Part shown: positions 1-64,000 of the stretch, one piece after another
How positions within the stretch are numbered: position 1 is the stretch's first letter
How the letters are laid out: every line of letters begins with the position of its first letter
IMG/VR virus record: IMGVR_UViG_3300025944_000010
Location: 3,069 to 67,068 of that record
Strand: one strand, 5' to 3'
Source of the DNA: a virus
Lineage: Duplodnaviria > Caudoviricetes
Length of the DNA stretch: 64,000 nucleotides
Notes under the pieces: generated by a model
Databases searched by the model: none
Seen by the model: only the letters and a program-made list of their open reading frames with translations
What the model was told of the DNA's origin: nothing
Program-made: the position numbers and the translations under genes

Positions 1-249
1 TGGCCAGAGGAGCTGCCAAAGCCTGAAGCTGCCATTGAAACATTTATCAGGCGGCAACATCCACGTTCGCGGTTTTATTACACGTCAGAGACAGTATGCG
101 GAGAGTGTAATGCGCCAATTTATCTGTGTGGCGGAAACTGGATACATGATGATGCTTTGCATACATGTAAATTGGGCAAGTTCGCAAAAGGGGAAAGGGT
201 TACAGGCGCAAGGCCCGCCGGGGACGCGCAGGGGGAGGGGCGTAAATGA
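1..249 (+). CDS. 5'-truncated hypothetical protein with CxxC motif
   Basis: Frame 1 is open from base 1 to TGA 247-249, which overlaps the next ATG (ATGA). Confidence 0.6.
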   Translation, partial: WPEELPKPEAAIETFIRRQHPRSRFYYTSETVCGECNAPIYLCGGNWIHDDALHTCKLGKFAKGERVTGARPAGDAQGEGRK

Positions 250-548
250 GCGTGTACGTCGATGACATGGAAGCGCCGTATCGCGGAATGAAGATGTGCC
301 ACATGATAGCGGATTCAACAGAGGAACTTTTGGCTATGGTTGACCGCATCGGCGTAAAGCGGAAATGGATTCAGCAACCGGGAGGGCCGCGTGAGCACTT
401 CGACATCTGCCTTGCCAAAAAGAAGCTGGCCTTGGAAGCCGGGGCGATTGCAATAACGTGGCACGATCTCGCGCAGATTACATGGAAGCGGACTAAGGAA
501 TGGAGATCCAAAAAGTTGCCCAGCGTAGCAGAAAGGACTGAGCCGTGA
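246..548 (+). CDS. DUF4031-family protein
   Basis: MSVYVDD...CHMIADSTEELLAMVDRIG...WIQ...EHFDI pattern typical of DUF4031. Confidence 0.8.
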   Translation: MSVYVDDMEAPYRGMKMCHMIADSTEELLAMVDRIGVKRKWIQQPGGPREHFDICLAKKKLALEAGAIAITWHDLAQITWKRTKEWRSKKLPSVAERTEP

Positions 549-651
549 CGTAAAATACAAAAGTTTACAAGTTAGCAAACAACTACTCTGAAAAATAGTT
601 TGCAATAAATACTTTCCATGGTGATATATTCCCTATTGACAACTAGAGGGA

Positions 652-1134
652 GTGGAACACATGAGAAAAGTAATTAGTTTACTGATGATTTGCGTAGCAC
701 TTGCGGTTTTTAATCCCATTCCAGTTCAAGCGCAGTTTCAGAATCCCTCTGCAATATCTGTTTATTCTCCAGCCACGGTCACAGTCACAGCGACATGTAC
801 AACTACGGGATGTCCTACATTTACTCTTCCCGCAGTCTGTACAGCGACAGTACGCCTAGCAGGGACAAATAGCGCGGTGTCTGTTATCGCCCAAGTTAGC
901 AATGATGGTGGAGCGAATTATAGTCCGATTGTTCCTACAGTTGTTGGTGGAACAGGACTAACTACTCCCAATGGAACAGTAACCGCTACTACAGGAGCGA
1001 TGGTTGCTGGATTCTATGCATTACAGCTTCCGACTTACAATCGCGTTCGTTTTATCGTCGGTACTCTCACTGGAACAAATTTAACAATTACGCTGAAGGC
1101 TAGCAGCGCATGTAATGGTGGAGCAATCCTGTAA
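652..1134 (+). CDS. Signal-peptide-bearing beta-rich protein (likely start 661)
   Basis: MRKVISLLMICVALAVFNPIPVQA|Q N-terminus; Thr/Gly-rich beta-strand body. Confidence 0.7.
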   Translation: MEHMRKVISLLMICVALAVFNPIPVQAQFQNPSAISVYSPATVTVTATCTTTGCPTFTLPAVCTATVRLAGTNSAVSVIAQVSNDGGANYSPIVPTVVGGTGLTTPNGTVTATTGAMVAGFYALQLPTYNRVRFIVGTLTGTNLTITLKASSACNGGAIL

Positions 1135-1155
1135 AAAGTCTTACGGTAAGACAAT

Positions 1156-1776
1156 GTGGACACTTTCTACACAATCGAGAAACTTGGCAACAAACAGAGG
1201 CTTACGCCTGAAGGGTTTCTGCTTTGCGAAGATGTCCCGATTGCGCGAACGGGTACGCAGCTTTATTTGGCGCGAGAAGTTCCTGAGATTGAAGCCGATA
1301 GTCAAGGCCATGTCACAATGGAGCGCGACGAAGAAGATGTATTCAGGCCAGAAACAATTGCAAGCGTCAACGGAAAGTGCATTACCGTTGACCATCCTAA
1401 TGATCTAGTAAGGCCGCATAGCTGGAGAGATTTAGCGGTAGGAGTGGCATTAAACGCAAGACGCGGAAGCAATGGAGATAAAGATTTATTACGCGCTGAT
1501 TTGTTGATTACGGATTTTGAAGCTATCGAGCAAGTAAGACAGCGTACCGAAGATGCAAAGCGCGGACTAGGGACGGGGCAGGAAATAAGTGCAGGGTACA
1601 ACTACAACGGGGTACAGATTGCAAAAGGCAGGGGCAAACAGACCGATATATGGATTAACCATATAGCCCTAGTTGACGCGGCGAGATGTGGAAGTAGATG
1701 CAGTATCGGTGACGCGGTAGTGGTAGAAAAAAAGAGAACGTCAAAAATTGTAAGAGTGTTTATACATAGGAGCTGA
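1156..1776 (+). CDS. DUF2213 head maturation protease-like protein
   Basis: RLTPEGFLLCEDVPIARTG, TVDHP and NHIALVD..RCG.RCSIGD motifs; first gene of head module. Confidence 0.88.
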   Translation: MDTFYTIEKLGNKQRLTPEGFLLCEDVPIARTGTQLYLAREVPEIEADSQGHVTMERDEEDVFRPETIASVNGKCITVDHPNDLVRPHSWRDLAVGVALNARRGSNGDKDLLRADLLITDFEAIEQVRQRTEDAKRGLGTGQEISAGYNYNGVQIAKGRGKQTDIWINHIALVDAARCGSRCSIGDAVVVEKKRTSKIVRVFIHRS

Positions 1777-1777
1777 A

Positions 1778-2608
1778 ATGAAACTCTGGGAAAAACTCAA
1801 AGCGGCCTACAACGGAAAAGACTGCAAGACTTTTGATGAGGCCATTGCCGAGTTGAAGGCTAAGGATGAGGACTCAGAGGGTGGGACTGCGGTACATGTC
1901 CACACAAACGAAGGCCGTTCGGCTTATGATGATGACACCTTAAAAGGTTTGTTTGAGAAAAACGAAACCGAGCATAAGGCGATGGATGAGCGCATGGCCG
2001 CGTGTGAAGGCATGATGAAAACGGCCAATGATGCCAAGGCCAAAGACGAAGAGGAAAAGAAAAAGAAAGAAGAAGAGCAGAAGGCCAAGGACGCGGAGAA
2101 AGAAAAAGAAGAAAAGGAAATTAAGGATGCATTGGCCGATGAAGCTCCGGCAGGGGAAGAAGAAAAAGCCAAGACAGCGAAGGACAGCAGTTATTTAGTC
2201 GAAAGTTTCCAGACTACAAAATCAAAGGCGGAAATCATTGCTCCGGGAATCCATCTGCCAGCGTTTGATAAGGCGGCAGACCCAAAGGTTACGTTTAATT
2301 CCATCTGTGGATTGAGGCGTAAAGCAATCCAGTCGGCAGCGCGTGATGCTGATTCACTGGCAATGATTCTGAAACTCAGCGGCGGCAAAGCATTCGATTC
2401 GGCCAAGATGGATGGAATGTCTTGCGGTCGGATTAAAGTTTTGTTCGATTCATTGGCAGAAATGAAACGCTTGGCCAACAATGCAGCGGCCAACAAGGAA
2501 AAGCCGGACATGGCTGCATTGTTGCAAACCGATGGTCAGCCGATGAGCAATGAGAAATTTAAATCGGTGCGAGAAGAAGCGCGTAAGAAGCGCGGTCAGC
2601 ACGTATAA
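1778..2608 (+). CDS. Capsid scaffold-like protein
   Basis: Charged coiled-coil rich in KD/EEK; lies between protease and decoration genes. Confidence 0.7.
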   Translation: MKLWEKLKAAYNGKDCKTFDEAIAELKAKDEDSEGGTAVHVHTNEGRSAYDDDTLKGLFEKNETEHKAMDERMAACEGMMKTANDAKAKDEEEKKKKEEEQKAKDAEKEKEEKEIKDALADEAPAGEEEKAKTAKDSSYLVESFQTTKSKAEIIAPGIHLPAFDKAADPKVTFNSICGLRRKAIQSAARDADSLAMILKLSGGKAFDSAKMDGMSCGRIKVLFDSLAEMKRLANNAAANKEKPDMAALLQTDGQPMSNEKFKSVREEARKKRGQHV

Positions 2609-2644
2609 AAGTTTTGAAATAGAAATTTTTCAGGAGGCAACACA

Positions 2645-3181
2645 ATGGGCGCAGCGTTTACATTCAGAGCGGGAGCGGGATTTCCCGGCAACGTAACTCG
2701 CCAAGAGAACAGCATTATTGAACCTGCTCTCATTGATGCCGCAGCACCGCCATTGCTTTATGGTGTGCCAGTGGTGATTGATCCGACTACGCAAGGCGTG
2801 AGACCGTTGGTAGCTGGCGATAGTGGATTGACGAATTTTTATGGAATTTTGGTTCGCGCATTCCCGACATCGCAAGCGTCAACTACAAATTTTGGAAATA
2901 CTCCACTCGGCACTAACCCAGCTCCTCCTACCAGCGGCCCCTGTGATGTATTAGTAAGTGGATATATCAATGTACAGGTTCCTATAGGATCGGCATTGGC
3001 CTTGAAGAACGGCGCGGTATTTGTGTGGGTAGCTGCGACATCAGGAGTTCATATTCAGGGTGGATTTGAAACGGCTGCAAATGGCGGTAACACTATTGCC
3101 ATCGGCGGTGCAGGCGTAACAACGCATTACAACGGTGGCCAAGACGCGAACGGGATCATCGAGTTAGTGTTTAACATTTAA
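2645..3181 (+). CDS. Capsid decoration/cement protein
   Basis: AFTFRAGAGFPGNVTR N-terminus; directly upstream of capsid gene as in Bcep781-like phages. Confidence 0.75.
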   Translation: MGAAFTFRAGAGFPGNVTRQENSIIEPALIDAAAPPLLYGVPVVIDPTTQGVRPLVAGDSGLTNFYGILVRAFPTSQASTTNFGNTPLGTNPAPPTSGPCDVLVSGYINVQVPIGSALALKNGAVFVWVAATSGVHIQGGFETAANGGNTIAIGGAGVTTHYNGGQDANGIIELVFNI

Positions 3182-3256
3182 GTTTCGGAACAAAGTTTAT
3201 TTCCGACAGGGAGTGGCCTGAAAACATGGCCACACCTAATTTTAGGAGGAAGCGCA

Positions 3257-4318
3257 ATGTTGACTTTCGATCAGAGGGCGTTCGATGCCACAGGTATCCC
3301 AATGGGCAAGAAACTTGGGGGAACCTACACTAAAGACGGAAAGTCTTACGATTCCACAGGCGCATTCCTCGAGAATGAACTATCGCGCATCGACCCCAAG
3401 ATGCACATGCCGCTTGCCGATATTCAGTATGATCGGGATATCGACATTCGCAGCGACGTAACGATGGCCGATGAATTTTCCAGTTTCACGGTATCGACAT
3501 TCGGCGGCACAGGTGGACTCGGTACGGGAAACTCAATCGGCAACGGTAAGCACTGGATTGGTCAGAACTCCACGGCCATCAGTGGGGTGTCGGTAGATAT
3601 CGGATTGATTACGCATCCACTGCGCAAGTGGGCCATTGAATCCGCGTATGACATATGGGACATCGAGCAGAGTGCGAAGCTTGGCCGTCCGATTGACCAG
3701 CAGAAATTCTATGCGCTTCAGAGAATGCACGAAATGGAAGCAGATGAGCAGGCTTACATTGGTGACATTCCAAACGGTGACGCTGGATTGCTTACGCAAC
3801 CTTCAACCGTGGTAGTGCCTCAGAACGTAGCGATAGGAGGGGCAGGAAGCACGTCATGGGCGCTGAAAACTCCGGCAGAAATTCTTGCCGATGTAAACAC
3901 GGCAGTAACGGCGGTATGGACTGCCAGCGCGTATGCGGTGATGCCGGAAAGAATTTTGCTGCCACCAGCGCAATACGGGGCAATCAGTACTGCTTTGATT
4001 TCTTCTGCTGGACAGGGATCAGTGTTGAAGTACCTGAAACAGAATTCAGTAGTGATGGCGAAGGAAGGAAAAGAGTTGGACATTCAGCCTGTGAAGTGGC
4101 TGGCAGGAGCGGGTGTAGGTGGAACAATCGGTACGCCGGGAATAGATCGCATGGTGGTCTATACCAAGCGTGAAGAGTACATTCGTTTCCCCTATGTACC
4201 GATGGCGCGTACCCCGGTAGAGTTCCGTGGCATCTATCACATCACTACTTACTACGGCAAAATGGGAGTGGTGGAGGTTGTATATCCACAAACCGTAGGA
4301 TATTTCGACGGAATCTAG
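3257..4318 (+). CDS. Major capsid protein (DUF2184 family)
   Basis: 353 aa; GAFLENEL.RID, KTPAEILADVN, DRMVVY, YYGKMGVVEVVYP; strong SD AGGAGG. Confidence 0.9.
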   Translation: MLTFDQRAFDATGIPMGKKLGGTYTKDGKSYDSTGAFLENELSRIDPKMHMPLADIQYDRDIDIRSDVTMADEFSSFTVSTFGGTGGLGTGNSIGNGKHWIGQNSTAISGVSVDIGLITHPLRKWAIESAYDIWDIEQSAKLGRPIDQQKFYALQRMHEMEADEQAYIGDIPNGDAGLLTQPSTVVVPQNVAIGGAGSTSWALKTPAEILADVNTAVTAVWTASAYAVMPERILLPPAQYGAISTALISSAGQGSVLKYLKQNSVVMAKEGKELDIQPVKWLAGAGVGGTIGTPGIDRMVVYTKREEYIRFPYVPMARTPVEFRGIYHITTYYGKMGVVEVVYPQTVGYFDGI

Positions 4319-4378
4319 TTAATAAAGTAATTAGCAGAAAGTCTTACCGTAAGACAATTTTTAGGGAGAGAAAAAGTT

Positions 4379-4825
4379 ATGGCTACCACGAACGTAACAG
4401 AGAAAAAAGACGAAGGAACCTCAACCTATTTCTTTCCCAGAGTTGTCCACTTGCGCCTAGCAGATGGAAGCCTGTTGAAGTTTGCGCCGGGGCCGCGAGA
4501 GGTTCCAAACAATCTGCATCCGGCAGAGATGGAAATTCTCAAGCGCAACGGGGTAAAGCCGATTGGCCAGACCTCTAAACAGGTCATTGCGGCGACGGAA
4601 GCGGCCATTGCTGCCCCTGCTACCGACTTAGACACTGCCAAGGTCAAAGCTATTCAGGAGAAGGCTCTGGCGCAGTCCGGTGAAAAATCTACGGAGTTAT
4701 CATCTGACGAAAAAGCCAAGGCCGCAAAGGAAAAGGCAGCGATAGATAAAGCTAGGTCGGATGCTGATGTCAAGGTAGCAACGGACAAAGTCAGGACAGA
4801 TGCGGACACAAAGAAAACAACCTAA
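4379..4825 (+). CDS. Hypothetical virion-module protein
   Basis: SD GGGAGAG; between capsid and DUF4054; K/A-rich tail. Confidence 0.7.
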   Translation: MATTNVTEKKDEGTSTYFFPRVVHLRLADGSLLKFAPGPREVPNNLHPAEMEILKRNGVKPIGQTSKQVIAATEAAIAAPATDLDTAKVKAIQEKALAQSGEKSTELSSDEKAKAAKEKAAIDKARSDADVKVATDKVRTDADTKKTT

Positions 4826-4853
4826 TATTTTTTAACGGGGGAGGGTCTAGGCA

Positions 4854-5315
4854 ATGTCATCTGTACCTCTTCCTGTCCCGAGTACGTTTCGCGCTGATTT
4901 CCCAGAATTCGCAAACACTACAACCTATCCCGATAGCCTGATTAACTTCTGGCTTGGGATAGGCGTTTTGCGTTTAACGGCAAAATGGGGAACGCTGCTG
5001 AATCAGGGATTGGAATTATTCACAGCGCATTTTATTTCGATCAGCGCAATGAATCAGTTATCGGTAGCGGCTGGTGGAATACCGGGAATGCAGCGCGGAG
5101 TTATTAGCTCGGAGCAAGCGGAGATATCGGTTAGCTACGATACGGCGGCTGCAATAGTAAAAGATGCGGGGCATTGGAACCTAACTGTATATGGAACGTA
5201 TTTTCTGGAACTAGCTAATTTGGTTGGCATGGGGCCAATACAAGTTAGTCCTAGTTGGTGGCAAAACAATGGGGTACAGGTTAATGCTTTAGGATGGCCG
5301 TGGTTCCCGTTCTAG
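4854..5315 (+). CDS. Head-tail adaptor (DUF4054)
   Basis: FRADFPEFA...YPD, LFTAH, SVSYD, WNLTVYG..F motifs. Confidence 0.88.
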   Translation: MSSVPLPVPSTFRADFPEFANTTTYPDSLINFWLGIGVLRLTAKWGTLLNQGLELFTAHFISISAMNQLSVAAGGIPGMQRGVISSEQAEISVSYDTAAAIVKDAGHWNLTVYGTYFLELANLVGMGPIQVSPSWWQNNGVQVNALGWPWFPF

Positions 5316-5332
5316 GTTAGAATGATAACCCA

Positions 5333-5824
5333 ATGCCTACAAACGTAAACATCAATGTAAACATTACAGTAGATAATCTAGCGCAATTTGAAGCGGCGAT
5401 TAATCTACTTCAGAAAAAGCAAGTGCTAGCAGGAGTACCAGAAGCCAAGGCACGCAGAAGTGGGCCAATCAATAACGCGACACTAGCGCGAATCCACGAC
5501 AAAGGGAGTCCATCGCAAAACATTCCCGCTAGGCCATTTATGGAGCCGGGAATTAAATCAGTACAGAGCAGGATGGAGCAGAAGTTGTTAGGTGTAGGCC
5601 AAGCGGTGCTTGAAGGTGATACGGTTAAAGCGGAGCAAGGGTTAGAAAGCGTGGGATTGATAGCGCAGAACGGATTACGCGCAATGGTTAATTCCAACAT
5701 TCAACCTGCATTGAAACCAGCAACATTGGCAGCGCGTAGGCGTAGGGGAAGGACAGGAACAAGAACATTGGTATCTTCGGGAGAAATGCGCAATAGTCTT
5801 ACCTATGTAGTAAAAGACAAATGA
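5333..5824 (+). CDS. Neck / tail completion protein
   Basis: VLAGVPE, IHDKGSP..NIPARPFM, T.ARR.RRGRTGTRTLV.SG motifs. Confidence 0.8.
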   Translation: MPTNVNINVNITVDNLAQFEAAINLLQKKQVLAGVPEAKARRSGPINNATLARIHDKGSPSQNIPARPFMEPGIKSVQSRMEQKLLGVGQAVLEGDTVKAEQGLESVGLIAQNGLRAMVNSNIQPALKPATLAARRRRGRTGTRTLVSSGEMRNSLTYVVKDK

Positions 5825-5825
5825 A

Positions 5826-6467
5826 ATGTGTCCACTACTCAATCCCGGCGCAGTAGTTTTAAGCAGCCCAATGCTGCTTGATACCTTCAGTGTAATGCGC
5901 AGGATTGAAACGGTAAACAGTTCCGGAGAATCGGTGCTTTCGGTTTCCGCTACAACTGGAATCTATGGAGTAGTTAAGCCCATAGGTGACAGACTAGATC
6001 GTAGAGCGGATGAAGATTCCAGCAAGAAAGATTTGCGAGTGTTTACCAAGTTTGCGCTGAGAGGATCGACAAGGGATGGAGTACCCACAGATTACAAACC
6101 TGACCTTGTGTACTGGCATGGGAACAACTTCCTTGTAGTTGATGTTAGGGATTGGGGAGCATACGGAGTAGGATACGTAGTAGCAGAATGTAACTTATTT
6201 GAGCTGGTATCGGCTCCTCCTCAAGTAAATTCAGGGTTAGGAAATTCTGGAACCCTGCTGCCGTTCGGGGGACTCGTGACGGCCTATCAACCTACAATCA
6301 TTTCCAGCAATCAGGCGACAATACCTATTACGATTCTGGCACAGAACGGGATTCTGTTTAAGAATGGAATCCAACTGCAAGCGCCTAGCCAGTTCACGAT
6401 ATCAGGGCAGACTATAACTTTTGTGGATCTATTAGTACCGGGGGACGCGCTCACATTCTACGCATGA
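5826..6467 (+). CDS. Head-closure protein with C-terminal extension
   Basis: N-terminal ~130 aa resembles a head-closure protein (PDLVYWHGNNFLV..V.DWGAYG.GY); ~80 aa extra C-terminal domain. Confidence 0.7.
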   Translation: MCPLLNPGAVVLSSPMLLDTFSVMRRIETVNSSGESVLSVSATTGIYGVVKPIGDRLDRRADEDSSKKDLRVFTKFALRGSTRDGVPTDYKPDLVYWHGNNFLVVDVRDWGAYGVGYVVAECNLFELVSAPPQVNSGLGNSGTLLPFGGLVTAYQPTIISSNQATIPITILAQNGILFKNGIQLQAPSQFTISGQTITFVDLLVPGDALTFYA

Positions 6468-9400
6468 AAAAATTCCTAAAAAGTCTCACGGTCATACTTT
6501 TTTATGCTCTGGCAATAGGGCAAAACCTTCCCAATATTTCCACCCAAACCAAAGGGCAACTGCCAATCAATAGGTTGAATGCGCCGGGGGTAGCAGGGTT
6601 ATGCTTACAGACAGATGGATTGGGAAATGTTGCGGTACAAAGTTGCTCGGGAACAATATCGGGAACAGTAACAAATTTCAGCGCAAACAATCTGTCTCCG
6701 TTATTTGTGACTTCTGTATTTAATCCGACTACTACGCCAGCCTTAAGTTTCTCGCTATCAAGCTTTGCGCCACACACATTTTTTGGTAATAATACTTCGG
6801 TAACGGCGATTCCGGGCGCACAATCCATAGGAATCGCTGACCTTCCGGGGTCAGGGGCCGTCACCATTAATACCTCATTTCCTATTGGTGGGGGTGGCTC
6901 TTTGGCTCTTGGGGGAAGTTTGAGTTTGACGTGCGCAAGTTGCGTTACTAATATCCCGCAATTGCCGATAACAAAAACTGCTGTAGCTTCAAGTTGGATC
7001 AATTCCTACGATTCAACTACAGGATTATTTACTGCTACACGTCCAGCATATACAGACTTGACAGGATTACCGCAGCTTGCGGTGACAAAAGCGGCAGCTT
7101 CATCTAATTGGCTGCGTAGCTATGATTCAACCACTGGATTATTTGTAGCTAGTCAACCTGCTTACTCTGATATTTCTGGGACTCCGCAGCTTGCGATTAC
7201 CAAAACATCCATATCGTCAAACTGGATTAATTCTTACAACTCTGCAACTGGATTATTTACGGCAACGCAACCTGCAACCGCAGACTTGAGCGACTTTCCA
7301 TCTCAAGCTACAAACTCAGGTAAATTCCTGACTACTAATGGAACGGTATTGAGTTGGGGGTCGCCATCGGGTGCAGGTACGGTAACCAGTTTTAGTAGTG
7401 GAAATTTATCGCCACTATTTACAACTTCAGTAGCAACCGCGAACACAACGCCAGCACAGACTTTTGCGTTATCTACAGCGGCTGCGCATCTGTTCTTTGG
7501 AAACAATACGGCAATTACCGCTGCTCCTGCTTATGAAGCAATTGGGAATAGTGACCTTCCCGGCTCTGGTGGGGTAACTTTAAATACGACTTCACCAATC
7601 ACGGGAGGCGGATTAGTAACTCTGGGGAATGCTCTTACGTTAGCGTGTCCATCGTGCTTGACTTCGGTAACTGCTCATAATCTTCTAAGCGCAACGCATG
7701 GCGATACCACAACACATGCAGTCTTACGGGGAGACTTAATTGCAGGAATCGGCGTAGCACCGACTTGGACAGCAGTAGCCAAAGGTGGAACGAATACCTA
7801 TCCAAAATGGAATGCAAGCGGGGATGTAGTAGCGTCAACTTTGGCAGCGTCGGGGGTAGGTTCGCCAACTACTTGCACGAATCAGGCTGTGACTGCGTTC
7901 ACTCTAAATGCCGATGCTGCGCCTACGTCAACCTGTACGACTATCACGAATGCATTTACGACAGGAACATTTCCAGCTACAGCACATAATTTATTGAGTT
8001 CTACTCATGGTGATACGACACCGGGAAGCGTAGTAACTGGCGATGTAATCAGCGGCCAATCGAGCGCATGGGCAAGGCTGGCGGGAAATAGTACGACAAC
8101 GCCGCAATATCTGAAGTCACTTGGAAGCGGAGCGGCGGCAACTGCCCCAAGTTGGGCGCAAGTGGCCTACACCGATCTATCGGGGGTACCTAGTACATTC
8201 GCGCCAACTGCACATAACATCCTGTCAACTGCTCATGGTGATACCACGGCAGCAGCAGCGGTAAGGGGTGATGGATTTTTTGCCATAGGTGTAACCCCTA
8301 CTTGGCAGAGGTTAGCGCATCCGGCAACTACAGGCGGATATTTTAAATGGAATGGTACGGACATAGTAGCTTCATCTCTGGCGGCAAGTGGAACGGGAAA
8401 TTGTGGAGCCAATAATTTTGAAACGGGGAGCAATGCTGACGCTGCCCCTACATGTGCGCAACCTGCGTTTACTAATCTTTCAGGTTCGGTAGCTGCTGCA
8501 CAGATGCCAGCATTGACCGGGGACATTACAAGTACGGCAGGAACGGTATCTACTACTCTGGCAACTGTAGCTACACCGGGAACCAATACGAAAGTTACAT
8601 TCAATGCCAAGGGTCTAGTTACTTCAGGGGCATCGGCTGTATTGGCATCGGCAGACTTCGTAAATCAGGGTACGACTACAACGCTGCTGCATGGAAATGC
8701 GGCTGGCAATCCATCGTTTGCTGGAGTCAATTTAATAAACGACGCTTCGGCCAATCAGGGAACAGTAAATCAGTTGTTACATGGGAATGCAGCGGGTCAG
8801 CCATCATTCAGCGCAGTGGCCAGCGCGGATTTAAATTTAACCACGACTGCATGTACAAACCAATTTGTATCTGCAATTTCTTCAGGTGGAGTGGGAACAT
8901 GTACTACGGATACTCTGGCATCGGCGCAACATGCGAATCAAGGTACGGTAAATACCGTGTTGCATGGGAACGCTGCGGGAAATCCCGCATTTAGTGCGGT
9001 AACGTCTGCTGACACTACAGGGACGTTTCCAGCCACGGCACACAACTTACTATCGGCAACGCATGGCGACAGCACCACGGGCACTGTAGCGCGAGGGGAC
9101 ATCATTACAGGGCAAGGCGCAAGTCCCACATGGACGCGACTAGCGAAGGGAGCAGCTAATCAATTACTCTCTATGGATGCTACGGGAACCGATATTATAT
9201 GGGCAGCGCCTTCGGGTGGAACGGGTACGGTAACATCTTTTAGTTCTGGTAATCTATCGCCAATTTTCACAACTTCTGTAGCCACGGCAACGACAACTCC
9301 TGCTCAAACATTTTCACTATCCACGGCAGGAGCGCATACATTTTTAGGGAATAACACTGGAGCTACAGCAGCACCCGCCTATGTACAACCTGCATTCACG

Positions 9401-11341
9401 GATATTTCTGGCGTAGGGTCTTGTGCTCAAGAGCCTGCACTAACAGGAGATGTAACATCCAGTGGGTGTGCGGCCACGATAGCCAGTAATGCTGTAACGC
9501 AATCCAAGGTTACAGGTGGCTATGTCGATCTAACGAACGCCCAGAATCCGATTGCAGGAAATAAAACATTTTCCGGCAATGTGTCGGCACTATCATTCCA
9601 ATTCACACGCCGGATGGTGGATCAGGAGGCAGGTGCGGACTTCGGCGCAAAGCTGAATAACTGCATTGTCAATATCACGAATGGACTCAACGGAGCTTTT
9701 GGTGGCATTTGCGATGCGTCAAACCTGCAAGGATTTCAAGCAGCAGCGGCGACGATCACCGTTAACCACGATCTTGTAACAATATTGCTGCCTTGCAACG
9801 TAGTTTTGACGCTTGCCGGTTCCCCCGGTCTAAGTTGGACAAATACCAATGGTGCCATGCTTGGATGCTCTCAACAAAACACCATTATTACAACCTCATC
9901 CGCAACCGCAGACGTGATTTCCCTAAGCTCGCTAGCGACCAAAAATCATTTCTCAGATTTTACGGTTCAATCGGCAGTAACTAGAACTGCCGGTAGCGGT
10001 ATCAGAGTGTCAGGTGGGGATAATGATTTTGAGCGTATTGCTGTATTGCCAACATGGAATGGGGTAAGTCTCGATACTGCCACTAGCTCGGGAGGCAACA
10101 TCTTTCGTTCCGTGCGATTTGGCGGCGGCGGATCTGGTGGTGCGTGGAACTGCCAGACCAAGACCGGAGGCGTGGCAACTGGAAACGTAGCTTCAAACTC
10201 ATTTGTCCAAGGCGTTTGGGATAGCAATGGCGGAGCATCTGTAGCAGACGCTCTAATATGCATTCAAGACGGTACAGACTCGTTAGACATCATCGGAGGT
10301 CAAGCCGTAGCGAACTTGGGCGGGGGAACAGACGCTATTCCAGTTCACTTCGAATTGGTTAATGCTGGCAATGCCCCATCCAACATTCGCATTACTGGCC
10401 TCACAATGGAAGGAGGCGTAACTAAGCCTGCTATGAAGATAGATTCCGTCTTTGGAATGGAATGCACCGCTTGCACTTTTCAGTCCAGCTTGCAAGGTTT
10501 ACTGGCTAACTCTGGAACGCGTATTAAAATCAACGGTGGCCTGTTCTTCAATAACCAGCAAGAGGGTGTTCGTGACAACAATACAGCGGTTACCGATCTC
10601 CAAATACTCGGAGCAAGGTTCTGCAATAATGGACTAGGCACTACTAATACCTTTAGCGATTTCTTTGCGGTAGCTGCGGCCACCGGATTTTTTGTACAAA
10701 ATAACCGATTCCTTGCTTGTCAAGCGGGTGGCAATGCACCAAAAAACAACGTCGAGATCGCGTCAGGAGCAAGTACAAACTATCAAGTAACAAACAATGG
10801 GTTTGCCAATGCTACAGGAGCACCTATCTTAGATGGTGGTACAGGAACAGACAAGGTAATCTGCGGAAACACTCCAGATGCTACTGGCGTAAATTCATTC
10901 TGTAATGTACGCAAAATATATCTCACGGGTAACTATACAAATGCAACCACATCCCTGACTAACGTATCATCTGGTAATACTCTGGCTTTTGCGGTAGGAG
11001 CAAACAAAGATTATGCGCTAACCTGCGAGTTGTTCTATCAGGCTGCATCTACTGGTGGATTGCAAATAGGATTTACTGGCCCTGCTTCGCCTACAGCTAT
11101 AAACTATTCTGTGATGATGGCCACAAATGTAACAGCATCAAATTATGGATCAACTACAGCATTTGGTAATAAGATTCCGGCCACTGGAGTAGCAGTAGGG
11201 GCGGCGACAACAAACTTTCCTGCTCATATTGCTCTCATGTTACGTAATGGAGCTAACGCTGGAACAGTTACACTGCAAGCGGCAAGCGTTGCGTCAGCAA
11301 CTTTGACTATTAACAACACATCGTTTTGCACGATACAGTAA
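6464..11341 (+). CDS. 1625-aa repeat-rich fibre/spike-like protein with signal peptide and beta-helix-like C-terminal region
   Basis: MKKFLKSLTVILFYALAIG|Q; several internal repeat families; C-terminal third has right-handed beta-helix-like Gly/Asn/Ile periodicity. Confidence 0.75.
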   Translation: MKKFLKSLTVILFYALAIGQNLPNISTQTKGQLPINRLNAPGVAGLCLQTDGLGNVAVQSCSGTISGTVTNFSANNLSPLFVTSVFNPTTTPALSFSLSSFAPHTFFGNNTSVTAIPGAQSIGIADLPGSGAVTINTSFPIGGGGSLALGGSLSLTCASCVTNIPQLPITKTAVASSWINSYDSTTGLFTATRPAYTDLTGLPQLAVTKAAASSNWLRSYDSTTGLFVASQPAYSDISGTPQLAITKTSISSNWINSYNSATGLFTATQPATADLSDFPSQATNSGKFLTTNGTVLSWGSPSGAGTVTSFSSGNLSPLFTTSVATANTTPAQTFALSTAAAHLFFGNNTAITAAPAYEAIGNSDLPGSGGVTLNTTSPITGGGLVTLGNALTLACPSCLTSVTAHNLLSATHGDTTTHAVLRGDLIAGIGVAPTWTAVAKGGTNTYPKWNASGDVVASTLAASGVGSPTTCTNQAVTAFTLNADAAPTSTCTTITNAFTTGTFPATAHNLLSSTHGDTTPGSVVTGDVISGQSSAWARLAGNSTTTPQYLKSLGSGAAATAPSWAQVAYTDLSGVPSTFAPTAHNILSTAHGDTTAAAAVRGDGFFAIGVTPTWQRLAHPATTGGYFKWNGTDIVASSLAASGTGNCGANNFETGSNADAAPTCAQPAFTNLSGSVAAAQMPALTGDITSTAGTVSTTLATVATPGTNTKVTFNAKGLVTSGASAVLASADFVNQGTTTTLLHGNAAGNPSFAGVNLINDASANQGTVNQLLHGNAAGQPSFSAVASADLNLTTTACTNQFVSAISSGGVGTCTTDTLASAQHANQGTVNTVLHGNAAGNPAFSAVTSADTTGTFPATAHNLLSATHGDSTTGTVARGDIITGQGASPTWTRLAKGAANQLLSMDATGTDIIWAAPSGGTGTVTSFSSGNLSPIFTTSVATATTTPAQTFSLSTAGAHTFLGNNTGATAAPAYVQPAFTDISGVGSCAQEPALTGDVTSSGCAATIASNAVTQSKVTGGYVDLTNAQNPIAGNKTFSGNVSALSFQFTRRMVDQEAGADFGAKLNNCIVNITNGLNGAFGGICDASNLQGFQAAAATITVNHDLVTILLPCNVVLTLAGSPGLSWTNTNGAMLGCSQQNTIITTSSATADVISLSSLATKNHFSDFTVQSAVTRTAGSGIRVSGGDNDFERIAVLPTWNGVSLDTATSSGGNIFRSVRFGGGGSGGAWNCQTKTGGVATGNVASNSFVQGVWDSNGGASVADALICIQDGTDSLDIIGGQAVANLGGGTDAIPVHFELVNAGNAPSNIRITGLTMEGGVTKPAMKIDSVFGMECTACTFQSSLQGLLANSGTRIKINGGLFFNNQQEGVRDNNTAVTDLQILGARFCNNGLGTTNTFSDFFAVAAATGFFVQNNRFLACQAGGNAPKNNVEIASGASTNYQVTNNGFANATGAPILDGGTGTDKVICGNTPDATGVNSFCNVRKIYLTGNYTNATTSLTNVSSGNTLAFAVGANKDYALTCELFYQAASTGGLQIGFTGPASPTAINYSVMMATNVTASNYGSTTAFGNKIPATGVAVGAATTNFPAHIALMLRNGANAGTVTLQAASVASATLTINNTSFCTIQ

Positions 11342-11362
11342 TAGTCTCGCGGTAAGACTTTT

Positions 11363-12034
11363 ATGAGCACATCAGCCACAGGCGGTTATTTAATACCATC
11401 GGCAACGAACGCAAAAGAAGACGAAACTCTACGTGTGTTCTTTCAGCAGATGGTATCGGGGATAACCGGGATAGACGGAACGATGGTGCGTCCGAGATGG
11501 CAAGCGGAACCGCCAAACATGCCGCAATTTGGGAGCGATTGGGCAGCGATAGGTGTAACGAAAAGAGTGCGAGATACCAATGCCTACGTGACGCACAAGG
11601 ATACGATAGACGAAAACGGAAACAACATAATATCGGATTACGTCTATAGAAACGAAGTCATGGACGTGCTTTGTTCTTTCTATGGGCCTAACTGTGAAGC
11701 TAAATCAGAATTACTTGCCATGGGTTTAGAAGTAGATCAGAACCGAGAAATCATGCAACTATCCGGATTCGGGTTAGTATGTGTGGAAGATGCGGTAATG
11801 ATGGCGGATTTTTTTAACAACCGAGAAGTAACAAGAATCGATCTTCCATTTCAGATGCGCCGAGCACAGTTGTATCAATACTCAGTGCTCGATCTAGTAG
11901 CAGCGGAAGTAACTATTATTGAGGATATTGAAGGAGTGAGTGATACAATCACGGTGACGAAGCAGCCCTCATTCGGATTTAACGTGACGAATGGAAATGT
12001 GCAGGGATTCGGTGCAGGTAATTGGGTGCTATGA
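11363..12034 (+). CDS. Tail terminator / neck protein
   Basis: VSGITGIDG.MVRPRWQ.EPP motif; upstream of sheath. Confidence 0.8.
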   Translation: MSTSATGGYLIPSATNAKEDETLRVFFQQMVSGITGIDGTMVRPRWQAEPPNMPQFGSDWAAIGVTKRVRDTNAYVTHKDTIDENGNNIISDYVYRNEVMDVLCSFYGPNCEAKSELLAMGLEVDQNREIMQLSGFGLVCVEDAVMMADFFNNREVTRIDLPFQMRRAQLYQYSVLDLVAAEVTIIEDIEGVSDTITVTKQPSFGFNVTNGNVQGFGAGNWVL

Positions 12035-12366
12035 ACAAGGCGAAGTTAAATAAATTCGCGTACATACTACTTCGAGAGCGTCTTACGTTTGGCGATATGG
12101 AAGCAATACTAAACGAAGTAGAATCACCCGATGAGCCTGACATGGTGCCAGCGGTAGCAGGGTACATTGAAGAGATCGTAAGTCGCATTACTGCATCTGG
12201 CCTGAAATGCGCAGAGAATATGTGCAATACTGAGTTTGAAGATGTGAGAATGGTAAGGAACACTGTTGTTTTGGGTAGTGCTGGAATAAACCAAAGATTG
12301 GAATTTGTAGAAGTTCCGATGTGCGCCGATTGCCGTAGAAGAAATCCTGAGGCAGTCTTACTGTAA
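12022..12366 (+). CDS. Hypothetical insert with CxxC motifs
   Basis: Interrupts terminator-sheath synteny; its stop TAA lies inside the palindrome at 12355. Confidence 0.6.
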   Translation: MGAMNKAKLNKFAYILLRERLTFGDMEAILNEVESPDEPDMVPAVAGYIEEIVSRITASGLKCAENMCNTEFEDVRMVRNTVVLGSAGINQRLEFVEVPMCADCRRRNPEAVLL

Positions 12367-12384
12367 GACTAGGAGACAAGAAAA

Positions 12385-13872
12385 ATGTCAGTGCAAACAT
12401 TACCTATCAGTCGCTTAATAAATGTTTCTATCAGTCTCCTGCCGACAGCCGCGCAATCTCAGAATCTAAGTTCATGTCTAGTTTTAGGCAGCAGTGCAGT
12501 GATTGATGTAGTTTCAAGAATGCGAAGCTACAACACGATTACCGCCGTTGCTACTGACTTTGGAACGTCCGCACCTGAGTATCTAGCAGCGGTACTTTGG
12601 TTCCAGCAGAACCCGCAGCCTCAAGCGTTACTTATTGGACGCTGGGCAAAGACGGCAACCTCTGGACAGCTATTCGGTGGCCCACTGTCAGCCGCAAACA
12701 CTCTGCTATCAGCGTGGACGGCAATCAGTACAGGTTCATTCAAGATTCAAGTGGATGGTGGATCGCTGCAAAGCGTACTCAATTTGAATTTCTCTGGCGC
12801 ACTCAGTTTAAGCGGTGTAGCAGGAATAATTACAGCGGCAATTACTGGAGCAGTTTGCACCTATGATGCAGTGAACAATCGTTTCTTTTTTACCAGCACA
12901 TCGACAGGCGCAACTAGTAGCGTTTCATTCTTGACCGCTGGAGCAAGCGGAGTGGATATCAGCGTAATGTTGAATGGAAGGCAAAACGCTGGGAACGGTG
13001 CTTATGTAGCGAATGGAATTGTAGCTGAGTCCGCATTGGCAGCAGCTACAATCATGGATGGAACATTCGGGCAGCAGTGGTATGGATTGGTAATTCCAGA
13101 AGCCGTAGATGCGGATCATATCGCTGTAGCGGGATTCATTGAAGCCACAAACACCAAGCATTACTACGGGGTAACTACGCAATCTGCTGGCGTTCTGGTA
13201 GCTGCTACAACTACCGACATTGCCTCTGTACTTCAGGCTCTTGGATACAACAAGACGGCGGTACAGTACAGCAGTCAGAGTGCCTATGCGGTAATGAGTT
13301 ATCTGGCGCGAATACTACCGACTGACTATGCGGGAAACAATACCGTCATAACTTTGATGTACAAGCAGGAGCCGGGAATTGTCGCGGAGAATATCACTTC
13401 ATCTCAGGCCGATAGCATCAAGCAAAAAAATGCGAATGTATTTGTTGCCTACAACAACAACACGGCTATCATCCAGAACGGAACGAGTGCATCCGGACAG
13501 TTCACGGATACCGTAGTAGGGGCAGATGCATTTGCTATTGCGATTCAGACTGCGCTGTACAATCGCCTGTTCACGCTGCCAACAAAGGTTCCCCAGACAG
13601 ACAGAGGTATGCACATCTTAACTACGGATGTAACGGCAGTGTGCATCCAGTTTGTAAATGATGGCTACCTTGCTCCGGGAACGTGGACATCGGCAGGATT
13701 CGGAGCATTGAATACGAATGATTTTATGCCGGGATATTATGTCTATGCTCCTCCAGTTTCAACTCAGTCGCTAGCGGCAAGAGCGCAGAGAATAGCTGTA
13801 CCGATTCAGGTAGCGGCGAAACTAGCGGGAGCAGTTCATACGGCAAGCGTAGCGATTACAGTTAATCCGTAA
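12385..13872 (+). CDS. Tail sheath protein (DUF3383)
   Basis: LPISRLINV, V..DFG.SAPEY.AA..WF.Q.PQP..L.IGRW, TLMYKQEPGI, K.PQTD.G motifs. Confidence 0.92.
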   Translation: MSVQTLPISRLINVSISLLPTAAQSQNLSSCLVLGSSAVIDVVSRMRSYNTITAVATDFGTSAPEYLAAVLWFQQNPQPQALLIGRWAKTATSGQLFGGPLSAANTLLSAWTAISTGSFKIQVDGGSLQSVLNLNFSGALSLSGVAGIITAAITGAVCTYDAVNNRFFFTSTSTGATSSVSFLTAGASGVDISVMLNGRQNAGNGAYVANGIVAESALAAATIMDGTFGQQWYGLVIPEAVDADHIAVAGFIEATNTKHYYGVTTQSAGVLVAATTTDIASVLQALGYNKTAVQYSSQSAYAVMSYLARILPTDYAGNNTVITLMYKQEPGIVAENITSSQADSIKQKNANVFVAYNNNTAIIQNGTSASGQFTDTVVGADAFAIAIQTALYNRLFTLPTKVPQTDRGMHILTTDVTAVCIQFVNDGYLAPGTWTSAGFGALNTNDFMPGYYVYAPPVSTQSLAARAQRIAVPIQVAAKLAGAVHTASVAITVNP

Positions 13873-13883
13873 GGGAGAAAAAC

Positions 13884-14351
13884 ATGGCACAACAGGTTTT
13901 CACATACTCTTTCAAGGATGTACATGCGACCCTTGCGGGGCCGGGAGGGACAATCTCTCTAGGCAATGGTGCCAATGTAGCGGAAGAAGGAATTAGCTGT
14001 GAGCAGATTGAAGATAAAACCTCATGGCAGGTAGGGGCAGATGGCTCTGTGGCCTACAGCCTACATGCTGCGGAGATTTTCAGGGTAACGGTACGACTAT
14101 TGAAAACCAGTCCTACTAATCAGCAGTTATCCCAAATGTACACCTTCCAGAAAGGCAGTTCGCTGAATTGGGGGCAGAATACTCTGGTAGTCAGTAACAC
14201 GATTACGGGAGATCAATACAACGGAGCGCAGGTTGCATTTGTAAAATTTCCTTCCAATAACTTTGCGAAAGAAGCGCGTAACGTGGAATGGGAATTCGTT
14301 GTCGGTTTCATGGACAAGATTCTAGGCGGGGCAGGGCTACTGATAGTCTAA
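13884..14351 (+). CDS. Tail tube protein (DUF3277)
   Basis: TYSFKDV.ATL.GPGG, EEGI, GADGS...SLHA, VRLLKTSP.N motifs. Confidence 0.9.
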   Translation: MAQQVFTYSFKDVHATLAGPGGTISLGNGANVAEEGISCEQIEDKTSWQVGADGSVAYSLHAAEIFRVTVRLLKTSPTNQQLSQMYTFQKGSSLNWGQNTLVVSNTITGDQYNGAQVAFVKFPSNNFAKEARNVEWEFVVGFMDKILGGAGLLIV

Positions 14352-14383
14352 AAAGTCTTACGGTAAGACTCAGGGGGTTAAAG

Positions 14384-14533
14384 TTGAACATACTTTTAAT
14401 CATTGCTGCTCTTGTGTGTTTCCTGATTGGAGCATTCGGGGAGCCTTACCTTCCGCGTGTTCGCGTAGGATGGCTTGGGCTAGCGTTCTATATGATCTAT
14501 TTGCTCATGGCATTACTTTCAGGGCACCGTTAG
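14384..14533 (+). CDS. Small two-TM membrane protein
   Basis: TTG start after GGGGG; two hydrophobic segments. Confidence 0.55.
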   Translation: MNILLIIAALVCFLIGAFGEPYLPRVRVGWLGLAFYMIYLLMALLSGHR

Positions 14534-14553
14534 AGCGTTACCATGATCCCGCG

Positions 14554-14706
14554 ATGGCCTCAGTCAAGAAAACGCAGAAATGCCCCTTATGCCATGGACA
14601 CGGAAAAATTCAATGTCGAACATGCAAGGGCGAAGGGGAAATAGTTGTCGCCATAAACGGTAAACCAACAAAGAAACGGGCCAAGAAAGCAGTAGCAGGA
14701 AAATGA
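14554..14706 (+). CDS. Small DnaJ-type zinc-finger peptide
   Basis: CPLCHGHG / CRTCKGEG (CxxCxGxG x2); stop overlaps next ATG. Confidence 0.6.
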   Translation: MASVKKTQKCPLCHGHGKIQCRTCKGEGEIVVAINGKPTKKRAKKAVAGK

Positions 14707-16022
14707 ATATATCAATCAGCACAGTCCCCCTTGCATCTCTCACCTCTCACAATTGTTCCAATTCTCCGAATTACAATAAGGCAAATTTTCCCAAAATGTT
14801 TACAGGGGTAACGCACAAGGATTTAAGCCTCAAGCCTTATCCTGTGGATTCAAACCTGAGAGATGATGGACTCACGCCAGCCGCTCCGATGAATATTTCC
14901 AAGGCATCGCTACGCAATCTTATGCCGCCGAATTGGAGAGGAAAGCTAGTTAAATTCTGGCAAGCTTACGTCTACGATGGCAGCTCTCATCCCTTAGCCG
15001 GATACCTCAATAACGATCCTGCCGTGATTGAAAGGCAGGTTGCGGACAGCCGGGGATTTGATGTAAACACGGTCGATCTCTATGGCGCAAACTTCAAAGG
15101 GGCTGGCAATGATTTTGTAATGGACACGATTGCAACCGCCTGCCCCAAATACAATCAGACTTTTTACGCCACATTCGATCAGCAATGTCTTACCGCAGGG
15201 TCAAATAACATTCCAACTAGCCAATATCAAAATGCACTCATCGCATACATTGACCATGTAGCGGACAGGTACTTCAACCATCCCGCGTATGAGCATTATC
15301 AGGGTAGACCGATGCTTGGTTTCTGGGGTTTCGGCAGAACGCTTAGAGGAGTTCCGCTCGACTGGCAAGCCATTAAAGCTGCAATACGTGGCAATCCATG
15401 GATCATTCTATATCAGGCAGATGGATTCGCTATTCCGGGTTCAGATGGAGCAATGAGCTGGTTGCCGACTAGTGCGCAGCCGGGAAACCCATCAGGATCA
15501 AACTATCTCAAAAACTACATGCTTCCTGCCATGGCCGCACATTCAAATAAAATAGCTATTAGTTCGGCATGGGCAAGATTCAATGGAACTAAAACCAGAA
15601 ACAAGGCATGGTCAGATGGAAAATTCTTGGACGGCATGGGAGGCATGACGTTACTGGAAACAATGGGCATCAATGCGGCGTTCGCTGCCATGCACAATCT
15701 GCCTTATCTGCAATTGGTTTGGGATGACCTAGAAGAATCGGATGACCTGATAGCGGGAGTGGAAAACGATGTATCAATCACGGCCAATGTAAGCGGTACG
15801 CAATTATCTTGGACAGTAACAGGACATGAGCAGACAATTTCCTCTTACGATATTTACGCGGAAGCCACGGAAACGGAAGTCTACAAACTAGGCTCAGTTG
15901 CTCCGGGTCAGCCGAAAGTATTCGACCTGAAAAATTCCCTGATAGATTTCAGCACTCAGTCATTCTACGTTTACGCAGTGGGCCAGCCGTGCATTCAGAA
16001 TCGTTTGGTAAAAGCGGCGTAA
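14703..16022 (+). CDS. Glycoside hydrolase-like protein (GH71/GH99-like barrel + Fn3-like domain), copy 1
   Basis: Y..Y.GRP....W, YQA.GF...GSDGA..W and WDDLEE motifs, then beta-sandwich; paralogous to the N-terminus of 19889..22057. Confidence 0.6.
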   Translation: MNISISTVPLASLTSHNCSNSPNYNKANFPKMFTGVTHKDLSLKPYPVDSNLRDDGLTPAAPMNISKASLRNLMPPNWRGKLVKFWQAYVYDGSSHPLAGYLNNDPAVIERQVADSRGFDVNTVDLYGANFKGAGNDFVMDTIATACPKYNQTFYATFDQQCLTAGSNNIPTSQYQNALIAYIDHVADRYFNHPAYEHYQGRPMLGFWGFGRTLRGVPLDWQAIKAAIRGNPWIILYQADGFAIPGSDGAMSWLPTSAQPGNPSGSNYLKNYMLPAMAAHSNKIAISSAWARFNGTKTRNKAWSDGKFLDGMGGMTLLETMGINAAFAAMHNLPYLQLVWDDLEESDDLIAGVENDVSITANVSGTQLSWTVTGHEQTISSYDIYAEATETEVYKLGSVAPGQPKVFDLKNSLIDFSTQSFYVYAVGQPCIQNRLVKAA

Positions 16023-16448
16023 ATGAAGGAGAAAGATAAACCGTCTTCACGCTGGAATGTAGATAGCCTTTTCGATTATTTCAAGGCGTTGATTGAGGCG
16101 GAAGCTCGTAGTACAGATCAGAGGTTTATAGATCAAGAGAAAGCGGTAAAAGCCGCACTCGCCTCAGCGGAAACAGCGGTAAACAAGGCAGAATATAACT
16201 CCGAGAAATGGCGGGACAGTTCAAATGAATGGCGCGATGCAATGGATGATCGGGAAGTCAAGTTTCTACCGCGCTCCGAGTATCAAGGTGCGCATCAGGC
16301 ATTGATTGACCGCATTGGCTTTCTGGAGAATAGAGTTACCAAGAATGAAGGAACAGGGCAGGGGCTTAAACAAGGATGGGGTTATCTAGTTGCAGCAGCT
16401 GGATTCGTTCTAGTGCTGATAGGTATTTTTGTGGCATTAAAGAAATAA
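16023..16448 (+). CDS. Coiled-coil protein with C-terminal TM helix (holin-like/XhlA-like)
   Basis: C-terminal WGYLVAAAGFVLVLIGIFVALKK. Confidence 0.55.
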   Translation: MKEKDKPSSRWNVDSLFDYFKALIEAEARSTDQRFIDQEKAVKAALASAETAVNKAEYNSEKWRDSSNEWRDAMDDREVKFLPRSEYQGAHQALIDRIGFLENRVTKNEGTGQGLKQGWGYLVAAAGFVLVLIGIFVALKK

Positions 16449-16488
16449 AGTCTTACCGTAAGACTAAATATTTTGTATACTCTTACCC

Positions 16489-16920
16489 ATGCCAAGAGAG
16501 TTGACACTACCTGCCCCTGACGGCCATACCTACCAAATTGGAACACTAGACGCTATGCAGCAATGGGCCATAGCCAAGAGATTTATCAATCAGGCCAATT
16601 CGCGGAAAGAAGCATGGGAGCGCGAGAATGGTAATAGTGATAACTCTAAGGTGTTTAGGGAACCATCGCTAGAATCGCTTTTAAGCGGCATGTCGGACGA
16701 AGATAGCCAGACGGTCATCCATACCGCGCTGAGGGTTGTAACGCGAAGGGGAGAGCAAGGCGGGTGGTTTCCTGTAATGACGCAAGGGACAAACAAGATG
16801 CAATTTGCGGATATGAAGATGGAAGCCTTGATAGCTTTGACCTTCGCGGTAATGAGGGACAATATCGACAGTTTTTTTACTACAGAGCAACCCGATTCGA
16901 CAGCACCCAAAACGGCCTAG
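16489..16920 (+). CDS. Tail assembly chaperone (G)
   Basis: GHTYQIGTLDAMQQW.IAKR motif; upstream of tape measure. Confidence 0.8.
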   Translation: MPRELTLPAPDGHTYQIGTLDAMQQWAIAKRFINQANSRKEAWERENGNSDNSKVFREPSLESLLSGMSDEDSQTVIHTALRVVTRRGEQGGWFPVMTQGTNKMQFADMKMEALIALTFAVMRDNIDSFFTTEQPDSTAPKTA

Positions 16921-17108
16921 ATGTTGCTCTGGTAAGAATGGCCAGCGAAGAAGATTGGTTATTGTCTCTGGTTAAAGAGGGGATGATACGATACAGTGAC
17001 TTGAAGGATGGAACGGTATCGCTTGAGGATTGTGCAAGGATGAGCGATTACTTGAACGTAAGGCAAGAGAATCAGGCGCGTATCAATAAGTCTCTGGAGA
17101 ATAAGTAG
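16870..17108 (+). CDS. Tail assembly chaperone -1 frame extension (GT; DUF6889-like)
   Basis: Slippery T TTT TTT at 16872-16878; -1 frame open to 17108 (EDWLLSLVKEGM..YSDLKDGT.SLED.A.M.D.L.V..EN). Confidence 0.7.
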
Positions 17109-18770
17109 ATGGCAGACGATATTTTAAAATCCTATCTAGTCGCCATCGGCTTCAAGCTTGACGAACAAGACTACAAAAAGTTTAAAGACTCCCAATTAGA
17201 TACAGAAAAAAGAACCAAGAATATTAGTAAGGCATTCTCTGACTTTGCCAAAGTAGGCATAGGTGCATCTGTAGCTCTGGGTGGAATGGTAATCAAGGTT
17301 TCATCCGACCTTGAGAAGTTACATTTTCAGGCGAAAAAATCAGGGACAAGCGCTCAGAATTTGAAAGCCTTCGGGGACGCTGCTGCTCAGATTGGTATGC
17401 AATCTGAGGAAGCAATGGGACTAGTAGAAGCCTTTGGAAACAAAATAGCTTCGGGCAAGTACGTGGGTGCGCTGAATTTCTTGGGAGTAAAGCAGGACAA
17501 GGACTCGATTAAGACGCTTCTGGATTTAGTCGATAGCCTTTCAAAGGCAAACCCAATAGTACAGGAATCATTTGCAGAGCAGTTTGGAATCAGCGGGGAA
17601 GATATCAGGACACTGATTCGCGGTAGAGAGGAACTGCATAAATACTATCAGGAACGTAGGCAGGTTTACGCTGACATAGATCAACAGTCAATGGCAGCGC
17701 ATAAAGCGAATGAAGAATTCAGGGATTTAGAGGCAAGGTTTTCCGCTCTTACTGCTACCGTAGGCACTTCATTTCTGCCACTGGCAAAGCAGGTAGTTTC
17801 TATACTTGAGGTAGTAGTAAAAGATTTAATCGAAGCCGATAAGGCTACCGATGGATGGAGCAGTAAGATGCTTGGTTTGACTGCTGCAATAGGTGGAACT
17901 ATTGGAGGACTAAAGGCTCTTGGGATGCTCAAGGGATTGCTTGGCGCAGGGGGAACGGCTGGGGCTGGAAGTTCGGTGGCAATGGGTGTACTTGGGGCGG
18001 GTTCGCTAGGCGGAATACTGGCTAATTGGGGAATTAATATCAAGGCCGATGAGTTGGATATCAGGGCCAAAGAAGGTTTGGATTCAGTAGCCAATCAAAA
18101 CAGAACAGAGATAGCAATGGGTAGGCTGTTTACCAAGGAAACAGGACTGGACAGATTAACTCATGGATTGGAATACTCTGCATGGCTTAAGAGGAAAAAA
18201 GGTTCTGGGGGAATTGGCCACATGCAATTATCTGAAGGGGGTTCAAGCGTTAAGGGTTTACTTGATAAGTATGCAGCGCAGTATGGTGTCGATCCTGCAT
18301 TGATTGAAGCGCAAGCATATCAGGAATCACGCTTCAACCCGAAGGCGCTAAGTCCCAAAGGGGCAATGGGTGTAATGCAACTCATGCCCAATACGGCCAA
18401 GCTATTAGGTGTCGATCCTAAAAACACTGAATCAAATATTGAAGGCGGCGTAAGAATGATGGCCGGATTGCTGAGAAAGTATCACGGTGATACTTCTTTG
18501 GCCTTGGCTGCCTACAATGCAGGAGAGGGAGCAGTAGATCGTGCTCATGGAGTGCCAAGGATTGCGGAGACACAAGACTATGTGGCAGCTATTCAGCGTA
18601 GGATGGTTAGCCAAGCAGCAGGAAATACTATCAGCGTAAAGATGGATCAAAAGACAGATATTCACGTAAACGGTTCGGGCGATGCAAATAAGACCGCTGA
18701 CTTAGTGGCCAATGAGCAGAGCAAAGTAAATTCAGGATTGGCGAGAGACTTCGCGGGAGCGTTTCAGTGA
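17109..18770 (+). CDS. Tape measure protein with C-terminal lytic transglycosylase (SLT)
   Basis: ILKSYLVAIGF N-terminus; QES.FNP.A.SPKGAMGVMQLMP and ALAAYNAGEG SLT motifs. Confidence 0.9.
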   Translation: MADDILKSYLVAIGFKLDEQDYKKFKDSQLDTEKRTKNISKAFSDFAKVGIGASVALGGMVIKVSSDLEKLHFQAKKSGTSAQNLKAFGDAAAQIGMQSEEAMGLVEAFGNKIASGKYVGALNFLGVKQDKDSIKTLLDLVDSLSKANPIVQESFAEQFGISGEDIRTLIRGREELHKYYQERRQVYADIDQQSMAAHKANEEFRDLEARFSALTATVGTSFLPLAKQVVSILEVVVKDLIEADKATDGWSSKMLGLTAAIGGTIGGLKALGMLKGLLGAGGTAGAGSSVAMGVLGAGSLGGILANWGINIKADELDIRAKEGLDSVANQNRTEIAMGRLFTKETGLDRLTHGLEYSAWLKRKKGSGGIGHMQLSEGGSSVKGLLDKYAAQYGVDPALIEAQAYQESRFNPKALSPKGAMGVMQLMPNTAKLLGVDPKNTESNIEGGVRMMAGLLRKYHGDTSLALAAYNAGEGAVDRAHGVPRIAETQDYVAAIQRRMVSQAAGNTISVKMDQKTDIHVNGSGDANKTADLVANEQSKVNSGLARDFAGAFQ

Positions 18771-18952
18771 TAGATTTAAAAACGTATCACAGTGAAGCTA
18801 TTACACTGATAGAAAGCAGAAAGCGGATAGTTGAATCAGCGGAACTGATTGTTTGGGAATGCAGGGAACGTGAAAAGTTTCAAACCAAAGAATGTTTAGT
18901 AATGGCTATCAACTGCATGGCTTATGCAAAGGTGATTTTAGGATATGTCTAG
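18767..18952 (+). CDS. Hypothetical protein
   Basis: Overlap-coupled ORF between tape measure and next gene. Confidence 0.5.
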   Translation: MIDLKTYHSEAITLIESRKRIVESAELIVWECREREKFQTKECLVMAINCMAYAKVILGYV

Positions 18953-19478
18953 TCCTGTAATAACTCCGGTATCGATCAAACTCCCGCGTTCAATTGGAAC
19001 CATTACCTTTGATGCGGTAGTCGAGGAGAGGCACGAAGATAGATGGGTGATGACAGATCAGCCCGTAGAAGTGGGCAGCACGGTTACAGATCATATTTAC
19101 AAACTTCCGGCATCGCTAGATATTACGGCGGTTACTTCCATGGGAAGCCCACAGAACAAAACTCAGGATGTGTCATTTCTAAAAACGCTGTACAGTAGTT
19201 TGCTTGCGTTAGGTGGGGTATTGCTTCCAGTACAGACCGGAAAAAGAATTTACAAAAACATGGCAATAGAAACCTTGCGCGTGAATACCGATAAGCAGAA
19301 TGAAAATTGGTTAAGCGTAACGATTTCATTGCAGGAAATATTACTGGCTACTACTACGCTGGTAACGGTTACACCGATGGAGAATCAGGCATTGCCCGAG
19401 CGCACGGCGGCAACGGTAAATCAAGGGCCAGTAAACGTACAACCTGCGCCAAATTTCAACTTACCGCCTACTCCGTAA
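18945..19478 (+). CDS. Baseplate / tail-tube initiator (Dit-like) protein
   Basis: RSIG.I.FDAVVEE.H.D...TD.PVE.GS..TDH motif. Confidence 0.8.
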   Translation: MSSPVITPVSIKLPRSIGTITFDAVVEERHEDRWVMTDQPVEVGSTVTDHIYKLPASLDITAVTSMGSPQNKTQDVSFLKTLYSSLLALGGVLLPVQTGKRIYKNMAIETLRVNTDKQNENWLSVTISLQEILLATTTLVTVTPMENQALPERTAATVNQGPVNVQPAPNFNLPPTP

Positions 19479-19547
19479 AAAGTCTTGCAGTAAGACTCCA
19501 GTCTGTATTAAAATGATAACCATGACGCAACCAGCGAAGGAAAGAGG

Positions 19548-19790
19548 GTGAAGCCAATGATGAAAAAGACAGACCACTCATTGTTCTCAAAGATTACGAT
19601 AGCCTTGTTAGGTGTGCTGACGGTAACTACGTTGTCGTGCAACAGAAAAACAGCCATATCCTTACAGGGTCAGAAATCACCAACACCTGTATTAAATACA
19701 ACGGTATCTACAAAAACTACAAAATCGGAATCCTTCAGTCCGAGTGAGCTAGGTCTTAATTACGCCGCGTTCACTGACACCGATAGGTGA
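19548..19790 (+). CDS. Small putative lipoprotein (moron)
   Basis: Hydrophobic N-terminus with TLS|C lipobox-like site; flanked by palindromes 19482 and 19832. Confidence 0.5.
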   Translation: MKPMMKKTDHSLFSKITIALLGVLTVTTLSCNRKTAISLQGQKSPTPVLNTTVSTKTTKSESFSPSELGLNYAAFTDTDR

Positions 19791-19888
19791 ACAGGGCGAA
19801 GGTATCGGTAATTTTTTTAAATACACAAAAAGTCTCTCTGTAAGACAAAGTATTGCTACAATCTAAAGCGTGTTTATTACTCCCGTAG

Positions 19889-22057
19889 TTGCAGAGATAC
19901 GTTTTAGCGATGATAACTAAAAAAGTTTCCGACTTTACTACACACAACGTCTCTAGTCCTGCCAACTACACTCAAGCCAACAATCCTCTGATGTTTTCCG
20001 GCAACACCAATCATGATGGTGTAGTGTCTGCGGTCGATCCTACTCTCATGGATGACAGTGAGAACGCAGCTAGTCCTATGGTCGTCTCAAAGGAGAGTAT
20101 CAGGACACTGATGCCCGTAGGCTGGGCGGGAAGAATGGCAATTCATGCACAGTTATGGTGGGGATTAACGAGTCATCCCAATATCGGGATGAATATGAGA
20201 GACCTGCCAACCATGACCGGGATATGCGCTGACTTAGTAGCGCGTGGTTTTGATTTTTTAATTGCAGACTGGTATCACTACACAATAACGACAGTATTAA
20301 ACGATGCAAGCCTAAACATCCTAGCGTCAGCGTGTCTTGCTACAGGGTTGAATTTTGCAATTATGATTGACGAGCAATTTTTTGGTAAGCAAGGCAGTAC
20401 ACCTGCTACTGAGCAAGCTGACATTATAAGTGCTATAAATCACTTGCTAGATAACTATGCAAGTCATCCTAGGTATGAGCACTATGTATACAATGGCGTT
20501 TCCAGACCTATAATTGCTCTTTGGGATGTCGCAAGTGTAGCGGGAAGCAATGTAAATTGGTCTACTGTAAAATCTTCCATTGCATCTCATGGCAATCCAC
20601 TGGTGATTCAATATCAGGCAAGCGGTTTTTCGGTTGCGGGGAGCGATGGAGCCTTAGCGTGGGTCGATACTAACGCGGATACTACTTTAGTACCATCAGG
20701 CACAAACTATCTCACGAATTCATTCTTGCCTGCTGCTGCTGCCAATCCCACGAAGATAAATATTAGCTCCTTCATTAAGGGCTTCAACGGAACAGACACT
20801 AAAAGTACAAGCTGGTCTTTGGGAAAATACCTAGCCCAAAGGCAAGGACAGACGTTCTTAGACTGGATAGCGGTTAACGCCGCATGGTCGCTCACTCACA
20901 GACTTGACATACTGGCTGGATTGACTCTTGATGATTACCAAGAGGGCACTGCATTACAATGCGGAATCCGAACAGACGTTACATGTACTGCCTCTGCGGT
21001 AGGAAATCTTATAAGTTTCAGCATAACCGGGAACGAGAATACAGTTCGCAAGTACAACCTATGGGGTACAGTCAATGGAGTGGATGTAGGTTTATATGCC
21101 AGCGTATTTCCCGGAGCTACAAAGCAATTTGATCTTGCCTCATTAGGTCTAGACCTAGGGGTTTCATATACGTTTTACATCGAAGTTCAGTCGATGCCAA
21201 TGCTACAAAACCACATGGCACCGCAGACCTTCACGTACTTTGTAGCATTACCATCTCCTCCTGATATAAGTTTTATTCTTAGTGCGGATGTCGGCATGGA
21301 TGGGATTGTTGGTGCAGCATCCCCGTTGCTAACGGTTTCTCTGGTAGAAAGCAATATACAACCCCAAATTAGCATACCCGCAGTCATAGAGATTCCGCTT
21401 CAACCTACTCCGCAGCTTCTAGGTGTTACTCTAAATTCCATAGACTACAAATTGCGCGTAGTCTGGAACGATCAAAACCAATCATGGGTAATGGACATCA
21501 TGGATGCAAACAATAATGCAATAGCCATGGGATTGCCGCTGGTTACGTCCAATGATTTACTTGAGCAACTGGAATATTTAGGGATAGGTGGGCAGATGTT
21601 AGTACAGACGGATTTCTATACTACCGATGTGCCAACATTTGAAAATTTGGGAAGCACAGGGCATCTATATTTTGCTTCAGCCGGAATACCAATAGTGTCA
21701 AGTAGTGGATTTCCGCAGGTAAGCCAAGGGTCTACTTCGCCATCATCTTCTGGCCTTCCATTTAGCACTATTCCATTTTCGGCCACACCTGTATTTGCGG
21801 GTTTGCCTAATACGGACATGGTTTTCCAGATTACGCTTACAGGAAATGTGACATCTTCCACAATTACAGGATTGACGGCTGGAGCGCACGTTACGTTTAT
21901 TATCATTCAGGATGATGCAGGAAGCAGAACATTTGCGTGGCCATCAAACGTACAGAATGCTCAGACCGTAGGAACGTCCCCCAACGAAAGAGATGTGCAG
22001 GAATTTGTGTGGGATGGCTCGAACGCATGGCCAATTTCTATGATGACGAATAACTAA
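19889..22057 (+). CDS. Fusion: glycoside hydrolase-like domain + baseplate plug-like domain + adaptor module
   Basis: GH-like paralog to ~21240; EIPL.P..Q...VTL....Y.L...WND....W.MDI.D...GLPLV...DLLEQ..YLG.GG baseplate domain 21383-21673; FSATPVF..ITLTGNVTSSTIT module from 21770. Confidence 0.72.
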   Translation: MQRYVLAMITKKVSDFTTHNVSSPANYTQANNPLMFSGNTNHDGVVSAVDPTLMDDSENAASPMVVSKESIRTLMPVGWAGRMAIHAQLWWGLTSHPNIGMNMRDLPTMTGICADLVARGFDFLIADWYHYTITTVLNDASLNILASACLATGLNFAIMIDEQFFGKQGSTPATEQADIISAINHLLDNYASHPRYEHYVYNGVSRPIIALWDVASVAGSNVNWSTVKSSIASHGNPLVIQYQASGFSVAGSDGALAWVDTNADTTLVPSGTNYLTNSFLPAAAANPTKINISSFIKGFNGTDTKSTSWSLGKYLAQRQGQTFLDWIAVNAAWSLTHRLDILAGLTLDDYQEGTALQCGIRTDVTCTASAVGNLISFSITGNENTVRKYNLWGTVNGVDVGLYASVFPGATKQFDLASLGLDLGVSYTFYIEVQSMPMLQNHMAPQTFTYFVALPSPPDISFILSADVGMDGIVGAASPLLTVSLVESNIQPQISIPAVIEIPLQPTPQLLGVTLNSIDYKLRVVWNDQNQSWVMDIMDANNNAIAMGLPLVTSNDLLEQLEYLGIGGQMLVQTDFYTTDVPTFENLGSTGHLYFASAGIPIVSSSGFPQVSQGSTSPSSSGLPFSTIPFSATPVFAGLPNTDMVFQITLTGNVTSSTITGLTAGAHVTFIIIQDDAGSRTFAWPSNVQNAQTVGTSPNERDVQEFVWDGSNAWPISMMTNN

Positions 22058-23719
22058 ATGAAAAAAATACTAGCTATCGCCCTGCTGTTACTTGCTTCCC
22101 TAGCTGCCATAGGTCAGACCAACATCACTGCGAACAATGGAACATTTACAGGATACTTAACTGTATCGTCTCGCTTTCGAGACTGTCGCAAGGATGGCCC
22201 ACTTGATCCAACGAATACAAATGATGCTGCTGCTACGCTAAATCTTTGTTTCCTGAATGCCTTTATCAATGGGCAAGAGGTATACATTCCTTCCGGCTTC
22301 TATAACATCAGCAGCGCAAATCTAAATCTAGCTAACGCCTTCGGTATCAGGGTACATGGAGAATCTTCCATAGTTGCATATTCTGGAAATAACCCTGTAT
22401 GGGGTACGGTGTTCATGTGCAATCGCGGAAGTACAACGGCATGTGTAGAGATGGAAGGTTCTCAGTATGCGGAATTCGACCATATTACCGTGCTGCAAAA
22501 TGGGTGCATAGGCGGCAAGTGTATTACTACTCCTACAGGTATTGGCGTGATATGGGGGCGAGACGATTCACTAAACGGTCTCGGCGGGAGTACTAGCGCA
22601 GGGCATGGTGGAAGTAACAACTTCTGTTTTCAGACTGGCGTAAGAATGCACGATGTAGCTATCGCCAATCTTGGAACCCCAAATAACGCTCTCAATGGTA
22701 CACGCGGGTATGTCAATTTTTACAATGCTGGTGGGGCTGAAAATGCAGGAATGGAAAATGTGACATTCTACGGCGGCACTCAAGTAGTTTTGGCGGATAG
22801 TGATGTGATTGGGCCGACAGGAACCTACTACCCGCTTGCTGTGGGATGCGCCAACTCAATGACCGAGTTTACGTTTTTGAATACTAATTTTCTTTCGGAC
22901 GCTAACCTCACAAGTCCTTACCCGAACATAGAATCCGACAATGCCCAGAATATCAACATCATCAATGGCCAGTTTATAGGCGGTAGCGCAGCGGTATTAG
23001 GTAAAGGCACTGGCGCTTTTAATATGTGGAATATCACCGGAGCGCAGGAAAGTACGGCCACTCCAAGTTACTTTATTAATCTTGCTGCTGGCGCTGCCCC
23101 TCCCCGTGATTTCTACGTCCACGTAGAGGGTGGGCCTAAGACTGCTATGGTAAATGCAACTACCAATGGCACTACTTTTGTTGGCGATAAATTTATCTGG
23201 AACACAGACGACCTTACTCATCCACCATTTACTAACACTGCTACAGGTCAGACTTTCCAAGGCGGGACGCTGGTCAGTGGGGCGACATCAATCAGTTTAA
23301 GCAATGTGCTGATACTAGGGAGTGATGTTACTACTCCGCTGGCAGCACATACCAATGTTGCATTTTCTCCTTTCTCAGCATATACCTTGCACAGTAACGA
23401 TGGCACAACTAACTTCGGCCAGCAGTTTGTAGGCATTGGCGGCACAGGCAAAACAATCGTGCAAGAATCCAGCGTTAGTACAGGTTCAATATCTGCCACA
23501 ACTAGAGCCGAAGTGTTGTTGACTTGGGGAGCCACAATGGGAGACTCGAATTACAAAGTGCAATGCAGCGTACAGGATTCAACTACAGCGGCAGGAACGC
23601 AGGGACTTACATTTGAGCGCATCAAAACATTATCGGCAACTCAGGTAGGTGCTGTCATAAATAATCCCACAGCAGGAGCACTTACCGGAACGGTGTTCTG
23701 TACAGGTACACACCCATAA
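22058..23719 (+). CDS. Signal-peptide-bearing tailspike-like beta-helix protein with H-lectin-like C-terminus
   Basis: MKKILAIALLLLASLAAIG|Q; pectate-lyase-3-like start (D...ND.A..LN.......G.EVYIPSG.Y); C-terminal TW...M.DSNY.V.C motif. Confidence 0.72.
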   Translation: MKKILAIALLLLASLAAIGQTNITANNGTFTGYLTVSSRFRDCRKDGPLDPTNTNDAAATLNLCFLNAFINGQEVYIPSGFYNISSANLNLANAFGIRVHGESSIVAYSGNNPVWGTVFMCNRGSTTACVEMEGSQYAEFDHITVLQNGCIGGKCITTPTGIGVIWGRDDSLNGLGGSTSAGHGGSNNFCFQTGVRMHDVAIANLGTPNNALNGTRGYVNFYNAGGAENAGMENVTFYGGTQVVLADSDVIGPTGTYYPLAVGCANSMTEFTFLNTNFLSDANLTSPYPNIESDNAQNINIINGQFIGGSAAVLGKGTGAFNMWNITGAQESTATPSYFINLAAGAAPPRDFYVHVEGGPKTAMVNATTNGTTFVGDKFIWNTDDLTHPPFTNTATGQTFQGGTLVSGATSISLSNVLILGSDVTTPLAAHTNVAFSPFSAYTLHSNDGTTNFGQQFVGIGGTGKTIVQESSVSTGSISATTRAEVLLTWGATMGDSNYKVQCSVQDSTTAAGTQGLTFERIKTLSATQVGAVINNPTAGALTGTVFCTGTHP

Positions 23720-23869
23720 AAAGTCTTACTGTCATACAAAATATTATTGATAACTGTGATAATGTAACAAGCGTCTGGATTTAAGCTTTCGGAAAACCTT
23801 AAGCAATGAATACTCCATCTATTCCGTATCGGTCTTTCCTAGGTCAATTCCAGCGCAAAGCAGGGCATT

Positions 23870-24880
23870 GTGGGAACTAATAGCAATGCATTATTTGGAC
23901 GCTCTGCCAAGCTAATCGTGTCCAATGAGCAAGCTATAACCGATCAAGGTAGCGGAGTAGTAACGCAGCCAACGGGCAAGGGTGTAGACCTATCGCAATT
24001 ACGCTTTACGTTTGAAATCAAGAATGGAGATTTTGAGACTCCGAACACGGCGGTAATCCGCGTTTACAACTTGAACCAAAACACGCGCAAGGAAATCATC
24101 AATGAATTTGATACGGTAACGCTTCAGGCCGGATACCAAAGCAATATAGGAATAATATTTCGGGGAACCATTAAGCAGTTTGTGGCAGGTAAAGATAGGA
24201 ACGTAGATAGCTTTTTAGAGATTAGGGCAGCGGATGGCGACCCCGCATATAACTTTGGATTGTTTGGGAATGGAGCAGGAGTAACGCTGAATGCTCCGTG
24301 GAATTCATCCCAACTACTCGATAAGGTAAGCGAAGCGTTTAATCTTCCATTGGATAATAACGCGAAGGATGTAATCGCCAGAAGCGGAGGAGTGAATGTC
24401 GCGCAGGTTAGAGGAAAAACAAGTTTTGGACTGGCAAGAGCAGCAGCAAGTAATCTGGCGGCAACTGCAAGCGCAAGATTTTCAATTCAAAATGGTGTAG
24501 TAACTTTCATTCCACTAACAGGATATTTGCCGGGGCAAGCGGTACAGATAAACAGTCTCACTGGAATGGTTGGAAATCCCAATACCACGGACAACGGAAT
24601 TGAGGTAACATGCTTGCTCAATCCATTGATTAAAATTGGTGGACAGATTCAGATAAACGAAGGCGACATAACGGAAACGATCATTCGAGAGCGCGTAGGA
24701 TTTGAGGCAATCGCGGGAATCGCGCCATTTATTGCAGACGCTACGGAGAGAGGATTTTACAGAGTGCTGGTAGCGGAGCATTCAGGAGACACAAGAGGGC
24801 AGGACTGGTACACAAAGATTACAGCATTAAGCCTCGATCCATCGGCCAGCCCCAAAAATGCAGTGAAAGCGTATGGGTGA
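23870..24880 (+). CDS. Baseplate hub protein
   Basis: DLSQLRF.FEI, TPNTA.IRVYNL, LQAGY...G.IF.G.I, G.P..T..GI.V.CLLNP motifs. Confidence 0.85.
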   Translation: MGTNSNALFGRSAKLIVSNEQAITDQGSGVVTQPTGKGVDLSQLRFTFEIKNGDFETPNTAVIRVYNLNQNTRKEIINEFDTVTLQAGYQSNIGIIFRGTIKQFVAGKDRNVDSFLEIRAADGDPAYNFGLFGNGAGVTLNAPWNSSQLLDKVSEAFNLPLDNNAKDVIARSGGVNVAQVRGKTSFGLARAAASNLAATASARFSIQNGVVTFIPLTGYLPGQAVQINSLTGMVGNPNTTDNGIEVTCLLNPLIKIGGQIQINEGDITETIIRERVGFEAIAGIAPFIADATERGFYRVLVAEHSGDTRGQDWYTKITALSLDPSASPKNAVKAYG

Positions 24881-25057
24881 AATTTTGAATCAACAAGAAA
24901 TAGATTCTCTAGTCGAGGCGGCAATATATGTATTCAGTCATGCCCCACTGTCGTGTTTTGTTCCTGAGATGATTGGATGGAAAATAAAGGCCAATGTAAT
25001 TTGGGTGTTTACCGAAAGAGATTACAGGGCAGATAATTAGTCTTACCGTCATACAAA

Positions 25058-25729
25058 ATGCTTCAATCTGAGCGCGTAAATAGTTTCTCTGAATCTCTAA
25101 GATTGGCCCTTAAAGGCCAAAGTCTAATCACATGGGTTGCACTTCCAGCCATCATTCAGTCGTTTGACCCCATTAAATGCACTTGTGTCGCGCAACCAGC
25201 AATTCAGGCTCTCGTAAGGCAGAGTGACGGAACGCAGCAATATGTGAATATACCTCTACTTGTGGATGTTCCAGTATGCTTCCCGAACGCTGGAATTTTC
25301 ATACTGTCTTTTCCTGTAATGAATGGCGATGAAGCACTGGTAATTTTCTCGGACAGATGCATAGATAATTGGTGGAACTCAGGGGGAATACAACCTCAAG
25401 TAACGAGTCAAGGCGTAGGAGAATTACGCTTCCATGATCTAAGCGACGGATTCGCTTTCATCGGGCCTTTCAGTAAGCCAAACGTTCCGGCAAACATCAG
25501 CACAAACACAGTTCAGCTACGTACAAAAGATGGTGCAACGTATCTGGAAATTGATGGCTCTGGAAATTGCAATATCAAGGCCAACGTAAACATCACAGGA
25601 AACCTTGTAGTGAGCGGTACGACTACAGGAACAGGCGACGGACAGTTTAACGGTATTCACGTTTCAGCGCATCATCATCCGGGTATCCAGCCGGGAGGCG
25701 GGAATACGGGGGAGCCGATTGATGGCTAA
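25058..25729 (+). CDS. Baseplate central spike (Gp138-like)
   Basis: PAIIQSFD, LLVDVPV.FP, GDE.LV.F.DRCID.WW..G, R.HDLSDGFA; terminal HHH metal-binding motif. Confidence 0.88.
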   Translation: MLQSERVNSFSESLRLALKGQSLITWVALPAIIQSFDPIKCTCVAQPAIQALVRQSDGTQQYVNIPLLVDVPVCFPNAGIFILSFPVMNGDEALVIFSDRCIDNWWNSGGIQPQVTSQGVGELRFHDLSDGFAFIGPFSKPNVPANISTNTVQLRTKDGATYLEIDGSGNCNIKANVNITGNLVVSGTTTGTGDGQFNGIHVSAHHHPGIQPGGGNTGEPIDG

Positions 25730-25949
25730 AAAAGTCTCACCGCAAGACTCGAAACCAACATTAAAAACTGTGGAAGTCCTTCCTTCGTGTGGCTGCACAT
25801 GGAAACCAAATCCACATACTCACAATGGAAAGGCTACTGATGAATGGAATTGGGAAGCCACTCATGCAATTTGGGCCAAAGAAAAGCCAGTCGTTAGTAG
25901 AAAGTTTATTTACGCAAAATACAAATATGCTCATCTTGTTCCGAGATAG
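25719..25949 (+). CDS. Hypothetical protein
   Basis: Short ORF; palindrome 25734 is encoded in its first codons. Confidence 0.45.
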   Translation: MMAKKVSPQDSKPTLKTVEVLPSCGCTWKPNPHTHNGKATDEWNWEATHAIWAKEKPVVSRKFIYAKYKYAHLVPR

Positions 25950-26049
25950 GGTGTACAATTAAATCTACAATCCGGATAACAAGGGAACCGTAATGGACTC
26001 ATAGCAAAACAAAGCGTGAGTCCATTTCATTGTTTGCTATAATCTCGCC

Positions 26050-26421
26050 ATGCGAGTGAGAGCGTTAACAGCAACGGGCGACTATAGCTATGGCCAAGGG
26101 TCAGCAAACTACCTAGTTGATTCACGTGCTGCTGTAGCTCAAGAGGTAATGACCACGCTGCTGCTGTTTCAGGGCGAATGGTTTCTGGATACAACTGCTG
26201 GCGTTCCGTGGCTAACAAAAGTTACAGGAGTAAATACGATTACGCTGTACGATCAGGTAATCAAGGATGCAATATTAAACGTGCAAGGTGTGACGGCAAT
26301 TGTAAACTACTCAAGCACACTGAATCGGGCTACAAGGGCATTATCGGTATCAGCTACGATTGATACGCAGTTTGGAATTACTCAAGTACAGGTATTTTTG
26401 CCAACTACGAGCATTCAATGA
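26050..26421 (+). CDS. Baseplate wedge subunit (gp25-like)
   Basis: MRVRAL...GDYS.G, AVAQ.V.T.L.LF.GEWFLD...G.PW motif. Confidence 0.88.
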   Translation: MRVRALTATGDYSYGQGSANYLVDSRAAVAQEVMTTLLLFQGEWFLDTTAGVPWLTKVTGVNTITLYDQVIKDAILNVQGVTAIVNYSSTLNRATRALSVSATIDTQFGITQVQVFLPTTSIQ

Positions 26422-27605
26422 GCGGAGTTCTAGCTACCTACGCCTGTACTATCAATCCAAATGGAATAACTTCGCCATCCTATAACGACATCCTGCAAAG
26501 CATGATTGCGCAAAAGCAGTCAATCTTTGGTTCTGACATTTCATTGCAGCCGGGAGATCAGGACTATCAAGACTTAGCAATTAGAGCCTTGGCAATTTTC
26601 GATTCCAACCAAGCCACGATTGCAGCCTATAACAGTTTCATGCCGACATTCGCGCAGGGCGTGAGCTTGAGTGTGCTGGTAAAAATCAATGGCTTACAAC
26701 GGTTGATATCTGGCCCAAGTACAGCAGTGCTTACCGTAGCAGGTGTAGTAGGAACGCAGATAATAAATGGAGTGGCGCAGGATATTAATGGAAACCTATG
26801 GAACCTGCCCGTTCTTGTAATCATCCCGTTAAGTGGAAGCATAAATGTAACTGCATCTTGTCAAACGTTTGGGGCAATCGGGGCATCGGCCAATACAATA
26901 AATCAAATTTTCAATCCGCAACTAGGCTGGCAATCGGTAAACAACGCGCTAGGAGCCGTTCAGGGCGCACCAGTTGAGACGGATGCAGCTTTACGTCAGA
27001 GGCAGACTATCAGCGTCTCATTGCCAGCCCTAACGCCATTGCAGAGCATCTCAGCGGCCATTGCACAGGTGGCAGGGGTCACGGAGTCGATTGTTTACGA
27101 AAATCCCACAAATGGAGTTGACACCAATGGATTACCGCCTCATTCAATTTCTGCCGTAGTAGCAGGAGGAGCGGCAACCGATATTGCTGCCGTGATTGAA
27201 AAAACAAAGTCTTTAGGTACAGGGACATTTGGCAGTACAAGCGTAATAGTGATTGATCCTGTAGGCTTGCCGATAACGATTAACTATTACGTTCTGGTAC
27301 AGGCTCCAATTTTTGTATCGCTTACTATCAAAACACTGACTGGTTATGTTAGTTCTACTGCTACAGCAATTCAGAATGCGATAGTAAACTTCATAAACTC
27401 ACTGAGCATCGGGCAAGCGGTAAGAATAAATTGGGTCAATGCAGCAGCCCAGATGATTAGCAATCCGGCATTAGGTGAGACATTTGAAGTAATTGCCCTG
27501 ACTCAGGGATTTTCAGCTTTGCCAACTGGTACGACAGATTTAATTATTCCATTCAATCAAGAAGCGATTTGTGTAGCAGGAAACATATTGCTTACTGTAA
27601 CCTAG
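26418..27605 (+). CDS. Baseplate J-like protein
   Basis: GI..PSY.DIL, QG..LS.LVKINGL.R, G...ETDA.LR.RQ, NGLPPHSI..VV.GG motifs. Confidence 0.9.
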   Translation: MSGVLATYACTINPNGITSPSYNDILQSMIAQKQSIFGSDISLQPGDQDYQDLAIRALAIFDSNQATIAAYNSFMPTFAQGVSLSVLVKINGLQRLISGPSTAVLTVAGVVGTQIINGVAQDINGNLWNLPVLVIIPLSGSINVTASCQTFGAIGASANTINQIFNPQLGWQSVNNALGAVQGAPVETDAALRQRQTISVSLPALTPLQSISAAIAQVAGVTESIVYENPTNGVDTNGLPPHSISAVVAGGAATDIAAVIEKTKSLGTGTFGSTSVIVIDPVGLPITINYYVLVQAPIFVSLTIKTLTGYVSSTATAIQNAIVNFINSLSIGQAVRINWVNAAAQMISNPALGETFEVIALTQGFSALPTGTTDLIIPFNQEAICVAGNILLTVT

Positions 27606-27642
27606 AAAAGTCTCACCGTAAGACAAAAAGAGGAAAATAAAA

Positions 27643-28305
27643 ATGAACTACGGATTGAATCCAGAATCAAACATGGCCGCATCTCTAACCGCGAATGCGG
27701 GACTAAAACTCAATTCGTCGTTCAATAACATTTATCGCTTTGAATGTCTGAGACGGCCAGAGGGATGCTCTTGTATTGGATGCCAGAACTATAGCCATGT
27801 CGATCCGGACTCAATTTCAGAAGTGGCGTATTCCGCATTGACAAGGTGCGAGAAATCCTATGCGGCATGGGTTGAAGAAGTCCACAACATAGTTACGACC
27901 GAAGGAAAGAACGATCATCTTACGCAATACTTCAAAGGCTCTGCTTATACGGCGTCGTTCTTTATTGGCTTGGTAAACAATGCCGGATTTACAACTTATT
28001 CAGCGGGTGACACGGCAGCACAAATAGGCGGCACGAATGGATGGGCCGAAGCCACTCCATATTCCAACTCTACTCGCGTAGCTTGGGTTGGTGGCACGGC
28101 ATCAGGTGGAACGATTGATAATAGTGGCTCAGTAGCGGTGTTTAATATAAATTTGACCCTAACCGTTAGAGGTGGATTCTTAGCCACCAGCAGCACTAAA
28201 AATGGAACTACTGGAAAGCTATATGGAGCAGTTGATTTCTCTGCTGCCCGTTCCGTAGTGAGTGGAGATACTCTACAGGTAACCGCATCGCTATCCTTGG
28301 TATAA
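27643..28305 (+). CDS. Tail/baseplate-associated structural protein
   Basis: N.VT.EG.N, FIGL, EA..YS..TR.AW, G.L....F...R.V..GDTL.VT pattern seen in tail-fibre-base proteins. Confidence 0.6.
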   Translation: MNYGLNPESNMAASLTANAGLKLNSSFNNIYRFECLRRPEGCSCIGCQNYSHVDPDSISEVAYSALTRCEKSYAAWVEEVHNIVTTEGKNDHLTQYFKGSAYTASFFIGLVNNAGFTTYSAGDTAAQIGGTNGWAEATPYSNSTRVAWVGGTASGGTIDNSGSVAVFNINLTLTVRGGFLATSSTKNGTTGKLYGAVDFSAARSVVSGDTLQVTASLSLV

Positions 28306-28337
28306 AAACCTAAAGGGCTTGAAAGGGAGATAACTAT

Positions 28338-29885
28338 TTGTCATCGTCAGGCCCATTATTCCCTTCTGCTGCTACCGGGAGTACCAATACCATAGGCGGT
28401 GGTACTTCTGCTGCATGGTCTAATCCAAATAATATATTTGCGAATGATGGAAACTACACTACTGTACTTCCGGGTACTGCGGTCACTCAGGACTTGCGCG
28501 GAGGATCATTCGGATTTTCAATTCCCGCCACAGCGATAATTGATGGAATACTTCTGGAAGTAAATGCTCTTACTCCTGCCACTACAAATGTTGAAGGATT
28601 TAGCTTTGTAGCCTTGGAAGGTGGAGGGGGAGCATCGGCCAATCGTGCGTCGGGTGCTACGTTAACTCCTTCTGCTACTACATTTAGCTTTGGTGGATCA
28701 TCTGACAAATGGGGAACCACTTGGACGCCAGCGCAGATTAACTCAGGTGGATTTGTGGCCAATGTCTCATTTCAAAGTACAGGCGGTGGGCCGGGAACAA
28801 TTGAAGTTGATTTCTTCAGGGTAACAGTTTTCTATCACAACGTATTCAATAACACCATTGGATTTGTTGCTACAGCTTCGGTAAGCGAAACTCCGTCCAA
28901 CAAAATGAATGCGACTACCGCATTCTCTGCTACTACCGGACTATCTGAATTAGCCACCTTATTAGTTAATTCCACGATGTCATTCTCAAACACTACGGGG
29001 ATGTCGGATATAGGAATAAATATTCCCATTGCTCCTACTCTGGGATTTCCAGCCACTGCGGGAATGACATTGACGGCAGCTAACGTCATGTCTGCCCGAT
29101 TGCCGCTTAGTTCTACTGCTGGAATGGCAGATACCGGAATAAATTCAGCTTCAAGAGGAATAGCGTTTAGTTCACAGGCGTATGTATTTATTAATGCCAC
29201 GGTAGGCGGCAGACCATCTGCAAGCACGGATGACTACACAAGTTTAGTAACCAGTGAGCACAACAAGCGGCCAAACTTCATGGCCATGATTCAACAAGAC
29301 GTACAGGCGTATGTCGATAATATCAACCTGCTAAGAAACTTCAGCAACTTGTTCGACATAGATCAAGCTGTAGGACAGCAGCTAGACATGATTGGCGTCT
29401 GGGTAGGAATCAGCCGGAATATTGCTGTACCGCTAACGGGCGTTTACTTCGCATTCAATACAGCACTGGTAGGGTTTAATCAGGGAGCATGGCTAGGGAT
29501 AGGCAATGCAACATCGGGATTGACGGTACTTGGCGACTTAGATTATTTACTGCTGCTCAAGGCCAAAATCGCCGCTAACCATTGGGACGGAACCATACCG
29601 GGAGCCTACAAGATTTGGGGGATAGTATTCGCTAATCAACCCTTCACTCTGATGATTCAGGATGGGCAGGATATGACCATGGCGATTATCGTTGTAGGCA
29701 CAATCAATACGGCGGTAACTTTGTCCCTGATAATCAATGGCTACATTACGTTACGACCAGCGGGAGTTTTGATTACCGGATACTATCAAAACACGGTGCC
29801 CAATTTTCCTGTATTCGGATTCGGCCCTGAGAGTGCTACACTAGCAGGGTTTAATGATGGTGCATGGGTTAAAAAGATTGGATAG
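28338..29885 (+). CDS. DUF2612 baseplate protein with ~290-aa N-terminal extension
   Basis: C-terminal Y..L.TSEH..RPNF, FDID.AVG.QLD.IG.WVG..R, LL.AKI..NHWDG, IQD.QDMTM. Confidence 0.85.
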   Translation: MSSSGPLFPSAATGSTNTIGGGTSAAWSNPNNIFANDGNYTTVLPGTAVTQDLRGGSFGFSIPATAIIDGILLEVNALTPATTNVEGFSFVALEGGGGASANRASGATLTPSATTFSFGGSSDKWGTTWTPAQINSGGFVANVSFQSTGGGPGTIEVDFFRVTVFYHNVFNNTIGFVATASVSETPSNKMNATTAFSATTGLSELATLLVNSTMSFSNTTGMSDIGINIPIAPTLGFPATAGMTLTAANVMSARLPLSSTAGMADTGINSASRGIAFSSQAYVFINATVGGRPSASTDDYTSLVTSEHNKRPNFMAMIQQDVQAYVDNINLLRNFSNLFDIDQAVGQQLDMIGVWVGISRNIAVPLTGVYFAFNTALVGFNQGAWLGIGNATSGLTVLGDLDYLLLLKAKIAANHWDGTIPGAYKIWGIVFANQPFTLMIQDGQDMTMAIIVVGTINTAVTLSLIINGYITLRPAGVLITGYYQNTVPNFPVFGFGPESATLAGFNDGAWVKKIG

Positions 29886-29918
29886 TCTCACGGTAAGACT
29901 ATTTGGAGATAACCAGTA

Positions 29919-30506
29919 ATGGCTAATACGAATGATTTTATTTGGTTCGGTACGGGATCAGGGGCAAACGTAGATACACAAGCAGTTTACGCTGCTGCCC
30001 TAGCCGCGCTAGGTTATCCATCGGTAGGCTTCAACACAGGAACGGCATTTGCCAATCAGTTGAACAAAGTCTGGCGACAGGGTACGGCAGCATCGAAGGT
30101 TCTAGGTGACCTAGCCAATCAATATGGATTCGATTGGCTGGACAATGGCAATGCGGCAACGCTTCTGGCCAATCTGATTTCAGCAATCAAGGCTGTATCT
30201 GGACAGTTGTCGCAGGTAGTAGCATTCTCCGCGACTCCGGTATTCGATTGTTCCAAGGGGCAAAAGTTTGAAATTACTCTTACCGGAAACGTAACCAGTT
30301 CCACGATTACAAACGTATTGCCGGGAATGAGTCTGGTATTCACGATTAAGCAGGATGGAACTGGCAGCAGGACGTTTTCACCACCTGCCGGAGTCCCGCT
30401 GGATACGATTGATCCAACGGCGAACTCTGCCAGTGTCCAGACATTTGAAGTTAGTTCGACAAGTGTAATCAGGTACTCAAGCCCGATGATGAGCAATCCG
30501 GCATAA
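29919..30506 (+). CDS. Short tail-fibre base (anchor domain + adaptor module only)
   Basis: NDF..FG.G.GANV.TQ..Y, GF..G.A...QLNKVWRQ anchor, followed by the ITLTGNVTSSTIT module from 30219. Confidence 0.75.
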   Translation: MANTNDFIWFGTGSGANVDTQAVYAAALAALGYPSVGFNTGTAFANQLNKVWRQGTAASKVLGDLANQYGFDWLDNGNAATLLANLISAIKAVSGQLSQVVAFSATPVFDCSKGQKFEITLTGNVTSSTITNVLPGMSLVFTIKQDGTGSRTFSPPAGVPLDTIDPTANSASVQTFEVSSTSVIRYSSPMMSNPA

Positions 30507-30514
30507 GGATAAAA

Positions 30515-30979
30515 ATGAAAACGGCATTCAAGGTATTATTTTTTCTTTTCGTTACTGTAATGGCGATGTATGGATTCGCCAAGTTTACAGGTGCGAACAT
30601 CGTCAATTCGACAATCAATAGCACAGCCATTGGGGGAACGACTCCAAGCACTGCCATTTTTACAACCGTTGCGGCCAATACAAGTACACAGATGAATGGA
30701 AGCGTCTTGGCATCGGGGACGGCATTTAAACATATAAGGACTACATCATGCACTACGGCGGCATCTCTCAATAATGTGTGCTCTACAACAGTAACTTGGC
30801 AAACACCAGCATTTCCAGATGCCAACTATACAGTTGTTTGCGTGAGCGAAAATTCTGCTGCTTTTGTTGCTGGAGTAGGCTCACATACTGCTACAAACTT
30901 TAATGTCAATATACAAAACGCCCCACCGTCAACTGTGGCTACTTCTGTAACGCTGGACTGTATTGGCGTACACGATTAA
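30515..30979 (+). CDS. Signal-peptide-bearing small fibre-tip / H-lectin-like protein
   Basis: MKTAFKVLFFLFVTVMAMYGFA; TVTWQTPAFPDANYTVVC...CIGVHD. Confidence 0.65.
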   Translation: MKTAFKVLFFLFVTVMAMYGFAKFTGANIVNSTINSTAIGGTTPSTAIFTTVAANTSTQMNGSVLASGTAFKHIRTTSCTTAASLNNVCSTTVTWQTPAFPDANYTVVCVSENSAAFVAGVGSHTATNFNVNIQNAPPSTVATSVTLDCIGVHD

Positions 30980-31000
30980 ATATCCATCTCGTTCTCCCTG

Positions 31001-31030
31001 AATCCCTACGCCAAAAACGTAGGGATTTTT
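31001..31030 (+). terminator. Intrinsic terminator ending the tail module
   Basis: AATCCCTACG-ccaaaaa-CGTAGGGATT followed by T-run. Confidence 0.85.
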
Positions 31031-31044
31031 ACTGTAAATAACAC

Positions 31045-31073
31045 TTGACAGAAGTTATCAAAATAAATACAGT
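31045..31073 (+). promoter_or_regulatory. sigma70 promoter with embedded operator
   Basis: TTGACA-17-TACAGT; spacer contains GTTATCAAAATAAA (31054-31067). Confidence 0.75.
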
Positions 31074-31111
31074 ATTGAGGAATCAAGAAAGTAATAAGAA
31101 AATTCTTATTT

Positions 31112-31990
31112 ATGTCACCTATCGGGCATAAATATCAGGGAGAAAAAGTTATGATTAATCCTGTCGTAAAATTCCTCACAAACAGGACAACCAAAAACAT
31201 GTTTAAAGTACTGTCCGTGGTACTTATTTGCATTGCTGCAATTGCGTGTGGCGGAAGCTCACTCCCGCGTCTACCGCAAGATGGCGGCACCCCAACCGCA
31301 AGCCCTTCACCAACCCCTACGCCAGCTCCAACGCTGACGGCCAATCAGGTATTTACAAACGTATCGCAAACATGGGTATTCACTAGCCAATGTCAGAACC
31401 TAAATTCTGACGGCACTCGCGGCCCTGTGGTTACAGCGCATACGTATGTTGAAGTGATGCCAGTTGATTCGACTCATACAACTTGGCATTACACGAAAGA
31501 TCAGCCGTGCGCGTACTGGATGCCGGATGGAATATCGGCAGAGTTGTACTTTTATCTTGAGCAAGATTCTACGGGAGCATGGTATTCGACAGGTGGGCAT
31601 ATCATTGCGCCATACGGGTATCCGTGGGATTCAACCCATACGCCTCAAGACTTCACGTACACGCTTGCGATTGATCCGACAAGGCCACGACCGTACCTGA
31701 TTATTCCGGCTCAGTCAGGCTCTAGTGTCATTGTGATGAAAACTACTTTTGCCGATACGCAAGGGCCAAATACGCCTTGGGAAACAGATTCCCTTACCGC
31801 ATCTATAAGCACTTCGGTTTATACCGGATGGTCAATGGAGTCGCATCAGATAGAGGGCGACTGCAATCCAAGCTGTGCCGATGAAGCATGGTTCTTTGCT
31901 GCAAATGGAACGGGGATGGTTCAAGTGACCGTGTACAACACAGGGTCAGGTCTATTGCCTGTCCCGATTGTTCTAAAGCGCATACAATAA
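31112..31990 (+). CDS. Putative lipoprotein (moron; start may be 31151 or 31199)
   Basis: FKVLSVVLICIAAIA|CGGSS lipobox, Pro/Thr linker, own promoter. Confidence 0.7.
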   Translation: MSPIGHKYQGEKVMINPVVKFLTNRTTKNMFKVLSVVLICIAAIACGGSSLPRLPQDGGTPTASPSPTPTPAPTLTANQVFTNVSQTWVFTSQCQNLNSDGTRGPVVTAHTYVEVMPVDSTHTTWHYTKDQPCAYWMPDGISAELYFYLEQDSTGAWYSTGGHIIAPYGYPWDSTHTPQDFTYTLAIDPTRPRPYLIIPAQSGSSVIVMKTTFADTQGPNTPWETDSLTASISTSVYTGWSMESHQIEGDCNPSCADEAWFFAANGTGMVQVTVYNTGSGLLPVPIVLKRIQ

Positions 31991-32157
31991 CTATATGGCT
32001 CTCTTTGATTGAAAATGGTATGATAACCATACTTCAGAGAGAGCCTTAAAAATTTAAGTTGCTGATTGCGCTATCCGTCAAGTAATCTAATCCCAATGTA
32101 ATAACTGGCCGTAGTAGTAGGGAGACGGTAATACCCAAGCAACTGAAAGGCAGGGCA

Positions 32158-32493
32158 ATGTGGCATGAGGTTTGGGATGCTATCAGGTCTAACGCTGATA
32201 AGATATTCGACAATGCTCTGGGTCTACTTAGGGATACGTTTCTTCTTGTGCTTGGGGTTCACTATCGGAATCATGTACTTCGGCGCAAAGCTGAAGCAGA
32301 AGAGCTTGCCAGTAAGCAATCAGCCCACGAAGAGCAGATTCGTCAGTTTAGGGATTGGATGGAGTCCGAGAAAAGAAGAACGCCGCAAGGGGATGATAGC
32401 GGAGCGCAGACAGGACAGGAGAACGGAATGGATAGCCACTCTGACGCTTATTCTAGGCATCATTCTAGGACACGTGGGAAGCAGAACGATTGA
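32158..32493 (+). CDS. Hypothetical protein
   Basis: SD-like GGCAGGG; hydrophobic segment plus coiled coil; overlaps next ORF. Confidence 0.5.
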   Translation: MWHEVWDAIRSNADKIFDNALGLLRDTFLLVLGVHYRNHVLRRKAEAEELASKQSAHEEQIRQFRDWMESEKRRTPQGDDSGAQTGQENGMDSHSDAYSRHHSRTRGKQND

Positions 32494-32773
32494 CAAGTAT
32501 TTTCCTTCCACTCTTGAAGAAGTTTTAATTACCTCAGTTCATGCCGATGGCAGTTATGTAGTTCTGGATAAATACAAAAGAAAATTTGATGTCAAATGGT
32601 GCAGTGGGCCGGATGATCTTGCACCCGGAAACAAATTGCACAAGGTTTACTATCGCCAAGAAAATGGCTGTAAAAGAATCCGTGGGATGTATCTGGGATA
32701 CTCCGTTTACACTCACAAGGATGGCACGAGAATCACATTCCCAATACCTGAGGAAATAGCCTATGCCAGATGA
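32393..32773 (+). CDS. Membrane-anchored protein
   Basis: WIATLTLILGIILGHVG TM segment; small Cys-containing domain. Confidence 0.55.
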   Translation: MIAERRQDRRTEWIATLTLILGIILGHVGSRTIDKYFPSTLEEVLITSVHADGSYVVLDKYKRKFDVKWCSGPDDLAPGNKLHKVYYRQENGCKRIRGMYLGYSVYTHKDGTRITFPIPEEIAYAR

Positions 32774-32915
32774 TCCAATTCCGCCTGTACCGCCTTCCGG
32801 ATGGAAGCCGGGTGATCCTAACCCGAATCCCAATCCACCTAAACCGCCAAGCAAGCCAGCGCACGACGAAGGCGTTACGCATGAATCGCCAGTGCCCAAT
32901 CCACCCAAGCCATAA
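32763..32915 (+). CDS. 50-aa proline-rich peptide
   Basis: Not in the ORF track: MPDDPIPPVPPSGWKPGDPNPNPNPPKPPSKPAHDEGVTHESPVPNPPKP, with SD GAGG upstream. Confidence 0.55.
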   Translation: MPDDPIPPVPPSGWKPGDPNPNPNPPKPPSKPAHDEGVTHESPVPNPPKP

Positions 32916-32942
32916 AGTCTTACGGTAAGACATTTTGAGATG

Positions 32943-32974
32943 AGGGCGAGATTAAGGTCTCGCCCTTGTTTTTT
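32943..32974 (+). terminator. Terminator-like hairpin directly before the endolysin RBS
   Basis: AGGGCGAGA-ttaagg-TCTCGCCCT followed by TGTTTTTT. Confidence 0.7.
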
Positions 32975-32983
32975 AAGGACAAC

Positions 32984-33394
32984 ATGGATATCATTGCGCA
33001 ACTGAAAAGAGATGAAGGCTACAATCCGAAACCATACAAAGATTCGCTTGGCAAATTGACTATCGGTTACGGAACGCTGATTGAAGATGGACTCGACCAA
33101 GAGGAATGCGAATGGTTGCTGAGACATCGGTATGAGGTCAGAGCCAAGATGCCAGTTGCTCAACAGTTGCCATGGACGCATGGGTTAGACGATGCACGTT
33201 TGGGTGCGATTGAAAATCTTGCGTACAACATGGGGATTTACGGACTGCTTTCGTTCAAGAACATGCTGGCCTGTTTACAGAGCGGGGACAACGCTGGAGC
33301 ATCAAGGCATCTCTTGGACAGTAAGTATGCGGCGCAAGTCGGGCCACGCGCTCACAGATTGGCTCTACAGCTTGAAACTGGACAGTGGCAATAG
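32984..33394 (+). CDS. Endolysin (T4-like/GH24 lysozyme)
   Basis: IIAQLKRDEG....Y.DSLG..TIGYG motif; LL.SKYA.QVG.RA.RL.. Confidence 0.9.
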   Translation: MDIIAQLKRDEGYNPKPYKDSLGKLTIGYGTLIEDGLDQEECEWLLRHRYEVRAKMPVAQQLPWTHGLDDARLGAIENLAYNMGIYGLLSFKNMLACLQSGDNAGASRHLLDSKYAAQVGPRAHRLALQLETGQWQ

Positions 33395-33509
33395 TCCACA
33401 AACACCCCTGTATTGCTCCAAAAAAGCCCTTTCCTGCCCCTCATTCGGACATCCCTACCCCTAGCCTACCCCTGTAAATCCAAGAGCTTAAATTAAGTAA
33501 AAATAAATC

Positions 33510-33538
33510 TTGACAAGGTTATCAAAATAACTTAGGAT
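33510..33538 (+). promoter_or_regulatory. sigma70 promoter with embedded operator
   Basis: TTGACA-17-TAGGAT; GTTAT-CAAA-ATAAC at 33518-33531. Confidence 0.8.
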
Positions 33539-33578
33539 ACAGACATTGCAGCAATCAACTGCAAAAGAGGAGATCAAA

Positions 33579-33836
33579 ATGGAAAATAAAAATCAGGTTC
33601 CAAAAATTACAATCGACGGAAACACCGCTAGCTCCAATGCGATGCTGGATAACGTTACGGCTGACACTTGTGCTTGCTGGGATAGCAAGGAATTCGAGAA
33701 AGCCAAGAAGTTGCTCAAGAATGGTTCAGTAGTCGAATGTGAAGATGCGACGGCCTATGTAGCGTTAAAATCTCTCGCTCTAGAAATGCTCATGCATGGG
33801 AGAAAAGTAAAAGCCAAGATCATCAAGAATTGGTAG
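33579..33836 (+). CDS. Early hypothetical protein
   Basis: SD AGAGGAG; behind promoter 33510. Confidence 0.7.
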   Translation: MENKNQVPKITIDGNTASSNAMLDNVTADTCACWDSKEFEKAKKLLKNGSVVECEDATAYVALKSLALEMLMHGRKVKAKIIKNW

Positions 33837-33931
33837 TTTAATGTCGGCATGTATTACCAGATGGACTGAAAAAGTCTTACTGTAAGACAGCGCGTGACCG
33901 GGGGCTCGTCCCCCAGATAAGAGGAGATTTT

Positions 33932-34102
33932 ATGAAATGCAGGGTTTGTAAGGCGAAACTCATCGGAAACGAGAAGAAGGGCGACAGGTGCAACAAGTGC
34001 ATCGATGCCGCAATCGCTGAAACTGAAAAATCGCATTGTCCCAATAATTGCGATTGTCATTTTACTGAACGGCTAGCACGGTCTTACGCGGCTGAGTTTT
34101 AA
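33932..34102 (+). CDS. Small Cys-rich protein
   Basis: MKCRVC...CNKC...CPNNCDC; SD GAGGAG. Confidence 0.6.
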   Translation: MKCRVCKAKLIGNEKKGDRCNKCIDAAIAETEKSHCPNNCDCHFTERLARSYAAEF

Positions 34103-34135
34103 AAGGGCGTCCCCCAGATAAGAGAAAAGAACAAA

Positions 34136-34300
34136 ATGGGCGTAGGCGTGAAATCCGAAGGCGAATACAGGCAGGATCGTTGCTTGCACGTTTTGGAGCA
34201 GCTCGATCCGAAGAAGGAAGATGGTTTCAAGTATCGCTGCATAAAGTGCGACAAGTACATGAAGCGCAAAAATGGAGTCGTGAAACCATGCCCGAAATAA
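34136..34300 (+). CDS. Small Cys-rich protein
   Basis: C.H...CIKC...PCPK; stop overlaps next ATG. Confidence 0.5.
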   Translation: MGVGVKSEGEYRQDRCLHVLEQLDPKKEDGFKYRCIKCDKYMKRKNGVVKPCPK

Positions 34301-34476
34301 TGTCCAAGAATGACTGCTGGTATTGCGGCAAGCCGAAGCGTGGGTTTTATCTTCTAAGCGACATTTACTGTGAAGTGTGCGACACCTGCATCGCTTTTCA
34401 GAATGTTCCGTGGCGCGTGATGGGTTCCATCTCAGGGGGACGCATAGAGGGGAAAACAATTCAAAATAACTGTTGA
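34300..34476 (+). CDS. Small Cys-rich protein
   Basis: MSKNDCWYCG...CEVCDTC. Confidence 0.5.
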   Translation: MSKNDCWYCGKPKRGFYLLSDIYCEVCDTCIAFQNVPWRVMGSISGGRIEGKTIQNNC

Positions 34477-34501
34477 CAAAGGTTATCAAAACAATTAAGC
34501 T
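34473..34501 (+). promoter_or_regulatory. sigma70 promoter with embedded operator, driving the ParB-like gene
   Basis: TTGACA-17-TAAGCT; GTTATCAAAACAAT at 34482-34495. Confidence 0.8.
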
Positions 34502-34540
34502 ACACATATCGCCAATCAAGCGATAGAGGAGATAAACAAA

Positions 34541-35374
34541 ATGGAATCGACAAAAGAAGTTACTCGCCTACGTGATTTGAGACTCAGCGCAAGAGATCAA
34601 TTCATTCTTGATCCCAAAACAATTTCAATCGAAGATGGTCACAACCCAAGATCGTATAACCTTGCGGAAAACCAGCAGCATTTGAATGATTTGAAAGCCA
34701 GCATCCGTGAAAACGGAGTGCGAGTACCGATACTTGTCCGGTACGAACCTGCCACAAAGAGAGCCGTTTTAGTTGACGGAGAATGCCGTCTCAGGGCCAC
34801 ATTGGAACTGATTGCCGAAGGGGTCGAGATCGTAGGCATTCCGGCAATCCAATCAGACGGCAGCAATCCGGCAGAAAGACTTTTGACGGCCATCGTTTGC
34901 AATACCGGCAAGCCTCTCAGTAAGTGGGAATCGGGGACTGCATTCGTTCGGCTGCGTCGGTTCGGCTGGGATGATATTTCCATCGCCAAGCGTACAGGAA
35001 ATTCTCTGCGGTTTGTGACGGAAGCAATCGAGCTTTCGGATGCACCGGATGAAGTCAAGAAAATGATGAGCGAGAAAACCGTGACTCCTGCTCTGGCATT
35101 AAGCGAAGTCAGAAAGAATGGAGCGGGAGCGGTTGAAAAGTTGAAGGCGAAGGCCGAAGCTGCGCAGAAGAAAGGCGACAAGACAGCCAAGCGCGAACAG
35201 CCTAACCGGATACCGAATCCCAAACAGATGTTGGGCCTTGTGGCGAAGCTAGTAGGAAGCGTACAGGATGACATCTTTAATGATGAGTTCAAGTTTGTGG
35301 AAGTGGACAGGTTGACGATGGTAAAACTTGCCGGCCTTGTGGGAGTCACGGCGGATGGAAGGGAGAAAAAGTAA
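34541..35374 (+). CDS. parB: ParB/Spo0J-like protein (ParB N-terminal domain + HTH)
   Basis: GHNPR, ASIRENGV.VPILVR, LVDGECRLRA (GxxRxxA CTPase motif), HTH-like WDDISIAKRTGNSLRFVTEAIEL. Confidence 0.82.
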   Translation: MESTKEVTRLRDLRLSARDQFILDPKTISIEDGHNPRSYNLAENQQHLNDLKASIRENGVRVPILVRYEPATKRAVLVDGECRLRATLELIAEGVEIVGIPAIQSDGSNPAERLLTAIVCNTGKPLSKWESGTAFVRLRRFGWDDISIAKRTGNSLRFVTEAIELSDAPDEVKKMMSEKTVTPALALSEVRKNGAGAVEKLKAKAEAAQKKGDKTAKREQPNRIPNPKQMLGLVAKLVGSVQDDIFNDEFKFVEVDRLTMVKLAGLVGVTADGREKK

Positions 35375-35578
35375 ATGCCAAAGGTTCATGGAACGAGAAA
35401 ACAGAAAGCCAACGAATTACTGCGTATGGTTACTAATGGGCCTAGTTTCTCTCTCGGTTTTCTGCACCAGAGTACCGAGAGGGATAAATATCTAAAGTTG
35501 GCCGAAAAGGATTATCGTCTATGGGCTAACAGTTGGATCATTCCCAAATTGAAAGAATTATTTTCAGAACTTAAGTAA
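35375..35578 (+). CDS. Hypothetical protein
   Basis: Abuts the ParB-like gene. Confidence 0.6.
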   Translation: MPKVHGTRKQKANELLRMVTNGPSFSLGFLHQSTERDKYLKLAEKDYRLWANSWIIPKLKELFSELK

Positions 35579-35718
35579 GCGTGATTGATCTTTCATCCGA
35601 GTGTAAAGCCAGCGGGAAACCGCACCCCCGCTATCTCCCGCACTCTGAAAGCGTGGAGGCTGATAACCTTCCGGGCCAGTACGCAAGCTGGCCACAAATT
35701 TAAATCAGGTGAGAAAAA

Positions 35719-36045
35719 ATGTTTAATCCAGTTGTAGCAATGCTTCACAATGAGAAGTTAAACAAGTGGCATCCGATTTGGTTTGAGGAATCACCATTGC
35801 CGGGGTCATATTCTGAAGATAAGCCAGTGCGCCATAAAAGCAAGGGCCATCACACGCAAGGATTTGATACGCGGGAATCTGCCTTGATTGCGGCAAAGGA
35901 ATTATCCAGCGCATTGAAAGAGCAAGCAATCGGGCCTATATCTCTCGCACTGGAGAAAGATTTTCAATGGGATGGAGATGGCATTCCAGCGATGGTCGTT
36001 TTCTTTGCTATCGAAAACGAAACAGCAGTACCAATGATTGCCTGA
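35719..36045 (+). CDS. Hypothetical protein
   Basis: SD AGGTGAG; ends before palindrome 36050. Confidence 0.65.
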   Translation: MFNPVVAMLHNEKLNKWHPIWFEESPLPGSYSEDKPVRHKSKGHHTQGFDTRESALIAAKELSSALKEQAIGPISLALEKDFQWDGDGIPAMVVFFAIENETAVPMIA

Positions 36046-36079
36046 AAAAGTCTTACCGTCATACAAAAAGGAAACCACG

Positions 36080-37027
36080 ATGCCCACAGATTTAGTTCAC
36101 GTAGCAGACGAAGATGTATCGCTGCTGAGTTTGGCCGATAAACCTTCAACCGTTTTAGATCAAGCCAAGCTAGCGGCCAATACCATCATGTCGGTAATCA
36201 ATGCCAAGAAAAAACAGATTGTTTTCAATGGCGAAAAATACTTCGAGAATGACGATTGGGTACTCGTAGCAAAAATGTATGGGATTGTTCCCCGCATTGT
36301 GGGTGAGCCGGAGTATGTGGAGTTTGGTGAAGTCAAGGGATTCAAGGCAGTGTGTGAGGCTGTGCTTGTGGCTACGGATCAAGTAGTAGGACGCGCCTAT
36401 GCTATGTGTTTGAATGACGAAGAGAATTGGGGTGACCGTCCAAAGTACGAATGGCGCGATGTACTGGACGCGGAAGGAAAGAAGATTTGGGAAGAAAAGT
36501 TAATCAAGGGCAAGATGAAAAAACTTCCTAAGTCTGAAAAGGTACAAGTGGGAGTGGTCAAGGTGCCATTGTTTCAGTTGATGAGCATGGCCCAGACTCG
36601 CGCCAGTTCAAAAGTATTGAGCATGGTTCTGAAATTTGTTCCTGTACTCGCCGGATTCAAGCCGACTCCAGCGGAAGAAATACCAAACGATGGCAGCGAG
36701 TTTGCGCATGAGAACGAAAGAGAGTCCAATCATCCTACACGCGCCAAGCGCAAAAATAACCCCGATGAATCGCAGCCTGAAAAGCCCCATGACCCTGACT
36801 GTATTACCTCTGCTCAAGCTAGCGAGATGTGGCGATTAGCGAGAGGCAAGGGGAAACTTTCAGAGCAAGAGGTACGCGAGAGATTGGCCGAATTGAAAGG
36901 GAAAAACGGGAAGCCAGTAACTAGCGCACTGGATATGCTCAAAACAGACTACATCAAATTTATTTCGTCATTGCCAAACGTAACCGAATCGGATTACAGG
37001 CAAGAGGAGCCGGGAGCTAGCGGGTAA
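36080..37027 (+). CDS. Putative single-strand annealing / recombination protein
   Basis: GEKY...DW...KMYG, SMAQTRA.SK motif, TPAEE; near exonuclease. Confidence 0.55.
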   Translation: MPTDLVHVADEDVSLLSLADKPSTVLDQAKLAANTIMSVINAKKKQIVFNGEKYFENDDWVLVAKMYGIVPRIVGEPEYVEFGEVKGFKAVCEAVLVATDQVVGRAYAMCLNDEENWGDRPKYEWRDVLDAEGKKIWEEKLIKGKMKKLPKSEKVQVGVVKVPLFQLMSMAQTRASSKVLSMVLKFVPVLAGFKPTPAEEIPNDGSEFAHENERESNHPTRAKRKNNPDESQPEKPHDPDCITSAQASEMWRLARGKGKLSEQEVRERLAELKGKNGKPVTSALDMLKTDYIKFISSLPNVTESDYRQEEPGASG

Positions 37028-37380
37028 TGCGCAATCCAGAGCAAATCATGAAAGCACTTGAGCGCAAGGGGTATAAGGTAGAGCGCCTTACGTCCTATCA
37101 ATTTCGTTTGGAATGCGTTTTCGATCTATACGTCATTCGGTTTCGATGGCACAACATTGCAAACAACACTCGCGGTAGTTGGCATGGATTAAACGAGCAG
37201 CAGTTAACCAATTTGATAGATCAACAGGTAGCGATTGCCGATGGAATTTTAGATCGTGAAATAGCGGCAGGGAGAATTACAGAAGAGGGAGAACCTGTAG
37301 CAGTAGGGAAGCGTGATGTCGATAGTGCAATTTGGTGGACGAAAAATGGATTGGAAAAGTCTCGCGGTAAGACTAATTGA
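37027..37380 (+). CDS. Hypothetical protein
   Basis: Coupled ORF. Confidence 0.6.
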   Translation: MRNPEQIMKALERKGYKVERLTSYQFRLECVFDLYVIRFRWHNIANNTRGSWHGLNEQQLTNLIDQQVAIADGILDREIAAGRITEEGEPVAVGKRDVDSAIWWTKNGLEKSRGKTN

Positions 37381-37508
37381 AGGTATGAGGAAAATTGCAG
37401 TCATGGAAAATGTTTTCTATCACGCTATCTCTCCGCGTGGAACAATAATTTACTCACCCAATAGGCAACTGCTGGAAAGAATCATTGCTGCGTTAGTAGG
37501 TTAAATCT

Positions 37509-37703
37509 ATGACAATGACAGCCGAGCAGTTACAGAATGAGCTAGAAAGTATTCACAAGGCGATGGCTTCGTTTATCGCAAACGATATAAGTTTCTTCGG
37601 TGCAAAAATTCTATTGGTCAATCGCTTAAAGATAACAATGGGAGAGGCTGAAGATCGTCTCAGGATGTACGAAAGTATTACCAATAAGCAATTGGCGAGG
37701 TAG
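37509..37703 (+). CDS. Hypothetical protein
   Basis: ORF track; same strand as operon. Confidence 0.5.
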   Translation: MTMTAEQLQNELESIHKAMASFIANDISFFGAKILLVNRLKITMGEAEDRLRMYESITNKQLAR

Positions 37704-37706
37704 CCC

Positions 37707-37838
37707 ATGGCGTTCTACATCAGGCCAGAAAAGTTCTGTAACGACTGCGGGTATCCGATAGATCAATGCGAATGCCTGTATCCAGACAGCGAAGAAGTGG
37801 AATCGGAAGAAGAAGTGAGAGACGAGGATTACCTGTGA
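37707..37838 (+). CDS. Small Cys/acidic peptide
   Basis: MAFYIRPEKFCNDCG..CEC..EEVESEEE; GTGA overlap with next gene. Confidence 0.45.
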   Translation: MAFYIRPEKFCNDCGYPIDQCECLYPDSEEVESEEEVRDEDYL

Positions 37839-38479
37839 GAGAGACCGCTGAATATTATTTCGGAAATAAGTTTCCGATGACACGGGCAGAATTTAAATCT
37901 TGCTTCCGTGAGGCGGTACGCCGTTTGCGTCCTGATTTGGCAAACAACAAAGCAAATGATGAGGAATTTATTACTATCCGTAAACTCTATGAGGATATTA
38001 CAAAATCCTCCCCATCTTGGGCATTCACAGATGGCGTTACTTCGATAGAACTGCGGACAACCTCTGGCGAATTGCTATCTGATTTAGGGTTGGGCATCGG
38101 GCCATTGAAAAATGGAAAGGATTGCGGCCAGTGCGGAAAGAAAGGTTTTACCGAAGAACAAGAATTTGGATGGACGCGCTGCGTTAATTGTCATGGATCA
38201 GGGTATTCATATTCTCAGCCTTGCAGGAATTGTAAAAGCAAGGGGAATTATGACATCGTAACCCCTACTTCTCGCCGTACAGTCGAATGTAGAAGTTGTC
38301 ACGGTAAGGGTTCGTTCCCGACACGGAGAATAGAACTTTGCCAAGAATGCAGAGGTCTTGGCCAGAAAAAACTTGATAAGCCAAAAACTGTATACCATTT
38401 TTGTTATACATGTAATGGACTTGGCGAAGTAGAGATTTTTAATCCAGTAATCCCAAAAGGAAGGATAGTAAGTAAGTGA
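37835..38479 (+). CDS. DnaJ-like protein (degenerate J domain + CxxCxGxG repeats)
   Basis: FREAVRRLRPD...EEF..I...YE J-like helix pattern; six CxxCxGxG-type repeats. Confidence 0.65.
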   Translation: MRETAEYYFGNKFPMTRAEFKSCFREAVRRLRPDLANNKANDEEFITIRKLYEDITKSSPSWAFTDGVTSIELRTTSGELLSDLGLGIGPLKNGKDCGQCGKKGFTEEQEFGWTRCVNCHGSGYSYSQPCRNCKSKGNYDIVTPTSRRTVECRSCHGKGSFPTRRIELCQECRGLGQKKLDKPKTVYHFCYTCNGLGEVEIFNPVIPKGRIVSK

Positions 38480-39153
38480 CTCACTCCATCCAATTCCGCG
38501 ATACCGATGTCAACGGTAAGCCAGTACATGAGTACGAAGTCAATGGACTAAGGACTCCGTATGTAACAGGAGTTTTAAATGATCGTGGATTCTGTGATTA
38601 TGCGTCGTGTCCAGAAGATTTCATGGAAGCGGCAAGAGCGCGTGGGAATATTGGGCATGAAGTAACGCGCTGGTTCGATGAGGCGTTTTACGCAGAATTA
38701 CACGAAGGCGATGCGGAGTATTACACCGATAGATTTGAAGGTAATTTTCTTGAAGAGCCGTTGCATCCGTGGTCGCGTATTCAACTCAGAGCTTGGGTTG
38801 GTTTCAGGATTGATTTCGATTTCCGTCCAACGATAATTGAAAAGGCGATGGTCTGGAAAATAAACGGCATGACGATTTGTGGAACATTGGACAGGTTCGG
38901 GCCATCACGATTAGGCCCAATGGTAATTGATCTGAAATTTACTTCCAAGATTGAACGATCAGTAAAGTACCAGCTTGCGGCTTACGCGGCCAATCCTGAA
39001 TTGCACGTTAAGGGTAAAAGACCATTGCGATATGCAGCGCATTTTAAAGATGGAAAAGTTATCCCTGTACCGTTTACGCGAATGAAGGATGAGCAGATTT
39101 TCAGTGCAGCTCTGGCGATAACACATGACTTGTGGAATGGTGGTGGAAAATAG
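38476..39153 (+). CDS. PD-(D/E)XK exonuclease-like protein
   Basis: PYVTGVL, RG..GH, GTLDR...VIDLKF, QLAAYA motifs. Confidence 0.75.
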   Translation: MTHSIQFRDTDVNGKPVHEYEVNGLRTPYVTGVLNDRGFCDYASCPEDFMEAARARGNIGHEVTRWFDEAFYAELHEGDAEYYTDRFEGNFLEEPLHPWSRIQLRAWVGFRIDFDFRPTIIEKAMVWKINGMTICGTLDRFGPSRLGPMVIDLKFTSKIERSVKYQLAAYAANPELHVKGKRPLRYAAHFKDGKVIPVPFTRMKDEQIFSAALAITHDLWNGGGK

Positions 39154-39301
39154 TCTCACCGTAAGACTTTCCCCCGCATTCGGCCACCATTTAAACCTAT
39201 CGCCATTGGGCCGTAATTGACCGTACAGCGTCCTATAGGGCATATCTTGAGCCATCCTGTACCCCAAGATTCCGATGGTTTATAAGGGGAGACGATTTAT
39301 C

Positions 39302-39330
39302 TTGACAAAGGTTATCATAATAATTATATT
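39302..39330 (+). promoter_or_regulatory. sigma70 promoter with embedded operator
   Basis: TTGACA-17-TATATT; GTTATCATAATAAT at 39311-39324. Confidence 0.8.
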
Positions 39331-39366
39331 GAGTGTACGGTAATCAGCCGTAAGGGGAGATTAAAT

Positions 39367-39579
39367 ATGACAATCGAACAGATTAAAGCACTCAAGGCAG
39401 TAGCGGATGCAATCATTGAAACCGTACAAGGTGCAGGGCCAATGGGAGCACCAGGGGGGCATATTTACGCTGCTTTGATGGCGCAAGGATGCACGTTACA
39501 TCAGTACGAACAAATAATGTCAGGATTGGTACGCGCTGGAAAACTAAGAAAATCTGGCGAGTGCTATTTTGCTGTTTAA
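39367..39579 (+). CDS. Small winged-helix-like hypothetical protein
   Basis: SD AGGGGAG; behind promoter. Confidence 0.65.
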   Translation: MTIEQIKALKAVADAIIETVQGAGPMGAPGGHIYAALMAQGCTLHQYEQIMSGLVRAGKLRKSGECYFAV

Positions 39580-39617
39580 TTTCAAGAGCCGATAATCAAT
39601 CGGCAGAGGGAGAAACA

Positions 39618-39764
39618 ATGGCTTGGACTAAAGAAGATGACGAAATTGCTTATCAAATGAGTATTACTCACCCAATTTGTACTGTCTGTAAAGACAGCGG
39701 TTTCTATACCGATTTTACGGTTAACCCGCCAGAGCGCAAACCTTGTGAGAATTGCAATGTCTAG
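39618..39764 (+). CDS. Small Cys-rich protein
   Basis: CTVC...CENC; SD GAGGGAG. Confidence 0.55.
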   Translation: MAWTKEDDEIAYQMSITHPICTVCKDSGFYTDFTVNPPERKPCENCNV

Positions 39765-40458
39765 CAATCTAACCACTCCCAATTCCCCCAGCATCTTCAA
39801 GATGTCAGCGGAAAAAATTAAGCTGAGCGTTTCGGCTTACGGATCGAAGCTTACGAATGTTGAAGCGTATCAGGAAATATGCTCTGCAATTAAAAGCATG
39901 GCTTCATCCATCAAACGAGTGAAAGAGCATTACGATCCCAAGATTGCTGATGCGCGAGTGCCATGGGACAACCTGTGTCAAGAAAAGAAAGATGTGCTCG
40001 ATACGATTGCACAAGCTCAGACAATGGCCAATCGCCTGAAGTTTGATTACGAGGAAGATCAAGAACGTATTCGCAGGGCTGAAGAGTTGCGGCTTGAAGC
40101 AGTCGAAAACAAACGTATTCAGGATGAAGCAAAACAGCTTGCGGAAGATTTAAAGGCGCAAGGTGACAAGGCGGGAGCGCGTGAGGTATTGGCAGAGGCG
40201 AAGGTAACGACTGCTGTAATCACAGTGCCAAGCTCTGTTCCTAAATCTGCCGGGATGTACACAAAAAAGCCGACATGGGAATATGAAATCATTGATCCTG
40301 CCAAGGTAAACGAATCCTACTTACATAAAGTTCCGAACGAAGAAAAAATTGCGGAAATGGTTAAGCGTTTGGGAATGGGAGCCGAGCAGTTAATCGGCAA
40401 GGGTTCAATCAAGATCACGCGGAAGATACCAAATACAGTAGTACGCGGAGCGAAGTGA
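39757..40458 (+). CDS. Coiled-coil protein (Gp157/Gam-like recombination-module protein)
   Basis: Long coiled coil and TWEYEIIDPAKV...Y....NEEKI motif. Confidence 0.55.
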   Translation: MSSNLTTPNSPSIFKMSAEKIKLSVSAYGSKLTNVEAYQEICSAIKSMASSIKRVKEHYDPKIADARVPWDNLCQEKKDVLDTIAQAQTMANRLKFDYEEDQERIRRAEELRLEAVENKRIQDEAKQLAEDLKAQGDKAGAREVLAEAKVTTAVITVPSSVPKSAGMYTKKPTWEYEIIDPAKVNESYLHKVPNEEKIAEMVKRLGMGAEQLIGKGSIKITRKIPNTVVRGAK

Positions 40459-40649
40459 TGTTCAAAATAAAAGAATTGATAGCGCGATTGTTCTTTCGTT
40501 ACCGCCGTCTCTGGACTGTAGTTTATCCAGACGGAAAACAGAGGTCATGCTGTTGTCTTTCTGTGGCGAACGATTACAGGGAACTCTATGGCGGGGAAGT
40601 GAAATTTCTCGGTAAGTTATCCAGCACAAGAAAGGATCATTTTGCCTAA
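40455..40649 (+). CDS. Hypothetical protein
   Basis: Coupled ORF. Confidence 0.5.
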   Translation: MMFKIKELIARLFFRYRRLWTVVYPDGKQRSCCCLSVANDYRELYGGEVKFLGKLSSTRKDHFA

Positions 40650-40846
40650 TGCCATGGCCTAAAGACATCATCGCCAAGTATCCACGCCTTACGGACAATT
40701 CCGAAAACGCTGTATCCATTCGTGCTCTAGCTTGCAAAGCGTACAAGAATTACATGCCGGAACACGATTGGGATGAAGTTAATCCCATGGTACGAGATCA
40801 CTGGTGCGCTGTGACTGCTGCATTACTTGCGGTCATGGGTAAATAA
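40649..40846 (+). CDS. Hypothetical protein
   Basis: Coupled ORF ending before palindrome 40850. Confidence 0.55.
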   Translation: MPWPKDIIAKYPRLTDNSENAVSIRALACKAYKNYMPEHDWDEVNPMVRDHWCAVTAALLAVMGK

Positions 40847-40867
40847 AAAGTCTTACGGTGAGACAAA

Positions 40868-41047
40868 ATGGGCGAGTACATCCCTTACATTGACGAAGAT
40901 ACTTACCGAGCATATTCATTCAGCCGAATGCTGCACCCTTTGATTGATTTCATGCACTGGAAAACGGTTTACGGGCGCGAAGTGGAAGCTATGGAAGAAA
41001 GATTTATGCGAGAGTTTATTCAGCATCTTGTGAAAATCAGTTATTAA
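40868..41047 (+). CDS. 59-aa hypothetical protein bracketed by palindromes
   Basis: MGEYIPYIDEDTY...; lies between sites 40850 and 41051. Confidence 0.5.
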   Translation: MGEYIPYIDEDTYRAYSFSRMLHPLIDFMHWKTVYGREVEAMEERFMREFIQHLVKISY

Positions 41048-41120
41048 ATAGTCTCACAGTAAGACTATTGACAATGGCCTAAGCTGTTAAAAATTTTCGC
41101 CAAAATAACCCCTGTAACTA

Positions 41121-41148
41121 TTGACAGTAGCCAAGGTTTTGCTAGAAT
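41121..41148 (+). promoter_or_regulatory. Promoter for the replication operon
   Basis: TTGACA-16-TAGAAT with extended TG; a similar CTATTGACA...GCC.A.G segment is duplicated at 41066. Confidence 0.65.
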
Positions 41149-41399
41149 CTTTTCAGGCCACCACAAGCCTAGCAGGGTTTCTACGGGCCGGAGCGGTCAC
41201 TCCGGCTCAACCCCCTTTGACCGAAGGGAACTTAAATGGAATCACAATCCGACGCACGTTCCATTGTTGAAAGAATCCAGCTTGGCCCTCCCCTGTAAAT
41301 TTCCCAAACCTACTGTACGTGCTGTAAGACTTTAACTTTTTTGTTTTCAAGATAAGGACAAGGAACTGCTATGACAGAAGTCTCCAATGGTGGTGCTTT

Positions 41400-42272
41400 A
41401 TGAGCACCGAAGTTCAGGCGTTAGTATGGAAATTTTCACCACACAAAGGAAGCACATTGATCGTGTTTTTAGCTCTCGCAGATTGGTCGGATGATTACGG
41501 AAAATCTTGGCCTAGCGTGTCTAAGTTAGCAACAAAGACAAGGCAGAGCGAACGCAACACTCAGTACTGTATCAGGGAGCTAGAACAAGATGGATACTTG
41601 ACGGTGCTCAAGAGAAAGGAAACCTCTAGCCAGTACATCATTAACCTATCCAAGTTAGAGGGGGGTGCAAAGATTGCACCCGTACCTGACGAAGGGGTGC
41701 AAAATGAAACAGGGGGGGTGCAAAATAGCGCAGAAAATTTACGCTCGGTTGCACCCAATACGTTAGTTATACGTCAGAAAGAGCATACGTTAATAACCCA
41801 ACCATCCAAAGACGGGTTTTCTTTAATAGCAGAAGAACCCTTAGATCATAAAAAGAAACTATCAAAAAAAGAGATTCAGGAATTTGCACTGGCTTTCAAT
41901 CCGCCTGAAAGAATCCCAAGAGGGCCATGGGACGCATGGATTGAAATGCGAATAGAAAAAAACAATTGTCCTACTCCGAGAGCTATACATATGGCAATCG
42001 CTGAAATGGATAGGCTTGTAAGAGAGGGAAGCGATTACGCGGCTATCCTGAATAAATCTACAATCGCCGGATATCCCGGCCTGTACGCGGCAACAAACGG
42101 TAAGCCAAATGGCAACGGCAACGGTTTCCACAATGGCCAGCAATCGCGTACAAATGGCTCAGGAGCGACCGGACACCTGTTAGACCACTTACCGGATGCG
42201 GATGAAATTGCAAGGCGCAGGAAGGCCGATGATGCGAGATTAGAGGCAAGAAGAAATGCGAGGGGAATGTGA
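41400..42272 (+). CDS. Replication initiator (N-terminal wHTH)
   Basis: LIVFLALADW.DD.G.SWPS...LA.KT..S.R..Q..I..LE..G motif; internal iterons; DnaB downstream. Confidence 0.8.
   Translation: MSTEVQALVWKFSPHKGSTLIVFLALADWSDDYGKSWPSVSKLATKTRQSERNTQYCIRELEQDGYLTVLKRKETSSQYIINLSKLEGGAKIAPVPDEGVQNETGGVQNSAENLRSVAPNTLVIRQKEHTLITQPSKDGFSLIAEEPLDHKKKLSKKEIQEFALAFNPPERIPRGPWDAWIEMRIEKNNCPTPRAIHMAIAEMDRLVREGSDYAAILNKSTIAGYPGLYAATNGKPNGNGNGFHNGQQSRTNGSGATGHLLDHLPDADEIARRRKADDARLEARRNARGM
41662..41756. repeat. Iteron-like repeats inside the initiator gene (probable origin)
   Basis: GGGGTGCAAA at 41662, 41694, 41715; inverted TTGCACCC at 41674 and 41749. Confidence 0.7.
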
Positions 42273-42481
42273 CACTAGAGCAACTGGAAAAGTTTTGCGG
42301 TAGTTATGGTTTTTTAACAAAACCGTTCGCGGTTGATAAATGGCGAGTAGCTTCAGACGGCCATATCTTAATCGCTGAAAATGGAATCAGTCCAATAAAA
42401 CTCCCAGAGTTAGAGCACGGCAGAAACAGGGAAACAATTATTGATTTAATTTCAGTAAAGATTGCCGATGCGCGATATTAA
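42269..42481 (+). CDS. Hypothetical protein
   Basis: GTGA overlap with the initiator gene. Confidence 0.55.
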   Translation: MTLEQLEKFCGSYGFLTKPFAVDKWRVASDGHILIAENGISPIKLPELEHGRNRETIIDLISVKIADARY

Positions 42482-42511
42482 ACGGAGCACTGCATTGGAT
42501 TTCTAGGTGAC

Positions 42512-42748
42512 ATGAAAGAAATAAACTATGAAATTCCAATGAAATTTAACGGCTATAGGGTAGACAGGCCGAAGCTCTGGAAAATTATGTCGATAGCCGA
42601 TGAATCTTACAGGTTCACGGTAATAGAAGTGGAATACGGGGCACGCTTTACGTTTCAATGGGGCAAGGTAATTGCTGTGCTTATGGGCTTACGCAACCCT
42701 TCCACGGATGATCCAAGATACGAGCCAAAATTAATTCAGCCCAAATGA
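42512..42748 (+). CDS. Hypothetical protein
   Basis: ORF track. Confidence 0.5.
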   Translation: MKEINYEIPMKFNGYRVDRPKLWKIMSIADESYRFTVIEVEYGARFTFQWGKVIAVLMGLRNPSTDDPRYEPKLIQPK

Positions 42749-42778
42749 AAATTAAACTTTCATATTCACTGGAGCTAC

Positions 42779-42997
42779 ATGCCTGAATTTCCAAAAACCG
42801 CCGAAGGACTTTACGCTGCTGGCTATCGCTTCAAAAATAACAGCTATTGCAATAGCGTAAAATGTGCGGCACAAATTCAATGGTGGACAACGCCAGCGGG
42901 TAAAACTATTCCACTGAACCACACGACACTAGAGCCTCATTGGGCCACTTGCAAAAGAGTTGAATTTTTTAAAAAGTCTTACAGTAAGACAAGATGA
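42779..42997 (+). CDS. Hypothetical Cys/His protein
   Basis: C....C...I.W..T..GK.IPL......PHWATC motif. Confidence 0.65.
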   Translation: MPEFPKTAEGLYAAGYRFKNNSYCNSVKCAAQIQWWTTPAGKTIPLNHTTLEPHWATCKRVEFFKKSYSKTR

Positions 42998-43008
42998 AAG
43001 GAATGTAA

Positions 43009-43794
43009 ATGCAACCTACAGAACCAAGAGCCTATTTAATTGCTGCCACCAAGCTTCGCAGACGTGAGGTTATTCAGTGGCTACAAAGTATCGGTGGGGC
43101 AAAATGCCTAAACACAATCACAGGCGATGACGCGGAACAGATTATAGAGCTTGGGGCAAGACGCTGCTATAAATCTTTTGATGTCGGATTGAATCCGAAT
43201 ATCACAAAAGTAAGAACGGACAGCGCGGAGTATCATGCGAACATCGCAAAGCAGCGCCATGGTTCTGTACTCGCACACGCAACGGCAACATTCGCATTCG
43301 AGGGAATCAGTCGCGTATTCACGCATGAGTTAGTGCGCAACTCAATCGGCAACGCATTTTCCCAAGAGTCGCTTCGTTACGTTCGTTTGGAAGATATTTC
43401 ATTCTGGATTCCACCAGAGATTGCCGAAAGCGAAGAAGCAGCCGCTAAGTTTTGCGAAGTAGTTAAGTATTTGGAAGATGCGCAGAAATGGCTAGCGGAT
43501 CATTTCAAGATTGCGGAGATGTCCAATTTCGAGAAAAAGAAAAAGCTAACCTCATGCTTCCGTAGGATTGCCCCTCTCGGTCTAGCCACTGGAATAGTTA
43601 CAACCTTCAACATGCGCAGTCTCAGATGGATCATTGAGCAGCGTACAAGCCGTCACGCCGAAACTGAAATTCGTATCGCATTCAATCACGTAGCAGATAT
43701 CGCAATGGCCGAATGGCCGTATCTATTTCAGGACTTCAAAAAAGCAGAAGTGGAAGGAATTGGCGAATGGCAACCAGATCACTCAAAAATATAG
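43009..43794 (+). CDS. thyX: FAD-dependent thymidylate synthase
   Basis: H.SVL.H...TF...GISR.FTHELVR...FSQES.RY, T.N.RSLR..I..R.S..A..EIR. Confidence 0.92.
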   Translation: MQPTEPRAYLIAATKLRRREVIQWLQSIGGAKCLNTITGDDAEQIIELGARRCYKSFDVGLNPNITKVRTDSAEYHANIAKQRHGSVLAHATATFAFEGISRVFTHELVRNSIGNAFSQESLRYVRLEDISFWIPPEIAESEEAAAKFCEVVKYLEDAQKWLADHFKIAEMSNFEKKKKLTSCFRRIAPLGLATGIVTTFNMRSLRWIIEQRTSRHAETEIRIAFNHVADIAMAEWPYLFQDFKKAEVEGIGEWQPDHSKI

Positions 43795-44018
43795 AGCGTG
43801 TAAATCATCCTTCGCACTATGGCGGGGACGTTCTGCATGAAACAGTGAAATGCCTTGAAGCATGGGGACTAGAAAACGATGCGCTGCTATGGAATGCGGT
43901 CAAGTACATTTCAAGGGCTGGAAAGAAAGGCGCGAAGTTAGAAGATTTACAGAAAGCAGCGTGGTATTTAAATCGCCGGATTCAATCACTTCAAAAAGTC
44001 TCACCGTCAGACAAATGA
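43767..44018 (+). CDS. DUF3310 (SaV-like) protein
   Basis: VNHPSHY, NAVKYISRAGKKG..LEDL.KA.WYL.R.I. Confidence 0.88.
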   Translation: MATRSLKNIERVNHPSHYGGDVLHETVKCLEAWGLENDALLWNAVKYISRAGKKGAKLEDLQKAAWYLNRRIQSLQKVSPSDK

Positions 44019-45382
44019 AGAACGGAACTAAGCCAGCTCCATCAAAATCCGATTACGAACTAGGGCCGGAAGTTCCGAATAGCCTAGATGCCGAACGCGC
44101 CTTATTAGGTGCAGTTCTGTTGGACAATTCATCTTACCCACAAGCGGAATTGCTATTGCCGGAAGATTTCTACCTTACTTCCCATAAAATTATTTTTGCC
44201 AGAATGGTAGAGCTAGCCAAAGAAGGCAAGCCGATAGACTTCGTGACGCTCACGGAATGCTTGGGGATGCACAAGCAAGTGCCAACAGTCGGGGGTGTGG
44301 CCTATGTAACTTCACTCACAGATGGACTACCGAGAGTCAAGAATATAGAACAATACGTAAAAATCGTGAAGGACAAAGCCTCACTCCGAAGGCTGATAGA
44401 AATTTCCAATACTGCAATTCAAGAAGCCTATGAACAATCACGCCCAGCGGAAGAGATAATCAGGAAAGCCGATAGAAGTATTTGTGAGATACAGGGGCAA
44501 GGACAAATCGGGCCACGTCATGCCGCCGTGATTGTTGACGAAGTAAAACAGGAATTCGCCAGAGTCAGGGCAATAGATCGAAGCATTACCGCGATAGGAT
44601 TGCCAACTGGATTAGCTGGACTTGATAAAGAAATACTTGGCTACCACAAAGGCGAGATGGTTTTAATTGCCGGAGAAACGTCATCGGGCAAGAGTACGCT
44701 CATGCGTCAAGCTGTACTGAGTAACGTATCGGCAAATATTCCAACACTGGTTTATACGTATGAGGTTCGCGGGAGATCGTTTCTCACAAATTTGATGAGT
44801 CCGGTATCGAGTATTAGCGGAATAAAACTTAGGGACTTCCGTGAGTTGGACGAACAGCCGCACATCTTAGGCAGAAAATCAGAAGTAGAAATATTCTTTT
44901 CGCATCTATCGCAAGTAAGTAACTGGCCATTGTGGATTGAGGACAACGCAAAAAACAATCACATAGATTACATTTGCTCATCGGCCCGAATGATGATTCG
45001 CAAACACGGTATTCAAAGCATCTGGCTAGATCAGGCCAGTCTGGCGGAAGGAGATGGCGACACAGAGACGCAAAAATTTGAGGACATTTCAAAAGGCATG
45101 GTAGGGCTAGCAATTTCTGAAGGTGTACAGGTAGGAGTTTTGTCGCAACTAACGCGAGACAAGGAACGCCAGTCTTTAAAACGTGCTCCACGAAAGGGCG
45201 ATGTTAAGTGGGCAGGAAGGCTGGAAGAGGATGCTTCCACCGAATTATTTGTCTGGATAGACGAAAACGGGCAACGTTGGATCATAAACGCAAAACAGAG
45301 AAACGGGGCAATCGGGAAAATTCCAGTAACGCTTGATACCGCACTGCTCTGGTTTGAGGATGGATACAATGAGAGAACATGA
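44015..45382 (+). CDS. dnaB: Replicative DNA helicase
   Basis: PNSLDAERALLGAVL, DFY...H..IF, Walker A GETSSGKST, LSQL.R, G.LEEDA, I.AKQRNG.IG. Confidence 0.92.
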   Translation: MKNGTKPAPSKSDYELGPEVPNSLDAERALLGAVLLDNSSYPQAELLLPEDFYLTSHKIIFARMVELAKEGKPIDFVTLTECLGMHKQVPTVGGVAYVTSLTDGLPRVKNIEQYVKIVKDKASLRRLIEISNTAIQEAYEQSRPAEEIIRKADRSICEIQGQGQIGPRHAAVIVDEVKQEFARVRAIDRSITAIGLPTGLAGLDKEILGYHKGEMVLIAGETSSGKSTLMRQAVLSNVSANIPTLVYTYEVRGRSFLTNLMSPVSSISGIKLRDFRELDEQPHILGRKSEVEIFFSHLSQVSNWPLWIEDNAKNNHIDYICSSARMMIRKHGIQSIWLDQASLAEGDGDTETQKFEDISKGMVGLAISEGVQVGVLSQLTRDKERQSLKRAPRKGDVKWAGRLEEDASTELFVWIDENGQRWIINAKQRNGAIGKIPVTLDTALLWFEDGYNERT

Positions 45383-45557
45383 AAGAATAAGATTTGAATT
45401 AGGGCTGTGCATTCGATGCGAGAAGCCGCGTGAAAGCTGCCGTAAAAATAAGCAGACATGCCGCGAGTGCGGGAGAAATAAATCAAACCAAGTGCTCATG
45501 AATTATCACGGCATGAAACCGCAAAAGGCTAATATCTTAATCAATGTTGGCGGTTAA
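45369..45557 (+). CDS. Small Cys-rich protein
   Basis: GLCIRC...CREC. Confidence 0.55.
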   Translation: MREHERIRFELGLCIRCEKPRESCRKNKQTCRECGRNKSNQVLMNYHGMKPQKANILINVGG

Positions 45558-45655
45558 CAAAATACTATTGACATATCCCATTCCAGAATGATAACGTGCA
45601 AGATGTGAATTAAAAAAAGTCTTACCGTAAGACTAAAAGGAAAGGGAGTGAGGTT

Positions 45656-46690
45656 ATGGCAAGTAAAAAGTCAAAAAAGAAATCAAGCAGGTCAGAGCAA
45701 ATGAGGGCGATGCGTGAAGATGCTCCTACTGCTGGCGAACCTACGGACGTGGAAACTAAGACGCAAAAAAAGAAGCGCGAAGCTGCCGAGAAAAAAGAAA
45801 AACTGAAGGCCGATAAGCAGGCACAAAAGGCCAGAGAAAAACAGCAGCGCGAAGAGAACAAGGCGCAGCGCAAACGTGAGCGCGAAGAAAAGGCCGCAGC
45901 GCGTAAGGCCGAAAAAGAAGCCAAGAAAAAACCCAAGACAGGCGCATTGACTCTTGAGCAAGTTGGCTCATTGGGTGATGGTGCAATCGTGAAAGCATTG
46001 CCTGAATTGTCGGAAGAGCAGAAGATTGTATTGGCCGATAAGGGCGATGCGGAAATCAGGAAGCTGGAAGGGCGATTCATTCAGGCTGCGATCATCATTC
46101 GTCAATTCATGGTTTACGAATTGTGGCGGCTGGCCGTGAATCCTGATACTGGAAATCGCGGGTTCAAATCAATCGAGAAATGGGCGGCAAGCGCGATGCC
46201 GATGTCTCGCTCTGAAAGGTTCAAGGCAATCAAGGTTGCGGAAAATCTCATCCCGCACATTCCTGAAGAAGAACTCAAGAAAATGCCATCGCGCAATCTG
46301 CAATTACTGATTGACGTGCCAAAAACAAAACTTGCTGATCCTGAGATCAGAGAAGCTGCACAGCACTCAGAGAAAAAGCTACGCAAAACTCTGAGCAAAA
46401 AAGCTCCAGAATCTGGAGTAGAAGAAGTTGAGCATTTGATGGTGCCGAAGTCCATCCGTGCAGTGTTCGATGAGGCAATCGAAGCAATCATGGCCTTACA
46501 TGAATTGACGGACAAGTATGAGGCCATGGAAGGGTTAGCTGTTTACTTCATGCAAGGGCAGACGGAAAATCCAAACTTTACAGGCATGAGTAATCGTGAT
46601 GCCTACAATGCCCTGAAAGAACAACAAGAAGAGGGCGAACCCGATCCGGCAACCGAAGAACTGCATGTAAACGGAGAGCAGCAACCTTAA
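45656..46690 (+). CDS. Hypothetical protein with a highly charged K/E/R N-terminus
   Basis: SD GGGAGTGAGG; preceded by TTGACA at 45568 and palindrome 45619. Confidence 0.75.
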   Translation: MASKKSKKKSSRSEQMRAMREDAPTAGEPTDVETKTQKKKREAAEKKEKLKADKQAQKAREKQQREENKAQRKREREEKAAARKAEKEAKKKPKTGALTLEQVGSLGDGAIVKALPELSEEQKIVLADKGDAEIRKLEGRFIQAAIIIRQFMVYELWRLAVNPDTGNRGFKSIEKWAASAMPMSRSERFKAIKVAENLIPHIPEEELKKMPSRNLQLLIDVPKTKLADPEIREAAQHSEKKLRKTLSKKAPESGVEEVEHLMVPKSIRAVFDEAIEAIMALHELTDKYEAMEGLAVYFMQGQTENPNFTGMSNRDAYNALKEQQEEGEPDPATEELHVNGEQQP

Positions 46691-46788
46691 ACAAAATTCG
46701 CGTTCATCCCGCAATGGGGCGAACAATAGCGGAGTAGGTCAATTTTCCCAAGAGTTGATTTACTCCGCTGATAATCTTGGGAGAAAAA

Positions 46789-47292
46789 ATGTCAATTGAA
46801 ATGGATTCGCCGCATCGCTATGTAGTCGGTTTTCTGTTCTCAGAAGATCGTAAAAAACTGGCACTTATCCGCAAGACTCATCCCGAATGGCAAGCGGGAT
46901 TATTGAATGGCCCCGGTGGAAAAGTAGAACCACTGGAGCACGTAACTCGCGCAATGGAGCGAGAATTTTTAGAGGAAACCGGATATCTAAAACCCGATTG
47001 CTCTTGGGAATTGTTCTGTACTATCTCTGGCAATGATGGAAAGTATCATGGTTCCGTGGGCCACAAAAACGGCGAACCATTCACGGTTTATTTTTTCTAC
47101 GCAACAGGAGAACTGAATAAACTGGAAAGCAAGACGGAAGAAAAAATAGAGATCATTGGCGTTTGCGATTTAGTGCTTGAGCGCACAGTATCAAATCTGC
47201 AATGGCTAATCCCAATGGCCTTATCAATGAATCTATCGCCATGCGAAACTTACCAAATAACCGAATCATACATTGCGGAGTTTGGGCGATGA
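46789..47292 (+). CDS. NUDIX hydrolase
   Basis: Nudix box GGKVEPLE....AMEREFLEETG. Confidence 0.88.
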   Translation: MSIEMDSPHRYVVGFLFSEDRKKLALIRKTHPEWQAGLLNGPGGKVEPLEHVTRAMEREFLEETGYLKPDCSWELFCTISGNDGKYHGSVGHKNGEPFTVYFFYATGELNKLESKTEEKIEIIGVCDLVLERTVSNLQWLIPMALSMNLSPCETYQITESYIAEFGR

Positions 47293-48509
47293 GCAGCCAA
47301 AAAGTCTCACCGCAAGACTCTACATTGTTTCAGCCATCGCTAGATGGATTGAGGGCGAAGTCCACCGGAAAGTACCGCGAACTAATAAAACCGATCATCA
47401 AAAAACTTTTGCCCTTGTCGGATGATGAGCGCATCGTAGCTATCAATGAAATACGCGAGGAGCTACATCTAATCTCGCCGATGAAAGATGAACCTGTAGA
47501 TTTCGTGAGATGGATTCCGGCGGATGATGTTGCGGGCAACGAATACAATCCAAATTCCGTGGCCCCGCCAGAGATGAAATTGCTTGAATTGAGTATAGCC
47601 GCCGATGGCTATACTCAACCAATAGTTACATGGAAAGACGGAGAAAAGATCGAAGTAATAGACGGTTTCCATCGCAATCGAGTAGGCAAGGAATGCAAGG
47701 AAATTCGTAACCGCGTCATGGGGTATCTACCTGTAGTAATTGCCAACGCAGACCGCATAGACAAGAGCGACAGAATGGCTGCTACCGTGCGTCACAATCG
47801 CGCCAGAGGCAAACATAGAGTCGAAGGCATGTCGGACATTGTAGTTGAATTAAAGCGTAGGAACTGGAGCACGGAGCGCATCTGTCGGGAATTAGGCATG
47901 GACGAAGATGAGGTATTGCGCCTATGTCAAATTACTGGCCTGAGCGAACTGTTCCAAGATCAGGAATTTTCAAGATCATGGGACGTGGAAGGAGAGGTGA
48001 CGGAAGCGGACTTTGTTGAATTGACGGACAGGGTTGAAGATTACAGCGATGAGACAGAAAAATTCAGGACTGTAAACACGTCCGATCCTAACCGTATTTT
48101 CCATCGCTACGAAGATTGGGAATGTTACAAAGCTGGTTTCTATGCGACCTGTAAAGATGGATGGTCAAAGAAAGATTGCGAAGAAGCCTATGCGGAATTT
48201 CTGGGCGATACAAAAAAGTTTGCTGCTACTTTGCAAAAGGTAATTACCGAGTGGAAACATTCATGCGAGCACTATCTGACAAACACGGCCATGAATCGCA
48301 TTGCATGGCTAGGGCAAGCATCGGCCTGTTACGAGTTAGGCATCCCGCAAGTATTTCGGGCAGGGTTCCATATCTTGAGTCCCGAGCAACAAATTACGGC
48401 CAATGAAACCGCATTGATTTATCTCAACAAATGGCTAGAGGCAAACAACAGACCATCGGTGACAATGGACGAAGCAATTTCAGGCGAGAGGCAATCGGAG
48501 ATTTACTAA
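47289..48509 (+). CDS. ibrB: IbrB-like ParB/Srx-domain protein with C-terminal extension
   Basis: EPVDFV.WIP...V..N.YNPN.VAPPEM.LL..SI..DGYTQPIV, VIDGFHR, HNRARGKH. Confidence 0.8.
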   Translation: MSSQKVSPQDSTLFQPSLDGLRAKSTGKYRELIKPIIKKLLPLSDDERIVAINEIREELHLISPMKDEPVDFVRWIPADDVAGNEYNPNSVAPPEMKLLELSIAADGYTQPIVTWKDGEKIEVIDGFHRNRVGKECKEIRNRVMGYLPVVIANADRIDKSDRMAATVRHNRARGKHRVEGMSDIVVELKRRNWSTERICRELGMDEDEVLRLCQITGLSELFQDQEFSRSWDVEGEVTEADFVELTDRVEDYSDETEKFRTVNTSDPNRIFHRYEDWECYKAGFYATCKDGWSKKDCEEAYAEFLGDTKKFAATLQKVITEWKHSCEHYLTNTAMNRIAWLGQASACYELGIPQVFRAGFHILSPEQQITANETALIYLNKWLEANNRPSVTMDEAISGERQSEIY

Positions 48510-49721
48510 ATGGCCGTTAAGCGATACCACGATACAAACGTGCTAGAAGCTGCAAGGGAAAGAATCGGCCTAGCTCTGGACAATACGGAACGATCCTATA
48601 TTGCCCTGAGTGGCGGCAAGGATTCAACTGTTCTACTCCATTTGGTAATGGAGCAAGCGATTAAGCGCGGTAAAAAAGTTGCGGTAATGTTTATTGACTT
48701 TGAAGCGCAGTATCAGGAAACAATCCGACACCTACAAGAATTGTTTGAAATGTACGAGGATCACATCGAAGCGCACTGGATTTGTATTCCCATGCTACTT
48801 CGTAATGCTGTAACAAACTATGAGCCTCGCTGGATATGCTGGGACAGGAACAAAGAGGATATCTGGATAAGGCAAAAACCGTATTACTGTAAGACTGAAA
48901 AAGATTACCCATTTGCTCTGGCGGAAATGGAATTTGAGGAATTTATTGTCCTGTTTGGAGAGTGGTACAGCCAAGGTAAAAAGACGGCGGCATTCATCGG
49001 CATACGGGCGCAAGAGAGTCTACATCGCTACTGTGCAATAGCCACATGGGAGAAAAGAAATCTCACGCTTAATGGATGGCGATGGACTACTAAAATTGTG
49101 GACGAAGTTTACAACGTATATCCAATTTACGATTGGTTAACCGAAGACATCTGGCGATACCATGCGATGTATTCAGACAAGCCACATAATCGAATCTATG
49201 ACCGTATGCAGATGGCCGGAGTGCCATTAAGCAATCAGAGGCTATGTCAGCCATTCGGAGACGATCAAAGGCGCGGACTGTGGCTGTATCACATCTTGGA
49301 ACCTGAAACATGGTTCAAGTTGGTAGCGCGAGTTAATGGAGCAAACTCAGGCGCATTGTATGTACAGGACAAGGGAAACATAACGGGGTACGACAAGATT
49401 ACAAAGCCGCCTAATCACACATGGCGTAGTTTCTGTAATCTCTTGTTACGAACGATGCCAAAAAAGACGCGAGAGCATTACTTGATTCGCTTCAAGAAAT
49501 TCATCAAGGGATGGCGAGATCGAGGTTATATTCAGATACCGGATGAGGCTCCGCCAGAGTTAGAGGCTAAATGCTGGGCACCGTCATGGCGAAGGATGTG
49601 CAAGGTGTTGCTGCGCAACGATCATTGGTGCCATGGTTTAGGACAGGCACAGCCGAAGTCCGCTGCTTACAAAAAATGGTTAGAAATAAAAAAACAGAGA
49701 AAACTGGCGCTAAAGGGCTAG
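48510..49721 (+). CDS. ibrA: IbrA-like PAPS-reductase-family protein (DUF3440)
   Basis: SGGKDS PP-loop, GIRA.ESL.R, YPIYDW.TEDIW, QRLCQPFG, PSWRR.CK..L.ND.WC. Confidence 0.85.
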   Translation: MAVKRYHDTNVLEAARERIGLALDNTERSYIALSGGKDSTVLLHLVMEQAIKRGKKVAVMFIDFEAQYQETIRHLQELFEMYEDHIEAHWICIPMLLRNAVTNYEPRWICWDRNKEDIWIRQKPYYCKTEKDYPFALAEMEFEEFIVLFGEWYSQGKKTAAFIGIRAQESLHRYCAIATWEKRNLTLNGWRWTTKIVDEVYNVYPIYDWLTEDIWRYHAMYSDKPHNRIYDRMQMAGVPLSNQRLCQPFGDDQRRGLWLYHILEPETWFKLVARVNGANSGALYVQDKGNITGYDKITKPPNHTWRSFCNLLLRTMPKKTREHYLIRFKKFIKGWRDRGYIQIPDEAPPELEAKCWAPSWRRMCKVLLRNDHWCHGLGQAQPKSAAYKKWLEIKKQRKLALKG

Positions 49722-49724
49722 TAA

Positions 49725-49958
49725 GTGAAACCTGAAACCATCAAACTAAAAGCGCACATCGCAAAAATTGTAGAACCTTTAAGGTTGCGCTGTGAGTTTA
49801 TTTTGCGCAATGGGGACAGGGCTGGTAAAAAATGTGGGAAGCGCGCAAAGAAAACCAGCATCAAAGGTATAGGAAATATGAAATCAAGTCTCTGCTGGAG
49901 ACACAGAAAGTTATTGCAAAGAGAATATATTGCCGATATAGTTCCTGAAGAGAGTTAG
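49725..49958 (+). CDS. Small basic Cys/His protein
   Basis: C.......G..C......LCWRH. Confidence 0.55.
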   Translation: MKPETIKLKAHIAKIVEPLRLRCEFILRNGDRAGKKCGKRAKKTSIKGIGNMKSSLCWRHRKLLQREYIADIVPEES

Positions 49959-49962
49959 CAAA

Positions 49963-50451
49963 ATGACTAGCCCACTCATAGCGATTGACAGCATTTCATT
50001 CACGGCGTTCTGCACTCCAGAGCCACAGGGGTCAATGAAGGCTTTCATCCCAAAGGGCTGGAGTCGCGCAATCGTTACCAGCGACAATAAGGATTTGAAA
50101 TCATATCGTCAGGAAGTGGCCAAAGCTTCCTTGGTGGAAAGAAATAAAATTGGTTTCAATGATGTTCTATTCGCCAAGCACTCGCCAGTGGCCATATTGC
50201 TTAAATTCTTTTTCTTGAAACCTGAATCAGTATCCAGAAAAAGAACACAGCATGTAGTTAGGCCCGACCTGTCGAAGCTCATTAGGGCCACCGAAGACGC
50301 GCTAACAGGGATCATTTACACGGATGACGCGCAGATAGTTTCAATCAAGGCGGAAAAGTTTTATGGATTGCCGGAGAGGGTAGAGGTTACGGTAAGCGGG
50401 AAGGTTTCAGAAATTCCGCAATCTCTATTTATTGCTCAAGATGATTTCTAA
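49963..50451 (+). CDS. rusA: RusA-like Holliday junction resolvase
   Basis: P.PQGS, RPDLSKLIRA.EDALTGI.Y.DDAQIV....EK.Y. Confidence 0.85.
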   Translation: MTSPLIAIDSISFTAFCTPEPQGSMKAFIPKGWSRAIVTSDNKDLKSYRQEVAKASLVERNKIGFNDVLFAKHSPVAILLKFFFLKPESVSRKRTQHVVRPDLSKLIRATEDALTGIIYTDDAQIVSIKAEKFYGLPERVEVTVSGKVSEIPQSLFIAQDDF

Positions 50452-50653
50452 AACATACAGCACGGAAGAAATTCAAAGGCTAGCGATGTCAGATGATCTA
50501 TTCATGCCTGAATCCATCTCGCTTGAGCCTGAAGGAAAAAGTCTTACCGTAAGACTGCCCGATAAATTCAAGCACTTAAATAAAAAATCATTGATAACCA
50601 TTCCGGCATTCAATGAAGATTTAGAGTACGAAAAAGAATTTCTACTGCTATAA
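50432..50653 (+). CDS. Hypothetical protein
   Basis: Contains perfect palindrome 50541 in frame (KSLTVRL). Confidence 0.45.
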   Translation: MLKMISKTYSTEEIQRLAMSDDLFMPESISLEPEGKSLTVRLPDKFKHLNKKSLITIPAFNEDLEYEKEFLLL

Positions 50654-50680
50654 TTAATTTGCTAATCGAAAGGAAAATGA

Positions 50681-51172
50681 ATGAGAAATAAATCAAAGTA
50701 TCTGGCAAGTGTTATAGCAATCGTTTTGCTTGTGGGATGCGCGAAGCTTCATCGCACCTCGAATGCTGATGGAACTCCTACAGCTCCGATAACTTCACTT
50801 GAAAAAGTCAATGCCGACAATGCGCAAATTTCAGTTCACAATCATGCGGTAGCGGAGTCGCTGGTAGCGATTCACCAGAACGGGATGATCGAAAATGAGT
50901 ACTTCGATAAACTCTCTGCTGGACAAATCAAGATCACGCGTATCCATGAACAGCTGACTCCTCTATTGGCGCAACCTGTAGCTGCCAATGCGGCCCAAAT
51001 CAAGGGACTCCTGAAAGAGATTAACGACATCGGAACGCAGATGGTAGCGGATGGAACGGCAGGGGTAAAAGACCCGACATCCCAGAAAGCAATTACCAGC
51101 GAAGTTCAATCAATCATCACGCTTGCCAATTCTATTCTGTCCACTCTTTCGACTACTGGAGTGTTGAAATGA
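50681..51172 (+). CDS. Putative lipoprotein
   Basis: MRNKSKYLASVIAIVLLVG|C lipobox; helical body. Confidence 0.75.
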   Translation: MRNKSKYLASVIAIVLLVGCAKLHRTSNADGTPTAPITSLEKVNADNAQISVHNHAVAESLVAIHQNGMIENEYFDKLSAGQIKITRIHEQLTPLLAQPVAANAAQIKGLLKEINDIGTQMVADGTAGVKDPTSQKAITSEVQSIITLANSILSTLSTTGVLK

Positions 51173-51375
51173 GCGAAGTAAATTTCGCTCAAGGATATGA
51201 AGTAGGCAACCAGAACATTCGCATTACCTACGAAAATCTCAACCCCATGGAACCAGAATCAAGATTTCCAATGATATACAAAATGCAAGAAGATGGTTCA
51301 GTGAAAGCGTTAAATCTTACTCCAGATGAAGGGCGTTTTGTAGCTCGCAAATTGAGTGAAATGTTTCACAAGTAA
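51169..51375 (+). CDS. Hypothetical protein
   Basis: ATGA overlap with the previous gene. Confidence 0.55.
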   Translation: MSEVNFAQGYEVGNQNIRITYENLNPMEPESRFPMIYKMQEDGSVKALNLTPDEGRFVARKLSEMFHK

Positions 51376-51404
51376 AATCTGAAAAAATCAGCAAGGAGAA
51401 TTTT

Positions 51405-51632
51405 ATGGCAGCATCTTTATCCGGCGATACCGCATTGAAACTGGCCGCACTCATCGCGGCACTCACGGCGATTGGAGTGGAAGACCTTAACGCGATTCGT
51501 TCCATTGACACGCTTGGCCCTGTAGTGGCTGACAACGTGGCAAGCCTACAGGCTACGGCAAAACAGTTTGACGATGCCACGATTCAGGTTCTCAATTCGG
51601 AGCGCGTGGCGGCAGGACTTCCGGCGCTATAA
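51405..51632 (+). CDS. Small helical protein
   Basis: SD AGGAG. Confidence 0.65.
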   Translation: MAASLSGDTALKLAALIAALTAIGVEDLNAIRSIDTLGPVVADNVASLQATAKQFDDATIQVLNSERVAAGLPAL

Positions 51633-52042
51633 TGCACTCTCTTTACCTTATTGCCACAATAAGCTTAAGTGGTGTGACTGCTGGCAAGGTAGCTGGAATA
51701 ATTGCCAGCGTGTATACCATTCTGCAAGTGGTTAAGAAAACATTCCCCGTTGTAACTGGCCGCTGGGCATTGGCGATAAATATCGGCTTGTCGATTGGGG
51801 CAGTGGCAATAGTCTTACCGCCAGACAAAATGTTTTCCATGGAATCATTCACTGCTTTGGCGATTGCCGGGATATCGGCAATGGGAAGCGCGGGAATCCA
51901 CGGAACGGTACAGAACGTGGCTCCTGCGGCATTGCAGAACGTATTGGGTCAAGGAAATAGCGCGGACGCGCCACAAGGCGATTCTGCGATAGTACAGGCT
52001 ATCCCAGCGCAAGGCAAGACTTCCAAATACAATCCAGATTGA
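51632..52042 (+). CDS. Holin-like multi-TM protein
   Basis: Three hydrophobic segments and a polar C-terminal tail. Confidence 0.55.
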   Translation: MHSLYLIATISLSGVTAGKVAGIIASVYTILQVVKKTFPVVTGRWALAINIGLSIGAVAIVLPPDKMFSMESFTALAIAGISAMGSAGIHGTVQNVAPAALQNVLGQGNSADAPQGDSAIVQAIPAQGKTSKYNPD

Positions 52043-52049
52043 GGGATTT

Positions 52050-52223
52050 ATGACCGAGGAGTTTAAGGCTTATCAGGATGCGGTAGTGCAATTCGGCGCA
52101 TCCACTGAAAACCTGAATAAATGCAGGGCCGCGTTACATGCTGCAATCGACAAGAAAGCAGCGGAAGTTGGAGCGCAAGCGGCTTCCGATACTGGAGTGA
52201 AGCCAGCGGGTAGCGGCCAATGA
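52050..52223 (+). CDS. Small coiled-coil protein
   Basis: SD GAGGG; MTEEFKAYQDAVVQF...; ATGA overlap with next gene. Confidence 0.5.
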   Translation: MTEEFKAYQDAVVQFGASTENLNKCRAALHAAIDKKAAEVGAQAASDTGVKPAGSGQ

Positions 52224-52477
52224 ATCACGTAGATCATTCGATGTTCGTAATCCAAGAAAGGATAAAGAGAATCATGGTTGAGTTTGAAGCCCTGAAAGAA
52301 GCTGTACCGAAGTTGATTCAAGCATTGAAAGATGAACGCGCCAAGAATTCCCAATTGACGCAGCAGTTAAGCAATCCACCTGCACCCGATCCGGCACCAG
52401 AGGATGTGGCTGCATTGACGACAGAAATTACGGATGTACTCAATACCCCAGCAGTAGCCGCTACTCCTGCCCCGTAA
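52220..52477 (+). CDS. Small coiled-coil / Pro-rich protein
   Basis: Coiled coil then PPAPDPAP; followed by terminator. Confidence 0.6.
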   Translation: MNHVDHSMFVIQERIKRIMVEFEALKEAVPKLIQALKDERAKNSQLTQQLSNPPAPDPAPEDVAALTTEITDVLNTPAVAATPAP

Positions 52478-52500
52478 AACACTTCCAAAAATCCAATCTC

Positions 52501-52538
52501 AAAGCCTCAATGTAAGCATTTTGAGGCTTTTCTTTTTG
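52501..52538 (+). terminator. Intrinsic terminator
   Basis: AAAGCCTCAA-tgtaagcatt-TTGAGGCTTT followed by TCTTTTT. Confidence 0.8.
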
Positions 52539-52551
52539 CTCAAAATAATTG

Positions 52552-52580
52552 TTGACAAGGTTAACAAAATAACTTAAAGT
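52552..52580 (+). promoter_or_regulatory. sigma70 promoter with embedded operator
   Basis: TTGACA-17-TAAAGT; GTTAACAAAATAAC at 52560-52573. Confidence 0.8.
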
Positions 52581-52618
52581 GTATTCATACGCTAATCAAG
52601 CGTAAGAGGAGATTAAAA

Positions 52619-53479
52619 ATGTCAGCACATAATTTTACAGTTGGAACACCAATGAATCGGGCGCAATACCCACTAACCATTGATGCCATAGCAAAAACCT
52701 GCCCTTCGGCACTGGCGACAACGCAACACGAATCACGGTCAGATCGTTATCAGTACATCCCGACATTGGAAGTGATTCGCGGGATGGAAAAAGCCGGATT
52801 TGTTCCGTTCTCTGCCACGCAGTCGAGAACACGGATTGAGGGACGCAGGGACTTTACAAAGCACATGATTCGCTTCCGCCATGCCGATATGATTTCAGCG
52901 TTACGAGTGGGAGATTCTCTGGCAGAAATCGTGCTGGTAAATTCTCACGATGGGTCATCCGCGTATAAGTTGATGGCGGGATTATTCCGGCTGGTTTGCT
53001 CCAATGGTCTGATTATTGCCGATGGAATGGTGGACTCAGTGACCGTGAGGCATCAAGGAAACATCGTACATGAAGTAATCGAAGGTTCAACACGCATTAT
53101 TCAGAATGCGCCTAAGTTGACTGAGGCTGTAAACAAGTGGTCAAACCTGCAATTGACTCAAGGCGAGCAAGCAGCATTCGCGGAATCAGCAAGAACTCTA
53201 CGCTTTGCCGATTCCGAAGGCGAAACACATACGCCAATCACAGCAGAAATGCTGCTCCGTCCACGGCGCAATGATGACGCGAAACCAGATCTCTGGCACA
53301 CGTTCAACCGTGTTCAAGAGAATGTAATCAAGGGCGGATTGTCGGCAATGGGAAAAGACAAGCAGGGCCATCGCCGTCGCACTACTACCCGCGAAGTCAA
53401 AGGCATTGACCAAGACGTGAAATTGAATAAGGCACTCTGGCAGCTTGCGGAGCGCATGGCGGAATTGAAATCCGCTTAA
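52619..53479 (+). CDS. DUF932/DUF945-family protein
   Basis: RSDRYQYIPT..V..GM.K.GF.P, TKHM.RFR, L.NSHDGSS.Y....G.FR.VCSNG, DLW..FNR.QEN..KGG, D.D.KLN.ALW.LAE. Confidence 0.9.
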   Translation: MSAHNFTVGTPMNRAQYPLTIDAIAKTCPSALATTQHESRSDRYQYIPTLEVIRGMEKAGFVPFSATQSRTRIEGRRDFTKHMIRFRHADMISALRVGDSLAEIVLVNSHDGSSAYKLMAGLFRLVCSNGLIIADGMVDSVTVRHQGNIVHEVIEGSTRIIQNAPKLTEAVNKWSNLQLTQGEQAAFAESARTLRFADSEGETHTPITAEMLLRPRRNDDAKPDLWHTFNRVQENVIKGGLSAMGKDKQGHRRRTTTREVKGIDQDVKLNKALWQLAERMAELKSA

Positions 53480-53534
53480 GTGTTGCTACTGGCCATTGTC
53501 TAATCAGCAATGGCCAGAATGGAGAACTTAAGCC

Positions 53535-53774
53535 ATGACCGACACACTCAAAGAAATGATCCATGCTGGCGATTGGCTAGAAGTAGCGAAGGCCATCACG
53601 CGAGAGCACGTCAAGCAGCATAATGGATTGACCATCGAGCAATTGATTGGCGCAGTTGAAAACGCTGAATTGGCCGAGCAGTACCGATTGGAAGAACAGG
53701 ACGCAGCCGAGGAAGGCGCGGCGATTGAAGCCAGCGGTTATCCTGACCCTGCTTACGAAAGAAACGGCAGATGA
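53535..53774 (+). CDS. Hypothetical acidic protein
   Basis: SD GGAG; after hairpin 53489-53517. Confidence 0.6.
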   Translation: MTDTLKEMIHAGDWLEVAKAITREHVKQHNGLTIEQLIGAVENAELAEQYRLEEQDAAEEGAAIEASGYPDPAYERNGR

Positions 53775-53954
53775 ATACGCAGGACAGGGAAGCGAGTTGC
53801 GGGATACTTATTGGCCTAACTATAGCAGCGTCAGCTTTCACAGTAGGATTTATCGTTTACTGGATTGTGAGATTGGGGACGTAAAAATGAAACTAAGTTT
53901 CACCGTAATACTATTTGTTTGCCGTAGTTTGATAACCAAGCTAGAATATTATCC

Positions 53955-54242
53955 ATGGCAAACAAGATAGCAGCGGTGACGAAAACAAAGCGCTCCCCCG
54001 GACGACCGAAGGAATCCTTTGTAGACAATTCGGCAAAGGCCAAGGCGTTTGGATTCAAGTTGAAGCGGTTCAGGGCGGCGAACGGGTTAACTCAGGAGAA
54101 GATGGGAAAACTCATGCGAATCAATGGGGACGCTATACCTAGCAAGATTGTAATAGCGCGATGGGAAGCTGGGAAACATGCTCCACAAAGAAGATATGTT
54201 GAGAAGCTGGACAAGCTGGTTACGGATTACTTTAAACCATAG
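53955..54242 (+). CDS. XRE-family HTH transcriptional regulator
   Basis: LKRFR..NGLTQEKMG.LM......IARWEAG...P. Confidence 0.82.
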   Translation: MANKIAAVTKTKRSPGRPKESFVDNSAKAKAFGFKLKRFRAANGLTQEKMGKLMRINGDAIPSKIVIARWEAGKHAPQRRYVEKLDKLVTDYFKP

Positions 54243-54302
54243 CGCAATCGTCCACAAATGGCCTGAGAGCCATCCGTAGGGCATAAGTAAGGGATTATCG
54301 GC

Positions 54303-54560
54303 ATGGAGCAAATCGAAGGCGTTAAACGCGATGTGTCGAGATCGGTAAAAGTTAGCAAGTTATTCTCCAACTGCGAGAAGCGTCCTGCTATAACAATGAT
54401 TCGGCGTAGGCTGGTTAAAACACATCGCCATGATCTTTGCCGGAAATGTTGGAAGTCGGGAAACGACAGCAGGCGATATGAAATCCAAGAAGCCCTTGCG
54501 GAAAATATCAGAGAAACGCAGGAAAGAGATAGCCTCAAACGGATTGCGGCTGGGGTATAA
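54303..54560 (+). CDS. Small Cys-rich protein
   Basis: C..R.......HDLCRKCW. Confidence 0.55.
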   Translation: MEQIEGVKRDVSRSVKVSKLFSNCEKRPAITMIRRRLVKTHRHDLCRKCWKSGNDSRRYEIQEALAENIRETQERDSLKRIAAGV

Positions 54561-55065
54561 CAGCACGATCAGGAGAAAGCCATGCAATGCGATAACTGCG
54601 GAAAAGAAGTCATCGTTAACGAATTTGGAAACATTAAGCCCGATGGAGTCTGGCCAAACGCATACGGATTCATATTCTGCGGGTTTGATCCAACACAGAA
54701 AGACATTTCACAGGAAACCTGTCAAGAAATATTTGAACGCAAACTTTGGGAAAAAGCTCAAGCCGATAAACAGGCAGAGCACAAAACAGAAAGCGCGGCT
54801 CCAGAAGCTAGCGGCGATCAGGCTGAAATGGTGGAACGAGGCACAGTCTCGCGGTAAGACTTTAATCTGCGGGATATGCGACGAACCGATATGGACGTTT
54901 GAGGATTTAGCAAGCGATCACATAATTCCCGGCAACCCTAGAGACGATTCGGAAAGCAATTTACAACCTGCGAATCAATTGTGCAATTTGCTAAAAGGGA
55001 GCCAAAGGAATTTTAAGATAGTACGAGGGGATCGTAACTGGAAACTTATTCATGGGATGTTATGA
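54430..55065 (+). CDS. HNH endonuclease-like protein (true start uncertain, likely downstream)
   Basis: CGIC...DHIIP......NLQPANQLCN.LKG. Confidence 0.7.
   Translation: MIFAGNVGSRETTAGDMKSKKPLRKISEKRRKEIASNGLRLGYNSTIRRKPCNAITAEKKSSLTNLETLSPMESGQTHTDSYSAGLIQHRKTFHRKPVKKYLNANFGKKLKPINRQSTKQKARLQKLAAIRLKWWNEAQSRGKTLICGICDEPIWTFEDLASDHIIPGNPRDDSESNLQPANQLCNLLKGSQRNFKIVRGDRNWKLIHGML
54582..54857 (+). CDS. Hypothetical protein
   Basis: SD AGGAG; CDNC; overlaps the HNH frame. Confidence 0.5.
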   Translation: MQCDNCGKEVIVNEFGNIKPDGVWPNAYGFIFCGFDPTQKDISQETCQEIFERKLWEKAQADKQAEHKTESAAPEASGDQAEMVERGTVSR

Positions 55066-55244
55066 ATGTCGTATTAATTTCAAGTTTAGAAAGGGCCGCA
55101 ATATTTATGCAGGCAGTGTTAGATAAAATCACGGAAAGAATAGAGCAGGATCGCCAGATGGTGGAGTTTCATTCAATATATTGCCCATGCGAACGCTGCA
55201 CATTGCAGCGCGAGAAAGAGAAAGAGCGCAGAGATAAGAAGTAA
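55062..55244 (+). CDS. Hypothetical protein
   Basis: Coupled ORF with H...C.C..C. Confidence 0.5.
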   Translation: MNVVLISSLERAAIFMQAVLDKITERIEQDRQMVEFHSIYCPCERCTLQREKEKERRDKK

Positions 55245-55247
55245 AGC

Positions 55248-55487
55248 ATGAGTGAACAGACTTCATACCGTTGCGATATTTGCAAAGTAGAAAAGCAGGA
55301 AACCAATCATTGGTATAAGGGATACCATAGAAGTAGTGCCTCTGATCTTAACGGCATCATGATTGTTTCATGGAACACTAATAAAATAACAGCGGGCGTT
55401 ACGCTAGAACTAGGAAAACCAGACGCTCATCTCTGTGGCGAAGCACATGCAATCGAGTGGGCAAGCAAGAATCTATCCAAGAGGTAA
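55248..55487 (+). CDS. Small Zn-binding protein
   Basis: CDIC...HLCGEAH. Confidence 0.6.
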   Translation: MSEQTSYRCDICKVEKQETNHWYKGYHRSSASDLNGIMIVSWNTNKITAGVTLELGKPDAHLCGEAHAIEWASKNLSKR

Positions 55488-55490
55488 AAA

Positions 55491-55865
55491 GTGAACCTAG
55501 AATCCGCCGTCCGTAACGCCATTAACGAACTAAACGCCACTACTGGATACCCGCCTCACTTTGTAAACGCTCCTCATATCCGAGAGATAGGCGCAAAACT
55601 AGAATCGGCGTTGACTGATTCAAAACCTATCACACTTCGAGATGATGTAGCGGCCTTTGCTCAAAAGATGTCGGATGTAATGGGAGAAAAAGAGCAAGAT
55701 AAAGGCAGTGCGGAATTGCTGCCAATTTCCGAGCCACTCATGAAACTGGATTTCTATGTACAAAGCCTGAAAGAATTCGGAGCACTCAACAATCCAGAGC
55801 AGATGCGTAGAACACTAATCCACATCGCAAACTTTGCGATGATAGCGGAGAGCAAGATCAAATGA
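55491..55865 (+). CDS. Hypothetical protein
   Basis: ORF track; C-terminus resembles dATP/dGTP pyrophosphohydrolase-like helices (weak). Confidence 0.55.
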   Translation: MNLESAVRNAINELNATTGYPPHFVNAPHIREIGAKLESALTDSKPITLRDDVAAFAQKMSDVMGEKEQDKGSAELLPISEPLMKLDFYVQSLKEFGALNNPEQMRRTLIHIANFAMIAESKIK

Positions 55866-56152
55866 ATTTCTCCGAAGAAGACATCAAGCGCACAGGACTA
55901 CCGAGAGATGTAATGGAATTAATCCATGACCTCTGCTACCACGTAAGCAATAACCTTCGCGGAACGCTGGATGATCGAGCGGTAGAAAACTATGTGGTAC
56001 GGGCGCAGAATATTCTCAAGCTAGACAAATGTGAGAAGTGCGATGGCATAGATGGCAAGCACAGTATTAATTGCCCGTTGCTGGGAGATTTAATTTTAAA
56101 ATACTGCAATGAATGTCATCGAAAAATAACTGGAGTGCCAATAAATTGGTAA
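55862..56152 (+). CDS. Hypothetical protein
   Basis: ATGA overlap with the previous gene. Confidence 0.55.
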   Translation: MNFSEEDIKRTGLPRDVMELIHDLCYHVSNNLRGTLDDRAVENYVVRAQNILKLDKCEKCDGIDGKHSINCPLLGDLILKYCNECHRKITGVPINW

Positions 56153-56284
56153 AAACGGAAGATGGACATATTGCGGAGAACGATGCCGCGAAATATACGA
56201 ATCACGATAGTCTTACCGTAAGACTTGAGTTAACGAAACAATCAAGCTATCATTGGAAACGTCAAAAATAAAATCGGAAACGCC

Positions 56285-56743
56285 ATGGCTGAGACTCAAG
56301 CAATCATTCAAATAAAAAAAGTAGCATTCCCGCGAAAGAAGAAACCACGCGGAAAGGGCAAGCCATTCGAGAAAGGCAATCAGCACGCTATTGCCAAAGG
56401 CGAGAAAAGAAATCCCAAAGGATTAAACCAATGGGGTAATGGGGCTACGCTAATCAGCGAAGCAGCGAGGCAGCATTTACAGCGCAAGGTTCCGAAACAT
56501 ATAGCGAAGCTTCTAGGGTGCGACGAAGGCATCACGTTTGCAGAAGCCCTAACGATAAGCGCAAGCATTCATGGCATCAATGGAAACATGGTAGCGGTAA
56601 AGGAATTGCGCGAGATCACCGAAGGCAAGACTCCAGAAACTATTTACTTATCAGGCGGAAAAGACAAGGATGGAGAAACATTGCCGGTAGCTACTACAGC
56701 GACATTGAATGTAGTATTTGTCGATTCTCCCGAGAAAAAATGA
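56285..56743 (+). CDS. terS: Terminase small subunit
   Basis: KPFEKGN......NP.G motif, A.KEL....EGK; directly upstream of terL. Confidence 0.78.
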   Translation: MAETQAIIQIKKVAFPRKKKPRGKGKPFEKGNQHAIAKGEKRNPKGLNQWGNGATLISEAARQHLQRKVPKHIAKLLGCDEGITFAEALTISASIHGINGNMVAVKELREITEGKTPETIYLSGGKDKDGETLPVATTATLNVVFVDSPEKK

Positions 56744-58093
56744 TTGCCTCATCCTGATATCCAATTTCCCCGCAAGGCGCAGATACTTTTCAGACCAGCG
56801 CGTTACAAGGTGCTCTACTCAGGGCGCGGAGCGGCAAAGAGCTGGTCAGTAGCAAGAGCGTTAATCCTTAAGGCCCACACAACGCAGAGAGATTCAGACG
56901 GACTCCCATTCCGTATTCTCTGTGCAAGAGAAATACAGACATCAATCAAAGATTCAGTCCACTCTCTGCTAAAAACCCAGATTGTAAAACTAGGGCTACA
57001 GAATGATTTCAAAATCACGGATACATCCATAGTCAGCCGAAGGACAGGAGCGGAGTTCATTTTCAAGGGACTGCGCACGAACGTAGAAGAAGCCGTGAAG
57101 TCCATGGAAGATGTGGATATCTGCTGGATAGAAGAAGCGCAGAGCGTGAGTAAAAAATCATGGGACATTCTTGGGCCATCCATACGTAAGCCGGGAAGCG
57201 AGATTTGGCTTACCTTCAACCCAGACGACGAAAGAGACGACACGTACCAAAGGTTTGTAGTTAATCCCCCAGAAAATTCTCTAGTAGTAAAAATGTACTG
57301 GTACGAGAACCCATGGTTCACGCCTGAACTGGAATCGGAAAGGATGATCCTAAAACGTAAGGCGGATGCGAACCCGGAGATATTTGCCGATGATTATGCG
57401 CACATCTGGGAAGGAGAGCCAAAGAAAGTATCTGAGGCTGTAATCTTCAAGGGAAGGTACGATATCATCTCGTTCGATTGGAAAGAAGTCTTACGCAGGT
57501 ATGGACAAGAGGAAGGACAGATTAGATGGTTTCATGGTAACGACTTCGGATTTGCGAATGATCCGAACTATCTAGGCAGGAATTTCATCACAGAAAAAAT
57601 AGATCAAACGACAGGCGAGAAAAAAGAAGAGCTATGGATACAGGATGAATGTTTTGGCTATGGAACTGAAATCGACAATCTGCCTGATTTGTTTGATGGC
57701 AAGGTGCCTAATAAGCGCGGGATAGATACAGTGAGAACGTGGCCAATAAAAGCGGACTGCGCAAGGCCAGAGATAATCAGTTATCTATCGCGTCATGGCT
57801 TCAATATATCGGCTGCGGAGAAATGGCCGGGAAGCGTAGAGGATGGAATAGCGCATCTCAGGATGTTCGAGAAAATACACATCCACAAAGAGAACTGCCC
57901 ATTGGCGCAAGATCAAGCGCGATTATATTCATACAAGGTGGACAAAAAAGTAGTGGACAAGGACGGAAGGCCGCAAGTGCTGCCAGTGGTAGTGGACGCG
58001 CATAACGATTTTTGGGATCAAGTTCGCTACTCACTAGATGGTTACATACAGCGCAGAGGAGTAGATGCAATTTGGGCGAAGCTGGGACAGTAG
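56744..58093 (+). CDS. terL: Terminase large subunit (PBSX family)
   Basis: KVLYSGRGAAKSW, LCAREIQ.SI.DSV, WIEEAQ, L.PSIRK.GSEIW.TFNP, DFGFANDP, H..D..RYSL. Confidence 0.95.
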   Translation: MPHPDIQFPRKAQILFRPARYKVLYSGRGAAKSWSVARALILKAHTTQRDSDGLPFRILCAREIQTSIKDSVHSLLKTQIVKLGLQNDFKITDTSIVSRRTGAEFIFKGLRTNVEEAVKSMEDVDICWIEEAQSVSKKSWDILGPSIRKPGSEIWLTFNPDDERDDTYQRFVVNPPENSLVVKMYWYENPWFTPELESERMILKRKADANPEIFADDYAHIWEGEPKKVSEAVIFKGRYDIISFDWKEVLRRYGQEEGQIRWFHGNDFGFANDPNYLGRNFITEKIDQTTGEKKEELWIQDECFGYGTEIDNLPDLFDGKVPNKRGIDTVRTWPIKADCARPEIISYLSRHGFNISAAEKWPGSVEDGIAHLRMFEKIHIHKENCPLAQDQARLYSYKVDKKVVDKDGRPQVLPVVVDAHNDFWDQVRYSLDGYIQRRGVDAIWAKLGQ

Positions 58094-58112
58094 TTGTGTT
58101 AATATGATAACT

Positions 58113-58427
58113 ATGGACAAAACAACTCAAGAGGTATTCCGCGAAAGAGCATTACTGTCAGCCGATCTAGCTGCAAAACTTTACGATGCCGAACCAAGCG
58201 ATAGGCTAGAAATGCTTCCAATACTCAGCTCTGCTGAATTGGAACAATTAGAGCACTTGGGCAAGGGTGCCGTTTGGGATGGATATTTGATTTCAAAGAA
58301 CGCCAGAACAAGCCTATGTCTAATTGGGCTAGCGTCAAGATGGAACGGAATGAATTTTATTACTCAGGCTGGAATGGCTGTACTTGATACCCTGAAGAGC
58401 ATTGTAATTAGAGAAAAATCAAAATGA
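58113..58427 (+). CDS. Hypothetical insert between terL and portal
   Basis: GAVWDG.LISK..R..L...GLA motif. Confidence 0.6.
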   Translation: MDKTTQEVFRERALLSADLAAKLYDAEPSDRLEMLPILSSAELEQLEHLGKGAVWDGYLISKNARTSLCLIGLASRWNGMNFITQAGMAVLDTLKSIVIREKSK

Positions 58428-58744
58428 GTCAAGCTAAGGGTTACACATACTTCGGAGCAGAGCGTAAGCCAATCGCAATCAAAAAGTCTCCCCGTAAGAC
58501 TTTTACCGAAAGATTGCGCGAGATCGTGGCTGAAGTAATGGGAGTGGATACGGAAGAAGTCACCGATTCCTACCAGATCAAACACGAAACCGAATTGATG
58601 CCCAATGGCCTATTTGAATTGATTGAGTTATCGGTAGCGATTGAAAACGAATGGGGACTTGGGGAAGTGTTTACATCGGAAAATGAGGATGTGTTTGAAA
58701 GTTTTGGGACGCTGCTGGAGTTCGTGAAAGAAAAAGTAAAGTGA
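58424..58744 (+). CDS. Acyl-carrier-protein-like protein lacking the DSL serine
   Basis: ERLREIVAEVMGVD.EEV.....ELIELSVAIENEWGL......FESFG.LLEFV mirrors AcpP; NGL in place of DSL. Confidence 0.65.
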   Translation: MSQAKGYTYFGAERKPIAIKKSPRKTFTERLREIVAEVMGVDTEEVTDSYQIKHETELMPNGLFELIELSVAIENEWGLGEVFTSENEDVFESFGTLLEFVKEKVK

Positions 58745-59463
58745 GGCACATTGTCGCTTTATCTGGCGGATGGGATTCAACCGCACTAGCCCTACGTCTA
58801 GCGGAAGTTGAGCCAATGGAATATGAATATATCTGTACTCCTACTGGCGCAGAACTTCCGGAAATGCAGGAGCATTGGAACCATCTTGAATCTTTGCTTG
58901 GTAAACCTCTCAATAAATTAACTACAGGCAGGACTCTACAGGGACTAGTAGTTATTCAAAAATCACTGCCGAATGTGTGGATGCGCTGGTGTACTCGATT
59001 GCTAAAAATAGAGCCATTTCAAGATTACATCTTGGATAATCGTCCATGTGTTGTACACGTTGGAATCAGGGCCGACGAAGTAGAAGAACGCGACGGAGTA
59101 GCATGGGAAGAAATTGACGGCGTACAGCGTAGCTATGATTTAGTTAGGTGGGGATGGGGAATACGCCAAGTAGTTGAATACTGCCGAAAGAGAAAAGCAG
59201 AACCTCCATTAAGAACAGATTGCGATTGTTGCTTCTTTCAAACACTTTGGGAATGGTATCAATTCTGGCTGTTATATCCAGACACATGGATGCAAAGGGA
59301 AGCATTGGAAGATTTAACGGGGCATACATTTAGATCACCTAGCCGCGATACTTGGCCAGCGTCCATGAGGGGATTACGCTCATTGTTTGAAGCGGGACAC
59401 ATCCCTAAAAAGCGACAAACAATGAAAGACAGAAAAGCAATGTGCTCTACTTGCGCAAGATAA
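58741..59463 (+). CDS. PAPS-reductase-family (PP-loop) protein
   Basis: IVALSGGWDS.AL, RWCTR.LKI, VGIRADE, C.CCFFQ. Confidence 0.8.
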   Translation: MRHIVALSGGWDSTALALRLAEVEPMEYEYICTPTGAELPEMQEHWNHLESLLGKPLNKLTTGRTLQGLVVIQKSLPNVWMRWCTRLLKIEPFQDYILDNRPCVVHVGIRADEVEERDGVAWEEIDGVQRSYDLVRWGWGIRQVVEYCRKRKAEPPLRTDCDCCFFQTLWEWYQFWLLYPDTWMQREALEDLTGHTFRSPSRDTWPASMRGLRSLFEAGHIPKKRQTMKDRKAMCSTCAR

Positions 59464-59524
59464 AACATTCCTAGGCAATCCATCGCCATTACTGTAAAGT
59501 AGAAAAGTCTCACGGTAAGACTAA

Positions 59525-60943
59525 ATGGCGACGAAGAAAACCACTAAAAAAACGATTCCAGTAAAATCCAAAGACTCGCAAGAGGTATTTGATTCCTTCC
59601 GCAACTTCGCCGCTGGAATAGGTTACGGCACAAACAACATATCTTCAGGTGGAACGTATGGGTACAACCCAATAACTCAGTATCGTCCGTTGCTGGAATG
59701 GATGCACAGAGGGCAGGGGTTATGCGGAACGATTGTCGATTGCGTAGCGGATGACATGACAAGGGCTGGAGTTGATATTAAGGGCGACATGAGGCCAGAA
59801 GATATTGAACAAGTAAACGAATCAGCGGTAGAGCTAGGAATCTGGAATAGCACAAATGAAGTAGTGAAATGGTCAAGGCTGTACGGTGGATGCTTGGGAG
59901 TGATTCTGATTGATGGGCAGGATTTATCGACTCCGTTCCGAGTTGAATCAGTGGGAAAAGATCAGTTCAAAGGAATACTACCGTTAGACCGTTGGATGGT
60001 AAATCCAAGCGTGGAAGATACGGTAAAAGACTTTGGGCCTAACTATGGTCTGCCAAAGTATTACAGCGTGATTGCCACGGCTCCGGCATTGGTAGGAATG
60101 CGAATCCATTACAGCCGAGTAATGAGATTGAGTGGAATAAAACTTCCGTGGTGGCAAGCGATTACCTTACAGTTTTGGGGAGAAAGTATATTTGAAAGAA
60201 TTTGGGACATCCTGTTAGCTCTAAACTCATCCACTCAGGGCATAGCGCAGTTGATGTACAAGCTGCACTTGAGGACTTACACGGTTGAGGGCTTGCGTCA
60301 GTTGGTATCTTCAGGTGGCCCGGGATTGGCCGGATTGATGGCGCAAGTAAACTTCATGCGCTCTACGCAGTCAAATGAAGGCATGACGCTGCTGGATGCC
60401 AAAGATAAGATGGAGAATTTTCAGAATAATTCAGTGAGTGGAGCGAGTGATGTTCTGATTCATTTTCTGGAGCAGATAAGCGGATCAGTACAGATTCCAC
60501 TCGTGAGATTACTAGGCCAGAGTCCAGCGGGATTGAACGCAACGGGCGAAGCAGATTTAAGAACGTACTATGACGAAATAGCGCGTCAACAAAATTCAAC
60601 TCTTAAGGTTCCAATTACTATGGTCTATCGTTGCATCGTGCAAAGTCTAGGCAAGGAATGGCCAGATGGTACGACCATAGGATTTAGACCATTGTGGCAA
60701 TTGAATGCTACGGAAAAAGCGGACATAGCGACGAAGATAACAGACAGCGCGATTAAGCTTACCGAAGCGGGAATCATTTCAAATCAGGTGGCGCTAAAAG
60801 AGTTGAAGCAATCGAGCGAAGAAACGGGATTCGGCAGCAATATTTCAGACGAAGATATAAACAATGCAGAATCCGAGCCAGCGCCATTGCCGGAATTGGA
60901 AGAGGTTGCGGAGATCAAGACTCAGGGACAGGAAAGCGAGTAA
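59525..60943 (+). CDS. Portal protein (DUF1073 family)
   Basis: VD..ADDMTR.G, W.RLYGG, LDRW.V.P, H.SRV.R..G, IPLVRLLGQSPAGLNATGE.DLR.YYD.I. Confidence 0.93.
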   Translation: MATKKTTKKTIPVKSKDSQEVFDSFRNFAAGIGYGTNNISSGGTYGYNPITQYRPLLEWMHRGQGLCGTIVDCVADDMTRAGVDIKGDMRPEDIEQVNESAVELGIWNSTNEVVKWSRLYGGCLGVILIDGQDLSTPFRVESVGKDQFKGILPLDRWMVNPSVEDTVKDFGPNYGLPKYYSVIATAPALVGMRIHYSRVMRLSGIKLPWWQAITLQFWGESIFERIWDILLALNSSTQGIAQLMYKLHLRTYTVEGLRQLVSSGGPGLAGLMAQVNFMRSTQSNEGMTLLDAKDKMENFQNNSVSGASDVLIHFLEQISGSVQIPLVRLLGQSPAGLNATGEADLRTYYDEIARQQNSTLKVPITMVYRCIVQSLGKEWPDGTTIGFRPLWQLNATEKADIATKITDSAIKLTEAGIISNQVALKELKQSSEETGFGSNISDEDINNAESEPAPLPELEEVAEIKTQGQESE

Positions 60944-60982
60944 AAGTCTCACAGTCATACAAAATAGGTTATAATGATAACC

Positions 60983-61129
60983 ATGAAACTTAAACCCCCC
61001 AAAAATAAAAACGATTATGATTGGATAAGTTGGTTGATAGATAGATTCAGTTGGACTTTTCCTGTTTCCATATTGATAGCGGTAGCTATTGGAATATTTC
61101 TAGGGATGTTAGTTACAGGGAAAATTTAA
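60983..61129 (+). CDS. Small membrane protein
   Basis: SILIAVAIGIFLGMLV TM segment; operator GTTATAATGATAAC just upstream. Confidence 0.45.
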   Translation: MKLKPPKNKNDYDWISWLIDRFSWTFPVSILIAVAIGIFLGMLVTGKI

Positions 61130-61324
61130 ATGAAATCAATCTCCATCACTTACGACGAAACAACCGCTAACTTAAACCTTTCCAGCCAAGGATTAACTGA
61201 AGCTGAAGTGCTGGTATTTTTAATGGAAGCACAGCAGAAGGTTAAGGACTGTGTTGTGGAAGCGTTAAAGAAAAAATCCAGTGGGATCATAACGCCGCAT
61301 TTGATGCGACCGCCAATAGCGTAA
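61130..61324 (+). CDS. Hypothetical protein
   Basis: ORF track. Confidence 0.55.
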   Translation: MKSISITYDETTANLNLSSQGLTEAEVLVFLMEAQQKVKDCVVEALKKKSSGIITPHLMRPPIA

Positions 61325-61337
61325 AGGCATTACCTAA

Positions 61338-62093
61338 ATGCCTCTCACTCCAGCACAAATACGTAACGCAACCCGCCAGAGATTCAATCGTGCACGTATC
61401 GCACAAATCAGTTATGAACGACAGTTAGCCCAAGTAGGACGCCACACAGGGCACATCATCAAAGGAATGGCACCAGAGGGCGTTATAAGCGATCTAGGGG
61501 CTATACAGCGCATCCTCACACAGTATTCGGACATCTTGCAGCCATGGGCCAAGTCGATAGTTGAAAGAATGACGGCTGAAGTCTCGCAGAGAGACATTCG
61601 CGCATGGGCTGAATTGGGAAGATCAATCGGGCAATCACTCAAAAAAGAAATACTAAACGCTCCGACTGGAATCGCTTTACGTGAGCAGATGCAGGAGCAG
61701 ATAAAAAGTATTACCAGTTTGCCGTTGGAAGCCGCGCAGAGATTGAACGAATTAACTTTACGTGGAATCACAGAGGGAACGCGAACGCCTGAGATTGTGG
61801 AAGCAATATTAAATTCAGGCAATGTAAGTATCAGCCGAGCAAAAATGATTGCGCGAACACAGGTTGCGACAACGGCGAGTAAGTTGACGGAAGTCAGGGC
61901 AGTGCATATTGGGAGTCCGGGTTATCTGTGGCGGACATCGCAAGATTCGGACGTAAGATTATTCCATCGAAAACTTGAAGGAAAATTTATCGAATGGGGC
62001 AACCCTCCGATTGTCGATAAAAATGGACGTAGAGCACATGCAGGGCAGGACTTTCAGTGTCGCTGCTACCAAGAAGTGATCGTTCCCGATTAG
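61338..62093 (+). CDS. Head morphogenesis protein (Mu F-like)
   Basis: RA..IARTQV, YLWRTS.D..VR..H..LEG....W..PP, HAG..FQCRC. Confidence 0.92.
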   Translation: MPLTPAQIRNATRQRFNRARIAQISYERQLAQVGRHTGHIIKGMAPEGVISDLGAIQRILTQYSDILQPWAKSIVERMTAEVSQRDIRAWAELGRSIGQSLKKEILNAPTGIALREQMQEQIKSITSLPLEAAQRLNELTLRGITEGTRTPEIVEAILNSGNVSISRAKMIARTQVATTASKLTEVRAVHIGSPGYLWRTSQDSDVRLFHRKLEGKFIEWGNPPIVDKNGRRAHAGQDFQCRCYQEVIVPD

Positions 62094-62114
62094 TCTTACT
62101 GCAAGACTTTTATA

Positions 62115-62143
62115 TTGACCTGCCTGTATTATTTTGATAACAT
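62115..62143 (+). promoter_or_regulatory. sigma70-like promoter with inverted operator
   Basis: TTGACC-17-TAACAT; ATTATTTTGATAAC at 62128-62141. Confidence 0.6.
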
Positions 62144-62149
62144 AAGCCA

Positions 62150-62434
62150 ATGTTGAAACCCAATCAGACATCAGGCCCAGATTCAGGGGCGCTACAACGG
62201 CTCTTTGAAGTTCGCGCAAACGGCGAAACGCTGCATATTGTGGGCCGGGATCAGGTAGCGGAGCTTATTGGATTGCTTGGACAATCGTTGGTAGACGCTA
62301 CAGAAGTTGACAGCGAACCGATTGAACATTCATGGACGCAGCGCTGGGATCATCACCCAATAAAAATGGAATGCCGCCACATGCTACTGCCGATGAAACA
62401 AATCAAGAAATTGAAACAGGGCGGCCATGACTGA
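62150..62434 (+). CDS. Hypothetical protein
   Basis: Behind promoter 62115. Confidence 0.55.
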   Translation: MLKPNQTSGPDSGALQRLFEVRANGETLHIVGRDQVAELIGLLGQSLVDATEVDSEPIEHSWTQRWDHHPIKMECRHMLLPMKQIKKLKQGGHD

Positions 62435-62470
62435 CACTTCAGGGGCGCAGCGGATAGCGCGGGAGGGGAA

Positions 62471-62914
62471 ATGAAACCAGTTTTTCAAACTAAGTTTGCT
62501 CTTGGCAAAGGTGATTGCCTTAATGCTGCTATTGCCTCAGTGCTTGAGCGGCCATTGGACGATATCCCGTATTTGGCTGGGGCTGAGGATGGCCGATGGT
62601 TCGAGCGGCTTTATGCGTGGTGCAAGGCTGAGCAAATCGGACTGATGTGTTTACAGCCGGGAGATACAACCGCATTCATCATGGCCAATTTCTATTGTGT
62701 GCTGATCCATGAAGTCATTGGCGTACCAGAAGAAAATCACGCGGTTGTGGGCTACGTTCAGCGCGGCCCAAGCCCCGATGGTCAGTTTGAATGGACGTGC
62801 CAAGAGGTTCACGACCCGAATAGGGGCCGCCACAAGTTAGGCGAGTTGGTTCACATTATTGTGCTAATTCCAGCACCCGCAGCGCAACCACAAGAAAGAG
62901 CGATGGCCGGGTAA
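62471..62914 (+). CDS. Hypothetical protein (Cys-His peptidase-like pattern)
   Basis: GDC..A.IAS.LE.PLD.IP, HAVV, HDP motifs. Confidence 0.65.
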   Translation: MKPVFQTKFALGKGDCLNAAIASVLERPLDDIPYLAGAEDGRWFERLYAWCKAEQIGLMCLQPGDTTAFIMANFYCVLIHEVIGVPEENHAVVGYVQRGPSPDGQFEWTCQEVHDPNRGRHKLGELVHIIVLIPAPAAQPQERAMAG

Positions 62915-62976
62915 GGGGCCCAGAACGTAGCTTCACCGGAGCACGGCTGTAACAAATAGAAAAATAATTCTGAAAT

Positions 62977-63558
62977 TTGGGGCGACCTATGAGCTTAGCA
63001 GAGCGGGGAAAGACGGAGCGGAAGGGCGATTGGATTCAAACGTTCAGCGGCTTGCAGTTTTGGCCTCTTGATCCGCGACCAGAAGAAATCAACATTGAGG
63101 ACATAGCTCACGCGCTTGCTATGCAATGCCGATATTCAGGCCATGTAGAAACGTTCTACAGCGTGGCCGATCATTCTATCCGCGTGGCTGAAATCGTCAC
63201 TGAGCCACTGAAACTAGCAGCCCTGCTGCATGATGCCGCAGAAGCCTACTTGGTGGACTTGCCGCGACCGATAAAGCGGTTCTCTGAGCTTGGCAGGCAC
63301 TACCGCGAGATCGAGGATGCGCTTTGCATAGTCATATGCGAAAGATTCGGGCTTGCGCCTGAAGCGTTCGACGATCCATCAATTAAACATTGCGATAACG
63401 TGCTGCTTTCGACAGAGAAACGCGACCTGATGAAGATTCCGCCTAAAGCGTGGTTTGAAACCGAGCCGCCACTGGAAACAAAAATAGTACCGCTCACATG
63501 GCGAGAATCGGAGAAGAAATTTCTTGAAACATTCAACACATTGGCGGTGGCCCGATGA
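62977..63558 (+). CDS. HD-domain phosphohydrolase (YfbR-like 5'-nucleotidase)
   Basis: I.IEDIAHAL...CRY.GH...FYSVA.HS, ALLHDAAEAY..D.P.P.K. Confidence 0.88.
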   Translation: MGRPMSLAERGKTERKGDWIQTFSGLQFWPLDPRPEEINIEDIAHALAMQCRYSGHVETFYSVADHSIRVAEIVTEPLKLAALLHDAAEAYLVDLPRPIKRFSELGRHYREIEDALCIVICERFGLAPEAFDDPSIKHCDNVLLSTEKRDLMKIPPKAWFETEPPLETKIVPLTWRESEKKFLETFNTLAVAR

Positions 63559-63806
63559 CTGGTGAAGTAGAACGCGCCAAGGCTTTCTATGAAAGTGGAA
63601 TGTATGAAGGCGATCACGATTTTTCGGTAAGCAGCGCGTGTCAATTTGCAGCCGCCTTTGCCCAATCCGAACGTTCCTCAGCCATAAAGGACGCAAGAGA
63701 AGAGTGCGCGAGGATTGCGGACAGAATTCGCATGACCGGAGTTAACAATCCCCGAGAGGCGGCAGAGCGTATTGCAGCGGCGATCCGCGCTCTAGGCGAA
63801 CGGTAA
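63555..63806 (+). CDS. Hypothetical protein
   Basis: AREECARI...IAAAIRAL motif common in phage small proteins. Confidence 0.6.
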   Translation: MTGEVERAKAFYESGMYEGDHDFSVSSACQFAAAFAQSERSSAIKDAREECARIADRIRMTGVNNPREAAERIAAAIRALGER

Positions 63807-63827
63807 AGGGGAGGAGAGAGGAAAACA

Positions 63828-63992
63828 ATGGACGTTCCCAAAATTCTATACAACAGAGCCGAGGAGATGACGCTCGATTGGGCCAAGGAAATCAGAACGT
63901 CTAATAGCATCGACAGCCTGCTCATATATTCGCGTGGCAGAGCTGAGGCAATTATCGAAGTATTAGAGGCAATAAAAAAACTGAAATCGTGA
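63828..63992 (+). CDS. Hypothetical protein
   Basis: SD GAGGA; 54 aa. Confidence 0.5.
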   Translation: MDVPKILYNRAEEMTLDWAKEIRTSNSIDSLLIYSRGRAEAIIEVLEAIKKLKS

Positions 63993-64000
63993 CGCTGGGG

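Follow-up and report, generated by a model that had tools for sequence, protein, structure and literature searches.

In phages K1-5/SP6, G7C and CBA120, receptor-binding subunits that can be exchanged dock, by their short conserved N-termini, onto an adaptor bound to the virion. All of these parts are cytoplasmic, whereas the exchangeable subunits described here mostly have export signals. The tailspikes Fri1 gp49, Det7 gp208 and LKA1 gp49, and those of HK620 and Sf6, contain a right-handed parallel β-helix, and known tailspikes have an N-terminal particle-binding domain and no signal peptide. Morons (Lom, Bor, Llp, Cor) are genes for small outer-membrane proteins or lipoproteins that have their own expression signals and are dispensable for the particle.

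The mosaic adhesive trimer (MAT) fibers of Bdellovibrio bacteriovorus have a signal, a conserved N-terminal region, a tail-fiber-like shaft and swapped tips. They are encoded by the predatory bacterium and are found on its surface or its invasion vesicle (PMC10769870). Pantoea WceF (PMC7949094) and Vibrio RbmB have a tailspike-type β-helix, are exported, and act on the cell's own polysaccharide. WceF is a chromosomal protein that uses Tat rather than Sec (PMC7949094), and neither WceF nor RbmB is located in a virion module or has fiber shafts. Q-rule proteins of Porphyromonas gingivalis phages are phage-encoded, with signal peptidase I sites that expose Gln (PMC10367356). They have been read as envelope modifiers, with no fiber or tailspike bodies named among them, and their host belongs to a different phylum.

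The phage studied here is a contractile-tailed soil phage (myovirus) of 67 kb, of which a window of 64,000 nt was analyzed. Four of its genes (slots A to D) encode proteins with hydrophobic N-termini (Table 1). When architecture alone is compared, the slot B protein, P0002, is similar to the MAT fibers, but the slot genes belong to a phage's late virion operon. As for morons, slot C is dispensable in the sibling phage G403, yet translation of the slot genes is coupled to that of structural genes, and their products have large, fiber-like bodies. No published description of signal-bearing phage fiber proteins of this kind was found in the literature. Automatic labels, such as plain 'tail fiber', overlook the conserved signal on such genes.

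Table 1. Positions in the window of the slot genes and of the genes discussed with them
Feature	Length	Position	Strand	Remarks
Slot A, P0001/P0278	157 aa	661..1134	+	signal PVQA↓Q; β-sandwich body; 4 invariant Cys
Head protein (phrog_939)		5826..6467	+	~85-aa C-terminal extension; stop overlaps giant fiber start (ATGA)
Slot B, P0002, fiber-like	1625 aa	6464..11341	+	signal AIG↓Q; conserved mature N-terminus; 28 Cys
Lipoprotein-like ORF upstream of plug gene	80 aa	19548..19790	+	weak call
Baseplate (plug) protein	722 aa	19889..22057	+	signal-less; plug and C-terminal adaptor domain
Slot C, P0003	553 aa	22058..23719	+	signal AIG↓Q; right-handed parallel β-helix; 10 Cys
Short tail fiber	195 aa	29919..30506	+	N-terminal baseplate anchor (phrog_11303); adaptor domain at residues 94-176
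Slot D, P0004	154 aa	30515..30979	+	signal peptide or signal anchor YGFA↓K; conserved fiber-start motif; 4 Cys
Lipoprotein P0277	292 aa	31112..31990	+	Pro/Thr-rich linker
Lysis genes		32165..33394	+	202-aa membrane protein, 32165-32773; lysozyme, 32984-33394

The four ORFs exist as described in the original prediction, with Sec-type signal peptides. Substrates of Sec and signal peptidase I were defined by a positively charged n-region, a hydrophobic core that is uncharged and spans about 7-15 residues, and small amino acids at positions -3 and -1. P0001 (n-region MRK, core of 14 residues), P0002 (MKKFLK, 12 residues) and P0003 (MKK, 15 residues) have these features, and in these three Gln directly follows the predicted cleavage site. 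P0004 (MKTAFK, about 15-16 residues) is less canonical and is borderline due to its longer core, and its segment could be an uncleaved signal anchor. Read directly, all four N-termini are free of a twin arginine and of a lipobox Cys, which indicates neither Tat substrates nor lipoproteins. A simple signal heuristic flags seven of the 92 ORFs, compared to an expectation of 1.6 when the proteins are shuffled. Besides the four targets, it picks up two ORFs that resemble lipoproteins and one that is probably a false positive.

The start codons were also assessed. None of the four ORFs has an upstream in-frame start, apart from a GTG at 652 before P0001 that was judged unlikely. Shine-Dalgarno-like sites precede the starts of P0001 and P0004, while the start of P0002 overlaps the upstream stop codon and that of P0003 immediately follows a TAA. 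The original prediction had considered that the true starts might lie downstream of the hydrophobic segments. This is very improbable, and the homologues retain the segment as coding sequence.

A survey of homologues found that the signals are kept as a feature in the P0001, P0002 and P0003 families while their own sequence drifts. The signal is present in 20 of 20 P0001 homologues, with P-x-Q-A↓Q invariant, and in all close relatives of P0002, where a conserved mature N-terminus follows. Among 20 core relatives of P0003 it was recognized in 15 by the heuristic and in about 19 by inspection. These signals have the n-h-c layout, small residues at -3 and -1, and Gln at +1, and sequence conservation starts exactly at +1.

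The bodies are Cys-rich, as had been noted from the sequence (1.9% Cys, compared to 0.78% in other module proteins, p = 1e-5). Cys richness alone is weakened as proof of periplasmic folding, and it was used instead in a test of covariation with the signal. The Cys content is 1.4-1.7% with a signal and 0.6-1.0% without one. The number of cysteines is even in 60 of 66 signal-bearing relatives of P0003. Every one of the 16 signal-bearing proteins whose genes lie downstream of the adaptor domain (see below) also has an even number, and seven signal-less proteins at this position have a median Cys content of 0.7%.

Export is well supported because the signals are conserved across homologues and the cysteines track the signal, and all four proteins are very probably exported by Sec. 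The proposal of export with disulfide folding outside the cytoplasm is well supported by these two comparisons, at the level of sequence. It is very improbable that the hydrophobic N-termini are instead helices for assembly in the cytoplasm, or products of wrong starts, on ordinary cytoplasmic appendages. Proteins with receptor-binding-type bodies in a virion module would then need no unusual route, but the segments drift and still keep the n-h-c layout, the small residues and the host-typical Gln, the paired cysteines follow the signal, and there are no alternative starts.

The model of P0003 (pLDDT 81.7) has tailspikes as its top PDB matches (Foldseek E 1e-8 to 1e-6), and it shares the β-helix of the five tailspikes named above. 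The C-terminus forms a β-sandwich of about 95 residues in the model. An N-terminal particle-binding domain is absent from it: between the signal and the helix there are about 20 residues, modeled with low confidence, so that mature P0003 begins about 20 residues before the helix. The receptor-binding-like bodies of the original prediction hold for this β-helix and for the fiber repeats of P0002, while its H-lectin-like tips were not confirmed. An H-type lectin and a T9SS C-terminal domain were both rejected, as neither has a Pfam match. Pfam gave no match for ten partner or signal-bearing proteins of related loci, a first search of genome contigs with the P0003 family gave none, and neither did a viral scan with P0003 alone.

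The fold of P0003 also matches those of secreted bacterial enzymes, AlgE4 and the RbmB lyase. This likeness suits a second reading, in which the four proteins leave the cytoplasm without ever joining the particle, and bind or cut glycans as free proteins of the periplasm or envelope. They could possibly trim capsule, EPS or O-antigen from within, aid lysis and release, or destroy or mask the receptor, which would spare the progeny from loss on debris or block superinfection. WceF is a precedent for an exported tailspike-like EPS enzyme, and the P. gingivalis phage proteins for phage-encoded envelope modifiers with such signals. In addition, P0003-like genes and a lipoprotein gene move together as cassettes. 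Homologues of P0277 adjoin P0003-like genes in three further contexts, mobile or phage, and the pair is found in unrelated contexts that include an integrase-flanked element.

The gene for P0001 is located between those for a minor head protein and the prohead protease. The nearest folds to its β-sandwich are SPβ YomS and PBSX XepA, although the resemblance is weak (E 4e-4, TM 0.48-0.64). XepA, a prophage protein described as exported, belongs to a lysis cassette, which is another point in favor of free proteins. On the other hand, XepA and YomS come from the lysis regions of Gram-positive prophages, whereas P0001 is encoded among head genes.

P0002 is more difficult to explain as a periplasmic enzyme, with a long-shafted body of shaft repeats, His-containing repeats and a C-terminal β-helix-like region. 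Its repeats are common to phage fibers. Some of its homologues have an S74 chaperone domain, which Pfam does not find in P0002 itself. A PDB sequence search and a search of deposited phages found no match to P0002 or P0003. A reading in which the distal half of P0002 is common to a conventional signal-less fiber was rejected, as those proteins have an internal signal-like segment. This segment follows a soluble N-domain of about 100 residues in P0012, P0028, P0036 and eight others. The hydrophobic segment is missing only in a group starting with MAIPYYPG, which shares nothing but the shaft repeats with P0002. The C-terminal extension of the upstream head protein is present in siblings with the giant gene and absent in a related Terriglobia prophage that does not have this gene. 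A frameshift fusion of the head protein with P0002 was rejected, as there is a plain overlap of the two genes and no slippery site ahead of the stop.

The short tail fiber and the plug protein both end in a domain of about 100 residues, referred to here as the adaptor domain, and a signal-bearing gene is located directly downstream of each. In the plug protein, the N-domain is a paralogue of g14703, residues 500-596 form a plug of the Pam3 gp18 type, and the adaptor domain occupies residues 621-706 (nt 21749-22006). Of the parts of a classical fiber, the short tail fiber retains just the baseplate anchor, and it has the adaptor domain in place of a receptor-binding tip. In three sibling genomes a fiber-like gene immediately follows every copy of the adaptor domain, and a sibling with a plug that has no adaptor domain is also without a slot C gene. 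Among 73 viral loci with the adaptor domain, most of the close downstream genes carry signals.

These observations suggest a route by which the proteins may reach the particle. They would be made late, together with the virion proteins, as substrates of the Sec machinery and signal peptidase I of a host that is probably a member of Terriglobia. Following export by host Sec, the signal would be cut, exposing Gln at +1 in three of them, and the proteins would fold in the periplasm, where the paired cysteines would form disulfides, as the comparisons support. P0004, P0003 and perhaps P0002 may be the distal subunits, receptor-binding or depolymerase, that the particle otherwise lacks. Once exposed by cleavage, their conserved N-termini would dock on the signal-less adaptor domain of the short tail fiber or the plug protein. 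Docking would be timed to the holin lesions that let the contents of cytoplasm and periplasm mix, shortly before rupture of the outer membrane. The adaptor domain itself could also be a small receptor-binding tip.

The slot D protein provides a direct comparison. By sequence, the tip domain of P0004 and the C-terminus of P0003 are members of one family. The counterpart of P0004 in the sibling G402 has no signal, no hydrophobic segment and no Cys, but the same N-terminal motif, such that cleavage of P0004 would expose an N-terminus matching that of the G402 protein. It is quite improbable that P0004, at least, stays uncleaved as a type II inner-membrane protein with a periplasmic tip, acting with the lipoprotein in a spanin-like role or in superinfection exclusion. 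Its core of 15-16 residues or more, a residue other than Gln at +1, and Thr at -1 of a sibling site are consistent with such an anchor, as are the adjoining genes for a lipoprotein, a membrane protein and lysozyme and the similar long anchors in several proteins encoded downstream of the adaptor domain. However, the body is not a coiled coil but a member of a tailspike C-terminal domain family, a β-sandwich in the P0003 model, and the G402 protein has no membrane segment at all. A two-component spanin of P0004 and P0277 fits the adjacency of the two genes, and was rejected on the basis of the same body, the G402 sibling and the size of the lipoprotein, which is far larger than known o-spanins such as lambda Rz1.

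Docking to the virion is favored by the pairing of the adaptor domain with downstream genes and by the signal-less protein in slot D of G402, which suit a structural partnership, and by the virion fiber without its own tip. It is also favored by mature N-termini that are conserved while the distal parts are swapped, as in attached receptor-binding proteins, and by the coupling of the start codons to upstream structural genes. Attachment at or after lysis is thus plausible on the basis of the adaptor pairs and the signal-less sibling. On the other hand, tailed-phage particles assemble in the cytoplasm, and exported proteins are therefore in the wrong compartment until lysis. The cassettes of P0003-like and lipoprotein genes elsewhere, the XepA-like fold of P0001, and the direct contact of the P0004 and P0277 genes with the lysis genes also argue against docking. 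Moreover, some slots are missing in siblings, such as slot C in G403, and the Terriglobia prophage has none of the four, with a signal-bearing 836-aa protein adjoining its lysozyme instead.

The whole chain, from export through virion docking, is our leading reading, although we give it somewhat less than an even chance. Free proteins acting on the envelope fit about as well, and this reading is also a serious one that falls short of even. Two-compartment virion assembly, with exported fibers joining at lysis in this myovirus and in many soil phages of phyla with Gln at +1, is put forward tentatively. If exported fibers join the particle, they would be a widespread exception to wholly cytoplasmic assembly of tailed phages. 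Host Sec, signal peptidase and Dsb would become phage dependencies, and persistence in acidic soils might be explained by disulfide-stabilized fibers. If the proteins remain free, the phages that infect abundant soil bacteria would carry a large unrecognized set of exported tailspike-like envelope enzymes that act from within the cell.

The Gln at +1 had been taken as a Bacteroidota-type feature, a reading that the evidence does not support. The paper that defined the Q-rule has Acidobacteria outside its tested set, and a Bacteroidota host was rejected because the phage has Shine-Dalgarno sites and Gln at +1 is also found in secreted proteins of Terriglobia. A host in Terriglobia (Acidobacteriota) is more likely, based on the use of Shine-Dalgarno sites upstream of the capsid, sheath and tube genes, on the nearest chromosomal relative of the phage, which is the prophage in a Terriglobia genome, and on Gln at +1 in Terriglobia secreted proteins. 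Gln at this position is thus an unsafe marker of a Bacteroidota host; it is present in five of five Terriglobia receptors.

The ORFs starting at 661, 6464, 22058 and 30515, encoding a small protein (P0001), a giant fibre (P0002), a β-helix protein (P0003) and a tip protein (P0004), each have an N-terminus in which a basic n-region leads into a hydrophobic core free of charged residues, with small residues at positions -3 and -1. Gln directly follows the predicted signal in three of the four. The start calls are sound for all four ORFs. Shine-Dalgarno-like sites precede 661 (which has a GTG upstream, at 652) and 30515, the 6464 start overlaps the stop of the upstream gene, and the 22058 start lies directly after a stop codon. 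A crude signal heuristic is positive for 7 of the 92 ORFs in the window, while shuffles predict 1.6. With these features the original prediction of signal peptides on the four genes is confirmed. Family scans find no firm Pfam or PHROG match for any of them; P0004 has one weak match to a PHROG tail fibre (E = 0.0018).

Conservation among homologues argues that the signals are real, as they are kept in relatives of P0001 and P0003 and in the close relatives of P0002. For the small protein the signal is present in 20 of 20 homologues, where the P-x-Q-A/Q site (the slash marks the cut) and four Cys residues are invariant. The nearest relatives of P0002 all have a signal of drifting sequence, and conservation starts at the first residue past the cut (QNLPNISTQTKGQLP); about half of its 114 mosaic homologues are signal-positive. 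In P0003, the signal is kept ahead of a variable N-region in all three full-length close homologues. Its remote core homologues are positive in 15 of 20 cases, and four of the five 'negatives' have truncated or mis-started signals. The complete sibling phages G402 (66.6 kb) and G403 (64.9 kb) have signal-bearing small and giant genes at the same positions. In two siphovirus-like IMG/VR contigs (L009 and L011), fibres with a signal also show the same mature N-terminal motif, Q-x-x-D-x-x-x-TKGNLP. Their genes lie between those for the head and the tape measure, and therefore the module does not go with a single tail type. A large phage (L015 in IMG/VR, 147,916 bp) encodes at 4669-18637 a series of proteins of 441-1107 aa that each have a signal and Gln at +1, alternating with proteins of 453-516 aa that have no signal. 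As the composition of this phage looks low in GC and rich in Lys, its host may belong to a different phylum.

P0012, a homologue with 61% identity to residues 844-1625 of P0002, was considered as an ordinary fibre without a signal, from a different type of phage. This was rejected, as the protein has an internal hydrophobic segment. The same holds for ten similar proteins (P0023, P0024, P0028, P0030, P0036, P0039, P0051, P0056, P0062 and P0066), and two of the eleven come from loci L045 and L046. In front of the segment lies a soluble N-domain, about 90-150 aa long, and most of these proteins have a cleavage-type site and Gln at the end of the segment. This architecture would give a cytoplasmic handle and an exported fibre, and with it nearly all relatives of the P0002 fibre appear built to cross the inner membrane.

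The mature proteins P0001, P0002, P0003 and P0004 contain 4, 28, 10 and 4 Cys residues, respectively. They are Cys-rich, as had been proposed, with 1.9% Cys compared to 0.78% elsewhere in the module. Among homologues, members with a signal have 1.6-2.2 times the Cys density of those without, and 60 of the 66 P0003 relatives with a signal have an even number of Cys. This pattern is consistent with disulfide formation outside the cytoplasm. Overall, export of the four proteins is very probable.

The model of P0003 (pLDDT 81.7) is a right-handed β-helix followed by a C-terminal β-sandwich. In the PDB it matches phage tailspike depolymerases best, with AlgE4 and the RbmB lyase next, and the ESM Atlas indicates the same Pect-lyase/GH28-like group. 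The C-terminal domain, of about 95 aa, is common as the terminal part of proteins of various lengths and also forms the body of P0004. P0002 has shaft repeats that occur in phage fibres too. The small protein is modeled as a β-sandwich, weakly matching YomS and XepA ('PBSX exported protein') as its nearest structures.

A related Terriglobia prophage has no genes at any of the four positions, and the four genes are therefore insertions into a shared backbone. Beside its lysozyme, the prophage has a signal-bearing protein of its own, of 836 aa. Its fibre shares with the short tail fibre g29919 only an N-terminal anchor of about 95 aa and then has a classical tip; in g29919 a domain of about 100 aa, a putative adaptor, takes the place of this tip. 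The baseplate plug protein g19889 ends in the same domain (46% identity). In the three sibling genomes, each copy of this domain lies directly upstream of a fibre-like gene. The plug of G403 is without the domain, and the gene corresponding to P0003 is also absent; G402 has there a different signal-bearing protein, of 389 aa, with a similar mature start. At the P0004 position, the G403 homologue has a signal and 4 Cys, and the G402 protein is signal-less and Cys-free but shares the motif S-T-I-x-S-x-x-I-G-G-T-x-P-S-T. If P0004 is cut at YGFA/K, its N-terminus matches that of the G402 protein.

The adaptor domain is present in 73 viral loci. In de-duplicated cases with the domain at the protein end and a gene closely following, 16 downstream genes are signal-bearing and 7 are signal-less. 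The motif is found in both kinds. Cys counts are even in all 16 proteins with a signal, and the median Cys content is 2.2% with and 0.7% without a signal (p = 2e-4). This pairing is as would be expected if the downstream proteins are distal fibre subunits that can be made in either compartment. We lean slightly, and tentatively, to docking on the particle at lysis over a free role of the exported proteins in the envelope, a reading that is almost as probable.

On the other hand, several points speak against docking. The 'adaptor' may instead be a small tip domain in its own right, and some of its signal-less downstream partners resemble fibre assembly chaperones. P0003-like genes adjoin genes for lipoproteins like g31112 in two phage-like contigs and, within an element flanked by an integrase, in a bacterial contig of 457 kb. 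Moreover, the P0004 and g31112 genes are immediately upstream of a membrane protein and the lysozyme (see the table). The element in the 457-kb metagenome contig (L001, 1081-20616) encodes the P0003 homologue, the g31112-like gene and proteins of 503 and 2369 aa, with no recognisable virion genes in the 22 kb seen.

Coordinates of additional features in the window
Feature	Position	Strand	Remark
g14703	14703-16022	+	439 aa
N-terminal domain of plug protein g19889	19889-21220	+	
Membrane protein, 202 aa	32165-32773	+	Conserved in sibling G403
Spurious ORF, 215 aa	32534-33181	-	Hides membrane protein and lysozyme in naive longest-ORF call
Lysozyme	32984-33394	+	Conserved in sibling G403
PAPS-reductase-domain protein	48510-49721	+	
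Lipoprotein, 163 aa	50681-51172	+	Classical LVGC lipobox
136-aa protein	51632-52042	+	N-terminal membrane segment
PAPS-reductase-domain protein	58741-59463	+	

In the literature searched, no account was found of tailed phages whose receptor-binding proteins bear Sec signals. Closest to this are the Q-rule signal proteins of Porphyromonas gingivalis phages, which have no known function (PMC10367356), WceF, which is exported by Tat (PMC7949094), and the MAT fibres of Bdellovibrio (PMC10769870). The paper on cultured Tunturiibacter phages is without proteomics or signal analysis.

Gln at +1 had been taken as a mark of Bacteroidota, and the evidence here does not support this assignment. Shine-Dalgarno sites precede the capsid, sheath and tube genes. 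In species genomes, the P0002 family has one match only, a contig of a Terriglobia MAG in which Gln occupies +1 in 5 of 5 full-length TonB-dependent receptors with a signal; Acidobacteria lie outside the survey of the Q-rule paper. The related prophage is integrated in a Terriglobia genome of 6.8 Mb, and its terminase, portal, capsid, sheath and baseplate proteins have 47-52% identity to those of the window. Together, these observations point, with moderate confidence, to a host in Terriglobia.

The phage is a myovirus, in which no integrase was found. The window corresponds to bases 3069-67068 of a single virus record of 67,068 bp. The first 100 bases of the record are found again at 65,958 and the last 50 at about 770; the two ends thus share about 0.8-1.1 kb that is not fully identical, which could be terminal redundancy or assembly overlap. 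Almost all window genes are on the + strand. Family scans identify a prohead protease/scaffold, the major capsid protein and head proteins; sheath, tube, baseplate hub, a DUF2612 protein, the short tail fibre and a tape measure protein containing a lytic transglycosylase domain; and ParB, ThyX, DnaB helicase, RusA, PAPS-reductase-like proteins and an HNH protein. From position and homology, g26418 is probably a baseplate wedge (J-type), and the putative terminase and portal at the far end of the window are labeled by position and homology to the prophage genes. The two PAPS-reductase-domain genes, one also with DUF3440, are near this region, which we take to hold the packaging genes.

The g14703 gene is located between the tube and tail chaperone genes, and its product has 36% identity to the first 443 aa of the plug protein. 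The sibling plug proteins are without this domain, which gives a weak Pfam hint to GH99. The LVGC lipoprotein and the nearby 136-aa protein may be a spanin-like pair, far from the lysozyme.

Follow-up and report, generated by a model that had tools for sequence, protein, structure and literature searches.

The phage genome and its repeated dyad

The window analysed here is a 64-kb stretch of the 67-kb genome of an uncultured, tailed, myovirus-like phage (IMG/VR), with a G+C content of 46% and a single coding strand for all its genes. At least four further near-complete relatives with 73–79% nucleotide identity, plus several fragments, were found and all carry the repeat described below; the 3,068 bases of the genome beyond the window hold zero copies of it.

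The first-pass annotation had reported a genome-wide lattice of a 15-bp palindrome, an observation that we confirmed. Exact matches to the pattern GTCTTACNGTAAGAC number 11 in the window and 0 in 100 shuffles; with up to 3 mismatches there are 37 matches, against a shuffle mean of 1.37 and a maximum of 7. Written as AAAWA-GTCTYRC-N-GYRAGAC-W, the motif has 36 credible copies in the window, where shuffles give 1.4, and 11 exact ones, where they give 0. The 34 starts listed earlier and the weak site at 7721 were all recovered among the 37 matches. Those absent from the earlier list are 53897, a conserved copy at the promoter of the XRE gene, and 25465, which is probably a chance match.

The site is a 17-bp dyad, A-GTCTYRC-N-GYRAGAC-T, with an A-run on its upstream side. 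It extends further than the palindrome first recorded and has an orientation: position −1 is A in 88 of 90 sites, +15 is T or A in all 90, and the 5′ A-tract claimed earlier was found at −5 to −2. One orientation is common to all sites. The conserved pattern is AGTCT..C.G..AGACT, transitions being tolerated inside.

When the genomes are aligned, 25 of the 37 window sites are matched by a site at the corresponding position of one or more relatives. Identity is 97–100% at core positions, whereas the flanks and likewise the central base reach about 45%. The gene junctions occupied are mostly identical among relatives, while flanks and central base drift freely. The conservation in relatives on which the original observation was to be judged is thus observed: at 0.35–0.67 per kb, the motif is kept in all members of the family that were found, namely five near-complete genomes plus several fragments, and G001 and G002, each rated 100% complete, keep 29 and 28 sites respectively.

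Placement of the sites along the genome

All features given here lie on the + strand. An exact copy (1138..1152) is directly preceded by TAAAAA, so that the stop of the upstream ORF lies in its flank, and is syntenic in both relatives. Equally syntenic in both are an exact copy between the major head gene and its downstream neighbour (4341..4355, 23 nt 5′ of the ATG at 4379), a copy with three mismatches and a TAAAAA flank (6483..6497, right arm GTCATAC) and an exact copy within a 55-codon ORF (50541..50555). Two matches are doubtful, being intragenic and without A-tract. That within a 1625-aa ORF (7721..7735, two mismatches) is identical in the relatives together with its coding flanks, and therefore coding constraint may account for its conservation; that within the IbrA-like gene (48881..48895, one mismatch) has no counterpart in the relatives.

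Many copies closely follow a stop codon. Among exact ones, the stop lies 3 nt (14355..14369) or 1 nt (16450..16464) upstream, and at 12355..12369, with the sheath gene 15 nt downstream, the TAA of the site itself terminates the upstream ORF. Copies with one mismatch are found 3 nt behind a stop at 19482..19496 (centre at about −33 of a TAAAAT-GATAACC-ATG promoter), 40850..40864 (ATG 3 nt downstream) and 41051..41065 (TTGACA 2 nt 3′), and 4 nt behind one at 27610..27624 (ATG 18 nt downstream). Copies with two mismatches follow stops by 2 nt (11344..11358), 3 nt (23723..23737, GTCATAC), 4 nt (25734..25748 and 36050..36064, the latter a GTCATAC variant that is syntenic as such in the relative g1) or 11 nt (47304..47318). 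The copy at 60946..60960, with three mismatches, follows the portal stop by 2 nt and has its left arm where a TATAAT promoter would have its −35. The stop is overlapped at 25040..25054 (two mismatches, ATG 3 nt 3′), 29885..29899 (one mismatch, TAG), 39153..39167 (one mismatch) and 62093..62107 (one mismatch), the final site ahead of a site-free accessory region.

Other exact copies are located before a separate G+C-rich hairpin with a T-run (32917..32931), where a small ORF ends, 18 nt upstream of the thymidylate synthase gene (42976..42990), in the leader of a conserved gene for a 344-aa protein, 3′ of the promoter of that gene (45619..45633), and 5′ of the presumed small terminase gene (56210..56224). 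An exact intergenic copy (33874..33888) and the 36050 site form the left and right boundaries of an accessory island with the ParB-like gene, and the 47304 site is the left boundary of the IbrB/IbrA island. A copy with one mismatch precedes the portal ATG by 3 nt (59507..59521). Copies with two mismatches are intergenic (19832..19846), within the final codons of an ORF (37359..37373), at an overlap of genes ahead of or within the DnaB gene (43998..44012), within a membrane-protein ORF and followed by AAA-ATG (51812..51826), within the HNH gene (54846..54860, not retained in relatives) and within a 106-codon ORF (58486..58500).

The copies are thus mostly at gene ends. The association with stop codons noted in the first-pass annotation holds across three genomes: the stop of the upstream ORF falls in the 5′ flank or within the motif at 48 of 106 sites (45%), a criterion met by a random position about 3% of the time. 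Only about 15% of the sites have a sigma-70-like promoter downstream. Inter-site spacing is more even than for random positions, including random gene ends (coefficients of variation 0.57, 0.45 and 0.71 versus about 0.96; P ≤ 0.0003, < 0.0004 and 0.03–0.05 respectively). Such evenness is as compatible with a structural role along the whole chromosome as with a role in transcription.

Candidate readers of the dyad

Covariation of the RNA type is absent from the sites. Compensatory C4-G10 pairs are rarer than expected under independence (2 observed versus 7.6), as are G5-C9 pairs (1 versus 2.8). The best hairpin energy is −5.6 kcal/mol, that of the commonest variant −3.5, and the recurrent, syntenically conserved GTCATAC variant gives 0. 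Since no compensatory change is seen and some conserved variants are unable to fold, the data favour the reading proposed from the start, a dimeric protein that binds the site in double-stranded DNA, and the conservation in relatives further supports it. The repeats are most likely docking sites on double-stranded DNA for a two-fold symmetric, sequence-specific protein of the phage family.

The best candidate reader is the 95-aa product of an XRE-family gene (53955..54242, HTH_31 at 30.7 bits). Its promoter, TTGCCG-17-TAGAAT (53919..53947), is conserved in five genomes and also recovered by a promoter scan, and the ATG follows 7 nt downstream in a leaderless layout. The protein is present in all family members and is the sole HTH_3 match per genome in a profile search of three genomes. 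Its 16 homologues, each at least 74% identical, all come from the present phage family, and no remote homologues were found. The KR..GRPKESF arm and the PSKIVIARWEAGKHAPQ helix region are invariant; the DNA-reading region is invariant, as is the motif. The AF2 model (pLDDT 78) has a Cro/C1-type fold with a disordered N-terminal arm, and its fold matches are C-proteins, ClgR and P22 c2. An AT-hook was not called by Pfam.

The XRE protein, one of the binders suggested earlier, is accordingly retained for its presence in all members and its unique HTH_3 match, as a candidate only. When co-occurrence with the motif was compared, the XRE orthologue accompanied it in all members while the ParB orthologue was missing from G001 and G002; since every core gene co-occurs with the motif in one family, co-occurrence does not single out XRE. 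In its favour we count a conserved weak copy at its own promoter (53897..53911, right half GTAATAC, conserved in five genomes), just 5′ of the −35. Against it, the centre of this site at about −51 is a poor position for repression, and the one-sided A-run is not predicted by a symmetric dimer with two arms. The nearest solved relative, though weakly so (E 0.014, 31–33% identity over about 60 residues), is C.Csp231I, a small dimeric HTH protein with a 15-bp dyad, CTAAG-N5-CTTAG, with an A-rich centre (PMC4321490). The phage 17-bp dyad with its free central base is in the same size range, but C.Csp231I has two sites at one promoter and no genome-wide array, and its half-sites differ in sequence and arrangement.

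Tentatively, we propose that the repeats are double-stranded docking sites, that XRE is their most likely reader and that its binding punctuates transcription. The protein would recognise the two outer AGTCT blocks as a dimer, its disordered, invariant and AT-hook-like KR..GRPK arm could lie in the A/T-rich flank, and the bound protein may form a barrier to read-through between adjacent gene blocks. At the few sites over promoters, as well as in the leader of the 344-aa gene, it could play an ordinary operator role. Punctuation of transcription is the most plausible function because all genes run in one direction and many sites lie right behind stops. No integrase or other lysogeny gene was found in the phage, which makes a stoperator-style immunity role unlikely.

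In each genome, 5–7 promoters carry a second palindrome, GTTA-N6-TAAC, which covers their −10 or is located in their spacer. Its 4-N6-4 layout is that of the phage 434 operators. It is at least as natural an XRE operator and could be the true one instead of the 17-bp dyad. This bears on a rather less probable proposal, in which the docking sites serve a reader other than XRE, either a phage protein such as the 344-aa one or a host protein, with a non-regulatory purpose. Such a protein would load at even intervals and serve in the organisation, compaction, replication or marking of the phage chromosome, and XRE would then serve the GTTA-N6-TAAC dyads on core promoters. The spacing, significantly more even than for random gene ends, argues for it, as does the location of most sites away from promoters, which the authors describing the Cluster O mycobacteriophages remark for their repeats as well. 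The 344-aa protein (45656..46690) is found in all members, has a Lys/Glu/Ala-rich N-terminal tail and counts 206 remote representatives. The exact site at 45619 in the leader of its gene is the best conserved of all, being exact at the same place in 4 of 5 genomes, and contig L093, with the nearest outgroup homologue, also has a dyad 42 nt upstream of the start, although of different sequence (AGTCCAACGTTGGAC, three copies in 4.1 kb). The protein has, however, no recognisable DNA-binding domain: we obtained zero Pfam, PHROG or PDB matches and no hhalign match to the ParB-like protein of the window, and its AF2 model is poor. The conserved neighbours of its gene, DnaB and NUDIX, suggest a replication role, which we count against such a reader. 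Moreover, phage L094, with a remote homologue, has no palindrome array in 21 kb, and none of 80 loci with the AGTCCAACGTTGGAC array has a homologue of the 344-aa protein.

Hairpins, mobility and known dispersed sites

It is improbable that the element acts as a hairpin in single-stranded nucleic acid, whether as a weak terminator of antisense transcription (the minus strand reads as a stem-loop followed by TTTTT), as an mRNA 3′-end or processing signal recognised by a sequence-specific factor, or in a displaced DNA strand that folds during rolling-circle replication. A perfect copy does give a 7-bp stem with a 3-nt loop, and on the minus strand a T-run lies 3′ of the stem. The commonest variant (T4 to C), 2.5 times as frequent as its mirror change, retains a G-U pair in minus-strand RNA (−5.2 kcal/mol). 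The single orientation and the many sites at gene ends would also agree with a hairpin, and the site spacing of about 2 kb resembles the length of bacterial Okazaki fragments. Nevertheless, the folding energies above are far weaker than those of usual terminators and vanish in the syntenically conserved GTCATAC class, and compensatory changes are fewer than chance predicts. The G12 to T change (18 sites) disrupts pairing on either strand, and a terminator needs no strict conservation of every stem base, as seen over about 100 sites in five genomes. Canonical G+C-rich terminators exist apart from the motif, one of them directly 3′ of the 32917 site; Rfam holds no matching family and no primase gene was found in the phage.

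Less probable still is that the repeats are scars or tools of mobility, being either joints at which related phages exchange cassettes or copies of a small mobile element. A distance of 25 nt or less from a site is about six times as frequent among the ends of homology blocks as among random positions, and sites bound the ParB and IbrB/IbrA accessory islands. Compared with site-free gene junctions, the fair control, joints are weakly or not enriched (odds ratios 0.8–3.2, P 0.04–0.8), and BLAST blocks naturally end at a conserved island within diverged spacers. The repeated unit is only 20 nt long, neither a transposase nor a recombinase was found in the phage, and the sites stay in place across genomes. 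The identical 17-mer does recur in Latescibacterota MAGs, but there it is just the tip of a dispersed repeat that is longer, and it stands in a different context and in DNA of 55–60% G+C. At less than 1 copy per 250 kb, this is not the abundant host repeat envisaged in the first-pass annotation.

Loading of the ParB/KorB-like protein (34541..35374; ParB_N 30.3 bits, KorB 21.8 bits) as a CTP-dependent clamp, the other binder put forward earlier, has next to no chance despite its ParB_N domain and KorB-type HTH, as its gene lies on an accessory island without internal site and a ParB_N profile (PF02195) search gave nothing in G001 and G002, complete genomes that keep the lattice, so that it is already contradicted as a family-wide reader. 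The IbrB-like and IbrA-like pair (47202..49721, PHROG hits) was likewise excluded as a common reader, since g1 lacks any counterpart of it and g2 has mere fragments.

On plasmid RK2, KorB recognises 12 scattered palindromes whose centre is odd. The KorB/OB operators of this IncP plasmid, like ParB-parS, are such palindromes dispersed over a 60-kb replicon; the KorB/OB sites act at promoters and at a distance, and their reader is a ParB-family CTPase. In contrast, no ParB-family protein is common to the present phage family.

Stoperators of Cluster A mycobacteriophages (L5 gp71, Bxb1, TipsytheTRex; PMC9283540, PMC6550527) are asymmetric 13–14-bp sites for a monomeric two-domain immunity repressor of temperate phages, and the bound array blocks elongation. 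The present sites resemble them in number (some 20–35 copies of one short site genome-wide), in placement in short intergenic gaps or at start or stop codons, in constant orientation relative to transcription and in the proposed function, an elongation block. They differ in the dyad core, the small Cro/C1-type candidate and the lysogeny genes, not found here.

The closer precedent shows that 'undescribed', as the system had been called, was overstated: the arrangement is already seen in other phages, with a different sequence. Cluster O mycobacteriophages carry a 17-bp dyad, TGTTCGGNNNCCGAACA, with 34 copies in Corndog (Cresawn et al. 2015, PMC4351075). These dyads lie mostly away from promoters, in phages not obviously temperate; the authors predict a dimeric DNA-binding reader and state the function as unknown (PMC4351075). 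Both systems consist of a short perfect dyad with a free centre, in more than 30 copies that extend over all modules of a roughly 70-kb genome; about two thirds of the copies are located at gene boundaries or close to them, and the remaining third are intragenic. In both, most copies are off promoters, no integrase is found, and a ParB-domain gene is present yet judged irrelevant. The present phage is nonetheless unrelated, with a myovirus-type virion module, a different host and 46% G+C, and its dyad has another sequence and a 1-bp instead of a 3-bp centre. Finally, Cluster O sites have no meaningful orientation, whereas those described here combine a one-sided A-run and constant orientation with a tight stop-codon link and measurably even spacing.

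An oriented dyad shared by a phage family

The exact dyad GTCTTACNGTAAGAC occurs 11 times in the window, whereas 100 dinucleotide-preserving shuffles contain no copy; allowing three mismatches raises the count to 37 matches, for a mean of 1.37 and a maximum of 7 in the shuffles. The first-pass annotation had described a lattice of 34-35 copies, and all of its starts are recovered among these matches, which confirms it. Two additional three-mismatch matches are located at 53897, a conserved copy at the promoter of the XRE gene, and at 25465, which we regarded as chance because it lacks an A at -1 and falls within conserved coding sequence. The copies at 7721 (kept along with its coding flanks) and 48881 were counted as doubtful since they are intragenic and devoid of an A-run. 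Credible copies number 36 in 64 kb (1.4 in shuffles), in the range of about 30 or more per phage genome, and are distributed over all modules, head, tail, replication, lysis and packaging genes alike. None was found in the remaining 3 kb of the 67,068-bp IMG/VR record, of which the window spans bases 3069-67068.

Alignment of 90 sites from three genomes showed that the site is longer than the 15-mer and oriented. With the first G of GTCT numbered 0, G0, T1, T3, C6, G8, A11 and A13 were invariant and C2 and C14 deviated once each, while positions 4, 5, 9, 10 and 12 were variable, with transitions predominating, and the central base was free. Beyond the core, A occupied -1 in 88 of the 90 sites, +15 was always T (61) or A (29), the A-run at -5 to -2 was always on the upstream side, and the 3′ flank was A/T-rich without T-specificity. 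The arms were also unequal among the 106 sites used for pair and placement counts: T4 was changed to C in 45, against 18 for the mirror change of A10 to G, and G12 to T in 18, against few for its mirror. Since the plus strand carries all credible genes, orientation to transcription is inseparable from orientation to replication.

The genes recognised in the window genome, all on this strand, comprise those for virion and packaging functions (major head, tail sheath, baseplate hub and wedge, portal, large terminase, a Mu-F-like head protein and a lytic tape-measure-like protein), replication and DNA metabolism (lambda-O-like initiator, DnaB-type helicase, thymidylate synthase, RusA, NUDIX and HNH nuclease), DUF932, two PAPS-reductase-like proteins, two ParB-like proteins and a single 95-aa XRE protein. 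Genes for an RNA or DNA polymerase, a primase or an integrase were not recognised in the window genome; nor did the genes scanned, that is ORFs with some match, include an integrase, a partition pair or a divergent repressor.

At the nucleotide level there was no match among cultured phages. The nearest cultured phage, Edwardsiella phage vB_EpM_ZHS, has only virion genes in common, at about 50% identity (sheath 53%, portal 47%); its replication module differs and it carries no such array. An IMG/VR scan with the motif and A-run retrieved two complete genomes, G001 of 64.9 kb with 29 sites and G002 of 66.6 kb with 28, counted at up to two mismatches; a search with XRE added a pair of near-complete contigs, of 62.4 and 66.5 kb, together with several fragments. 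G001 and G002 are circular permutations of one gene order with the window genome, at 73-79% nucleotide identity over slightly more than half. Motif density was 0.35-0.67 per kb in all family members found, and more distant relatives, sought via the capsid protein or XRE, turned out to be the same family only. The motif is thus conserved in related phages, a matter that the first-pass annotation had left to comparison, in five genomes as well as fragments.

Of the 37 window matches, 25 aligned with a site in one or more relatives, often one with other tolerated substitutions and another central base. In site-anchored comparisons core positions were 97-100% identical between genomes, against about 45% for flanks and central base; the core figure is inflated because sites were picked by match, but the free centre and flanks still stand out clearly against it. 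A core kept while its centre and flanks drift, at syntenic sites, marks the lattice as an ancestral, selected trait of the phage family.

Placement, function and alternative readings

About 62% of the sites lie between ORFs or at ORF edges in genomes that are about 86% coding, and most 'intragenic' ones are a few codons from an ORF start or end. The upstream ORF has its stop codon in the site or its 5′ flank in 48 of 106 cases, either within the A-run (TAAAAAGTC...), at -2 (TAG) or in the right arm (GTAAGAC), and the distance to the next start codon ranges from 3 nt to more than 100 nt. A sigma-70-like promoter was found at most 70 nt downstream of only 3-6 of the roughly 35 sites per genome, with a consensus that may not be the host's. 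We tentatively favour transcriptional punctuation as the most plausible function.

The spacing of sites is more even than that of random positions or random gene ends (CV 0.57, 0.45 and 0.71 against about 0.96). The main alternative, which we consider rather unlikely, is a chromosome-organising one: instead of acting as gene switches, the dyads would form a chromosome-wide loading lattice, a private 'address' every 2 kb for one phage protein, with a role for example in organising, protecting or processing the phage chromosome. The widest gaps between sites correspond to accessory DNA missing in relatives. Three such islands, with zero or nearly zero sites, are the ParB-like island at 33889-36049, the IbrB/IbrA island at 47319-50540 and the region across the record ends (62108-64000 plus genome bases 1-4205); their poverty in sites suggests recent acquisition.

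Whichever function applies, the sites are probably double-stranded docking sites for a phage-encoded dimeric protein. Their core is a 7-N-7 dyad, and pairing between its arms was not favoured: C4-G10 pairs were observed twice, against 7.6 expected under independence in 106 sites, and G5-C9 pairs once, against 2.8, while pair 4-10 was mismatched on the sense strand in 52 of 106. Such counts, below expectation, give no support for a stem maintained by compensation. Predicted folding reached -5.6 kcal/mol for a perfect copy and -3.5 for the commonest variant; the GTCATAC class does not fold, yet it is recurrent and syntenically kept (window 36050, G001 1188). Pair counts and weak folding agree with the part of the first-pass interpretation that had proposed a dsDNA site.

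An antisense or single-strand hairpin is retained as a minor rival because the minus strand presents a hairpin followed by a T-run, in which the frequent T4-to-C change keeps a G-U pair (-5.2 kcal/mol). However, every stem base is strictly conserved over about 100 sites, which is unneeded for a terminator. Energies and pair counts disfavour an RNA hairpin, terminator or structured RNA, and Rfam and tRNA searches gave no family match to the element and no tRNA. Nor does the site resemble an intrinsic (Rho-independent) terminator: the stem is weak, with 2-3 G-C pairs, and the T-run is on the antisense strand only. G+C-rich terminators are present separately, one of them directly 3′ of site 32917.

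A recombination hot spot was considered as well, homology-block ends being about six times commoner near sites than at random positions; this excess largely vanishes against gene junctions without sites, where enrichment of mosaic joints was weak (odds ratios 0.8-3.2), so that we do not count the sites as recombination joints. A last reading, a host repeat as source of the lattice, seems unlikely. The bacterial copies of the 17-mer form the tip of a longer repeat, in surroundings with 55-60% G+C. In the scan of bacterial genomes the exact 17-mer AGTCTTACWGTAAGACT was enriched only in Latescibacterota MAGs (loci L041, L046, L048, L056, L062-L064, L076, L084 and others), with up to 22 copies in 5.5 Mb and a density below one hundredth of the phage's; it was also present in one Gemmatimonadota MAG. 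There it caps a longer dispersed repeat (ttag-17-mer-tcaacgcaagatgcgtagaagtttgttcatgctgcttgg...), which resembles the terminus of an undescribed mobile element; a 543-aa ORF beside it had no Pfam match. We treated the 17-mer in Latescibacterota as a coincidence, which neither explains the phage lattice nor identifies a host.

Comparison with known arrays

The closest published case is that of Cluster O mycobacteriophages, which carry a 17-bp dyad in 34 genome-wide copies, mostly off promoters; these phages have no integrase, and the authors predict a dimeric reader, the function being unexplained (PMC4351075). The two arrays are alike in having some 30 or more copies in all modules, cluster-wide conservation and a position mostly off promoters. 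Cluster A stoperators are asymmetric 13-14-bp sites of the monomeric immunity repressor of temperate phages, for which blocking of elongation was demonstrated (PMC9283540). They resemble our sites in copy number, junction placement and constant orientation to transcription, but differ by their asymmetry, in contrast to the 7-N-7 dyad, and by the temperate-phage repressor setting, which is missing among the genes scanned here. ParB-parS and KorB-OB systems include a co-occurring ParB-family protein, unlike G001 and G002.

A literature search for the motif returned primer matches only. The system had been called undescribed by the first-pass annotation, which is an overstatement given the Cluster O arrays (PMC4351075): the lattice is particular in its one-sided A-run, stop-codon tie, even spacing and short list of candidate readers, and is of a kind known but unexplained. 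Phage dyad arrays have indeed been known for a decade, from Cluster O, without a reader or function, the asymmetric stoperators of Cluster A alone being understood. If the loading-lattice reading is true, such arrays, each lineage with its own sequence, would be a general unexplained layer of phage genome architecture, examples including the Cluster O repeats and the AGTCCAACGTTGGACT arrays of unrelated IMG/VR contigs, seen there in over 100 stretches. At issue above all is whether such arrays are transcription barriers or chromosome-organising sites; barriers would offer compact, portable insulators for one-directional gene arrays. The present family is a clean comparative case, with five diverged genomes in site-by-site synteny, constant orientation, the stop-codon tie and even spacing, and with a very short candidate list of one small XRE protein and one conserved 344-aa protein.

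Candidate readers

The XRE protein (53955-54242) is possibly the reader of the lattice and is the best single candidate. It is encoded by every family member, and no other HTH_3-type match was found in any of three genomes; a search of 5.8 billion proteins gave only 16 homologues, each with 74% identity or more and each a member of the same family. The N-terminal arm, which is disordered, contains the invariant stretch KR..GRPKESF, and the helix-turn-helix contains a second one, PSKIVIARWEAGKHAPQ. One family member has the canonical AT-hook RGRP; Pfam called no AT-hook in XRE, so that this label for the GRP arm is a reading of the alignment. The AF2 model (pLDDT 78) has a core of Cro/C1-type fold, resembling restriction-modification controller proteins, ClgR and P22 c2, and the only solved sequence relative is C.Csp231I, which binds a 15-bp dyad (PMC4321490). 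The XRE promoter (TTGCCG-17-TAGAAT, plus strand) ends 7 nt 5′ of the ATG in a leaderless layout, and a dyad copy with a weak half-site just 5′ of its -35 is kept in five genomes.

A second palindrome, GTTA-N6-TAAC, bears on this candidate. Exact copies number 5-7 per genome, against about 1.3 expected, and are conserved in G001 and G002; in the window they lie at 5316-5329, 33518-33531, 52560-52573, 58098-58111 and 60968-60981, with one-mismatch copies at 19507, 31054, 39311 and 62128. They occur either in the spacer of strong promoters (TTGACA-nn-GTTAWCAAAATAAC-TAnnnT) or over the -10 of start-proximal promoters (GTTAnAATGATAAC-C-ATG), and thus look like a classical promoter operator. As this layout is expected for the operator of a small XRE/Cro protein, XRE may serve the GTTA-N6-TAAC sites while another protein reads the lattice.

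The other candidate reader worth naming is the 344-aa protein (45656-46690), which has a histone-tail-like N-terminus rich in Lys, Glu and Ala and whose gene carries an exact dyad in its leader in four of five genomes. Its family, of 206 representative clusters, is uncharacterised and without a Pfam model, and is usually encoded after DnaB and before NUDIX. No recognisable DNA-binding domain was detected by any method run: even a 44-sequence profile gave no PDB or Pfam link, hhalign found no match to the ParB-like protein, the AF2 model was poor and Atlas matches to named clusters stayed below 0.9. Upstream of its nearest outgroup homologue (contig L093), at 42 nt, is a dyad of altered sequence, AGTCCAACGTTGGAC; a phage with another remote homologue has no array. 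The look-alike AGTCCAACGTTGGAC(T) recurs in L093 at 520, 1936 and 3286, and forms arrays at a density of 0.5-1.6 per kb in IMG/VR contigs of about 40% G+C, over 100 stretches with loci L097-L176 among them. Many of these contigs seem to belong to a single group of marine-type podovirus-like phages. They have almost no proteins in common with the window phage, and a common reader was rejected for want of shared proteins.

The first-pass annotation had proposed the ParB-like protein (34541-35374), which bears ParB_N and KorB-type HTH signatures. Its gene is on a 2.2-kb island bounded by sites with none inside; G001 and G002 have no counterpart, and a ParB_N profile search found nothing there and hits in the window's own genome only, which excludes it as the family's reader. 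The IbrB/IbrA pair (47202-49721) was rejected likewise, both complete relatives being without it. The lambda-O-like initiator is unlikely, as only 21% and 56% of it can be aligned between genomes.

Several further features came to light. A -10 hexamer lies exactly 7 nt before the ATG of several genes, XRE included (19507-19525, 58098-58116, 60968-60986 and 53942-53957), in many cases sharing the spacer GATAACC and lacking a Shine-Dalgarno, which suggests that their mRNAs form a leaderless set. A 1625-aa ORF (6464-11341), situated between head and tail genes and without PHROG or Pfam match, is alignable among relatives over only about one fifth. The segment 50681-52042, encoding a 163-aa protein with a lipoprotein-type signal (LLVGC) and two small membrane proteins, is a probable lysis cassette. 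Site 51812 lies inside a 136-codon ORF and is followed by AAA-ATG; this ORF may be two genes merged by the gene call.
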